Source of the DNA: Mytilus californianus
Lineage: Eukaryota
Assembly (NCBI RefSeq): GCF_021869535.1
Contig: NW_026262582.1
Span: 59,582,001-59,646,000 of the forward strand
DNA length: 64,000 nt
Reading direction: 5' to 3'
The translations under genes and the position numbers were made by a program. This document shows, one piece after another, positions 1 through 64,000 of the stretch (position 1 is its first letter; every line of letters starts with the position of its first letter). A model generated the notes under the pieces. The model made no database searches. It worked only from the letters and a program-made list of their open reading frames with translations, and had not been told where the DNA came from.

Positions 1-62
1 ATACAGTTATTGAACGTATATTCATATGTGGTATACAGTTATTGACCGTATATTCATATGTG
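1..62. repeat. 32-bp minisatellite (GTATATTCATATGTGGTATACAGTTATTGACC), ~2 copies, runs off the window start
   Basis: ATACAGTTATTGA recurs at positions 1 and 33. The same unit is at 62129-62246. Confidence 0.95.
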
Positions 63-655
63 AATTATAATCACTATATACACTGACCGTATATCGCCTT
101 TTTTATGACGTTGACAATGCGTGTGCGTAGAATTTTATTTATGACATCAATACAGAATACAGGTTCGCGGAGTTTTTACGTTGTCCGCTTCAAATTTACA
201 AATGATGGTTTTACCCTAAATATTTTATTTGGAACAAATATAAGTGTTGCAGTATATAAAAAAAGAAAAAACATACATTGTCGCGAAATATAAATCTTAT
301 TTGTAGTCGGCCTTAAAAAGATGCATTTTATGTGCCTCATATAAAATCAATTTGTAGGAAGTATGTGGTAAAAAGATTAATGCATATCCTTTTCAATATC
401 GGCCTGGGTATTATCCCTCCACAAAGCAACGGAAATTGCGGCTAATATGGTAATGTAAAACTGTTAAACGGTCACTACCAATTATAATAAAGTATATAGT
501 AATGGTATAATGATCTTAGATATAACTATAATGAGCGTTTGTTTTCCATTTCTTTTATTGTTTTATCCTGTCAGTTTTTTTGGACTTCCCCTTTTTTAAA
601 TTTACCCTGGAGTTCGATATGTTTGTTATACTTTTATATTCAAAATATGTTTCAG

Positions 656-913
656 CATGTCAATCTGGACGATATGGTAAACAGTGTAAAATGAAATGCA
701 GTTGTCCGGCTGAATGTACATGTGATCCGGGAACAGGAACATGTAATTGTGGAGGTGATTTGATAAAAGGAGTATGCATAGCTGCCAGTACTATTCAGTT
801 GTGTAACGTAGACAGCACAATGATCATTGACACAACAGCAACTAATGAACAATTCTTAACAAGTTTAAGCGTTGTACATTCTTCTAAGAACGTATTAGAA
901 TTTTCTACAGCAG
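656..913 (+). CDS. Internal exon of an EGF-repeat (MEGF10/CED-1-like) receptor paralogue: EGF-like unit plus S/T-rich stalk
   Basis: TTTCAG|CA acceptor and CAG|GTAGAC donor, phase 1-1, open frame: ACQSGRYGKQCKMKCSCPAECTCDPGTGTCNC...STIQLCNVDSTMIIDTTATNEQFLTSLSVVHSSKNVLEFSTA. Cys spacing is typical of MEGF/SCARF EGF repeats. Confidence 0.8.
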
Positions 914-2112
914 GTAGACTTGTACTACATTTATAGTAAAATGATCGTCATTTTACAGAAACTTGTGTACTCTTATGCCATTCAATTTTGTCATACAGAT
1001 GCGAGTATTCGTTAATTTGCCACAAAAAAAAAAACATTCTGTACTGAAGTGAATTTGATTTGATGAAATAACCGACCAATAATAAAGAGATGTTTTACAA
1101 AATTATTAAATTTCTTAACAGTATACCAAGTTAGATTGATTGATGCTCTATATTTATTTGTTTTCCTTCTTAGCTGAGTTGGGTTAAAACTCTGCTTTGA
1201 TGCAATCTTTCATGCATTTTATGCGATTAAGTGAAAATATAAATTAATATGAAGATCGGGGGGAAAAAGAGAGGTCAGTATAGGACATAGCAATGAACTA
1301 CTATTTGTTGCTTCATCAAAACCAGAACATCCAGATTGTAGTTTAGACATTATTACATATTAAAGTCAACTTCTATTGCAGAATCAAACCAGTCAGCTTC
1401 TAAGCCAGTTATGCTATACAATTTAATAATATTAGGATGCATAGTGTGCATTTGGTTGGTACGGATGATGTCCACAATTAGAACTACTACAAAGAATAGA
1501 ATGAAATGTATTGGCTACATGGATGAATAAAAGAAATAAATATTGAAGGCGGAGATAAAACTTTTAACAAATTAACTGCTTTTGCCTCATTTGTGTTTTA
1601 ATAGCATTACGAAGATACAAAGGGGCAATCACAAATCAAGAACAACAAGCTATATACTTGTAACAGCCAAAATGGTCAAAAAGAAAAGAAAAAAAAAACA
1701 AAAAAAAGCAGTTATAGTTCTACTAGTGACTACATACATTGATACGTATTATCAAGCATCTTTCAACAAAGGACAGATAATAGTTTCTTGTGTAACAGTA
1801 AGATATCACCAACTGTTATAGTTTTAAATAATCTAACTGATTTGACTTTTTGATATCGAGTCACATGTTCAATTGTAATATCAAAGGTACTCAGACAATG
1901 GCAGATGGAAAAGTGATATTGCACAGTTATTTTTATATAAAAAAGAAAAAACATAATTCGCACAAATGATGAAGTGAATTTGTTTTATTTCAGGCATATT
2001 GACATAATATTATAACAATTATAGCCTTCGAATGAGATCGATATGAAGACATATTGACAAAAAGAAGAATATCGACCTTAAACGTCGTCTTCAAGCGATG
2101 TACTTTTTTCAG

Positions 2113-2162
2113 GTCGATATATTCATACACAAGCTGTACTTGTATATTACAAGAATTCATCG
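2113..2162 (+). pseudogene. Possible small exon, frameshifted relative to its duplicate at 63544-63606
   Basis: TACTTTTTTCAG|GT acceptor and ATCG|GTG donor are conserved in both copies. This copy is 50 nt, lacking CCTCGTATCGAAC (13 nt); the duplicate is 63 nt and phase 1-1. Confidence 0.3.
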
Positions 2163-3444
2163 GTGTATGTAAAATATCTTATCTTGAGACATAACTGAAT
2201 TTGAAAATTTTAAATTGGATCGAGGTTATTTCAAGACAAAGGTTGAGCGATACGTTTATTTCTAAAGACATTTTAAAAAAATAAATTATATAACCATCAT
2301 TGAAACCAATAGAAACAGCAACACGAACAACGTAACAACCAGACTTGGGACCAGCACATGTGCTTTTGACATCTTACGCGTTGCAAGCTACGTGAAAAGG
2401 CGATAGAAAGTTCACAACAAACGAGAAGAGGATGACATCGAGGTTACAAAAAGCTGATCATATGGTTTCGTTGTCATCTGTGGCTTCTACAATCACTTGG
2501 ATAAAATTTAAACTTATATATATATATCATAAGCAACCACTCGGTGGCGTGTAGCTACATTCACACGAAAAGTTTAAAATGGGGGAAATTGAATTAGTCA
2601 AATGCGAATAAAGATTGAAAAAAAATAATTCATCCTTTGGTTTTCACTTTAAATATTAATAAAGTATAAATTATTGTATATACCAATCACAGCACATGTT
2701 TTCTACCAGTTGTCATAGTTGAGGATGAATACCAACGTAGAGGAAATTATTTTGCAAACATTTTAAAACGAATATAGATTCAGAATCAAGACGATTTACG
2801 GACAGCAACATAATTTGTAATTCCATTAATCACCAATTACTGCGTATGACTAAAACATGTACAAGACATATTCTGTTTACAAATATGTATTGTGTACCAT
2901 TTGTGTTCACCATTAGATATTTTGCACTTTGACTTTTTCCTCACATTTCGTTTTTTTCATTTAAAATTACATCGGCATTTCCAATAATATAATCACGCTT
3001 TGGATACTGTTCGTTGTGACTTGTAATTGTCTCCGTCAATCCATTACTTAACATGTTTTGGATTGCTACTATTTGCCAGAGACTACAATATAACCAAAGG
3101 AAATCAATAGTTGATTGTCTAGTCAAGATATATCTCTGAGAAGCATACAACTCAATTAGGTAAAAGAAACAAAATAAAAAACAACAACAGACTGGTTATA
3201 AATTGTTGTAAATTAGATTTGAAGTCGATCACACATTGTCACAGGAGAAATTCAAACTGAAAATCTGAAAGTTGGAAAACTTTGTATCACTGAAGTTAAA
3301 TAACTAAGACCAATGCCAGCAAGGTCCCGCGAAAACATATTATGGAAAATACTAGTATGTGTTAATGGAAACAAAAACTACACTGCTACTTACAGGTAAC
3401 AAATATGTTTACTGTATGTACAAGTCAGGTTTTTTTCTCTTTAC

Positions 3445-4018
3445 ACTAAAGATGTATTGGTTGGATGCGTACTGATCAATAGTTTAGTCTAAGACACAAC
3501 ATTTTTCATTAGTTGTTATAAGCTTTGTACTAGCCTTCAGTTACTGGCAGTACTTTCAGATTTGTAATTTGTATCTTTAGTGTTTTTGCTATTGTTTTAT
3601 GTGCTTTGTATTGATCTGATGAGTTAAGCCCTTTTCAACTGATTTTTACAATTTTAGCATATGTTGTACTGTTACACCACTGTCCCAGGATAAGGGGAGG
3701 GTTTTGACTCCAGTAAACATGTTAACGACGCCAGATGCTATATGCACATGTTCAAAGTCTAGAACGTGCAATGCAGTAAATGTCTTTTGTTGTTGTATAT
3801 TATATTTGTTTTTAATTTACTGTTTTTGATATAAATCAGGCCGTTTAATTTTCTCGCTTCAATTTGTCCCTTCGTGGCCTTGTATAGCTTACTATGCGGT
3901 ATGGGTTTTACCTATTGTTGAAGCCGTACGGTGACCTTTATTTGTTAATTTCTATGTCATTTGGTCTCTGGTAGAGAGTTGTCTCATTGGCAATCAGTCC
4001 ACATCTTCTTATTTTTCA
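3445..4018 (-). mobile_element. Abundant interspersed repeat (AGATGTGGTATGATTGCCAATGAGACAAC family), degenerate copy
   Basis: Reverse complement aligns by eye with 55905-56522 and 18605-18935. Class not determined. Confidence 0.8.
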
Positions 4019-4392
4019 ATACTTAAAATGTTGTTATAAACCAATCACAGCACATTTTCCAGCATGCAATGATAGCTCTTACGATTTTTTTACAACATAT
4101 CATCGCCCTTATTTTACGTCTTTAATGTTAATCAATTTTGTACTTTGTTTGGCCTATTTAACCTTTTTGGATTTAAGAGTCACTGGTAAGTCTTTTGTAG
4201 ACGAAATGCAGCGTATACTATTTTAATCCTTGAACATGTATATTCTATGAGTGTATTTACTAACAGTTTTCCTGTGGGTTTCTCAGAATACTGTTTTGTT
4301 GCTATAATTTGGTATATGATTACATGAATATCTCATCGTTTATCATTTTTGGACCTGAAATAATGATGATTTTATGTAATTAATAAAAAAAG

Positions 4393-4455
4393 AGGATACG
4401 ATGCATAAATCCAAGACACGCGGTCACTTACCACGTGGAAAGAAACATAAGTAAA
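4393..4455 (+). pseudogene. Remnant of a stalk exon homologous to 16672-16755
   Basis: GGATACGATGCATAAATCCAAGACA vs GGATACCATGTATAAATCCAAGACA (23/25 identical; DTMHKSKT vs DTMYKSKT). Poor acceptor and an in-frame stop soon after. Confidence 0.4.
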
Positions 4456-6899
4456 AACACAACCTTTTTAAACAGACAGAGATTACCAACTGTTCTTCTT
4501 CACTTTGGTATATGTTTGAATTTCCCAATGTTTATGATTTCAGAATCTAAATTGACTATGAGTAATGCCAATGTCTGTCCCATGAAAATGATAAAAGAGT
4601 ATCACCTGATTGGTTGCATTTCTGTTACTTTTGATAGTTCCAGTTATATAATGTAAGATATTCTCCCATGAAAATATGGGCAACCAATACACTAAATTTT
4701 ACAAACAGATGCATAGCTCAAAAAAGAGACAATGTTGAAAAAAAATAATAATCCGAGAATTGTCTATCCGTAATACACATGACCTTAAATACTAAGAACG
4801 TGACGGCAAACACATTAATTCACAGTTTAAGCATTAAACTACTTCCTCAATAAAGGAAATAACAACTGAATTGTTACAACGGCATCTCTGTGTATTAAAG
4901 TCAATTCTATGTGTTCGCTATTACAAGTATCTATATATGTACATATTGTCATTAGAATATGATAAGACCAACAGGAACCTCAGAGATTAGACAAATCAAC
5001 CGTAGGTCAACCTTACCTGATTAATTTATAACCTCAGTCTCTATAACTTTCAGACCATTGGACATCAACACAATCTTAAATGTATGGACTTATTTGTCAT
5101 CTCTTATCTAAACTAATATTCCCTACAAGATACAAACAGACATGTTCAGGGTAAACTATGAATAAATTCATCATAGATTAAACTGTGTACGCCAAACGCG
5201 AGTTTCGTCAATGAAAGACGCATTAGTGACGCTCGAATAAAAAAAAAGCTAAACAGGTCAAACAAAGTACCAATTTGAAGAGCACTGAGAACCCAAAAGC
5301 GATACTTCCTGACAAGGTATCGTCACACAAACATGTGATAATGTTATAATCTCGACCTGTGGAAATATAATAGACACATACTTTAGTTTTCAATTGACTT
5401 CGGATATGAACACTTAAAACTATTTAGTATCGATGCAATTGATATTGGATTTCATATCCTTTTTTATCAAGAAGAATGTAGCAAAGGTTAGATTACAAAT
5501 CTATATTCTAATTGATCCAACTAAAATGTCAATTTATCAATAATGTGAAACATGCACACATTCAAAAACGACCTAATTATTACTGTTAACAATAAAAAAA
5601 AAAAAAAAAAAAAAAAATAACACGCAGCTGAACGTGTCCTTTGCATTTTAAACGTTCTGAAACATTTCCTCATACCTTCATATCATTGTCATAACAAGGA
5701 CCCCGAGTTTTCATTTTGAAAAAAAAAAAACAAAAAAACATTGACCCAAAAGTCTTTTAAAAAAGTTTAAATCTATCGTTAAACATGTAGACACCGCAAC
5801 TTTCTTAAAGACGAACAAGCATATATTCTTTGAACAAAAAAAATTAAAAAATAAAACAGATTAAAAAAAGGAGTGTTGTCATTTTTCTAGACAACAAACC
5901 AATGTTATAATCACTTGATGTATATCTGATTTAGTTGGAATTGGATCATGTGAATACACCAATATAACTTATTTGTAAATAGATTCAGTGTATTCTTCGA
6001 GAAGGGGGCAGGTTTGTGACGTAAACCTACAAACAGTTTCCTAACGAAAGTTTTTAATATAAAAAATAATATATAAAAATATAGCAATACCACAGAAAAA
6101 GTCAACAAATAATGCAAACACTTTGAGATCAGCAATTTTGAATACATAACCAGGATCGGATTATTTGAAATAGATAACTACTGCTGTTTGCACATGTTTT
6201 GAACAAAGACAATTCCGTCAATGTGAAATACAAATTACTCCTATAAGTAATTGAATGACTTCTGTTTCGATATCCAATGACCACTTGTTATTTTCAAAAT
6301 CGTACGATTCTGAAACAAAAAGTTGTTCTTCTTTAACATATAGCAAGTAAGTATATACCAAAAGTCAAAGATAAACATTTCAACAAAACAAAAACCCAAG
6401 ACTAGAAAGAAATTGCAAAACACAACACTGAAAACATAACTCCTACAACAACCGTGGTTGATTCTGGCTTGTATAATGACATGAAAAGGAACTTAGTAAA
6501 AACGTATTTCGGCGCTAGTGTAGGTTTTGCTAAACAGACATAATTTATATTTCATTTTCAAATAAAATCAATTTCGATGTAAGATGTTGTATGATAAATG
6601 CGTTGTTATGGTTTTCTTACTTCTAAATAAGGCATGCCACTTTCTTAAATTTACCACTGGTGGCCAACATACTAGAGAATCAAATCGCATGCAACACTTA
6701 TTTTTTACTTCTCATTGACCATGGTTTAAATCATGTTCCGTTTCAACAAAGATAAAATACTGTAAACGTGATGATACTCAGCAGGGATTATTTTTTGGTT
6801 ATTTCGCAATAACGTAAAATAACTTAAAGTTTCTGTAGCGTGAATAATTTGAAGAAACAAATCAATATTGACACGGAGGGCGTATTATAGTTAAATGCG

Positions 6900-7510
6900 T
6901 CAATTAATAAACCGCCTCAAATTGGTATACGTTAAAAATCTTAATTAACAAACTACTAAGCTACTGACATTATTTAAAACAAAACTTTCAAAACTTGTCC
7001 AATTATAAATTTAGAAATTATAAAGAAACTAAGGTTTCAACTCCCTCAGTTAAAGTTGGCCTTAGCTGGATTAGGTTTTTTTAAGGTCCTTTTCAGTTAT
7101 AGATCTCAACTATCCAGGGGTGACTGAGGAATAGAAATATGGTCGCTATAGGCCTTCTTCCGACCGGCAGTAAAAACCAGGCGTCTGTTTGGCTGTGCGG
7201 GATTTACAAGCACGCAGCCACATCATGTCAGAATGGGAACATTAAATCCAATGTCTCATGTAGAGAGGGTGCCACACTCTCAACACATCAATAACCAATG
7301 TAACAACTCTTTGAATGGTCCGTAGGTGACCTGTTGTAGGACAATATACCCTTATTTTCAAGTGGCAGTGCAAATGTCCAGACCTTCACCCAGGACAGTC
7401 CCCATTATAAGACCTACCAATTGCACACATTCATAGTTATTTTTGTTCTCGTCCTGAACATGCATGCAATATTATGACAAATTGACGTTAAGCAACCAAC
7501 AATCAATCAA
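6900..7510 (+). mobile_element. Composite repeat block including a SINE-like element (core reminiscent of V-SINE); duplicated at 9767-10356
   Basis: Direct alignment with 9767-10356, and a CAAT-repeat 3' end at ~7495-7510. Family assignment is from memory only. Confidence 0.65.
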
Positions 7511-9152
7511 TTAAGGTTCAATTGTGTCGGTTCTTATACATTCTAGGCTTTTAAATATTCGACTTTGAGTGTCCCTGATAAAATTAAATCCAGTAAAGCG
7601 GTATTTATAAAGTGTTGTTTTCATTATTTGTCTATATCACTTAGTCTGAAACTACAAATTTTCATTTAAAAGTATGATGCACATTTTATGCATTCAATAA
7701 GCAAATTCCAGCAGAATTCACCAAAGCATGTGAAGAGGACTTACTATCTGCTTTATTGGTTTGTGGCTCTCTTCATGGTTATGCAAAATATTCTATTTTT
7801 TGTATTTTCCTCATTATTATGTAGAACATATATAATTTCATCGATAATAATAATCACGATATCAACTGCGATGCACCAGATGCAAATTTAGACAATTAAT
7901 GTATCTTCAGTGATCATTAAGACCAAATTATTTAAAGGATATAAATAAAGTATAAACGATGAAGAGCTGAGGAAACCGAAATGGACGTGCTCTATATTCA
8001 ATTGAGAAAATTATCCTCCATTTTCAGACAGAAGGTCATTTACAGGATTAACACTGTATGTATTATAGCAAACGTTAAAGTCGCTGTCCAGGTATGCTAG
8101 GCTAACATATGATCAATTTGATGTTATTTTCTATCTAGTGAAATAAGCAAAATTTATAAATATTTCATCTTTATTACAATTTTGGGAAATTCTGGTCAAT
8201 GTGAACATAAAAAACAATATTTGTTTAGTATGGATAATGATTATGTTTAAATCGTGGAAATCGTCCTAACGTGGCATGTTCAATAAAAGATGTTTGTATT
8301 CTAATGTCCGGATAAAGGCACTCTCTAAATAAAATACATGACGTGTGAACATTAGCATTTTAAATGCATGTATTTTTGAAGTACTACAGAGATTGACTTA
8401 TTCTTTTTATTTTAACAAGACGTGATAGAAAACATTTCGATAAAAGTCCTGTGTCAAACAGACCAGAATAGGTATGCTCAATTTAACATTATACAAGTAC
8501 TTGTAAATTATCATTTATTTACTCTTCTTGCTTCAAACGCTATAAAGAAACAGTATATCAAACAATATAAATGTTAGTATTGGTTACACTTTAAATATTT
8601 ATTAGTTCTTCAATTTGTGCAATCTCAACAAGCTATGTTGAAGTTGAAACACAAAAAATGTTGAATATCGATAGATGAGACGGAGTATGCATGCTTGTTG
8701 CTGTCAATCTTACACGATATTATTATTTTGATATTTTTTTACAGTACGAAAAATAATACAAACGACCACACATTATATGTTTTTCGTATTTTATCTTTTC
8801 TTATTTATGTTTTATGTTTTTTTTTTATATTTATCTGACCCATATTTAACAGGATCACAAGGACTAGTTCAATGATAATCTTAAAATCTGTAAGCTATTA
8901 TTATATTTAAAAGAGAGGCGAAAGATCTAAAAGGGACATTCAAACCCATTAGTCGAAAACAAACTGACCATGCCATGGTAAAAAACGAAAAAACAAAAAA
9001 ACAAAAGACAAACATAGAAAATTTAGTACCACGAACCCAGCCCAAAATCGGAGGTGATTTCAAGTACTAAGGGAGGGTACGGAGAGTATACTGACACCCG
9101 TTTTGTACAAAAAGTCTCATGGAACAGGTCATATTCAAGAAAAAAAAGGACG

Positions 9153-9751
9153 GGATTGTGGTGTCGACTATTGAAACATATCTGTCATCATCTCTGAAAC
9201 ATACATTTCATGACGGTCAGGCAACTCGTGATGCCGTCCGTAAACTTTTCGAAGGGATATTTTTAATTTCAACGCTCGATACCGTGGCTTTAAGGCTTCC
9301 TTGTGAGCAGTATACGTACACATCAATAGGCTTCAGTTTTTGTGAGGTTTTATTGACCTCCCCTTTTTTAATTTTTCTTGGATTTCGGAATTTTGGTTGA
9401 TACGTTTTTTTTTGCACTGGCGCTGTAGAAGAACATATCCATTGTTACCTCAAATCGATTACATTTGCACAGGAACTTTTGTTTGATTTACGTTTTGTTA
9501 AAAAACAGGCTGTTGGTTTTCTTATTGAAATGTTTTACATGTTACCAACTCAGGGTCTTCGATTGCTTTTTCTGTGGTACTAGTTTATGTATAAGAGCAC
9601 CATCAAAACAAATTTTTGTAATCATTTAGCGAAAACACAGACACAAACCTCTGTCAATAGCTCAGACAAATGAAAATGATGGTTTATCTGTGCTTCATTG
9701 TGACATAAGTATGCACCCAGCAAACAACAACGAATGTTTTCTTATATTTTA
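9153..9751 (+). repeat. Block A of a local duplication (contains a degraded Penelope-like 3' fragment); copy at 10362-10951
   Basis: GGATTGTGGTGTCGACTA...CAACAACGAATGTTT aligns colinearly with 10362-10951. Its first part resembles 26130-26280. Confidence 0.85.
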
Positions 9752-9766
9752 TAGTTAAATCTGTAA

Positions 9767-10951
9767 AATTAATAAACCGCGCAAAAACTGTCTGCGTTAA
9801 AACGCTTAATTTACCAACTACTACGCAACTGACATGATTTATAACAAAACTTTCAAAACTTGTCCAATTATGAATTTAGAAATTATAAAGAAACTAAGGT
9901 TTCAACTCCCTCAGGCAAAGTTGACCTTAGATGGATTTGGCATTTTTAAGGTCCTTTGTAGTTATAAATCTCTTCAACTATGCAAGGGTGATTGAGGAAT
10001 AGAAATATGGTCGCTTAGGTCTTCTTCCGACCGGCAGTAACAGTCTTTTAAAAGTGAGGCGTCTGTTTGGCGGTGCGGGATGTAATATCAAGCAGCCACA
10101 ACCGGTGAGAATGGGGACATTGGATCCGATGTCTCGTGTAGAGAAGGTGCCATGCTCTCTGCACATCAAAAACTCTTGTAACAACTCTTTGAGTGCTCCG
10201 TAGGTGACCTGTTGAAGGGCAAATGTCTGCCCCTATCTAATATACCCTCATTTTCAAGTGACAGTCCAAATTTCCAGACCTTCACCCAGGACAGTCCCCA
10301 TTATAAGACCTACCTATTGTACAAATTTATTTTTAATTTGTTCTCGTCCTGAACATGAACTGGAATTGTGGTGTCGACTATTTAAACATATCTGTCATCA
10401 TCTCTGGAACATACATTCCATGACGGTGGAGCAACTCGTGATGCCGTCCGTAAACTTTTCAAAGGGATAATTTCAACGCTCGATACCTTGGTTTTTAAAG
10501 CTTCCTTGTGAGCAGTATACGTACACAACAATAGGCTGTTTTTGTAAGGTTTTATTGACCTCCCCCTTTTTTCATTTTCCTTGGATTTTGGAATTTTGGT
10601 TGATACGTTTGTGCACTGGTGCTGTAGAAGAACATATCCATTGTTATCTCAAATCGATTACATTTGCACACGAACATTTTTTAATTTACGTTTTATTCAT
10701 AAAACAAGCTGTTGGTTTTCTTATTGAAAGGTTTTACATGTTATCAACTCGGGGTCTTCGATTGCTTTTTCTGTGGTACTGGTTTATGTATAAGAGCACC
10801 ATTAAAACAAATAATTTGTAATCATTAAGCGATAACGCAGACACAAACCTCTGTCATTAGCTCAGAAAAATGAGTATGATGCTTTTTCTGTGCTTCATAG
10901 TGACATCAGTATGCACCCAGTAAACAACAACGAATGTTTACGTATATTTTA
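9767..10951 (+). repeat. Second copy of the 6900-9766 segment with ~1.7 kb deleted
   Basis: 9767-10356 matches 6900-7463 and is joined directly to 10362-10951, which matches 9153-9751. Confidence 0.8.
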
Positions 10952-11754
10952 AATTATAAGTATGTGTAGAGTTTAACAAATAACTATGTTGCATCGGCTT
11001 CTTAAGATGAAAAAAAAAGTATATCAGTGACTATATCAATGACTGTATGTTTTTGATTGAAATAAAATTAAGTACCAATGCATGCACAAAGTGCTGATCT
11101 ATTCACGTATATTTTCTTTTGTTTTTCATGAATTTTCCAATACATACTGAATAAAAATTCAAGTATCAAAACAATGTTACTGAAACTGTTACATCGTAAT
11201 TGGCATCGTAACAGTGTGCCTCCATAAGTATACTCCCGATGTGAAACATAAACACAAGACATATTTAAACTTTTCGTACGCTTCTGAATGGTTTAAATAT
11301 TGACAAAATTGAGAATTGAAGGCACAAAATGTGACTTTTTTGTTAATTTTGTTTTCAGAAACTACATAAAAAAATAATATCGGAGTTCAACATGGTGGCC
11401 TTCTGTAGTTGCGGACTGGTAGAACGTGGCATATAATCCTTCAAAACAACTCTCACGTCCAATGAAAATTATTGTTCCAAATGAATTGCATCCGAATGTC
11501 ATTTATTTCGTTGAGCTTTAAATAAATCATATTAACATGATGCATTTTTGTGCAAACAGTCGCAAAGTTCTCATCATTGAAAAAATGAAGGTCGGTAAGA
11601 GGTACCAAATCAACTGAATTATACCGACATAAACAATAAATATCTGTTTGCATATTTCATTCCCAAACGAGTTTTCATTCTGCATGTTCTGTCACACCTC
11701 TTGACAAGAACTCAATTACGGATTCATGCTTTTAACGAAATTCGACTTTTCTGC

Positions 11755-12305
11755 TAAGGCTTTTCTACCTCAGGAATAGATTAACTTAGCTGTATTTGGC
11801 AAAACTTTCAGGAATTTTTGGTCCTCGATGCTCTACAACTTCGTACCTTTTTTGGCCTTTTTAACTTTTTTTGATTCGATCGTCACTGATAAATTTTTTG
11901 TAGACGAAACGTGCGTCTGGCGCAAATACAAAATTTCAATCCTGGTATCTATGATGAGTTTAGATACAACCACTGGTTCGATGCCACTGCTGGTGGAGTT
12001 TTTATTCCCCGAGAGTATTACCAAACCAGTAGCCAGCACTTCTGTGTTGACATGAATTATCATTTATATGGTCATAATTATGAATTATCTGATTACAAAA
12101 CTTTTTTATTTTTGATATACTTAGGCTTTTCTATTTCAGGAATAGATTACCTTAGCTGTATTTGGCCAAACTTTTATAGGAATTTTTGGTCCTCAATGCA
12201 CTTCAACTTCGTACTTTATTTGGCCTTTTAACTTTTTTGATTCCAGCGTCACTGATAAGTCTTTTGTAGATGAAACGCGCGTCTGGCGCAAATACAAAAA
12301 CGCAA
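11755..12305 (+). mobile_element. Two adjacent copies of an abundant interspersed repeat (CAGGAATAGATTACCTTAGCTG...GACGAAACGCGCGTCTGGCG family)
   Basis: 11760-11940 and 12130-12305 align. Other fragments lie at ~4140-4215, 5180-5300(rc), 58545-58595(rc) and 61530-61720(rc). Confidence 0.85.
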
Positions 12306-12951
12306 TTCTGGTATATAAGATGAGTTTATTTATGTAGCTCCCGTTTTTCCCGTAGCTGAGGAGTAATTCATAATGTTCGGCATACATTTTGTTTTTGTCC
12401 AACTCGATCGTTTCAATTGTATTTGTAATGAATGACAATAATTAAACCAACAATTTAAGTATATTAAGCAGTTTTTTTGTTATGTTTTGTTAAATTGGTT
12501 ACCTTTTCCTCGGTGTTTCACGTTATGATTTGATATTAGTTTGATTTATGTCTTTCTGCTAGAAATTTGTGAACATATTAAAATATAACGCACACGTTAT
12601 ATGTCAGTTTCAATAATTATGTCATTATATTAAATGAAATAATTGTTTGTGTAAATTGATAACCAATCAAACATCGAATACCCAAGAGTATGTATTAAGA
12701 TGGCCTAATTCGTTGTTGTGAATAAACGTCATAATATATTTAAAAAAAACTTCATAGCATTGCGCATAATTTGTTGTTTCACAATGTAGCAGGTCAATTT
12801 GGTGAACATCTCGTTACGAAATGTTTTCACTCTTTTTAACATACATTGATTTGCATATGATAGCATGTTCGGATCTAAATATTAGTGTAATTTGTCCAGC
12901 CATTGTTAATGCCAAAAAGTAGGTACTATAATATTTACATTTCTATTTCAG

Positions 12952-13040
12952 GGTTTATTATACATAAACTATTTAGTTTTTTGCTTCTCCGTGTACTTTA
13001 ACTTAATGTGTACGTACACATCTATGTCCGAAGACGTTGT
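12952..13040 (+). CDS. Receptor paralogue U2, putative signal-peptide exon (GLLYINYLVFCFSVYFNLMCTYTSMSEDV)
   Basis: TTTCTATTTCAG|GGT acceptor, hydrophobic open frame, and a phase-2 donor GT|GTAATG matching the phase-2 start of the next exon. Initiator ATG not located. Confidence 0.4.
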
Positions 13041-13142
13041 GTAATGTGTAACTTTGTTTTTCACAAGTTAATCCGAGAAAATTTGAAATATTAAGGTATT
13101 CGACATTCGTTCTTACTTATTATTATCGTCTTTATATTTCAG

Positions 13143-13213
13143 CAAATCCCAGAAAGTTGACATTCATTTGAACTGTTGCCCCAACTTCTACGTTGAGAAT
13201 AATATTTGCACCC
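13143..13213 (+). CDS. U2 exon: truncated EMI-like C-terminal motif (KSQKVDIHLNCCPNFYVENNICTP)
   Basis: TTTATATTTCAG|C acceptor and C|GTAAGT donor, phase 2-1. CCxxFY...CxP matches the end of the EMI domain in MEGF10/CED-1/Draper-type proteins. Confidence 0.75.
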
Positions 13214-14924
13214 GTAAGTAATGTTTTGACAACAAGATCAGTGTATTGACTTCACTCGATAATCATTATTGTTCCATTTTTGTTAGTATGTCTTTATTGT
13301 CTGTATATTTAAAAGCAGTATTCTTCAGGAATTGAAATAACGGACAAAGAAGATTTAATAGTAAAATAGTTAGTGCATTATCTACGCGAACAATATAATA
13401 TACCATATTCCTTTGTGTCTGAAAAAAATTAAATGTGCAAAGAAAATAAAAGTCCGAAAAAAGGAACAATTATTGGCTCAAACATACATGCATGTTAGCA
13501 TTCCCATATGTCATGTATGTTGCATCGACATAATTTAAATTTAATTTTTTGATTTTCAATTACACCTTTATATATATATATCATGTTTCTTTACAAAACA
13601 CTTTACATTGAACATTTTGAACGAAATAATAATGCTCTGCGCAACAATGCAAGGAGGGCGGTAGTGTTTTTTTTTTTGTTTTGTTTTTTTTTGTTTTTTT
13701 TTTTGTTTAAAGAGCATATAAGCACGAATGGGGAAAAGTGCAATAAAGGGAAACATGAGTAAGCAAAATGTTAGGAATTGAATGCTTAGAGCTTATATTT
13801 AAGCTTAATATTGAATATATTATAAACATTCGAAAGAAAAGAAGGACAAAACACTAATATTGGTATGGTAGTTCATAAATTTCGTCGTGGTAGGCTCGGA
13901 TTATTTTCTGGTGTTCGGTTGGATTGCTGTCTCTTAGACACATTACCCGTGGCCATTCTCTATTATTTTATATTTAAATATGTCAAATGAAGCATCAACA
14001 AGAAGTTCAAACAACTAGACAGTAATTGATCACGCATGTTTTAATTTCAAAAAAATCAAACCGAATTGAATAGAGTGAAATAAACATAGTCAATATTAGG
14101 TCAACGTCAGACCAAATATTATATGTTTGAATGAGGCTCAGAGAGTGGGGAAGGTTGAAGTTTCCTGAGCCCTTCCACAGTTTGTGCCGAATACAAAACG
14201 TTAATGTTTTTTCTGACATTGACGTAATGTTTCTTTTATCTTAAATGGCTACAATTATAGTAACAAAACGTTTTTTTAAACCCCAAACAAGCACCAGCGT
14301 GTTAAGAAATGTGACGTTACATGAAATCGTCACAGTAAGATATATCACCATGTTACTATATGTGGTAAATAAAGACTAAAAATATCCTGGCTACAGTATA
14401 CATTTATATCCAATACAGTCTCGATCAAAACACTGGACGTTTGTTTTGAAAACCGTTGCATTATCACGGATTAGTGATATTTTCTCTAACGCCTTACAAT
14501 AAAAACTAATAGAATCAACGCTTCATCTATGCAATGTGTGAGGTGGTCGCCATTCAATGAAATATGTCTTTGTTGTAATACTTTAAATCTTTAAATTCCT
14601 GGTTTTCAAATTTTTCATGATGAACGTAAATTCAACAGTCCGGTTCGGACATAATACATTGATTAAGTGTTATGTTAATTCGTGTTGTCGTTTATAAATT
14701 ACGAACATTTTATTAACGTAGGACAGACAAAGCTGACCTTTGATTGGTTGAGCTAGTCTATTTCGCTCATGGTTATTTAAACATTGATGAATGAAAATCA
14801 TGAAAATCGATTCATCCTAAATGAATAGTCGAAGTGTTATTTTGAATTTACGTTTGTTTTCTTTGCTTTAAACACATCACTTCTAAGACATGCACTAAGC
14901 GTAACATAACAAATTTATCAAAAT

Positions 14925-15235
14925 AAAGAGATGTTGTGTAATTGCCCATGAGACAACATTCCTCTGGAGACCAAATGACATAGATTAAGAAGTTACCGTA
15001 AGGCCTTCAACATTGATTAAAACCCATGCACATAGTAAGCTGTCAACGGCCCCGAAATGAAAATTGGTAAAACAAATCAACTGAGAAAAAGAGCGGCCTG
15101 ATTTATGTAAACAAAAAAAACGTCAAACAAAAATGATACAAGTAAACAACAACAAATGACAACTACTGAAATGACATGCTCCTGAATTTGGACAGGCACA
15201 TAGAAAATTAAACAATATAAGAAATACGTATCTGA
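14925..15235 (+). mobile_element. Degenerate copy of the AGATGTGGTATGATTGCCAATGAG interspersed repeat
   Basis: Aligns with 18605-18935 and 55905-56200. Confidence 0.75.
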
Positions 15236-15403
15236 AGCAAAATATTTATCATACACATCTATCATCCAATTGGTTTAACGTAAAGACGTTATCAGCATCC
15301 AGAGAAAAACATGAAAACATGTCCTTGTGCAATGCCAACATATAATTTGATATAAAGAGGAGTGATTGCAGTATAATTATACATGCTTTGATTCATGTTA
15401 CAG

Positions 15404-15559
15404 CATGTCCAGCTGGATGGTATGGCAAGAAGTGTAAAGAAAAATGTTTATCGAATTACTACGGTAACCTGTGTAAACAAATGTGTAATTGTTCGTTAAA
15501 CGAGACATGCAATAATGTGTACGGCTGCATATGTAACGACAGCAGTAACTGTTCAGATC
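15404..15559 (+). CDS. U2 EGF-like exon (CPAGWYGKKCKEKCLSNYYGNLCKQMCNCSLNETCNNVYGCICNDSSNCSD)
   Basis: TGTTACAG|CA acceptor and C|GTAAGT donor, phase 1-1, classic MEGF-type EGF cysteine pattern. Confidence 0.85.
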
Positions 15560-16236
15560 GTAAGTACTGATAAATTACTAGTATAAGTTTCTCTAGATCA
15601 AAAAGTTGTCAAATTAGTGTTGGGGGAACGGTGACGGCAAACTCAATTTACATCGTATAGAATGCAACAGATATATGTAGTTCATAATACAAGCTTTAAA
15701 ACTCACCATATTAATTAGTATATAAGAGAAAAAATAATCGGAAAGACAGCAACAATTAGCAAAAACTACAGATAACCCTTTATCAGTTAAAGCCAATAGA
15801 AAAACGTGCTTTGAGGAAGATGGGCTTTTGAAGCGGTGTATGATTTGCACCTACGTGGTAATCAAGTTCTATCTGCATTGGTATCACATGCCTTGTCTCT
15901 AAGGACTTGCAACGAAAAATGAAAATTTTTAACGTATTTCATTGGCATTTCAAACATCTTTGTATTTCTTAAATAAAAAAAAAAACATCATTTACCGTTG
16001 ATATATGACATTTCGGTTAATAGATGGTAATAATTTGTCTTAATGACTTCAAAAATATTTGGTATTTTCAATATTTTGCTTTCATTTGACCATGTAAACG
16101 TTTTTGTATTATTGTATTGTCGAATGCTCAATATTATTTGCACGTTGTCATCTAGACAAAATGCTAGATGTCTTTAAATGTTCAAAATAACAATTTATTT
16201 AGTGTTCCCGTTCAACATACCTTTAATAACATTTAG

Positions 16237-16275
16237 AGCCAACTGGTCTCCGGAAGTTGGGAAGTACAAAAACAG
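16237..16275 (+). CDS. U2 short stalk exon (QPTGLRKLGSTKT)
   Basis: ATTTAG|AG...ACAG|GTACTT, 39 nt, phase 1-1, open. Support is splice logic only. Confidence 0.4.
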
Positions 16276-16671
16276 GTACTTCTGATCTGAGCGACAGGAC
16301 AAATATGCCCTCCTATCTTGATTTCGTATGTTTTTTTTTTCATTATTCAAAAGAAAGTTTTAACAAGGGATCTACAGTAATCTCATGTCCTTAAGCTTTC
16401 ATTTGATACTAACAAATGACCAAGATGATCCAAATGTTTTACTTATTGACAAATTTGCAGCTATACGTAAGAACTATTTTGTTTAATATATGTAATACTT
16501 TCTTGTTCTTTTTTTTCTGACTCTGCCGAATAAGGTGTTCTAAACCTACAAAATGTCCATAAAAAAAATAGCCAATAGTACGGAAAGCAGCGTTATACAC
16601 CAGTCAATCAATCCAGATTTGTGAATAGAACATTAAACCCAAATAACAATCTTTTGTTTTACTCTTATTAG

Positions 16672-16755
16672 GGGATACCATGTATAAATCCAAGACATAT
16701 ATGTTTAATGGTTACAACAATACTTTGCCAACAACAATGAATATATGGACAACAG
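16672..16755 (+). CDS. U2 T-rich stalk exon (GDTMYKSKTYMFNGYNNTLPTTMNIWTT)
   Basis: CTCTTATTAG|GG acceptor and ACAG|GTAATT donor, 84 nt, phase 1-1. Homologues lie at 4393, 46030 and 53813. Confidence 0.6.
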
Positions 16756-17268
16756 GTAATTTTCGGAAACAATATGGTTGTTGTTTAAGTTATATGCTCG
16801 TTGGAGTTTGAAAAATATAGTTGTTACGGAATTATCAAGAGTGTTATTTAATGTTCCACATTGTCTTGCTAGCTTAAAGCAATTTTCATAAAAGTTATAA
16901 ATTATTCAAACAAATTATAGTACTGGAAACTAATACATGAGATGTATTGCTTTTTAATATCGTAGATACTTTTATAAAAATTAACACAATAGAAAATTTT
17001 GTTTTTATACCATTCTTAATACTTATACTGATTAGTCTTTTTTAATGTACTTAACAAAGATCAGATTAAGGATTACTGGCATATACAAGCGTCAGTTACA
17101 ACACCGTAAGTGTTGTTACATAATGATAATTGAGACAAAAAACAACTTACGTTTCATGAATTATTTAAGAAGAAAAAGCAAGTGCGTCAGTTTCTACTTG
17201 TATATGAGCTCGTCCTTGGAGTCACTTTTATTCTTCGATTCATAAAACTAAATGACATATGTTTTCAG

Positions 17269-17600
17269 AAGGATATTCGACATATAGACACATCCATGTT
17301 TATGTGATCAGTGTATCAGCTGCTATGGTGTTGGTTTGCCTAGCAACAGCATTTATAAGAATTATCCGCAGCACACGGAAAGGAAACGGTCTAGATTCTG
17401 AAAATTATAAAAGGAAAAGGAACGGAAGAACGACATATCCAGTAAGTGGCGGTATGAAATTTAGCAGATCACAGTACGCAGTTTCCTCAGGTGCATGTCA
17501 AATGTTCACAGAACGCACACAACATCAGTTTATTGAAGTTAAGGATAAAAAAACACTGGAATCTACAGGTATCCGTGGCCTTTACAATAGAAAACAGTAA
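17269..17600 (+). CDS. U2 terminal exon: transmembrane helix plus cytoplasmic tail
   Basis: GTTTTCAG|AA acceptor (phase 1). EGYSTYRHIHVYVISVSAAMVLVCLATAFIRII is followed by basic RSTRK and ends LYNRKQ*. Clearly paralogous to 46999-47291. Confidence 0.8.
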
Positions 17601-18604
17601 CACTACTTATATGATCTGTGTAACCAGATACTCAATCCAGTACTACTTACAGTACTTTCAACGCTTTCAATGTAATTTGTAAATAAACTAATACAACTTA
17701 TAGATTTATAATTAATAAAACTATTAGAAAATACATATAGCTTGTTATGTTAAATCTAAAGGGCTACACATCTATACATAGTGAAGACCTAGATATACTA
17801 CTGGCAGGTATTTTTTTTTTTAATACTTTGCTTTCGTTGTACCTATTCGAAACAAATGCGTGATTGGGTATGCCAATACCATTATTTGATACAATAGTTT
17901 CAACAGTTTAATTCATGTATATCTTAAATGTACAGCACTCTATTAATTCGACCGCCTCGAATGCTTGTTTTGGGTTTTTCCTTATCAGAAACGTTATCAT
18001 TTGAATCTTAAGAATAAATAAAGACTTGTGCATCCATCAAAAAGTTAACTGTACCTGGGGATTTTTTTTTCCTGATTTTTTTTAAAAATAATTTAAACTA
18101 TTTCTTTTCAAACACCCCAACATGAACACATAAACATTAACTCCAACGTGTCTACATGTCAACAGTTCATACAAATGTAAATAAACAACATTCAAAACGT
18201 CACACTCAACACATTAACGAATTAAGTATTCAAATATACTCATGTTGACATCTTGTAAGGTTTACAAATGGTTATCGTTCCTGTATAGGCAACGCGTTAT
18301 TGTCTTCTACATAACTTCAACTGGTGCTCCACAACCATATCGATAAGAAATAACCGATGACCAACAGATTCAAAAATGTAAAATGTAATAGTTAAATACA
18401 AGGATAAATATAATGTTAACGTTAAAAGATGGGACAACTTTAAACTGGTTGATATTTTCTTTTAATCCCTTTGCACGAATGGAAATCTGAAAGTCGTCAA
18501 AACTCGAAAATATTAACAAAGACGGTAAGAATTTGTACAATGTCTATATCTTCTTAAATGACAGTAAGATAGTCAATGAAATTCACCCAAATCTGTCTTA
18601 TATA

Positions 18605-18935
18605 GATATAAGAAGATGTGGTATGAGTGCCAATGGGACAACTCTCCATCCAAGTCAAAATTTAAAAAAAGTAAACCAGTATAGGTCAAAGTACGGTCTT
18701 CAACACGGAGCCTTGGCTCACACCGAACAGTAAGCTATAAAGGGCCCCAAAAATTACTAGTGTAAAACCATTCAAACGGGAAAACCAACGGTCTAATCTA
18801 TATAAAAAACGAGAAACGAGAAACACTTATGAACCACATCAACAAACGACAACTACTGAACACAAGATTCCTGACTTCGGACAGGTGCAAACAAATGCAG
18901 CGGGTTTAAACGTTTTAATGGTACCAAACCTTCAC
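18605..18935 (+). mobile_element. Well-preserved copy of the AGATGTGGTATGA(G/T)TGCCAATG interspersed repeat
   Basis: At least seven related copies occur in the window on both strands (3.4-4.0, 14.9, 25.0-25.3, 28.7-29.1, 31.0, 55.9 kb). Confidence 0.85.
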
Positions 18936-21900
18936 AAAGTAACATGTCATATCGGTATGAAATGTTAAACAATTTAAGAAAAACAATATGCTCGAACAAA
19001 AATATCAGCCATTTGCAATAACTTTAAACACAGGTAAATGAAAATAATTTTGTTGTTAGGTATACGTGTACAGTTCCAATAGAGAAAGGAAATATTTTTA
19101 CAAAATAAATAATTTTGTTGTTCATAGTACGAAGTGAAAATTTATAGTAATACCAAACACTTATTAAAGCTGGTATATAGACCATATATAACCCTGAATA
19201 ACATTAAATAACAAAAAGGCATTACAATTAGTATGTTATTGTATATCGTTTAATAATGTCGATTATTCATTTTTCCACTTTGTTTACGTCAATAGTAATA
19301 GTGTGTTCAATTACGGGAACAGCAAATGTTTCCTTCTCATAGAGCGCTTCGATCCAAAAAAATTGCTGTCTTTGTCATATTAGAATATAAATAATTCATG
19401 GGGACTTGAATTTATATTGATGTTTCCACGGGTTGGCCCTATATGTTGATATTGCAAAAAATAGTTCCTGATAAAATGAAACTAATTTATCAAAAGATAG
19501 GTAAACGAAACCAAAGAAACATTATTGGTGGTATGATACGAACTCGATGGTTATTGGTATTGATCAAAATCCTATATACAGATGGTGATCTGTTTCTATA
19601 AAAAGTGAAAGAAAAAACCGCACAAGTTAACCTTATTACTCCCTAGAAAGTTATCCATTGATCTATCTCTTCACTCTGGACAAAAAAAGCGGACCATTAA
19701 CTTGCTTAATCATTTTGTTATCACAAATGTCACTTCTGTTATCATGGTTATGACAAAAACAAACAATTTATTCGGCAATTTACCGAAAACAAACTTTCTG
19801 CAGCGCAACCTTTTGATTTATTTGGTTGTAATTGCTCTTCAACTTGATTTTGCCTTTTTTGTTATTTTTTATTTAGTTATAACTCGCAGTGAGTCTCAAA
19901 CTGTCGTTTCGAGTTCGAACCTCACCTCGACTTACAGATTAACAGGGTTATAGAGCTACTGTTCCTTTTCTTTTGTACATTGTGTGTTCATCTGTTGTGA
20001 CATCCCTTCATTTCCACTCAACAAACGACAAGTCAGCTTACATATGGTAACGACAGATCTCTCATCAATATTTAGTTCTAAAATGGACGATTTGATAAAG
20101 CGATTTGCAATTATCGATGATTATAGTGAAAAACATAATATTCAAGTCGGTATTTGAAAAAAAAGTAGTTCCAAGCGTTACACATACGTTAAAACTACTG
20201 TTTGGTATTATCTTGTCTTTCAATCTACCGCTATTGGAATCATCAAAGCTTAAACATTCAACCTCGATATCAAACAAGAATAGTATTATACATGCTATAC
20301 TATTCAACCGTTTTATTTCCTAGCAATAACATATCATCTGTTCTATCGCAAACCGTCTGAATTCATGCATGTTCATACTTCATTAGCATTGGAGGGCTCC
20401 CTATACATGCTATACAAAACATACTTCAACAGAGTTATGTTGAATAAAGACTGAAATCGACAATACATTAGTTTTGATAACATAAACATGATAAACGATA
20501 CCTATTTTACTGCGCCTGATGCGCATTTCGACAATAAATGTCTCTTCAGTGATGTTCGAGGTCAAAATACTTGTATATCAACAATCTAATAGAAAAGTTG
20601 AAAAGCTGTTAAAACCAAAAAGGACATTACGTATAGCCAAATGTTAACAAGGTTTTAATGTTGCAATCACGAGTTGGTCGGCTAATATGATGTGTTTGTG
20701 TTTCAAATCGGTAGCTACATGTTTTTTTGTCTGTAATTTTGTGTTCTTTACCTGACTTTGACATTTTGACTGAATGTAGATTGGGTGTCACGGATAGACG
20801 AGTGCTGGCTTAGAAGGAGTCTGTAAAATAATGAATAATACTTTAAACAATTAACAATTAAATATAGTACAAATTTACATACTAGATTATGATAATAAAT
20901 GTTCAAATTAAACTGTTCACTCTATTTCACTAGTTAACTGAACTGCTGTAGAAACATATACTTCCGGTCATCAAAACTGGCCCAACATAACGTGAAGGTT
21001 ACGGCTGCCCTATTGACGTCTCACAAGGTTTACGTTGTGATTCAATAATGTTGCTCTATACCAAACTGCTCACTACTTTTACAGTTGGTTGTATATCTCC
21101 GTACTACACACTACTAACTATACATCGCATACTACTCAGCCCTCTGACTGGTACCTATCGAAGTATATACTATACGTTATAATAAGACATATACATACGC
21201 CTATGTAATACACATGTCGCATAAATAATTATGAATATTTATACGTTCAATCTATAGAAGATTGCGTTACATTAAATAATATGTAATGCTTTACTTTACA
21301 CAATAAATAATTACGGCATATCGCATAATGCCTTACGTTACATGTCACATAATTGACTATAAAGTATAATGCCATTATACAATTACTACACACAATATAT
21401 AGCTGTAACGCTGAATATATATTCATGTCTATACTTTGCATATTGCTTTGCATACTTATGGAGATACATACAACATTGCAATATCGTAAGAAAACTTACA
21501 TAAAATACTGTTTCGATAATCACGTATTTAATATAGGATGAAGCATACATAACTTATTTCATTGATAAAATTACAATCTCGGAAATTAAAATATGAATAA
21601 GTATAAAATATCATATATTTGCGTTGTTGCAGAAAACTGAACATTTTAGCACGATTAAGTATAACAATAAGAATACATTGAATTCTACCTCAGAAATCCA
21701 GTGAGTGCATCCACGCCACATTACAATCTAAATTCTAAACATATATACAATGACCACACCTTTACTCGTTAAGGTGTTTCCTGAAAATGACTACTCAGCT
21801 CATCAAGAACAGGTATCACATGATACTCAACTCGTTCGCCGAATTTACAGGTAAATACCCAAGTAAAAAGTGGACACTACATAATTAATTAGATGTAAGA

Positions 21901-23429
21901 TGTGGACATGTATTATACACTGAAGTTTGCAGAATATACACTTTATAAGATACTAACGGTCTGCAAATTGAAATAGAATTAACCTACCAAAATAACTATA
22001 CATATACGAGTCAATAAAGTCACCCTGTAACAGTAGGTTTGGGTAATTCATACATAACATGAAACGCTTACTCGATTGATTAATCTGATTTAACAGCTTT
22101 GGAAAAGTTGCGATTTCCTCACAATCTGTGTGTAATATTGAGTTGTCTTATTACTTTTTTTGTGATATTTCATAATCGGTAAACTTCTATAACAGTTGCA
22201 TAAACCAGATTTTAATCAGACCACTTATAATTGATAGCAATGTTCAATATTCACGAACTACAACTATGAGCTTATTAAAGTGTCATTATAAAATTGAATT
22301 ATAATTAAGAAAAGATGCCAGGCAATGTTATACATGTTAACCAAAATAACAAAATCAATATTTTTTGTCAAAAATAAATGACGTTCTTCCATCAAACAAT
22401 AACAATGCAACCATAACAATTTTTTTCATTAATGTATTCAAAATAAAAAAAGTTGGAAGGCTTATTGCAAATCAAATACGAAAATATTGAAAATTTGCGC
22501 CAAATAAAACCTCAGTGTTTGACAATACCGTTTTGTTTTGTAAGAACCACAAACATAGTGTGAACATACAAAAAACAGTAAGTATCATACAGTATCAAAC
22601 CAGAGATAGATGTCTTTACAAATTTTGCAATCGGACATTGCCGTCAGTGTTAACAAGTTTATAACAGTTGAAAACTGTCAGAGACATGTCATTTACATCA
22701 ACAATCTTAAAAAAACATTACGAAAGGACAAGATATAACCACTAATACAATTTCTTGCACATAATTTGGTATGTATGTATTAATTATTAAATTACATGAA
22801 TGTTTCATTAAAATTCTTACTTTTAGTTAACTGACAACAATCAAAAGGCAATCCAAAATTCAATTTTACGTCCCAGTAAAATGCAACATTCGTGTATGCA
22901 CATGCTTCCCGAGACAATGTCACAGCTTTGCATAGGAAAACGAACAGAATATTTTATATAACATCTAATTTCTTAGTAGTAGCCTTAACGTGAAATTATA
23001 ACAATTGAATGCTTCTTTTTTTAAAAGTAGTATAAAATTGGGAATCAAAATGTTATTTGGTCAATGCTTTTACACCCCAATAAAACTACAAAAAGAAACT
23101 TTCGATTCTTAAATCAAGAGATAAAAAATGTAATGGGAAATATTGTCCTCAACTTTCAACTTTGAATGACTGCGTATAACACATTCTGCAGGATGATAAA
23201 AACATCTGTCGTGAGTAAATTTTATACTTTAAAATGATTTTTTTTTTATATTGCCGTCAAGCTTGGATCTCTAGAAAGATCACGACTGAGTACAAATCGC
23301 GGATAAACAAAACAATAAGAAATTAAAAACCAAGAAATAATAAAGAAATTCAGAGAACATTTGAAGGTCTTTCCACATTACATTTCTAAATAATTGATTT
23401 GAAGCTACATGCGTTTTACTCAAATAATC

Positions 23430-23960
23430 TTTGGTAATCAATCATAGGTTTCTGCATACTGATTCAAAAAATATATGATTTCTATTTAATTTTGTCTGAA
23501 ATAAGGGAGATAATTTGTAACTTATTATTTAATTTTGTCTGAAATAAGGGAGATAATTTATTACTTCTGGTTTAGAAAATGCCACTTCCGGTCTGATCTA
23601 AAAGCTTTAGCCACACTGATTTCAAAAAGATATGGTTTCTATATACTTTTGCTTAAAATAAGAGATATACATTGCAACTTCCGGTTTAGAAATGTCACTT
23701 TCGGAACTATTTTTAGGTAACTTTACACTGATTCCAAAAATATATAGTTCTAGATACTTTCAACGAAATCAGTGCAGAAAATGGCTACTTCCGATTTATA
23801 AAAGGTAACTTCCGGCTGAGCTTTCAAAGTCTCAGGTCTAACAACCTATTGAAAAACACCTCATAGCTTTATCAAGTATTAATATGAATTTATAGCACAG
23901 TTCAATATCTAGAACGTCAAATTTACCTTTGACCTTGAATCAAATGTCAAGGTATTAAAG
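23430..23960 (+). mobile_element. Repeat with internal ACTTCCGG-containing tandem subunits and a TGACCTT motif (possibly Helitron/Helentron-associated non-autonomous element)
   Basis: ACTTCCG(G) recurs at ~23585, 23677, 23788 and 23809. TTTAATTTTGTCTGAAATAAGGGAGATAATTT is tandemly duplicated at ~23486-23560. Class is inferred. Confidence 0.4.
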
Positions 23961-26059
23961 CGAGGACCTCTTATTAAACAACCCTAATTCCCTTCTTAAT
24001 ATAGTTACTGAGTTCTATCTCAATACAGCTAATTTCAAACATTAGAAGGGAGGAAACTCCTATTTAATATCGACGCATCCTTGCAACAAGAATAAACGTA
24101 AGGAAAAACTGCAATTCGCACAATATGAAAAACCTTCTCCAAAAGGGTAGAAACGCCAACATTGTAAAATAGGTAGAAAAAAGGCGAAAGGTACCTTGTG
24201 ATATGCAAAGTAAGTTGAAAAAAAAAAAAAAAAAAAAGAATAGACGACGAAAAGACAAACAACAATACACAAAACACAACATAGAAAACTAAAGACTGAG
24301 CAACACGAACCCTACCAACAAACTTGGGTGATCTCAGGTGCTCAGGAAAGCATAACAAGACAGAATAAAAACATCATATGCAATACTGACACAATCAATA
24401 GTAAAATGTATGCTTTGCTTAATGAGTTTGCAACAGAAAGATGAAACCTATACCTGGGTTACTTTAAACACGAAACACAGAAACTGACAACGCCATGACA
24501 ACAAAAAAACGAATAACGTTGAAAACACATGCAAGTTCACAAAATGCAGAAAACTTAAAACATTTACTAAATGGTTAAGAACAACATTAAATCATGGCGT
24601 AAATGTTATGAACCTTGTTACGTTTATGATGCTCAAAACATGTAAATATATATGTAACCAATATTTATTTTACAATATGTCTTTATACAATTTTGTAGAT
24701 GAGTTTAGCTATTCTTTTCCGGCATTTGTTGGTCATACAGCTCCTTACGTTTCAATGTATTTGTACATCCCTGGTTTTAAAATAATTAGAATAGAGTAGT
24801 ATTCCTGATAAACGTAAATATATTTACAGAAAAGTGTTTCGGATGCACGAAGTTTATTGTTGTGTCATTAAATAGCACTGTATTAATACCACTACTGGTG
24901 TAACTAATCCATTGATCATGCTAGCAATATCAAAATAATAATCAGTACTCGTTCAATGAATTTAGTATAAAGACTTCATAAACAGTCCCTTACAGATGTT
25001 TAACTCCGCTACATTCTTTATGTACCCCGTAGTTCAGTGGTTGTCATTTACTCTTGTCTGTCATTTGTTTTTTGTTAATTGTTATGCTATAAAGTAGACC
25101 GTTAGTTTTATCATTTGATTTGTTTCATATTTTTCATGTCGGGAGACTTGTATAGTCAATTATACGGTATGGGTTTTTCTCATTGTTGAAGGCCGAATGG
25201 TTGCCAATATTTCGTTACATCCACTTTATTTAAATGTTGGTGGATAGTTATCTCAAATTGCAATCATACCCCATCTCTTTATTTTTATATTGAGTAAAAA
25301 AATATTACTTTATGCTATAACGGAATGTAAGTATCGAATTGACATAATATGGACAATACGTGCCCATAATTGTATAGCTAGTCTTGGTTGGTTATGCTCC
25401 ATGTGTTAATAACAACATTGTACTGATACACAAGCAATACGAGCATATAAATGACGAGGAATTCGATCTGTATACTCAATTAACGTACCATATTTGTCTT
25501 TTTAACAATGTTACCGATATCATCTGTGATTTTTAAAGGGGGATCAGCAAATATGTTCATTCTGGTTTGTTGGTAACACCAACATCAACAGCATTTTTAG
25601 GCTTCTTTGTATATCTTAATTTTGTTTATGAAGTACATTTTATAAAACACCTGACAATCTCTATAGCAAGTTGATCAAACATGACTGTTGGATATTTTTA
25701 AAGAATTTAAAACAGGATTATCTATTCGTTTTGTATGCTATAGAGGAGGTTTTAAATGCAGTTTTTTTAGTATCTTACGTTTGAATTCATATATTAAGTC
25801 GCTACAATGTAGTTATAGTACAATGGTTAACTGAAAGAGAGGCAAAGGATACCAAAAGGACATCATAAGTCGAAAATAAACTGACAACGCCATGGCTAAA
25901 AAAGAAAAAAAAAGACAAACAGACAAACAACAGTACGGAACACCAAAGACTGAGCAACAAGAACCCCACCAAAAAAAAAAAAACACAGAAAAAACTATGG
26001 GATCTCAGGTGTTGCAAAAGGGTGAGCTGATTCTGCTCCACATGTTGCACCTGTCGTGT

Positions 26060-26925
26060 TGCTCATGTAAGTACAATTCCCGGTGATATATCTAAATCTG
26101 TATGTCACATTCGGAAGAAAAGAGACAGGATTGTCGTTACGACAATTGAAACATATCTGTCGTCATCTGTGAAACAGATTTTCCATAACGGTCAACCAAC
26201 TCATAAAGGGGTCCGTAAAATTTACGAAGGGATGATTTCAGCTTCACCTCTCGAAACTCTTTGTTTAGTAGCTTCCTAATTAGCAGCAAGCCTATATCAA
26301 GGAAATCATGATAGTAAACACAAGCTCTGGAATATATTATCAACTGGGAGATGAATACTCCGTATGCAGGCGCTCCTTGAATGTTGCTACATAGAAATAG
26401 AAAGTTCACAAGCTGAAATCATCTCTTTTGTTGTAAAGATTTATTTTCAACCGACCCTCATTGTAAATTTCTAGATGTAAGTCAAGATATAAGGCAGACT
26501 TACCTGTATCTATTGTATCCTTTATCGTAAGTTCGATGGGATAGATGTATTCAACATAGTCACCATTTTTTTAATTATTTAGTGAGAGAACATCATTTAT
26601 AGAGCGGATAGTGAAGATAAAGGATACTGCTATGTTCTTTTCTTTCTTCCTATGAAGTTCCTGTATTAAGTTAGCCTCATATGAATAAAGGAACAAGTTG
26701 GTTCCAATAGGAATGCCGATTGTTTGTTGAAAAAAACACGTCCCTCAAAGTAACAAATATGTTGTCAATCAACAAATCAAGCATCCTGATAATGTCAGTT
26801 TCAGAGATTTTTTTGGTTTGAATCAGAGTGATTGTTTTTACTAAGTACGATTTATCCCTCCCTAAGAAAAGAAACATGTACCTACGTAAGCCATTCTTTT
26901 TTTATAAAACAAAGCATGACAAACT
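26060..26925 (-). mobile_element. Penelope-like retroelement, degenerate reverse-transcriptase C-terminal fragment
   Basis: Minus-strand translations: MLDLLIDNIFVT; (frameshifted) QQTIGIPIGT; RSINDVLSL (decayed RYIDD); NIQGAPAYGVFISQLIIYSRAC...LRKFYG. These are PLE-type RT motifs with frameshifts. Confidence 0.85.
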
Positions 26926-29657
26926 CTTTTAATTTGTCTTTTAGTTTGGAATGCGGAATACGTTTCTCAAGTGTAGAAAAAAGTCAAATGATTAATACTA
27001 TTGCAAGATAAATGAGTCTTAAATTGTATGTACTCTAAAAGATCTTGAATGTGATTCTCGTAAACCGAACTATGCATTAACAAATTTGTTCAGCTGATTG
27101 CATAACAAACACATATAATACTTAACATGAATCAGTTGGAACACTCCGCAGAAACACGATTTAAAACGAAAGCAATGTTTAAAATCAGAACAAAAGTACA
27201 AATGTAAGGAAAATACGAGAAAAACAAGATAAAGTGTAAATATCCTTATTTTCGATCTTTATGAAAACAGAGGCCAACGGTACCAAACGGATAAAAACAA
27301 ACTCTATGATATGCGAAATAAGAAAACATTTACTATGAAGCAATGTACACACAGGCCTACTAGCGATTTACGTAAAAATATATGATTCAAATGATAGAAA
27401 AATAATTTATAACCTATATCTCGAAAATAAATGATACGACACAATGACTAAGACAACTAACTGTTTTGATGGAAAAAGGACATGTCAAAACAAAAGTATC
27501 AATTCTTTAATTAAAAAGAAACGAAAAATAAATACATAAATGTATATAGAAGCATTTCAACAACGACATGAACAAATTGTTCTACCGTTGTATGATTCGA
27601 TATATTACTAATGCGCAGAATAATAAAAAGTCATAAATCCTAATTTCATCTGTCACAATTGTCGTTAAGAAGGCAGAATAATGACAATGACAATTTGAAC
27701 ATTTCCGTTGCCATCTCTATATATAATTTAATAAATAAGGACACATGGTACATTATAATTTATCATATCCAATGACGAAGAATTAATCATTACTTTCCTA
27801 AATTCATGTTAAGTGTCCACAACTAAACAATATTGTAATTTTATTTGAAAATAAGATAGTACTTTGAAAAGTTCAATAAATTGAATTAATTGCCAAATTA
27901 TGAAAAAAAAAACACAAAACAGTAATTCGTCTTATCTTTCCTGTTGATATTTATTTATATCATTATTGATGCAATGAACCACTCTAAAACTTTTACTACA
28001 TCTTGACCAATACGAAGATGCTCCGAAACGTGAATAAATCCTGCTCAAAATATCGGATAGTCGTCGTGCTGCTCATGTAAATATGAATGCTTTTGTTGTT
28101 AATTATTGAAAATAAGAATAAACGTATGCTTGAAATGCCGTCATAGTGTTATATTAAATAATCAGTCTAAAAGAATCATTAGTTTATACTCATGGCTCTT
28201 AATCATTAATTCATTACAAAAGGTTTGATTTATTCAAAATTCTTATTCTACATTAACATAGGTATAATCTCGAGCACGATCAAATTGAATGTTTTTTGCA
28301 TATCCAATAATATTGCAATAAAGATATTTGATGTATTTTTGTTCTTGAATCCTAATGAAAAACTAGCAACGGCTACACTCAGAATGATGAAGAAAAAGAG
28401 ACATTATCATAATTAAAAAAAAACGCGGACTTAACAAAGAACAGTCTACAAAATGCTTCCATAAAAACTGAATTGTGAAAACACCGTGATTAATTTAGTC
28501 TAAATAGAATGTCAATAACCTGTAACGAGGCAACAAATTAAGATTGGCACAAATTCCTAGCCAAATATATTCGAATACTCTATAACATTATGAAGCATAT
28601 GATACATGATGAGCATGATCACGGTAAAGGCATTGTTGTTTTTCTCTCAAAGTTACAACGTCTTTTTTAATGGTTTAGAAATAGTTTTAATGTTTTATAT
28701 GTTATCGATATATTAATATTTCCTACCTATGTGTGTGTACTGTGTTTTGATGTTGTAATATTGTACCACTGTCCCATGTTAGGAGAGTGTTAAACGCTCA
28801 TACATATGTTTAACCACGCGACATTCCGTGTGTGCCAGTTCCAATTCAAGGGCATATAATGAAGTGGTTGTTGCTGACTGCTGTCTGTTATATGTTTGAA
28901 TCAAGATTTGTTTTGTAATTAAATCAGGTCGTTAGTTTTCTCGTTTTTACTTTGTTTCAAAGTTTTTCGTTTTGGCTAATATAGCTGTCTATACGGAATG
29001 GTTTTCGCCTTTGTTGAATGCCTTACGGGGCATACAGTTATGTCATTCCCTTCCCTTGATATTTTGTGAATAATTGTATCATACCATATCTTCTTCTTTG
29101 AATAATGGAGGAAGTACTATTTTTTTCTTATTAATCAACCGTCGTTAGATATATTCTTGAACTTAATACTATCGATTATTGGTAGAAGTATGTATCATTA
29201 GCCTTAAACAAAGTACCAGAAATAGTAGCAGGTACAATACACAACTTACACAGATATATTTATTTAGGTATAAATGATAGGAAAACATGAGTTTAGAAGT
29301 GGAATCAGGTTTGTCGCTTCTTTGTTTTCTGCTTGGGTCACATACAACTGTAAATTTATCTTGATAACTATAAACCAAAAAAAAGGTAGAATCTATGAAA
29401 GAATAAGAAAAAAATAAAACCAAACACAACAAAAACATAGACAATAAGACAGACAGACATGACACAACAATAAGAATATTCACATCTTCTAAAACACCTA
29501 TTCAATGAAAAAACATCTTTTTCAATTGAGAACTTCAAGTCTCAATCTTAAAACATGAAACCTCGATCATGTACCAGGGTTATGTACAAACAGGAGGTAA
29601 TCAAAAATATAAACAAACGTGACAATTGTAAATATTCTCAAAAGTTTTTTTTTTCAG

Positions 29658-29758
29658 AAGAAGATGCGATATTTCAACACATACAGTTCTACACTATCAT
29701 TATAGCTGCTACCTTGTTGCTGGTAGTTGTAGCTGCAGTTTCTGTAAAATCAACTTAA
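29658..29758 (+). CDS. Paralogous TM exon with essentially no cytoplasmic tail (EEDAIFQHIQFYTIIIAATLLLVVVAAVSVKST*)
   Basis: T-tract + CAG|AA acceptor in the same phase as 17269 and 46999. TM is alignable with those exons; stop follows immediately, with repeat-derived sequence downstream. Confidence 0.6.
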
Positions 29759-32675
29759 TGCTAGTAAAATAACTGGTTGAAATGTGTCAAAAATCAACAA
29801 CCTGACCAAAATTGAAATAAAACCCTTCCCAATGGGTCTTCAACGCATTCATAATATCCCAAAGGCTCGCTTCAGTTGGCCCCTAAGCAATAATGTATAC
29901 TATTTCAGCAAAACGGTCGCCACACTAAAATCCAAAACATATAAATGAAACAAAATTTTGAAAAAAACCACATACAAGACTAACAAAGACTAGCATTTCC
30001 TGACCAGGGACAAGCTCAAAAATGCAGAGGGGTTAAACATGTTTTGTGAGATCTCAACCCTCCCCTATACCTCTAGAAAATGTGGAATAAACAAACACAC
30101 AGCAACACGCACACAGTAAAACTCAGTTTAAAAGAAGTCAGAGTGCAATGTTAGAATAGGTAACAGAAGAAACTAAGCAAATATCAATGATAAACATAAA
30201 TTAGCAAAGGAATACTAGCACTTATTGACATGCCAGCTCTAGAATTCTATTAAAATGATTGGAAGAGTATGTCTTCATCATATGAAAATCACCAATGTAT
30301 ATACTAGTACATCTTTACTTTTTTAGTTTTGTCTGCAATATTTATAAGTGTCAATGTTCATTGTTTTTTCTCATAATTCATATTCCGGCATTACAATTCA
30401 ATACGTTTGATACTTAGAAATGGATTGTTTTGCATATATTATGAACTTAGTTTATATGTACTTATATTATGAAGGCGACAGTTAGAAGTGTCAACACTTC
30501 TTCTTTTGGTTTAAAACCATGCACCAACAAAATAATTGACAACTTTTTATTTCTCAAGTTGGATTAATTGACATTTATTGGAAAAATCTGAGTAACAAAT
30601 TACTAATCTGTTAATTGGCATTTAATTAAGGTAGTAATACTTCCTCTTTTCTTTAATATTGTCAAACGGCATTACACAATATTTTGATACATTGTACGTA
30701 AGGATGATTTGTTTTTCACAAATAATGAGCTTTAATAGTCCAAAGTGCACAAACTGTTGCCTGCAATAATCAAAAGTTTCAATATTGATTGTTTCAAGCA
30801 TTAAAATATTCCTACCGGGATTTGGCACAATCTTTTGGAATTTTCAGTTGTATTGGTCTTTAACCTTTCAACTGTGTAGATTCGATCGCCACGAACGAGC
30901 CTTTTGTACAGTAAACCCTCGTCTGTCGTATCACATTATAAGCCCACTATCCTTGATGAGTGTTTTCAGTACACATAGTATATCAAGACTAGACAGATTG
31001 TGAGCTGTTTAAGACTACAAAATAAGGAGATGTGGTATGATTTGCCAATGCAACAAATACCCCCCAAAATTCAAATGCAGTGGATGTAAGCAATTATAGG
31101 CAACCGTACGACCTTCAACAATGAGAAAATCCCATACAGTATAGTCGGCTAAACAAGGCCCCAACATGAAAAATATGAAATAATTCAATTGAAAAAAACT
31201 ACCGGCATAATTACGAATGTTTTGATGTAAAAAGGACACGTCAAAACAAAAGTATGAATTTATGAATTGAAATATACGAAAATTAAATACATAACTGTAT
31301 ACAACATACAAGAGGGTTTGTTTATGTTTTAAACAGGTAATACAGCTTTATGACATACTTATCATCGTATTAGATCCACAAAATTCTTTGTTCAAATATC
31401 AGTGTACTATAATAATAATTTTTTCAGTTCCAAATAGAATGAATTTCGATTTTTGAAAATGCTAGTAATGTTGTGGTTCCACAGTGATGATATTGAAAGT
31501 TTACATGGTTTATTGTATAGATGATGCCAAACATTATATTCTGACTGATTCTATTAGTACGTCTGCGAGGAATATGTAACATTTCATTGCAAAAAAAATG
31601 TGAAACAATATCTAATCAAATGGGTTTATATTATTGTTCACCGTATATGTTTAAAAATGTATGATGCATGTTTTAAAGAACAGATTTATGCAAACACGAA
31701 TACTTTATCTTTTTGTTTAATTTGGTGAAATATATGGAGCAGTTCTTGCTTGTCTTTCCAGTGCAACTGAAATAGTCCGCTGTTTTGGTAGGGGTTGTGT
31801 TGCTTAGTCGTATCTTTATATTTTGTGTTTTGTAAACTGATGTTTGTCTTTTGATCATTTGTCTTATATTGCCATGGCATTGTCAGTTTTTGACGTATGA
31901 GTGTTAATATCCTTTTGATATTTATTGTCTCCTTTTTGCAGTAATTGTAATATCAGATTCAACATTAGATACCTATATGGAGTTATTTTCTTTCAGAACG
32001 ATAGGTCATTCTTTCGAAGAATCAACCCGGACGATACCATGTTTCAATGAAATATGCTCCAAGCCATAAAATAATGACCTGTGTGAGGTCAATATTTTCC
32101 ATGATAAAAATACAAACTATAATTTACTTCAAAATTATATTCGTCTGATAGTTTCTGTTGCCGATTTGGGAATTTATTTTTTAAAGTTCAATCTATGATA
32201 GGTGTAAAAAAAATCGTCATTGCCCGAATTTTAATTTCAGAAACAAATAATGTGAAGTTTTGTTAATTTATCGCTACAATACAGAGACATTATGATATAT
32301 GCAAGATGAATTTTAATGTAAAACTTTCATAACACTTTAAAAGAAAGCCAGATTTAACATATTCGTGTGTAAGATGTAGAAAATCTTATTGATTCATACT
32401 GAATAGGTTGATTAATTGATGGTTACTTAACATCCAGTGGCAAATATTGCATGCATGTTCAGGACGATGCACACTGAATAGGAAATCATACTGTGACCTA
32501 CATGTATTGATATTCGATTTCATGGAACATGTACATGTATCACGATGTCGTGCCTCCTTCGTGTCATTTCTTAACTTTTTTGCATTTATGTATACCTTTT
32601 ACTCTATCAAATGATTAACTAATAAAATATTCTTATATTCTATTGAATAACATTCACGTACCTCACAATGAGGTC

Positions 32676-32715
32676 GGGTGGGGGGGGGGGGGGGGGAGGG
32701 GGGGGGGGGGGAGGG
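32676..32715 (+). repeat. Poly-G tract (G-quadruplex potential)
   Basis: ~40 nt of G interrupted by single T/A bases. Confidence 0.9.
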
Positions 32716-33103
32716 TATATAACTATATCCTGATAAGCTGTTAAAAAAATGTATTGCTATTCAAAGAAAATCATTCTGAATATTTCATTCGATTCAATTC
32801 AAATTGTTGAAAAAATAATCACTTTAATAACCGCGATAAAATGTCATTACAAATCGACAAAAAAAAACCCATAGCACCTGCCTCTTTCCATAAACTAAGT
32901 TGATACAATAAATTACTTACAAAGTGTAGTTTATATCTAGATTAATTAGTGAGTTTTATTTCACATTCTAAATGAGCCGTAGGGCGTATTAAAACCTGAA
33001 CGCATTAGAAAGGAATATCCCACTTTAGTGTGGTCGGTAAAATAGGATGCTAAATTTTGCAAATCTTTATAAAAATCAATATTTTTTTGACGGTATATAA
33101 GTC

Positions 33104-33265
33104 AGATAATGCATATTTTAAGGTTTTTCTTGTCGTAGAACACACCTCGGGGTGTCAGGATTGCCCAAAGAAAGACCTCCCTACGGTCGGTCTTTCATTT
33201 GTTCAATCCTGACACCCCTCGCAGTGTTCTACGACAAGAAAAACCTAAAAAAATATGCATTATCT
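33104..33265. repeat. Long near-perfect inverted repeat (fold-back/MITE-like)
   Basis: AGATAATGCATATTTTAAGGTTTTTCTTGTCGTAGAACAC..GGGGTGTCAGGATTG pairs with CAATCCTGACACCCC..GTGTTCTACGACAAGAAAAACCTAAAAAAATATGCATTATCT. Confidence 0.9.
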
Positions 33266-33727
33266 ATAACGTATTATATTATATTATATAAATCTGGGTT
33301 ATATTTTCTCACGACGAAATTCTATCAAGTCCAAAATGTATACAATGATAGCAATTTCATCAATATTCTGACATATTTGTAATCAAATTTGTTTATCAGA
33401 AGAAACATTATGTTCTTTGCCAACCATTATAATTGAGCTTAGGTTCAATGTGTTAACACATTAATACATTTTTAAACATTTCATATTCGTTTCGGGTTTG
33501 GTTGTTAAAATTTTGTTCTGCAAAACATTGTTTAGGTACATGAAGTGAGGAGTCAACATTTAAACTAAAACAGATCCCCTTTCTGTCATTTTGCCATTTT
33601 ATGGTTCATGAACTTATCTTATGAAGATCATAATTTCTGCAATAGTTTAAGACAGAATTACTAGAAACCAAGATGTATCCCGAATAGAGTATTTGTAAAA
33701 AAAAAATATGTAGAATGTCATTTTTAA

Positions 33728-34028
33728 CTGTATCCGACACATTCTATACAATGGATATTAACTACGATTGTAATAGCCTTTCTTTATATTTTTGTCCCTG
33801 GTCTTGATTTTATCGAAAGCTTCACTGAGGAGACTAACCATGTCGGAAAGAGCATCTATTCCAGTAACATTAGAAGCAATGGATGTATGAAGTGTATAGA
33901 GGATGGCCAAGGAAATTAAAAATACACAGTTTAATCTGCACAGCAATGCATTTCACGTTTAATATATTTGAATAAAAAATGTCTTGAAGGAAATACTACT
34001 AGCATTTGAATATTGCAATGCACGCCAA
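33728..34028 (+). pseudogene. Possible decayed front end (signal peptide + CC/CxP exon) of a further paralogue
   Basis: + frame reads WILTTIVIAFLYIFVPGLDFIESFTEETNHVG with no in-frame ATG, then KCLEGNTTSI*ILQCTP|GT at 33977-34028, resembling CCEGFY..CKP / CCPNFY..CTP. Contains stops and frameshifts. Confidence 0.3.
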
Positions 34029-34164
34029 GTATATGACCGTGTTGGACCTGGAAAAAAGTCATCTTATTCAGTTTTTGTCGCAAAATATTTAAATAAAAAT
34101 GTACATTGTCGTGGTAGTGTGATGTTTTAATACGTTTATGAATTCAATATAGACATTTATAGGG

Positions 34165-35850
34165 TAAACAAAACTTTGCTGTGTCCCAATTGAACTAAAG
34201 ATTTTTTTCGTGCAAGGTATTCCTTATCAGGCTTTGGCCATGCTTTTTTCCATTTTTTGGTTTTATCAGTTGTTCAAATTTTGAATATTTTTTGAGTTGT
34301 TTAAAGTATTTGACCTCGAGCATCACTTAAGACACATTTTTTTTTATCAAAATGGGCATTTTGAATATTCGTTTATTATGTTGTGTTTGTTAAACAACTG
34401 TTAAAAATCAGGAGAGGAGGATGTTAAATCCCGCCTTTTTCGTTATGTGGATTTGAATTGTCAGATAGCTGTTATCCTGAAGTTATCCTTGATTGCACAT
34501 GTTGTTTTCATCGTTTAGTGTTGTAGTAAAAATCGTACAAATCTTTGTTAATTTGTTTTACATTTTGATCATACACAGGCCTTAAACGGGTTTATACGGT
34601 ATGGGTTTTACACATTTTAAAATGATATTATATAAATAACACATAGATGACAGGTTGAAAGAGGAAATTGTTACTCCGATAAAACATTGTCAACCAAGGC
34701 GAAGCAAAGATTGACAATGTTTTTTAAAATGGTAACAATCTGCTTTTTCACCCTTTCAGTTATGTGTTAATGTATTCATTACTCTGAATATTCTGTCATT
34801 ACTGTCTTTTCAAAATGTAAATTGAAAGTAACAAACTATGACGTCACGCGCATAACAACGTTGCAGTTAATAGAAAACCAACAAAGTGAAGCAAGATGCA
34901 TTTGTTTTATGTTGATAGTCGATGAATAAGATCAGAGGTCAAAATGTAGAATTATAGCATTGTCTTTTGAATTACTGATGCAATCTCAATTCACAGTCCC
35001 ATGAACTATCGATTTTTGATTGGTCTGCACGAGAGGTTCTCATTCAAAAATAGTATCTCCTGCTGAACCATTGCATATAGTAATTTGTCTCCCTCGTATT
35101 CAACAATCAAAATCTGGCATCTGGCGTTACAGTGAAGTATAATAAAGTGAACTGTCATATTGTAAAACAAATTGATATGGATAATTGTATCATGGCAGAT
35201 CATACGGCATATACTTGTGATGTTTTTAAAACGTTTATGAATCTGACTTTTGACAGCCATACAGTAAAACAAGACTTAACTGTACCCCAATTGAACTGGA
35301 GATTTTGTTTGGACAAGCCTTGTCAAGTTTCAGCCATACTGTTTGCCCTTGTTCGGTTTTATCAGTTGTTAAATATTTGAATGCGTTTTGGGTTTCAAAT
35401 TATTTGAGCTAGAGCATCACTTAAGAGATATTTATGTTGTTTTGTGTACTGTTGTTTGTCTGTTTGTTATTTTTCTTTTTTTAGCCATGACGTTTTCAGT
35501 TTATTTTCGACTTATGAGTTTGAATGTCCCTTTGGTATCCTTCGCCTCTCTTTCAATATCGAAATGCACATTTTGAATACGTTTATTTTGTTGTGTTTTT
35601 AAAAAACTATCTAATATCAGGAGATGGTTGAGCGCTCCTAAACATGTTAAATCCTGCCTCTTTCTTAATTTGGATTTCAATTGTCAAGTAGCCGTAATTC
35701 AGAACTTATCGTTGATTGCTGTTTGCCCTTGGTGTTTTTCGTTCATATCTGTAGCATAAATTGGGTCGTTTTTTGTTAATTTGTTTTACATTTTGATCAT
35801 TGCCTGGACTTACACGGCTTTTATAGGGTATGGGTTTGGCAAATTTTAAA
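34165..35850 (+). repeat. Diverged direct duplication (34165-34625 vs 35275-35850) flanking a hairpin-bearing element
   Basis: Colinear matches: CCCAATTGAACT, GGTTTTATCAGTTGTT, GAGCATCACTTAAG, ATGTTAAATCC, CATTTTGATCAT, GGTATGGGTTT. Confidence 0.75.
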
Positions 35851-38800
35851 ATGACTTGCATATAACTGTAATTGTAAACAATTTTATATGGAAAAATGTA
35901 TTTTTGGAGATCATATGGCATCGTCTTATTTCTATATCAATTAAATGATCAATGCGGAATGAAATAAGCATTATGTAATTGTTCTCTCTTTAACGTGGAG
36001 TGTGTCTTTCCTAGATTATTCTTTGTTGCAGGGTAATTCTCATAAAAAACGTTTTTCGTTTAGTCATAAAACTGTAGCACCTGATAAAAAAAATGATCCA
36101 CTTCTTCAATACGAAATAAAGGAAACAGCAACATCGCAGCAGAACTTACCAATTATGTATATGTTATTATACTTAATTTTACAACTCCAACAAAAACAGG
36201 TGTTTTAGTCAGACTCTTAATCGTCGTCTAAAGAAAACGTTTGAGCAACAGAGAATATAAGGAATTAGTCTGTGATTGTCCTGAAGGCAGAACACTTGTT
36301 TTTCAAACTGTTCTTGGCAATTGAATGGCAGACTGGTAACAAAATGTATGAAATATCATCATGCTCTACGGGCTAACTTATGTTCTTCCTATGCATTGAC
36401 TGTCTTTGTCCCTGCATTATTACAGATGTTTAATAACTCTTCATTTTTTACATGTTTTTGTAAATTGTTAGGCAGTCAGTTGAAACTCAATTGCATTTAG
36501 AAGAACGTTGGATAATGAGGACCTACTTGTAAATAGTAATGCAATTGTGCAATCACTTGATTAATTGTTCGAGGAAAAGGTTGCAGAGCCAAGGTAGTCC
36601 GAAGTCTATTTTGACTTTTTTCGTACATCAGACCCAACCAAATAATATCGTTTTATTTCATTATTTCATACTTTCTAGGGATACCCTCGGTAACTACCAG
36701 TCCACAAGTAGCAAAATTGATCCAGTGCAATAAAGGAGGACAACAATTTATACATTGTTACGTCCGAAAGTCTTTTCTGGGTTCACATACATCATTAACG
36801 TTAAGATTTAAAAAAATGATAGCTTGAAACGCATTTATAAAGATTTGAACACTTGCACAAACACATAACCAAAATGATTATGAAAGAATAGTAAATTCTA
36901 CATTAGGCTAACTTTGCTTGACTTCATTGAGACCTAAGCTTATATAATTATATAACTACATGTATCTCATATATAACACGACATTGGATATATCTATACC
37001 AACAGTCCCTTCACTATATAAAAACACTTATGTTTCGATTATAAAACTAATGACGACCTTTCTGACATGGTACGATCACACACACACATACACATATGAC
37101 AATGTTAAATCTTTTTGTTTGTATTCTAAAACTATCTATTTTAAATCTGGAATCGGGGAAGTATTAAAAAAAAACCTACTTCAGTGCTCAATCAAACTCC
37201 GAAACAAACACTTGAAGCTATATAATATCGATATATTTATTAATGGTTTTCATATCCTCCTTATTATATATCAGGAAGAATTAAGCAGATACAATACAGG
37301 TTAGATTTCTGATCAGTCCAAATCTGTTCATTTCAAATGATAAATGAAATGAAATATGCAAACATTAAGACATGACTTAATTATAAATAATTACATAACA
37401 TTTATTTTTCATTAGAATCCGTAATTTTGATTACCTGACATCAACCGCGAGGCCCTCCAATATCAAATATAATTTCCGTATAAAATTCAACAGCTATGAC
37501 TGCAAGTGCTATCCGTGACAATGCTACAAAAAAATGCATTTACAACACGAACGAAAAGCTTGATTTAACTCTTAATTTGATGGTTGTAGCATAGAAATGT
37601 GATGAAACATTTTAAATGCTCCTTTTTTATCATGTTATAAGGTTGTAAAAGCGTTGATCGTGCGCACATTTTTAACAAGAAGCGCAAGACATGCTTCGGT
37701 CATGGCTTGTATACACCAATAACATTATAAAAAGGAAGGTAACAGATAAAAGCATGACAATTTTGTATAATTGAAAATGGCATTACGATAAAATCAGTTG
37801 AACTTATATAGTACACATTAACTTTCAGCTGAAGTATAACAACCCCAGTTGATAACATAGGACTGGTACAATCAACTAACGAAAGCTATATTTTTGTGTT
37901 TGTACAGCCTAGTTTGCATAAGGTGCATATCACAATGTAGAAGTTTATGATATCAAAGAGAAATTTGCCAAATAACTTTCCAGTGATAGACACACATTTG
38001 CTACCTCAACAAAATATATAAGACGCTTATATCTACTTGAACACGAACATAGACGACACGTTTTAACGGAAACGTTGTCGTTAATCAGGAAATACAACAT
38101 CACTAAAATTAAGAAAAATTAGAGCTAAATTTAATTAAAACTGTTCAATAGAGGTCTTTGATGGATGTCCATTCCAGAGGTCAGATGATTCATGCTGTAG
38201 TTTCATTACAAATCTACTAACATCAAGGCACCCGTGTAATTTATGAGAGGATTGCAACTGTACCTGACTAGAAAAAATACAAGCTCTTCCAAGCAATTAA
38301 GCCGTTATTATTTAATATAAGAATATGAACTACAGCGATCAAGAATATTTCCCAATTAGACAACTATCGAAAAGTGTACAAAGCCCGGTCATGACAAAAC
38401 CTCAGATAACTAAACGGAGAAAAAACAGTGGTAGACTTATGCTACAAAAATTAACCAGCCAAATAATTGACAACGGTTAGATATATAACCAGATTCTGAA
38501 TTGTAATAGACAAATACACAGACGTGTGTGGCAGGGGTAAAAAGGGTTAGAACACGCATACCTCCTTCTAGTATGAGACAATTGTTGAGCAGCACATTAT
38601 TAGAACAAGCTGTAAACTTCAGTTGAAAAAGGCTTGATCCACCAGTACGTACACAATCAAACAAGCGCAATTCTTTAATAAACCCTTTATCAACCGTAAT
38701 TTGATTACCACAATTCAACATTTTACTTATTTTTTATTACAGTTACACATGTTAAATTTTTGTTCAGGCTAAGGGTGACAAAGAAACGAAGAAAAATCGA

Positions 38801-39148
38801 GGTTCAGCGCTAAATTAATGTTTATTTTCAAAATGTATACACTATCTATAAGTAATAAATCATGCAGATAGTATGAGTACAACACATGTATTAAAAACAG
38901 ACAATATTACATCAATATATTTCCCATAGAAAAAAAGGGAACTCAAACTATCTACATTTAATAAGAGAAAAGTATTGACATTACGATTTATTTTTATTGA
39001 TACATATCGTTTTGTTAATCCTTATTAATTGTCTAACTTTGAAATACAATCGAATGTTTTAGGCATGAAGTAATGACTAGATGGGTTATTCATTTATTTC
39101 AATGTTGAATTGTTTGCCTTTAAAACAGTCGCACTAACTTTTGTTCAG

Positions 39149-39489
39149 ATAGTTAGTATTGATTCTTGAAGTTCAAGTACAGATTTTGGATTTATAAGGT
39201 CGAATTTATCATGTATGGTTCAACCTTTTTCGTTCTTGGCGTTTGTGCTAATTTGACAATATGGTTTGTGATCTGCATCTTATATATGAAACGACAGCTT
39301 TGTCCAAAAAAGCCAATACAAAGGTGTAAATGGTGTAATCGTCTCCAAAACCAACCAATAAAGCTCCGATCACCTGTAGAAATTCGACAAAACGTCCCAC
39401 GAAAAGTAGCTTCTAATCTGCAACAGCAAGATAACGCAATCGACAAAAACCAATATTGTGAACCATGGGAAGCAACAAGTAGCGTGTGA
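39149..39489 (+). pseudogene. Terminal TM + tail exon of a paralogue (..EFIMYGSTFFVLGVCANLTIWFVICILYMKR...KNQYCEPWEATSSV*), 5' part disrupted
   Basis: Branch-like CACTAAC plus TTTTGTTCAG acceptor is in phase with the 39166-39489 ORF but followed by two in-frame stops (39154, 39160). The C-terminus is nearly identical to that of the 46999 exon. A downstream acceptor could rescue it. Confidence 0.55.
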
Positions 39490-41258
39490 AATTCAAGAAA
39501 TCATATTGACGATGACTGATAATCACTGTATTGTAGAAAGATAAAATATACTGATATAGAATATTAACGTATGAGCAACACAATGTGCATTATCTCATAA
39601 ATAATGTGTACATGTACCAGTATGCCCGGTTTGGGTATACAAAGCATGAAACTGGTGAAGTCATTAATTAATTTCTGTCATTATTATTATCATGATTATT
39701 ATTATTGTAATTCTTATCAGTATTAGAAGTACATGAAATAGTAGTAGTAGTAGTAGTAGCAGTAGTCTTGGTCGTTGTCGTATGAGTAGTAATTTATTGT
39801 ATTTCATAATCATTATTGTTATTAATTATAATTTGTAGTTGGTATCTATCATTATTATATCTTGTTGTTATTATTTTGACAATATTATGTTAATTACTGA
39901 AATAAAAAGTAATCCACTCGTGTGCCTATTACAAATGTACACGTAGACTTAATCTTTTTTTTTAACTTACACGTTGACTTGTGGTTTACTTATGAATGAT
40001 GTATGTATAATTTAACGAGTAACGAGTTAGGTTGATGATTTTCTTATAGTAGAGCGGCTAATATAGAAATTCTTCTGTTACGCCCATTTGACCTTCATTA
40101 AGTTTAACAACCGTGAAATTTTATAATTTTTATATCAATGCCATAATTGTTTACATTGAATTTTACGTCTTACTGGAGTAAACAAATCCGCTCTATTCCA
40201 AAGATATTGTGAAAATAAAAACATTACAATATTTGGAGGAAATCGCAAGAATATTAGAAACGTTCAAAATGTATTTCGGTAAATTTTGCCTGATAGACTG
40301 AAAAGAAACACACTTAACCTAAGCATACTCCCAATATTTTTTGAACTGTCATGATTAGAGTCATTATTTGGAAATTATGTATCATCATTTCTAAATCATG
40401 TTAGTTTTTATGTTTTAAATGTATATGAGGGCATAATCGGTCCCTACTAACGTAAATTCATTCATATGATGGCTTGACATTTAAAGTAATAAATCCATTA
40501 ACAATATACACCAAAAGTAGAAACATTCACGTACAAACTTTGGATGTAGTTGGTAATTTATAATGTGCAATTGTACAGCAAAAACACAGACAGTCGCATT
40601 CGTTGAAATGTAACCACATTTGAAACACTTTTATGCACTTAGGCCACAGCAAACTGATTAATAGTTTAATAATTCTGCCAAAAGCTCCAAAAAATATGGG
40701 GCGAGCGAGCGAAATGTTTTTGTTTTTTAGATATTTCTTGAAAATGAGTTTGTTTGAGGCGAGTGCTCTACAAGTGAAGCGAGCGGTATATATGTATAGT
40801 TTTTAAATTCTGTCATTTAGAATGTTATAATTGGGTTATTTCATAGAAAAACGAGGAGCAACAGATGCTCTAATGCATATAATTTGATTTATTGGTGCCT
40901 GTGCCATATCAGACTTTCTTGTCTCGCTGTGGTTTAGTTAATTTTGGTTATTTTCTTCAAGTAAGCTTTGTCTATGTGAATTTTCAATTAAATCAATATA
41001 TACATATATCTTGTGATCCGTTTATTTGGCAATCGCCAATGGCAGTCAGCAGGGTTTAAGAACATCCGTTGTTCGACCTGTTAGTCAAATGCGTTTTGTT
41101 TAAATATACTCTTTCACTTTTTTGGTCTTTTGGAAAATGTTGTTTGTGCTGTATTTAGACCCCTCTACCAAGAAATTTGTTTTGCATGCACACGTATAAA
41201 AATTGCGGTTTTTATCCAACGCAATCATAGGTTTGAACGTTGTTTTCAATTTAGACTA

Positions 41259-41262
<4 letters not shown>

Positions 41263-41294
<32 letters not shown>
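41263..41294. repeat. (TA)n microsatellite
   Basis: Direct reading. Confidence 0.95.
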
Positions 41295-41298
<4 letters not shown>

Positions 41299-41589
41299 GA
41301 AGCATAGCAGATGCAGTCTTACAAGAGGAAGTATGTAAGTTAAGTAAATGACACATGTTGAATAAAATTAAAATATGTGTATGTATCCAAAAAAATGCAC
41401 CCTGAAAGATATTTGATAGTTTTCATCATATGGTAATGGTTGTTTATTGTGTAGTTCAGTGTTTCGGTTGTTTCGTTGTTTTCCTCTTATAGTTGATTTG
41501 TTTCCCTCGGTTTTAGTTTGTTACTCGGATTTGTTTTTGCTTAATTGAATTATGACTATTTAACAGTGGTATACTACTGTTGCCTTTAT

Positions 41590-41915
41590 TTATTGGCTGC
41601 TTGATATCCAAATGGAACTATTTATGCATATATAGGTTCAAAATAATGAGTGAGGTGAATATTTCTTGCTTTGTACTAAAACAACATCCCGGGAAAGCTA
41701 GTTGTATTGCTATACATGTAGATACAAATGTATTAAAATATTTCTTAAAATACCTGTCAGCCCATTCACATGCATTTGTCTTATTGAGCTAAATACTCTT
41801 TCCCTTTGCTTCTAAAAGCTGTAATGCATTTAAAACTCTTTAGCTTGACTAGAAGTGGTTTGAACCAATTACACACCCCTAATTATTATGAGCATGCCAA
41901 TCACAATACGGCATC
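41590..41915 (-). mobile_element. Highly decayed tRNA-head SINE-like fragment
   Basis: Reverse complement loosely resembles a common bivalve SINE recalled from memory (tRNA-like head, then ...GGGAAAGAG...TAGTACAAAGC...). Confidence 0.3.
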
Positions 41916-44292
41916 ACCTTGGTCTCGTTGGAACTCTTTTAATCCCCCCAACATTAGAAGAGTTCTGCTTGCATGCCAAACAGACTAACAAGGGGATATG
42001 GGGTTTCATCAAAATCAAATACTTCTGCGATTTTTTAAAAAGTCCATGCGAATTTACAGTTCATGTTATCCAAAAGATAAAAAAGTCTATGCCTGTTGAA
42101 AGAAAGATCTAGGGTGACGATGGTTCTAACAATTATTGATGTGTTTGTGGTCATCTAACGAAAGATTTTTAATTGTTGCATCCTATAACAGGTCTTAAAA
42201 GGTAAAACGAGAAGCATTTTGGATAACTGTGTGTTCAATAACTACTTGTCCACGGCAATGAGCTGACACAACTGCAAGCTGGCATCCCGATTTTTACCTT
42301 TTATTTATAAATCGATTTATCACACGTGCGTTTAAAACGGTAGGAGCATTATATGCAACAGAAAAGCGTCTATGTGAAAAATGTTCAAGGAGAAACTAAT
42401 TTTGGAGCGGCATGCTGACCAAAAATTTGCGGAAGCGGTTATCTTTTTTTTTTTATTGATAAGTCAATTTCTTCACAACAGGAGCGGGAAAATCCAAAGA
42501 ACTATTAATCAAATTGGTGTGGACTTAGCATGTGTAAGTTGAGAAATTAAACACATTTAATTCTAGTTGGTTCTTGTAATTTATACAATATCGAAAACTA
42601 GTTTTAACCGGTAATGTCAGTTGCAACGTCTACATTGTATGGCATCTTTTTGATTCAAACTTGTCAACAGTTATACAATTATTACAAAACAGTCGTCCTA
42701 AAGATACAATTCGATATAAATCAAAAGCAAAACTAGCAATTGAATAAATGTAATAAGGCGTCTAACGTACAACAATTAACACACATGTTCAAGGAAGACT
42801 GATTATGGAAACATGTTGTGTGTGTATAACAAGTTTTTAATTACACACAACACTTCCAAATGAAGTACATATGCCTTACCGTTTGTCATAAACATACAAA
42901 AAGACAAAAATCGTTAGAAGTTGGTGTGGTGGATTATGCCTTTGTGATTGTAGGTATTTTTTTTTTTATTTTATTTAATTTTTTGATAATTATTTTATTG
43001 AACTCTTGTGTTACCCATTCAACATAAATTCAGTTTTCGTGTGTCATGTATGTTAGCTTTTGATTTGTTTTCTTTGCTTCGTTTACTCTTTCGTTAGTGT
43101 TTCATGGTTACTGTTTCAGTCGTTTTGTTTTTTATTTGGGGTTATTTTGGCATGCATAGCTATGTTAGTTTTGTATTGTTTTATACTTAATATGGCACAA
43201 TATGTTAAACTTATTATTGTTCCGGGTCAATAACTAATCAAACATCAATGACCAAAGTGTAATGACAAAAATAATATTTCATTGTTGAACTAAACTTTAT
43301 GCCTATTTCACAGGAATTTATTAAAATGTGGATAATAGTTTGTATCACAATGTTACAATTTTTGTAATTGATAAAAGGAAGGTGTTTTATCTTTTTTTAG
43401 CATGCATGCATTTCCGTTAGATATTTTCTGATCCTAATACATTAATGTGTGTCTAGAATTGATTAAAGCCAACAAGTGTGTACTTGAATTGATTTATGCC
43501 AACAAGAGTGTGTTTAAACAATAGTGTGACTGTCTATCAAAGGGTAATTATATTTATTACATTAAGTCAATTTTATTGGCATTTTAAATATGCATGTACC
43601 AGTCTTATTTAACAAATCAAATATTGTAACATAGAATTATGGGTTTTCCAGTTTATAACATACAAACGATTTAATAAAACTAAACTACAAATCATTCAAA
43701 ACATTTCCATTGCAATGTGTCGGGATTTGTAATGTTCCGTGTCAGCAGATTTTGTAAAAAATGCAAATACACTACAAGTCAATCGCAAGAAGTTTTGGAT
43801 AATTTCATATTTGAGAGTTCCAATTTTTGTTGTACCTTATAAATATCATTTTTATATTTTAATAGTTCACGGAAAGTTGACAATCGTTCGTCCTGACTTA
43901 TACTTAGATAGTACAATTGAAAAACTTACGCGTTTTTTGTTTGCAAATAAGTAATATATAAAAAAAATATGACTGAGCAGCAAATCTGTTCGTTGGATGA
44001 TGATATGTCTTCATTCATCATGCATGTACTCTGTTTAATTAGAAAAGGGAACTGTTGAATTTGATGTATGTTAAGATTTTTAATATGGAATGGATCACGT
44101 GTTAGCAATACAAACTATTATGACCATATTTGGTCTGTTTACTCCAACAACATATTCCTTCAATTCATTATTTTGGTCAATTTGTTTTAAATTTAGCACA
44201 AACGAGAAGTGCAAACAACTACAAAACTATTGATCGTGTATGTTTTGATTTCATAAAATCAGTACCTAGCTCGAATTAGTAAGAGCAATACG

Positions 44293-44457
44293 TATTCCTC
44301 TCTAACAACGTCTAAAGCAATTATGAAAAAAGGTATTCCTCTCTTACAATGTGTAAAGCGATTATGAAAAAAAGTATTGCTCTCGAACAAAGTCTAAAGC
44401 AATTATGAAAAAAAACATTCCTCTCTAACAACGTCTAAACAATTATGAAAAAAAAAA
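44293..44457 (+). repeat. ~41-bp minisatellite, 4 copies (TATTCCTCTCTAACAACGTCTAAAGCAATTATGAAAAAAGG)
   Basis: Unit starts at 44293 and 44334. Absent from the duplicate region near 53330. Confidence 0.9.
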
Positions 44458-44919
44458 ATCGAGACCATTTTTTGAAAAAAACATTAAACTTAAACAAATT
44501 CGGTCCCTCCTTTTACGATTTCTAAAGTAATCTTGATTGTGCATCGTTTAAAAGGATCGCAACTCATTGTTGTGTTTCTTTGTTGTTTTACTTTTATAAA
44601 TTCCTGGCATTCATTTTGTTTTTATTTTTAGCGTTATTAATTAAGGTGAATAAATAAAATAAAAAACGCAATATCAACTGTTTTAAAACGAATCAAAAGT
44701 TCAAAGTGTAACTTTAGGACAATGCTAAAGAATTTGATAAACAATAGTGAAATCGATATACAAATATTTCCGGCATCAAGCTGAATTGTATAACTGGCTA
44801 TGCTAGAGACTGGTTTTTAAATGTTTTGTTTACTATAACATGTATAATTGACTTATAATTTGCAAAATACACAAAAAGCACCTACAGCCATTGGATCGTG
44901 TAAACTTCCCAAAAAGAAA

Positions 44920-45290
44920 CGTGTATGGTGTAATGGTGTATATCATATGGTGCAAAGGTAGCAGGTGTATGGTGCTATGGTGTATGGTGTAAGGGGAATG
45001 GTTTAATGGTGTAACGTGCGATCGGGAATAGTGTGAATGAATGGTGTACGGCATTTAAAACTATGCAACTGATTTTTCATTTTATACATTAATTTACAAT
45101 ATTGTGATCAAGGTTCGTTTTTTAAAATAAATAAATAATTTTGTAGTCGCACGCTTTCTTTGAAATTAAATTGCATTATGATGTAATATGTAAGGTGTAT
45201 GGTGCAAAGGTGTAACGTGTATGGTGTAATGACAGAGGGTGTATGGTGTAATGGTGTATGGTTAGTGGTGTAATGGTGTATGGTGTTAGT
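44920..45290 (+). repeat. Two degenerate (TGGTGTA)n tracts within an insertion specific to duplication copy 1
   Basis: TGGTGTA/ATGGTGT repeats at 44925-45050 and 45190-45290. Not present after AAATACACAAAAGCACCT in copy 2 (53640). Confidence 0.8.
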
Positions 45291-46029
45291 GGGAGGTTAA
45301 CACCATCCAATTCAATGGCGGACAAGACATATATAGTAATAACATACACGTACACGTAATACAAGTTTACTTAAAAAAAGTATATAAGAAGATAGCAAAA
45401 GTAGTACAATGATTAAACTAAGAACAAAAACAAGTACACATAAGACAAAAAATAACTAAAAAGATACAAATAATATTTATTTCCTTAAAAGCGAAATTTA
45501 TATGTTTGGTCGGGTTTTTTTATTGGGGAAGGTGGTATGATTTGAAAAGAAGGCAATACAACAGATTTCCAATACATTAGTATCACATGTCATGCTTATC
45601 ATGCTTGTTTTACACGCAAGTCTAAAATGTAAACCAATGAGTTTTGTCAATGATATACTATATTGAGATCTAAATCAAGTATTTCTGTAATTTTCTAACT
45701 AATAAGAATGTTCAGTGTTAGTATGGCAAATGACTTCATCTAACATAGAATATGATTAGTTTAAATGCTTTGTGTAATTTTTGTCAGGTGCGTTTGGCTG
45801 ATGTTTAATATTATATCAACGTTGTCTGTGTTGAGCTATCTGCTTATTGATCTCGCTGTCTGTTATAATCAATAAATTGTAACTTCTCCTACAGAAATGA
45901 TTCATGATTAATGCACTAGTTAACGGCTACTATATAACAAGACCTTCTTTATGTTTTTGTCTAGATCTCTGAAAAGAACATTACTGAGGACGCAGATGGT
46001 TATCTGCACTTGATTTATTTAATTAAGAG

Positions 46030-46103
46030 AAACATGTCAACACCCGATACATATATGTCGTCAACTGGTGCAGACAATACTACCATGGTTTCAAATACAA
46101 CAG
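46030..46103 (+). CDS. S/T-rich stalk exon (NMSTPDTYMSSTGADNTTMVSNTT); acceptor uncertain (45965, 46028 or 46030)
   Basis: ACAACAG|GTAATC donor in phase 1, as at 16755. ACATATATG and terminal ACAACAG are shared with 16672-16755. Frame is open back to 45965. Confidence 0.5.
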
Positions 46104-46998
46104 GTAATCTTGAAAACAAAATATTGACCTTTCGGGTTTTCCTGTTGTTGAATTATATCGTTATTAAGGAATCATGATGGGTTTTTATTAGTATGCTAAT
46201 TAATACTTTGCAAAATTGTTCATGACGTCAATCAGACATTGTATATATAAGTCACATATATATGTATCACTATTTTGGATGTATGAGACCCTTAATTGTT
46301 GATGTAGTACATTTTAAATATATGACATCTTTGAAAATGAAAGTTCACACAATATAAAAATACAACACGCGTACGATCTTGAAATGTATTATATCTATGT
46401 ATAACAGTCGAGTATCTGTCATATTATTTTTTCACCCTTTATAACAATTATACCGATTAGTCTATATGTGGACATCACTGATTTCCATGAAAAGTGTGTT
46501 CAATTACAAATCTTTTCTGAAACTTCATAACGCAAGGGTAAATCGATAGTTGTAACAGTGTAACACACATTAGGATTAAATGACTTCAAAAGCTAGACAA
46601 TTCAGATTTGTGTCTTGCCATATGTATTCGTCGGAAACAAACCAGTTAGATCGTTTTTACTGTACGAAATATAAATGGCGAGGTTTTAAAACACGATATG
46701 TTTGGAAAAAACATAAAATTACCATTAATTTTTAGAGAGTTTCATTAATCATAGATAGAACTCATAGTATCCTAAGGTGTGCTCAACTGTCTCAACTTTT
46801 TGTTAATACTTGATTATGAAGTTTTAAAAGGACGTATGTATGTGAACATAATTTTAAGTTAATTTAAAAACAGATATATTTGTAGTCCCAAAGTCTTTAG
46901 AAATTGCACTTAAAGATTTTGCATTTCTGTCTAAGGTAGAAATATCGCATTAAATAATGCACAATCCTGAATTTCCAGTACCTATTTTATATTTTCAG

Positions 46999-47291
46999 AA
47001 GGATCACTTCTAGAAATATATGTTTATATGATCAGTGTATCAGCAGCTCTGCTGTTGGTTTTGCTAGCAACAGCTTCTGTAAGTTGTCTACGTAACACAA
47101 GAAAACGATTTGGTCGAGAATCTCAAATGTTTAGCAGAAAAAATAACCGAAAATCGGCTTCTGACAGACCAGTTAGTAACGCTATGGAACTAAAAAGAGT
47201 GTCGTGCATGTCTTCTGCAAGTGCAAGTCGAGATAAAGCATTATACAAAAATCAATATTGTGAACCGTTGGAAGCAACAAGTAGCGTGTGA
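46999..47291 (+). CDS. Terminal TM + tail exon (EGSLLEIYVYMISVSAALLLVLLATASVSCLRNTRKR...LYKNQYCEPLEATSSV*)
   Basis: TTTATATTTTCAG|AA acceptor, phase 1, open frame. TM is homologous to the 17269 exon. Confidence 0.8.
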
Positions 47292-47329
47292 ATTTCAAGA
47301 AATGAAATTGAAGATGACTGATCAGCACT

Positions 47330-47543
47330 ATGAGTAGTAATAGTAGTAGTAGTAGTAGTAGTAGTTGTTGTTGTAGTAGTAGTAATAGTAGTAGTAGTAG
47401 TAGTAGTGGTCGTAGTAATAGTAGTAGAAGTGGTAGTATAAGTAATCATAGTAGAAGTAGTAGAAGTAGTAGTAGTAGTAGTAGTCATAGAAGTAGTAGA
47501 AGTAGTAGTAGTAGTAGAAGTAGTAGTAGTAGTAGGAGTAGTA
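47330..47543 (+). repeat. Imperfect (AGT)n microsatellite just 3' of the stop codon
   Basis: Direct reading. It continues at 48961-49022 after an insertion, and a shorter tract sits at 39738-39766. Confidence 0.95.
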
Positions 47544-48960
47544 GAGATTTACTATAACTGTCAGACTCGTTGTCCAAGTACGAGTACGACTACAACTCAT
47601 ACAGGTAAGCTATAAGGGGTTATCACAAAAAAATGTTTACGCTAACTAATTTTGACGTTCTCAATCTGTGTGTGGTGATAGGACAAACCATTTATCAAAT
47701 TAATTGACTTTTTTTTACTGAAGGGTAGAAAGTGCGATTTTTGTTTAAGCTCGCTATCAGATATGTTCAGAATTTAAAAACGCAACACATATTTATGCTC
47801 CAGTTGTATGATAATTTTTACCGATTACATTAAAAAAAACTTTTTCAAGTTTAAAAAAATGGTCCTTTCATAAGTGACGAATTATATAAAAGGGGATTGG
47901 ATAATACTATTGTTCAGGTTTTTTTTTTTATCTATTTTTTTGTTTGGGGGCTGTTTGTTTCCACTGTGTATAGTCTTGGAAAAGACCAGTCTGAAAAATC
48001 GTGTGAACGACCTTCAAACTCGTGCGCACGACTTAAAAAGTCGTGCGCTTTTTCGTATAGAGGCATTCAAACTGTGTTTGAAAGTTATGCGCACGTGTTT
48101 GTAAGTCGTGATCACCCGTTTTTAAAAGTCGTTCTCACGAGTTTCGAAGTCGTGCTCACCAGTTTTAAAGTCGTGCACACGAGTTTCAAAGTCCTGCGCA
48201 TGATTTTTTGAACTGGCGCGTACCAGATTAAATCTCCGTCAAACGGAAATTTTTATATTTACATGGCACTTATGGGGCTCCGTAATAATGCAAATTCCTT
48301 CTCGCATTGATTTCGATGAACATTTCTCTGTCTAAGGTAATAACACATTTTATAAATAATTGGCAAGAATTGTACACGTGAGAGCACTTGCAATGCAAAG
48401 TTCTATATAATTTGTATTTCAAGAGACACATAGCTTTTAAAAATAGTTGATCAACACTGATTATCGAAGTGTCCGAGACACTCCTGATATACACCTTTTA
48501 TTTAAATTTTATAAAAATCTGGCAAGAATTGTACATACAGGCAAAGCAAATGTTAATTTATTTTTGGAATAGACATTATTTTTCATCAGCCATACACGAC
48601 ATACACCAGACAGCAGATAACTAGAAAGCCGGAACACAAAAAAGAGAAAGTGTAGGAAGCTCGACAGACTCATTGCAGAATACCGAGTCTCCGCTGAACA
48701 TGTTATTAGCGAATTGAAATGTTATAAAGTCATTGGAACTCGTTGGAGGCTTCCTCGACATATAAGTAAAGCCAGAGTTAAAGTTTGCGGTAGTCATTGT
48801 TTTGTCAGTCGCCGAAAACAACTTTTCAGTTGATACTATGATGATTAAAGTACAATGTTTACAATATTTTGTTATTTTGAGATCGCCTGCGTCATTTAAA
48901 CTGTCTTACTCTGACTAGTATTCGGACTCGGGTCAGAGTCCTATACTTATTGTAAATCTC
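47544..48960 (+). mobile_element. Internally deleted PIF/Harbinger-ISL2EU-type DNA transposon inserted in (AGT)n
   Basis: Terminal inverted repeats GAGATTTACTATAACT / rc GAGATTTACAATAAGT are flanked by TA on both sides. Contains a DDE_Tnp_4-like remnant and a ~21-bp AAGTCGTGCGCACGAG minisatellite (47995-48210). Confidence 0.75.
48621..48833 (+). pseudogene. Transposase C-terminal remnant (DDE_Tnp_4 / Harbinger-like)
   Basis: Manual translation (not in the ORF track): KRKCRKLDRLIAEYRVSAEHVISELKCYKVIGTRWRLPRHI..VKVC..RRKQLFS*. Matches the R-x-x-x-E-H-x-x-x-x-L-K motif carrying the catalytic Glu of Harbinger-type transposases. Confidence 0.7.
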
Positions 48961-48991
<31 letters not shown>

Positions 48992-50399
48992 TGTTGTTAC
49001 AGTAGAAGTAGCAGTAGTAGTAATGCAGGAAGTATTTTATTGTATCTTATAATCATTTTTGTTATTAATATATACATTGTTTGTAATTTGTTTATTTATA
49101 GAGTTTTTCATTGATGTCTATCATTCTTTTATACTTAATAAAAATAAATTTTAACTCATACTTTGACTTATAGTCTATTAATCAGTGATAAACGTATAAT
49201 TTAACGATTCATCCGCTAACATGATGATTTTCGTAAACTGCAGCAACTAATATAAAATTTCTGACTAAATAGATAATTTATTGATATGAGTACGACCCGC
49301 GAGTTTCATATATTCATTGGGTATCGTTGGTCTCTTGTTTACGCACGTTTGACCTTCATTAAGAATAACATTCACAGAAAGGTCTTAGAAACCCATGGAT
49401 TTTTATAATTTCTATATCAATGCCATAATTGTTAACACTGAATTTTGTGTGCTTCTGGAGTATCATTCCTCAAATCCGCTATATTCTAAAGATATGGTGA
49501 AAGTCAAAACATTACAATATTTGGATGGAGTAGCAAGAATATTAGAAACGGTCAAAATATCTTGCGGTAAATTTTGCCTGATTGACTGAAAAAAAAACAT
49601 GCTTAACTCAAGTATACTCTCAATTGTTTTCAACTGGTATGATAAAAGTCCTAATTTGGCTACTGATTTGACACAAATGAAAATTGTGTATTATAATTTC
49701 CAAATTATGCTAGTTTTATATTAACTGTATATGATGGCATAATCGGTCCCTACTAACGTACATTCACATGACAGCCTGACCTTTAAAGTAATAAATCAAT
49801 AATCAATATACACCTACAGTGGAAACACTCACGTACAAACATGTTCACTGAACTAGTACATAATGTTGTTTAGGGCAAACTGAAGCCCGCTCCAGGTGCG
49901 GGATTTTCTCGCTGTGTTGAAGACCCATCATTTTCGGTAGCCGAGGGTTACGATCCAGCCCCCTCCTCTCTACCCTTGGCCGATTAAGCCAACAATTGTG
50001 ATAATAATGTTGCGCCATCTATCGGTTGATAAAAGTCACGCCCATTCCGAATACATTATTCTTGACCAATGGTAGAACTTGGACTCTCTTCAGTGTGGAG
50101 GTGTAAAAACAGTAGCGTCTAGAGTTTACAAACTTCGTAAGCAGGAATCGAAAATATACGTTGACATTCCAACATTTGCGCAAGAAACATATTAAGGAAC
50201 TTCTATTAGTTGATTTAGAACATTTAATTTAATTTTGTTTTCTGTTGGGGGGGGTTAAAGACTTGTTGAACAATCAGCACGTATCAGCATTTTCTACATT
50301 AACACGTGATCATGTAAAGTGCCCTTTTTGATTGGATACAAGCCAGTTACGACTGCGCCAATGGAAAGCATTACCTCTTGGATCAGACATTCTCTCTTC

Positions 50400-50849
50400 A
50401 GGTTGCACTTCTGTCAATATAGACAATGCAATTTCCCATAAGGACTCCCTTTGCGGCTAAAACTGTGCCACTTTTACTATGATGTTTCGTAAAAAAATAT
50501 ATCCTAGAATGGAAAGTTAATATGCACTACTATTTTATTCAAAGGTCAAAACATAGGGCTGTGCGGCATGTTTTCAACATTTATATGCCCCGAACTTCTG
50601 GGAGCTTTAACTTATACTAAAATTCTGCACTACACCTACCTTCACTGCTGGTTTTCCTCAGAGTTCAATTTTCGCCGCTACCATGTGTTTTTATACTGGT
50701 AACATTTCCAAGTTATGTCTCTATGAGATGAAACATAGAGATCATATCTGGGAACCAGTACGTAAACAAAACAAAATATCTATGCATATTATATATCTCC
50801 CAAAAAGAGGTGTGGCTTGTGAAACAGCTGTATTTACAAAGTGCAACCT
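50400..50849. mobile_element. MITE with 11-bp TIR AGGTTGCACTT
   Basis: Begins AGGTTGCACTT and ends AAGTGCAACCT. A second copy lies at 51991-52248. Confidence 0.8.
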
Positions 50850-51990
50850 ATACTAACATTTACTTAAATAGAAAACTCTTGAATAACACTTTTTCTCACA
50901 CCTATACTTATTTATCAGAATTATAGCATTAAAGAAATCACTGCATATACTCAAACTCCCCTTTTACAGTACATTGTATACCCCCACCGCTGTTTCAATT
51001 TTTAAAAACTTTGAAAACAAGACTTTAATTATTGTCAGCTTACCCTATGTGCATGTTTTCTGACATGTAATGTCTAGAGAACCTGTTGGAACTTATTCTA
51101 GTAACAAATTGAAAGCATTTCAGAAAACTATAAATGTAAAGTTTAGTAGTTAATCATTCCAACATTCAAGATTATATAAAGTATCCAATTCTGCCTCTGT
51201 CTCCAGTCCACATCTTACTGTATGCCTATCTGTCAATAAAAGTTCACAATTTCTGCCTCAAATGGTCATTTTAGAAATCTTGTCACAACAATATCATTTC
51301 TAACCATATATCTAACATAATTTAGCTAATATATGGACTAGAAGTATTTAAACAAAGCCATATCTGCAAAAGTTGTATGTATGAAGTTACCAGTCTGATG
51401 TATGAATTCACTAAAAGTTTTATAGAACTGATTGCTAACATCTGTTTTTTGGCATAACTACCAAGCACTGTTATGTATTGTTTTCTATACAAAAGACCTT
51501 TAAAATAAAAAAAAATCATAGCATTTAAAGGTTAAATTATCTGTTTTATGGCCCCGGGGGTAGGCATTTGTCTCTGTTTTTTTGCCACTGGGGCCTAAAA
51601 TTTGTTAAATTATTCTGCTGTTTCTGTGAATATGGCATATTTAGTACATATTTAGGATAGAACCCACTATTGTTAGTTTTATTGAGGTATTTTTGTTTTT
51701 CAAGCCTGTATTTTTTTATGCCGTGATAACAAAAAAATCACATTCAGGTGTTACGGCTTACTTTTGGGTTATCGACAGGACAAAAACACCACAACAACAA
51801 TATTCATCAAGGACCCATGAGTTTCAATGACTGCGAAGAGTAAATATAAGCACTTCTAAACAATTTAAATTATATATATTATGAATTGATTTTGCTTTCA
51901 GGGCTTTAAGTAAACTATGCATACTGTAAACTGTGAATCTATGCTGATTCATTGGGTTAAATTCTATATGTTCTCTTATTTACCCACTAT

Positions 51991-52248
51991 AGGTTGCACT
52001 TCTGTAAATATAGACAATGCAATTTCCCATAGAAACTCCCTTTGCGGCTAAAACTGTGCCACTGTCACTATGAAGTTTCGTAAAAAAATATATCCTAGAA
52101 CGGAAAGTTAATATGCACTACTATTTTATTCAAAGGTCAAACCATAGGGCTGTGCGGCATATTTTCAACATGTATATGACCAGAACTTCTGGGAGTTTAA
52201 ATTTATACTAAAATTCTGTGAAACAGCTGTATTTACAAAGTGCAACCT
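51991..52248. mobile_element. Internally deleted second copy of the AGGTTGCACTT MITE
   Basis: Colinear with 50400-50628, then jumps to the 50820-50849 equivalent. Confidence 0.8.
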
Positions 52249-53812
52249 TCATCCGCAAGGGTGGAGAGGAGAGGACTGGACCGTAACCCTTGGCTAGCGA
52301 AGATGGAAACCCATCAATGGCCTAGGGCTGTTTTATGCTCGTTGGTCGGGTTGTTGTCTCTTTTGCACATTTCTTATTTTCATTCACAATTTTATTGGCT
52401 GTAGTGGGTAATCTGTAATATGCAAAAAACACAGACAGTTAATTCTAGTTGGTTCTTGTAACTTATGCGATATCACAAACTAGTTTTAAAAGTCATTTTC
52501 ATCGTGTACATATTACTGATTCAACTTGTCATCAACAGTAGTACAACTATTACAAAATAGTCAAACTCAAGGTGCACTTCGATGTAACTCAATAAATATA
52601 TCAAAACTAGCAAAATGTATGAAAGCGTGTAACGTACAAAAATTAACACTATGCTACTGAAAGTCTGATTACGAAAATATGTTACGTAAGTTAAATAAGT
52701 TTTAATTACACACAACACTTTCCAAAGAACTACATCAATATTATGCCTTACTGTTTGTCACAAACATAGAAATAAGACATAAACCGTTAGAAGTTGGTTA
52801 GTTGGATTATGCTTTTGTGAATGTAGGTATATATTTTTAAATGTTATTAAATTTTTGAATTATTATTTTTTTAACTTTTAAGTTATCCCATTCAACATTG
52901 TCACAATGTAACAATTTTTGTAATTGATAATTTCGAATGAAGGTGTTTTATACTTTTGAACTTTCAATCATTTCCGTTAGATATTTTCTGATCCTAATAC
53001 ATTGGTGTGTGTTTGTCTAGAATATATTAATGCCAACAAGTATGTACTAGAATTGACTAATGCAAACAAGTACGTATTTAAACAATAGTGTGACTGTCTG
53101 GCAAATGGTAATGCTATTTGTTACATTAAGTCAATCCTTGTGTTTCATTGGCATATTAAATATGCATGTACCAATGTAAGAACATCAGGTATTGTAACAT
53201 AGAAGTATGGGATATCCAGTTTATTTTTTATTCGTTTGAAATGTTGTCCTTACTTGTATTTAGATAATACAATTGACAAACTTACGTATTTGTTGTTTGC
53301 AAATACGTAATATGTAAATATATGATTGAATGCAACTTATATGTTTCTTTGTTGTTTTATTTTTATAAATCACTAGCATCAATTTTGTTTTTTTTAACGT
53401 TCTTAATGAAGGTGAATACAGAAAAGATCAATATCAATTGTTTTAAAACGAACCGAAAGTTCAAAGCGAAACTTTAGGACAATGCCATGAAATTTGATAA
53501 ACAATAGTAAAATCGATATACAAATATTTCCGGCATCAAGCTGGTTTGTATAACTGGTCATTATAGAGACTGATTTGTTACTGATTTATTTACTATAACT
53601 TGTATAATTGACTTGTAATTTGTGAAATACACAAAAGCACCTCATCAAATCCTTCTCATTAAACACGTATACGTTGACTATAAGAAATAATTATATAATG
53701 AGATAGCAAAAGTAGTACAATGAGAAAACTAATAAATAATTCATAATAAAGAGAAATTAATATGTCTTGTCGGTGTTTTTAATATTAAATTGTACTTGAT
53801 TTATTTCATTAG

Positions 53813-53896
53813 GTTAACCTTGTCTGAATCCACTACAAGCAAGTCGACTGGTGTAGACATATACTGGGCCGACAACCATGGTTTTAAATACAAAAG
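53813..53896 (+). pseudogene. Frameshifted duplicate of the 46030-46103 stalk exon
   Basis: TTGATTTATTTCATTAG acceptor context and AAATACAAAAG|GTA donor are conserved. LTLSESTTSKSTGVD is followed by ~10 extra nt that shift the frame. Confidence 0.55.
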
Positions 53897-54768
53897 GTAT
53901 TTTCAGAAAAAAAAAATATCGAACTTTTGGGTTTTACATTTGATTGAGTTGAATTATATCGCGTTTAGGGAATCATGATGTATTTAGATTAATACACAAC
54001 AACTTATTGCTAATTTTTAAATTTGTTCACAAGGTTATAATTTAATCAGACATTGTATGTATAAGTCAGATATATCTGAATATATGAGAAGCTTGAATTG
54101 TTGATGTCGTACATGTTAACCATACATGTATGACATCGTTGAAAATAAAATTTCACACGATATACAAATACAACACGATCTTGAAATGTATTAAATTTAT
54201 ATATCACAGTTGATTATCATCGATATTATTTATATTGTTTTTCACCACTTACAACAATATATGCCGATTAATCCATATGTACACATTACTGATTTCCATC
54301 AAAAGTGTGTTCACTGAAACTTCATGAAGCAAGGGGTAACTCGATAAGTGTATCAGTGAAACAAACATTATGATTAAAAAAGCTCAAATGGAAGACACTT
54401 CAGATTTGTGTCTAGCTATATGTACTCGCTGGAAACAAACCAAATAGATCGTTTTATTTATGTGATCAATAAAAACATTGTAAGTTGAGATATAAATGGC
54501 GATGTTTCAAAACACGATATGCTCAGGAAAAAAAAGCAGTTTAATAGTTTCATTAATCATAAATATAATTTTGTTATTTATCTTACATAAAGATAAATTG
54601 CAGTTATTAGAGGAAATATAAGAACAAAAGTACAAGAAAAACATACTTTCCTATATGAAAGAAATGTATCCGTTGTTGTTTTCTATCCGGAACTCGTTTG
54701 ATACACGGGTCAAATTTGATTTGCATTCCTACATAGGTATAGAGTATCACTAACAGCTGATCTGTTCA

Positions 54769-54854
54769 ATGAAAAATACTTATAGGATATTTGTTATAAA
54801 ATTAGGTGTATGCATTTGTCTGCATGGACCCAATGTTTGTCGACGTTATAGGAG
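54769..54854 (+). CDS. First coding exon of paralogue U7: MKNTYRIFVIKLGVCICLHGPNVCRRYR(S)
   Basis: ATG, hydrophobic core, and PNVC motif as at the start of EMI domains (MEGF10 DPNVC). Consensus AG|GTAAGT donor in phase 2 joins in frame to the acceptor at 60644. Confidence 0.65.
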
Positions 54855-55904
54855 GTAAGTAAATTGATATAAATTATATTGTGTATCAACACTGTTCTGT
54901 TTTTGTGTATATAATCGACGCATTTAAGTTCATATCATATTGCAAAAACAGATGTTGTAAGCAGCGTAGTTTACTTTAAATGAAAGAATTATGTATATAT
55001 TAAAAATGACATTATCTGACAAGTCTGAACAATTCATTTTTAAGTCATGTTCAGTTTTCCAGTCAATTTTCAGACCTGTTTACGGTAGTAAAGTAGTAAA
55101 TTCAACATATGTCAGAATATTCGCTTGCAGTCTATTCTGTACTGTCTAGCAGGTATTCAAACAAATCAGTATGATGTTTACCGATAAATAACAACGACCG
55201 ATCTTAATTGACGGCAAGTGAGTTGTCTGGACAGTACTGTATTTATTGAATTGGATTGACAGACTAAGAATGATTTAATCATTTTTGTTCAGTCTTTTTA
55301 GAGCTGTTCAGATCAAAATGACCGTTTCAGATCCCCATTCCTTTACTAGTGGAGTCATGCATGCATGTCTATATTAGCTTTTAAACATGGGATATATTTG
55401 GTCATTAGTTTTCGATGGTGTTTTGTGTACTGTACCATGGTATTGTCAGTTTGTTTTCGACAATTGAGTTTGAATTTCCATTTGGTATATTTCGCCTCTC
55501 ATTTAAATTATTTTTTCCTATACGTCATGTAACTTTTCATTTTTTGGAGAACGAAACAATAGCTTAGGGCAATGTTATTATTTATAATCAGTTATTCTGG
55601 CCTGGTAAAATGCAGTGTTCCAGAACGTAGATTATAGCTTACAACAAAATACTTCCTAAGAATAGATGTAACTTTGTAAATAAATAAAATATCTTGAAAT
55701 GTGTGTTCTCGGTTGAAATTATAAGGACTTAGGATCCCTGTAGAAACCATGTTGAGAGTTACTTTTGAATAATAGAAGATTCACATGAAATTGAAAATGG
55801 AGAGCATATTTTGCCTGTTGCTCATGTACCTATTTTCATACTACAAAACATCGTCTATCCAATTAAAGATAGGTTCAATTGTTCAGAACAAGCCTGTATA
55901 AGTA

Positions 55905-56522
55905 TAAAAATAAGGATATGTGGTATGATTTCAAATGAGACAACTATCCACCAAAGTTCAAATGAAGTGGATGTAAGTAATTATAGGCAACAATACGGCC
56001 TTCAACAATGAGAAAGAACCCATACCGTATGGACGGCTATAAAAGGCCACGACTTACAAAATTTAAATCAATTCAATTGAGAAAACTAACGGCCTTATTT
56101 ATAACAAAAACAATTTACAAAAATCAAATATGACAGACATGAACCAACGACAACCACTGAACTATAGGCTCCTGACTTGGGACAGGCACATAAAGAATGT
56201 TGCGGGGTTAAATATGTTTGTGAGTGCTCAACCCTCCCCTAACCTGGAACAGTAGTGTAACAGTACAACATAAGAACAAACTATAAAAATCAGTTGAAAA
56301 AAGGGTTAACTAATCAGATGGATACAAATAGAAATAAATCTAACAGAAACACAGAGTGGACGTGGACGGGTACTTATACACCCCAAAAACAAAAAGACAC
56401 GAAGTACAGATCTGAGAGTACTTGAAGTTACTGACAGCTAGTTCAAAGCCAATAATGATTAAGGAACAAAAATCATGTATCTAAGACTAAAATATCAATC
56501 AGTACACATCCAATGGATTTAG
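55905..56522 (+). mobile_element. Long copy of the AGATGTGGTATGATT interspersed repeat
   Basis: Aligns with 3445-4018(rc), 18605-18935 and 31020-31200. Confidence 0.85.
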
Positions 56523-56544
56523 ATTGTAGTACTGTGAAAGTACA

Positions 56545-58110
56545 TATGTGTAATATTTAGTATGGTTTAAATTTACTGATAACAAAATCAATATTTATAC
56601 CAATAAAAACAATATTCAAAGATCTAATTACAGTGTAGAATAGGTAACCTTTTAGAATAAGTTTATTTAAAGGATTGATTAGTTTACACGGATCGTTTCT
56701 AAATTTCCGGGCTCGGTTTACAACATCACCGTAAAATTTAGGATGTGCTATTCCGTTTGAAATAAGTTTTCTACAGGTACAGCTGAACTTGCAGACCAAA
56801 TCTTTGTATTTATTTAAGAATTAAGTAGAGGTTTAAAGTAATGTGTGGTAACGCAATCCCTGACTTAATAATTTACTAGTATTACATACATTATGCTCAT
56901 TAAAATCCAAAACGTCACTACAGACACGAGCATAGCGAACGAGTTGGGATATATAAACACCGTAAGGCGGAGCCAAAGGAACATCACCGTCCACAAAGGG
57001 AAGATTAACAATAGGAAAAGAAAATTTATCCCTTTTGTCGTAAATTTTTGTAGAGTTTCTGGTATAATACTGAAATATCTAAATCTGGGAAAGGACAGTT
57101 ACTGCTGTTGATACTAGATTTATTAAAAGTAAGTTCCTTTGGGTAAATTTAGCAGTATATATAAAAAAGAAGATGTGGTATGGTTAGAGAATTCTTGATA
57201 ATTTAAAGAAAACATATCATCAAGATAACGGTAAATGTTGTTGAATTTAAATGGAACTTAGACGGTTCTTTACTGAGTGGGTTGGCCATAGACTGTGTTT
57301 CATATCAGTAAAGGAACAAGTCTGCTATTAAAAGGGCACAATTGGTGCCCACAGGAATACCTACAATCTGTCGATAACTTTTATTGCCGAAACGTACATC
57401 AATGTTGTCAAGGAGAAAATTTAGCGCTTTAATCATCTCATCTCAACTCCAGTAAGTAAATCTAGCATATTTACCTTTCTCATTAGAGAAAAAGGCTTTA
57501 TATGAATTACAGCAAATAAATATGCAACCAGATTTATCAAACGACCATTTGATAAGTTAGGAAAAATTTTGTTTTATAAGATTGTGTGGAAGTGTAGTAT
57601 AAAGAGTGGAAAAGTCGAAACTGTCAACCAAATCAAAAAGACCATCAAAAGCACGTAATTCATCTAAAACATCCAAAGATTTTTTTACACTCCAAAAATT
57701 GTTAATTCAACTGTTTTCATATGTTTTATTACACAAATTTACGATAAGTTCTTTCATAGTAGTTAAGGGACTCGTTAAAAGCATCGAAAGATTAGCAGTA
57801 GAACACTTACTAGAGACCGAGATGAAACGATATTTTACGGGTTTTTTTTGTGTGTAGTTTATGTAACTAATACATAGTGGGACCTTCAAATGTTCAGAGG
57901 AGGCCTTTAGCTGAGCAGAGGTAGTGACATTATTATTTACTATATGACTCTCTGTGGAGCGTACGGCCTTGAATGGAGTTGAATATATAATAACATTCTT
58001 AAGGATTTCCGTATTTAAGTCATATCGCCACCACATTTTTGGCTGCTTTGTCGGTCGGTACGAACACAAAACGCTTTGATGGTACTTGCATTTTGTGTTT
58101 AATCCTAGGA
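56545..58110 (-). mobile_element. Penelope-like retroelement, ~1.55-kb degenerate RT domain
   Basis: Minus-strand motifs in order: KKPVKYRFIS, VDSFDFSTLYTTLPH (~57585-57625), YRQIVGIPVGTNCAP (~57333-57375), FNNIYRYLDDI (~57214-57245), KIYDKRDKFSFPIVNLPFVDGDVPLAPPYGVYISQLVRYARVC, and ISNGIAHPKFYG. Multiple frameshifts and stops. Confidence 0.9.
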
Positions 58111-60644
58111 ATGGGCGTATTACTTACTATTTTCAAATATAACTGTCCCTTTATTCAAACGTTAGTGAAAATATGTAGAAATGCTTGAAATTGAAGAATT
58201 TAATATACAAAGTAATTAGAAGTTGTTTTTCCAATTACAGAAACAAACATGTGAAATTCAAACTTAATAAATTATACCCGTTACAATGAAAAGTAAGTAC
58301 ATTTGTTTTTTGTTATCATGTTAAATCTATTTTTTATGAAAAATTATGTTCTTGTCAAATTATAACCCTCAAATTTCTACATTTTAGGGTATTTCAATCT
58401 GTTTTGATAATTTAGTATGTATACATTGATCATGTTTAAGATTTGAACTGAAATTTCATTTTTTGGACTTAAATCAAAAACACATGTTTATCATAACAGG
58501 GTTATAATATAATCATTGCTTTCAGATAGATACAATTTTGTACTTCAGACGCGCGTTTCATCTATGAAAGGCCAATTAGTGACGCTTAAATGAAAAAAGT
58601 TTATATGTAGCTTGCGACCAATTAATATTGTGAATTTTAATCTTTACTATTATCTTGTTTACTGGGTTTTTTTTTCTATTGCATCATCTTATGAATTAGG
58701 AAATTGATATATATATATATATGTAAATATAAAATATACCTTTTCACTTTTTTAGTCTTGATTACCACATGTCAAGATAAGATTCATTTTACATCTTACT
58801 GATGAATGATATTAGTTATCCGAAATATCTAAGATTTGTTCATGATTTGATTATTTTTTGGTGATGCTGTACCCTTTTAGACTTGTTATATATCATATTT
58901 TGTAGTGTACTGTATCATAATTTTATGATCCATCGCCCCGCAAGAGTTATCGTTGGCTATTATTCAGTCATTTTATATATATTTATGTATATAAATATTC
59001 CAATATCTCACTTGAAATGGTTTGTTTAACCAGTTTTGAGACTGTTTTAGCCATGACATACCTAAATTGCTGAATAAAATGTATTCATGCAATTACACAT
59101 ATGTTTTTTTTTTTTATCAATATCACCAAATTTCAAACTAAACAATAACGGTTGGATAGGACAGAAATCATAGTGGTCATAAGTTGTCAACAGCGTATGT
59201 GATAAAGGAATAGCAAATTATATCAAAACATGATAACATAATCGCGCTTTTTGAAGCAGTTTAAAAAATTTTTTGCGATGGCGATTTTCCGATTATCATG
59301 TATATTTGAAATGGCCTTTATCATAACTTTGACCTTCACTAAACGGCCTTCAAAAATATACATATTGCATACTGTCAAGTAATGAGCTATAATAGGCCCC
59401 TTTCTGACAATATACAAAAAAAATAATGTAAAAGACAGCATCCAACGACAATATTTACGCGTTATTATATGGTATAGTACCTTCTTCTTTTTAATCAATT
59501 GATGGGATTTGAAAATCGATAAAATACTGTTGCCTTATCTTAAGTATACATTTAGTGATGCCAAATCTTGAATATCCGTTGTCATCTGTGACACAGATAT
59601 ACGATAATGGTCAACCAAATTATGGTACAGTCCGTAAAACTTTAAAGGGATGTCGTATACTCATCCACGTCAAAACCTCTATTAATCAAATTAGAATCTG
59701 AAACGCATGCTTTAAATATCGTATTAGATCTCAGATATATACTCCATAAACAACCGATGCTAAAATAATGCTACATTTCATAGAAAAGTCCTAATTGGAA
59801 AGATGAATACATCTCCGCTAAAGTAATTTTTGGCCTCAGTCGACCTTTATTCTCAGTCAGAACCCTTTTTCTCTAGTTGTTGTTTTATGGTTTTATTATT
59901 TATCTATTTATCTATTTATTATTTATTGATGATGATATAGCTTTTAAACTGTTACTGTTAATTAAATTCGCAATCTGAGGTCTTAGATCTAGAAATACTG
60001 TACAGACACTTTTCTGTTATCGACTGCATGTTGGTCTTTAGGTGTAATACCACCATTGATTTTCCCCTATTAGTCTTTGTTAAATTTGCACTTTTCAAAA
60101 AATTGTGCAGAATTTATCTTTGTTTCAAATAAAGAAATACTTGGCATGAGTAAAGTTTGATCCTGTCCAGTACTATAGAAAAAATTTCACATAACATTTC
60201 ATTGCATATAAGAAAATAACCATCACTGGAAGTTAACCAATCAAATTTTCCCCCTTTTTTAACCTGTATACAAGCTTTAGTAACCATGTAACCTCAAGTT
60301 TCCAAAATATTCTATAGAAACCCCAAATAAAAAAATAATGGTGCTTTGAAATACCCAAGATATATGTTTATGACCCAGAAATGTTTTACTGCAATGAAAT
60401 GTAGGATCAATTACCTACAACTGTCAAATTCAAGGGAATATTTTTTTTCGACCTATTTTCGTATGCAACCGGATGTGACGTACTATGATTTGGTGGTATT
60501 ACACCTTTAATTTGTGACGTTTGTCTTTTGCTATTATATTGTCTGTCCTTTGATGGGTACCGTATATATCATACAAAGGATAGCAATACAGATTATTTTA
60601 GTCATCAATTGGAAGATGTGTAAAACATTAAACTTTATTCGCAG

Positions 60645-60736
60645 TTTTGTCGGCTGGTTCTACAACCTACACCCTGAATACCGATGTCATTGCTGCGAAG
60701 GATTTTACCAAGACAAAGGCATGTGCAAGCCTAAAT
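60645..60736 (+). pseudogene. U7 exon 2 (FVGWFYNLHPEYRCHCCEGFYQDKGMCKP)
   Basis: TTTATTCGCAG|T phase-2 acceptor and CCxGFY..CxP motif. The position homologous to the U2 donor reads C|CT; the next GTAAGT (60737) would create TAA on joining to 60942. Confidence 0.7.
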
Positions 60737-60941
60737 GTAAGTTCTGTTATTAAAAAACATATCTTCAAATTGTGTTACTATCTATAGCTTACATATCAGA
60801 AAAGAATTGTATGTGTTCATGACTCTTCAACACACGTTACAGATTGTTTTGTTTACCCTTCAAATTTAATGAGCTATCCATAAACACTACTGTATATATT
60901 ATCCCCGTCTATTGAAGCTCTATACTGTATTTGTACTTTAG

Positions 60942-61103
60942 AATGTCTTGCTGTATTTGTGGACAAGATTGCAGATTATCGTATCTGATAGACTTTATGG
61001 TATCAACTCTCTGAAAAAATTTAGTTGCCGGAAAATTGGAGTGTGCCATAAAATTTCGGGATGTATTTGCAAAGACGGATTAACGGACCAAAGTGCAATC
61101 AAT
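60942..61103 (+). pseudogene. U7 decayed EGF-repeat exon
   Basis: TACTTTAG|AA TGT start. Pieces CLA / CGQDCRLS / DRLYGINSLKKFSCRKIGVCHKISGCICKDGLT / PKCNQ lie in different frames (at least 3 frameshifts), with apparent Cys losses. Confidence 0.75.
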
Positions 61104-62128
61104 GTTAGATTAAAAAGTTTGCCTTTTCAGTAATCCAGACAATAGCAAAAAACAAAACCATCATGCACAATTGATTGCAAATAGATTTTCTCTGTAGGGA
61201 TAACTATATGTAAGAATGTTAAATTAGTAAAAATGTCAATGCTTAAAAAAGTGACAGTCACAATAACATAACAGCATGTAAATGATGTATGTAAACGTAC
61301 GTTGTAATGTTAAATGTGGGTGGACTTCTTTTAAACAGCCTTTCTATATTGTGTGTGTTAATGAACGCATGTAGGTTCATTTTATTCAAATATATGTCGT
61401 GGAACGTTCGCTATGCTTTTCAACCGATAATTTGATAACAACATATATGTTCAAAGAAAACGAAAAATATATAGTCTTACTTAAGATTGATAAAAATTGA
61501 AAACAACACGTTTAATAATTTCATGCGTCCGAAGCGCTTTTCTTGATTTACCTTCATCAGGAACGCTCAAAGCCAAACATTTGAAATCCGAGTGATGTAT
61601 AAGTACCGAAACAGTTGAAGAGCTATATGACAAAAATACCTAAAACAAATAGCCTAATTCATCCGAGATCAACTTTGCCTGAGGGAGTTGAAACCTTAGT
61701 TTCTTTATAAAATTTCTGAGATGATTATCACACGAGGATTTCCAATTGCCTATATGACCGAGAACCTTAGATCATGAAATCATAACCGCAGGGGTGCTAC
61801 CAATCTAGATGTTGTATTATAAACATATTGATGATGAACATGCGTATTTGGAATTCATGAAGCATATTGTCTCATATCTAGCATTACTATGATATTTGTT
61901 TTGCATATGTGTAACAAGCGGAAGAAATCTAGCCATAAATTCACATCCAGAATGATAACATATATTAAGGGCCTCTCGTGCAACTACCCTGTTACAGCGC
62001 TTCTCGCGCAAGTTACTTCAGTTATTTCCGGTGTCGTATGTTTACAAATAATATCTGACACTCAAAGACCTGACAGAGGGTGATCGATTCATTAAATTTA
62101 AACTGTGCTATTTGAACAGTCACATTGC

Positions 62129-62246
62129 ATTGATCGTATATTCATATGTGGTATACAGTTATTGACCGTATATTCATATGTGGTATACAGTTATTGACCG
62201 TATATTCATATGTGGTATACAGTTATTGACCGTATATTCATATGTG
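62129..62246. repeat. 32-bp minisatellite, ~3.7 copies
   Basis: Unit starts at 62129, 62161, 62193 and 62225; same unit as at 1-62. Confidence 0.95.
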
Positions 62247-64000
62247 AAATATAATCACTATATACACTGACCGTATATCGCCTTTTTTATGACGTTGGCA
62301 ATGCGTGTGCAATACAGAATACAGGTTCGCGAAGTTTTTACGTTGTCCGCTTCAAATTTACAAATGATGGTTTTACCCTAAATATTTTTTTGGAACAAAT
62401 ATAAGTGTTGCAGTATATAAAAAAAAAAACATACATTGTCTCGAAATATAAATCTTATTTGTAGTCGGCCTTAAAAAGATTAGTGCATTTCATTTGCCTC
62501 ATATAAAAGCAATGTGTAGGAAGTATGTGGTGAAAAGATTAATACATATACTTTTCAATAACGGTCCTATGTTTGTAGTTGTTCTAAATGTGGACATCAA
62601 CCGTACCAACCAAATGCACACTATGCATCCTAATATTATTAGATTGTACAGCATAACTGGCTGAGAAGCTGACTGTTTTGATTCTACAAAAGAAGCTAAC
62701 TGTTATATGTAATTAGCTCTAAACTACAATCTTGATTCGATTTCGAGACAATGTATGTTTTTTTATATACTGCAACACTTATATTTGTTCCAAAAAAATA
62801 TTTAGGGTGGTACGGTTGATGTCCACATTTAGAACAACTACAAACATAAAATGGAATGTATTGGCAACATGGATGAATAAAAGAAATAAATATTGAAGGC
62901 GCGGAGATAAAACTTTTAACAAATTAACTGCTTTTGCCTTATATGTGTTTGTAATAAGATTTAGAAGATACAAAGGGGCAATCACAAATCAAAAACAACA
63001 GGCTATATATATACTTGTAACAGCCAAAATGGTCAAAAAAGAAAAAGAAAAAAAAAAACCAACAGAAATAGATCACATCACATTAACCTAAAGTTTAAGC
63101 AACACAACCTACAGCAAATTCGGAGTGAATTAAGGTACTTCCTCAGAGTCAGCAGTTATTGTTCTACTAGTGACTAAATACATTGATAAGTATTATCAAA
63201 CATCTTGCAATAAAAGACAGATAACAGTGTCTTGAATAACAGTAAGATATCAACAACTATTATTATACTTTTAAATAATCTAACTGATTTGAGTCACATG
63301 TTCAATTGTAATATCAAAGGTAGACAGACAATGGCAGATGGAAAAGTGATATTACACAGTTATTTTTATTTAAAAAAAAAGACATAATTCGCACAACATA
63401 TGAAGTGAATTTGTTTTATTTCAGGCATATTGACAATAATAATATAACAATTATAGCCTTCGAATGATATCGATATGAAGATATATTGACAAAAAAAGTA
63501 TATCGACCTTAGACGTCGTCTGCAGTCGATGTACTTTTTTCAGGTCGATATATCCTCGTATCGAACTCATACACAAGCTATACTTGTATATTACAAGAAT
63601 TTATCGGTGAATGTAAAATATCTTACCCTGAGACTTAACTGAATTTGAAAATTTGAAATTGGATCGAGGTTTTTTCAAGACAAAGGTTTTTCGATATGTT
63701 TATTTCTAAAGACATTTTAAAAAAATAAATGATATAATCATCATTGAAACCAATAGGAACAGCAACACAAACTACGTAACCACCAGACAAGGGGCCAGCA
63801 CATGTGCTTTTCACATCTTACGCGTTGCAAGCTAAGTGAAAAGGCGATAGAAAGGTAACAACAAACGAGAAGAGGATTGCATCGAGGTTACAAAAAGCTG
63901 ATCATATCGTTTCGTTATCATCTGTGACAAATACAATCTCTTGGATAGAATTTAAACTTAAAAATATATATCATAAGCAGCCACTCGATGGCGTGTCACT
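62185..64000 (+). repeat. Diverged duplicate of window positions 1-2555, with an internal complex rearrangement
   Basis: Colinear with 1-405 (to ~62567) and with ~1455-2555 (from ~62808). The 406-1330 equivalent, including exon 656-913, is missing. Confidence 0.95.
63544..63606 (+). other. Possible 63-nt phase 1-1 exon (GRYILVSNSYTSYTCILQEFI)
   Basis: TACTTTTTTCAG|GT acceptor and ATCG|GTGAAT donor, open frame. Supported only by splice logic. Confidence 0.3.

What the first reader, a model, noticed from the sequence alone, without database searches (positions are those of the whole stretch)
656..63606. Tandem birth-and-death cluster of miniature EMI/EGF type-I receptors
Seen: repeated + strand modules with identical exon phases. 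These are a signal/PNVC exon (54769), CC..FY..CxP exons (13143, 60645), EGF exons (656, 15404, 60942), stalk exons (4393, 16672, 46030, 53813) and TM exons (17269, 29658, 39149, 46999). Established: this motif order is that of MEGF10/CED-1/Draper/SCARF engulfment and scavenger receptors, which normally have many EGF repeats and a full EMI domain. Inference: a lineage-specific expansion of very short (1-3 EGF unit) versions that diverge fast in ectodomain and tail, as expected of innate-immune or recognition receptors. This is the best candidate for an undescribed system here.
Basis: partly seen in the sequence, partly recalled or inferred. Interest (0 to 1): 0.72.

Follow-up and report, generated by a model that had tools for sequence, protein, structure and literature searches.

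The report
Mussel mini SCARF/MEGF-like receptor cluster
The window is one repeat unit of a mussel gene cluster for very small EGF-type surface proteins related to scavenger and engulfment receptors; only one gene in it is intact, the rest are decayed copies, and the family is already in the databases but unstudied.

Summary
The exon-like modules exist, all on the + strand, and are far beyond chance. The window is one unit of a cluster of at least 250 kb on a mussel chromosome.

Only one gene in the window is intact: 12821-17600, five exons, 246 codons. It encodes a signal peptide, a 4-cysteine cap, one Tie/SCARF-type EGF exon, a stalk, a membrane segment and a short basic tail. Two intact paralogues lie outside the window, with the same phases.

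The other listed exons are pseudogene pieces or orphan 3' modules:
- 60942 has two frameshifts.
- 53813 opens with a stop.
- 46030 is out of phase.
- The acceptor at 39149 runs into stops.

A full EMI domain and the NPxY/YxxL tail motifs of MEGF10/Draper/CED-1 are absent. The tails end in -SSV or -IEV.

Automatic gene models of relatives exist in Mytilus coruscus ("MEGF10_11") and M. edulis, and large draper/MEGF10-like expansions are reported in oysters. This is a reduced variant of a known bivalve expansion.

No RNA evidence could be obtained. The scan has noted other EGF-stalk receptors in this genome, but not this cluster.

The parts
12821..12918 (+).
   Evidence: It is conserved about 225 nt upstream of every CC1 exon, including the divergent U1/U2 copies and M. 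coruscus. Ungapped identity to U2 is 0.57, against shifted controls with mean 0.29 and maximum 0.43.
13143..13213 (+). Gene B exon 2: the CC-x-x-F-Y...C cap exon, phase 2->1.
   Evidence: AG acceptor and GTAAGT donor. Paralogues.
15404..15559 (+). Gene B exon 3: EGF exon of 51 whole codons with 10 Cys, phase 1->1.
   Evidence: phmmer against the PDB: Tie2 EGF3 E=1.2e-7, SCARF1 0.025. This exon and the 5' part of the TM exon are the only colinear blastn matches between B and U2. The M. coruscus model P0001 uses the same splice sites.
16672..16755 (+). Gene B exon 4: 28-residue stalk with an N-N-T sequon, phase 1->1.
17269..17600 (+). Gene B exon 5: TM segment and basic tail. The conserved ...QHQFIEV end is followed here by AAG instead of a stop, which adds 19 residues. 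AATAAA lies at 17682.
   Evidence: The genome holds 8 paralogous TM/tail exons, all on C2 at 59.567-59.770 Mb.
656..787 (+). EGFa exon, open, belonging to type-2 pseudogene A. Its upstream exons lie outside the window and carry a stop and two frameshifts.
   Evidence: SCARF1 E=0.0016. Upstream lesions.
4393..4454 (+). Stalk remnant of pseudogene A. It is homologous to the start of the gene B stalk, stops after 19 codons, and has no TM exon downstream.
29658..29758 (+). Orphan TM exon (TM4) with a 3-residue tail and no 5' exons of its own.
   Evidence: The paralogue at window-relative 130538 is no better conserved than its flanks (92% over 4 kb).
39163..39489 (+). Orphan TM and tail open frame (TM3) ending in ...ATSSV.
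   Evidence: The paralogue at 137817 has a stop and a frameshift.
46030..46103 (+). Stalk exon of the orphan 3' module E. It is out of phase with the family because of an acceptor change and a 1-nt deletion.
46999..47291 (+). TM and tail exon of module E, open, ending in ...ATSSV. The DNA is 91% identical to the exon and intron of the intact paralogue G3.
53813..53896 (+). Decayed stalk pseudo-exon: TAA as the first phase-1 codon, plus an internal frameshift against its paralogues.
54769..54854 (+). First exon of type-2 pseudogene F: signal-like stretch and G-P-N-V-C, donor GTAAGT, phase 2.
   Evidence: Only 3 copies exist in the 256 kb examined; one of them is frameshifted.
60645..60736 (+). 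CC2 cap exon of pseudogene F, open here. The genome's two other copies carry stops.
60942..61080 (+). Degenerate EGF pseudo-exon of F: two 1-nt deletions and two Cys lost. The copy upstream of the window has the same lesions.
62185..63996 (.). Paralogous copy (88-89% identity) of window 1-2552 that lacks the segment holding the EGFa exon.

Best explanation
The window covers about one unit of a lineage-specific, same-strand tandem cluster of at least 250 kb on a chromosome-scale contig of a Mytilus-type mussel. The cluster holds very small type I membrane protein genes whose ectodomain is a cut-down SCARF/MEGF10/PEAR1-type module.

The one intact gene in the window (12821-17600, 5 exons, 246 codons) encodes a signal peptide, a cap of about 40 residues with 4 cysteines (x-N-V/I-C ... 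C-C-x-x-F-Y ... C), one EGF exon with 10 cysteines (about 1.5-2 Tie/SCARF-type EGF units, several N-glycosylation sequons), a 28-residue stalk, one membrane helix and a basic tail of 70-90 residues.

Shown: exon structure, phases, open frames, paralogy, EGF type, and decay of the other copies.

Inferred: the protein sits at the cell surface as a small glycosylated recognition or adhesion receptor or co-receptor. It would signal not through the NPxY/YxxL route of Draper/CED-1/MEGF10 but through its conserved C-terminal -SSV or -IEV end, which looks like a PDZ-binding motif.

The cluster grows by segmental and tandem duplication, exchanges 3' parts by recombination, and loses copies quickly. In the window there is one live gene beside remains of at least four dead or orphaned ones.
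For: - Gene B has AG/GT at every junction, and its only stop is the terminal one.
- The same 5-exon, same-phase open frame is intact in paralogues G3 (232 aa) and U2 (238 aa).
- Between B and U2 only the EGF exon and the 5' part of the TM exon give colinear blastn matches; the introns are unalignable.
- The EGF exon shows long-term constraint with its main cysteines kept (B vs U2: pN 0.19 against pS 0.66).
- Gene models from M. coruscus and M. edulis use the same EGF/stalk/TM junctions.
- The EGF exons match Tie2 and SCARF1. The nearest Atlas clusters are mollusc MEGF10, draper, PEAR1 and SREC (a lead only).
- The 8 TM/tail paralogues all lie within 200 kb of C2. Exon order repeats three times in 256 kb.
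- Lesions in the other copies.
- Tails lack NPxY/YxxL and end in -SSV or -IEV across divergent copies.
Against:
- The public gene models omit exons 1 and 2 and start in read-through upstream of the EGF exon.
- Constraint is weak overall: dN/dS is 0.83 against M. coruscus, and the tail exon shows 17 non-synonymous against 2 synonymous changes.
- In this genome gene B has lost the conserved stop after ...IEV, so it may itself be starting to decay.
- Pfam finds no domain above threshold on the exons or on P0001/P0002.
- The PDZ-ligand reading rests on motif rules known from the literature, not on a test.
Confidence: 0.68

Rival explanations
1. Everything in the window, gene B included, is an unexpressed relic. 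The cluster would be a graveyard of decaying duplicates whose open frames persist only because the copies are young.
For: - Searches found no transcript-derived protein.
- dN/dS is near 1 against M. coruscus, and exons are only slightly better conserved than introns (91-96% against 82-90%).
- The conserved stop codon is lost in B.
- Most neighbouring modules are clearly dead.
Against: - Three paralogues keep the full 5-exon frame and all splice signals, although the B and U2 introns are no longer alignable.
- The cysteine framework is conserved.
- dN/dS is 0.5 at long range, and 0.37 for the TM2-type tail.
Confidence: 0.17
2. The orphan TM/tail modules downstream of gene B (29658, 39163, 46030+46999) are alternative 3' cassettes of one transcription unit. 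One ectodomain would then be joined to different anchors and tails.
For: - They are on the same strand and downstream of the only intact 5' module.
- The order [5' module, TM4, TM3, stalk2+TM2] recurs in the third unit.
- 29658 and 46999 accept phase 1, as the EGF and stalk donors require.
Against: - 39163 has no in-phase acceptor, and 46030 is out of phase.
- The paralogue of TM3 is broken.
- The modules are no better conserved than their flanks (92% over 4 kb).
- Exon 5 of gene B has its own stop and AATAAA.
- The repeated order follows from segmental duplication alone.
Confidence: 0.08
3. The modules are exons of one long conventional MEGF10-type gene, or an assembly artefact.
For: - All modules are on one strand.
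- Just outside the window, three 4,076-bp units are 99.97-100% identical, which could be an assembly expansion.
Against: - Each type-1 unit has its own ATG exon, and its last exon ends in a stop.
- A cap exon needs phase 2, while EGF and stalk exons leave in phase 1, so the units cannot be chained in frame.
- Copies differ by 10-30% and by rearrangements, far beyond haplotype differences.
- M. coruscus has a colinear locus.
Confidence: 0.04

Closest known systems
SCARF1/SCARF2 (scavenger receptor class F, SREC)
   Same: Type I layout. The EGF units carry the C-x-x-G-x-[YFW]-G-x-x-C signature, and the EGFa exon matches solved human SCARF1 repeats (E=0.0016). From my memory only, SCARF1 also starts with a short x-V-C ... 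C-C-x-G-W ... C cap rather than a full EMI. That is a lead, not a test.
   Different: One EGF exon instead of many repeats. The tail is 70-90 residues instead of several hundred. The cap exons gave no PDB match.
MEGF10/MEGF11/PEAR1, Draper, CED-1 engulfment receptors
   Same: The order is cap with a C-C-x-G/N-F-Y motif, then EGF units of the PEAR1L/laminin kind, then one TM. The nearest named Atlas clusters are these families. The UniProt name of the M. coruscus relatives is MEGF10_11.
   Different: There is no full EMI domain and only 1.5-2 EGF units instead of 15-17. The tail has no NPxY or YxxL. The whole protein is 232-246 aa.
Bivalve draper-like / MEGF10-like gene expansions (annotation level)
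   Same: Many lineage-specific copies exist. In the eastern oyster, dozens of draper-like and MEGF transcripts are reported in haemocytes (PMC13070813), and a multi-member MEGF10 family is differentially expressed (PMC9892467). This genome has further clusters with a cap exon plus 3-4 EGF exons on C154.
   Different: The C2 cluster is the most reduced form seen here, with a single EGF exon. It has its own TM/tail exon family, found only within 200 kb.
Tie1/Tie2 EGF repeats
   Same: This is the best solved-structure match of the EGF exon (E=1.2e-7).
   Different: Tie receptors also have Ig and FN3 domains and a kinase. None of these is present here.

Membership tests
MEGF10/Draper/CED-1/PEAR1 | N-terminal EMI domain (Pfam PF07546, about 70-75 residues, 6-7 Cys) | tested here: not met
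Pfam gave no EMI hit at E<=10 on the signal exon, CC1 or CC2. From x-N-V-C to the last cap cysteine there are only about 40 residues and 4 Cys.
MEGF10/Draper/CED-1/PEAR1 | Long array of EGF repeats (more than 10) | tested here: not met
   The intact genes have one EGF exon of 51-55 codons.
MEGF10/Draper/CED-1/PEAR1 | Cytoplasmic NPxY and YxxL/I signalling motifs | tested here: not met
   A pattern scan of eight tails found none in the cytoplasmic part.
SCARF/MEGF/Tie-type EGF superfamily | EGF unit with the C-x-x-G-x-[YFW]-G-x-x-C...C-x-C signature, recognisable by sequence | tested here: met
   phmmer against the PDB: Tie2 1.2e-7, SCARF1 0.025 and 0.0016. Pfam stays below threshold, with EGF_2 at E=0.0078.
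SCARF (SR-F) | Long Ser/Pro-rich cytoplasmic domain and multiple EGF repeats | tested here: not met
   The tails are 70-90 residues and basic, and there is one EGF exon.
Type I single-pass membrane protein | N-terminal signal peptide, one TM helix followed by basic residues | tested here: inconclusive
   Exon 1 begins with ATG followed by a hydrophobic stretch, and exon 5 has a hydrophobic stretch of about 20 residues followed by an Arg/Lys-rich run. No dedicated predictor was available.
Expressed gene | Spliced transcripts across the predicted junctions | not testable with these tools

The most novel reading that the evidence does not exclude
The cluster could be a combinatorial system. A minimal SCARF-like ectodomain module would be joined, by alternative splicing or by frequent recombination between paralogues, to interchangeable stalk/TM/tail cassettes. 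These carry one of two conserved C-terminal ends (-SSV or -IEV), so one recognition head could be wired to different scaffolds.
Probability: 0.1. Interest if true: 0.6.

Novelty: new variant of a known kind. Interest (0 to 1): 0.3.

Why it matters
Bivalves have no adaptive immunity and carry very large, poorly described expansions of draper/MEGF10/SCARF-like genes. This cluster shows how far such a receptor can be cut down: one EGF exon, a 4-cysteine cap and a short tail with a PDZ-type end, with the same five-exon frame kept intact in three paralogues. It also shows how quickly copies are made, recombined and lost.

It gives a corrected gene model that public annotations miss, and a small, tractable protein for ligand-binding and localisation tests. 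It does not reveal a new kind of system.

Tried and rejected
- Pfam on single exons and on the M. coruscus proteins gave nothing above threshold.
- PDB searches with the cap exons (CC2, and U2 exons 1 and 2) gave only chance hits.
- Frames were checked exon by exon only.
- I looked for a first exon for module E (39600-46030) and found none that is convincing.
- A weak exon-1-like hit at 28228 lacks an ATG and was rejected.
- I considered that the signal exon at 54769 derives from a TM exon at the colinear position. There is only a weak 55-nt local alignment, so this is not supported.
- Word-based protein searches found only 5 relatives.
- ORFs of 90 aa or more elsewhere in the window have no Pfam family.
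- Paper searches found no description of this sub-family.
Full report
**Setting.** The window is G000:C2:59582001-59646000 of a 1.65-Gb mussel genome in 175 contigs. It has 31% G+C and no N. The nearest database proteins come from Mytilus coruscus and M. edulis.

**Observation.**
- Motif scans find the G-P-N-V-C, C-C-x-x-F-Y, C-x-x-G-x-Y-G-x-x-C and N-Q-Y-C-E-P motifs only on the + strand.
- tblastn with the exon peptides on 256 kb (window plus flanks) gives dozens of hits at E of 1e-10 to 1e-70. All hits at E<0.05 are on the + strand.
- The EGF exons are real EGF units of the Tie/SCARF/MEGF kind. 15406-15558 matches Tie2 EGF3 at E=1.2e-7 and SCARF1 at 0.025. 658-786 matches SCARF1 repeats at E=0.0016.
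- Pfam stays below threshold on single exons, with EGF_2 at E=0.0078.

Four details fail:
- 39149 leads to stops in all frames.
- 46030 and 53813 are not in phase 1.
- 60942 has two 1-nt deletions and two lost cysteines.
- 4393 stops after 19 codons.

**The intact gene.** I aligned the 510 nt around every CC1 exon. This showed a conserved ATG exon about 225 nt upstream in all copies, including the old paralogues U1/U2 and M. coruscus. Gene B is therefore 12821-12918 / 13143-13213 / 15404-15559 / 16672-16755 / 17269-17600.
- It is 741 nt long, giving 246 codons plus a stop.
- Every junction has AG/GT, and the phases are 0-2, 2-1, 1-1, 1-1 and 1-stop.
- The same structure is intact in G3 (232 aa) and U2 (238 aa) outside the window.
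- Between B and U2, only the EGF exon and the 5' part of the TM exon align colinearly by blastn. Exon 1 has 0.57 ungapped identity, against a maximum of 0.43 in 830 shifted controls.
- M. coruscus protein P0001 (CAC5394718.1, UniProt name MEGF10_11, 179 aa) uses the same EGF/stalk/TM junctions but lacks exons 1-2. The M. edulis model P0005 lacks them too.

**Selection.** dN/dS is 0.83 (B vs M. coruscus), 0.73 (B vs G3) and 0.55 (B vs U2). The EGF exon is the most constrained and the TM1 tail the least. In this genome the stop after the conserved ...QHQFIEV end is lost, which adds 19 residues.

**The rest of the window.** The cluster has a higher-order unit repeated three times. Its order is stalk3, signal, CC2, degenerate EGF, EGFa, stalk0 | exon 1, CC1, EGFb, stalk1, TM1 | TM4 | TM3 | stalk2, TM2.
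- All three type-2 copies are disabled by stops in CC2, shared frameshifts in the EGF exon, a deleted or truncated EGFa exon, or a lost acceptor.
- So 656 and 4393 belong to pseudogene A, and 54769, 60645 and 60942 belong to pseudogene F.
- 29658, 39163 and 46030+46999 are 3' modules without a 5' part.

The window therefore holds one live gene and the remains of at least four others. This fits birth and death.

**Family size.**
- The TM/tail exon type has 8 genomic hits, all within 200 kb of C2.
- The EGFb type has 45 hits. These include C2 59.55-59.89 Mb and large same-strand clusters on C154 and C99.
- The C154 genes carry a cap exon plus 3-4 EGF exons in about 4 kb.
- CC2 has only 3 copies.

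**Comparison with known families.**
- The full EMI domain, the long EGF array and the NPxY/YxxL motifs of MEGF10/Draper/CED-1 are absent.
- The tails end in -SSV or -IEV across divergent copies. From established PDZ-ligand rules I read these as PDZ-binding ends; this is inference.
- The Atlas look-up puts the M. coruscus relative nearest a 293-aa mollusc 'MEGF10' cluster, then draper, PEAR1 and SREC. The score is 0.89, so this is a lead only.
- Oyster papers report dozens of draper-like and MEGF transcripts in haemocytes and a multi-member MEGF10 family (PMC13070813, PMC9892467).
- I found no paper on this reduced sub-family.

**Limits.** Expression, the 5' end and any alternative use of the orphan cassettes stay open.

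**Verdict.** This is a real, reduced variant of a known bivalve receptor expansion. The gene model is corrected, the novelty is modest, and the function is inferred only.

Noticed in passing
window-relative 74941-86235 (L015-L016, outside the window): Three tandem 4,076-bp units are 99.97-100% identical. Each holds exon 1, CC1 and EGFb of the paralogue G, and the first unit lacks the ATG. This is either a very recent triplication or an assembly expansion.
   Followed up: partly
window 47232-47288 vs window-relative 149127-149165; also 17500-17540: Two alternative tail ends (...NQYCEPxEATSSV and ...RTQHQxIEV) are swapped among otherwise close paralogues. They also differ between this genome's U2 and its M. 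coruscus relative P0002.
   Followed up: partly
window 62185-63057 vs 1-1698: The second copy lacks segment 403-1328, which holds the EGFa exon. In its place is an inverted piece (1329-1493 matches 62736-62572). This agrees with the separate note on a complex deletion junction.
   Followed up: partly
window 46198-47400 vs window-relative 87567-88745: The two are 91% identical from inside the stalk-TM intron through the TM exon, although the stalk exons are of different types. This suggests a recombination or gene-conversion breakpoint near 46198.
   Followed up: no
window 47333-47544: An (AGT)n microsatellite of about 70 copies starts about 40 nt after the TM2 stop. Runs of Ile and Val codons at 39668-39890 suggest a similar array after the TM3 stop.
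   Followed up: no
window 54760-54812 vs 46989-47041: The type-2 signal exon sits where a TM exon would be expected after the stalk3 remnant. It shows a weak 55-nt similarity to the start of the TM2 exon. The signal exon may have been recruited from a TM exon, but the match is not significant.
   Followed up: partly
window 6885-7462, 9128-10951, 25030-25289, 31005-31212, 55894-56513: Several interspersed repeat families are shared among introns and spacers of the cluster, on both strands. None has a Pfam-recognisable ORF.
   Followed up: no
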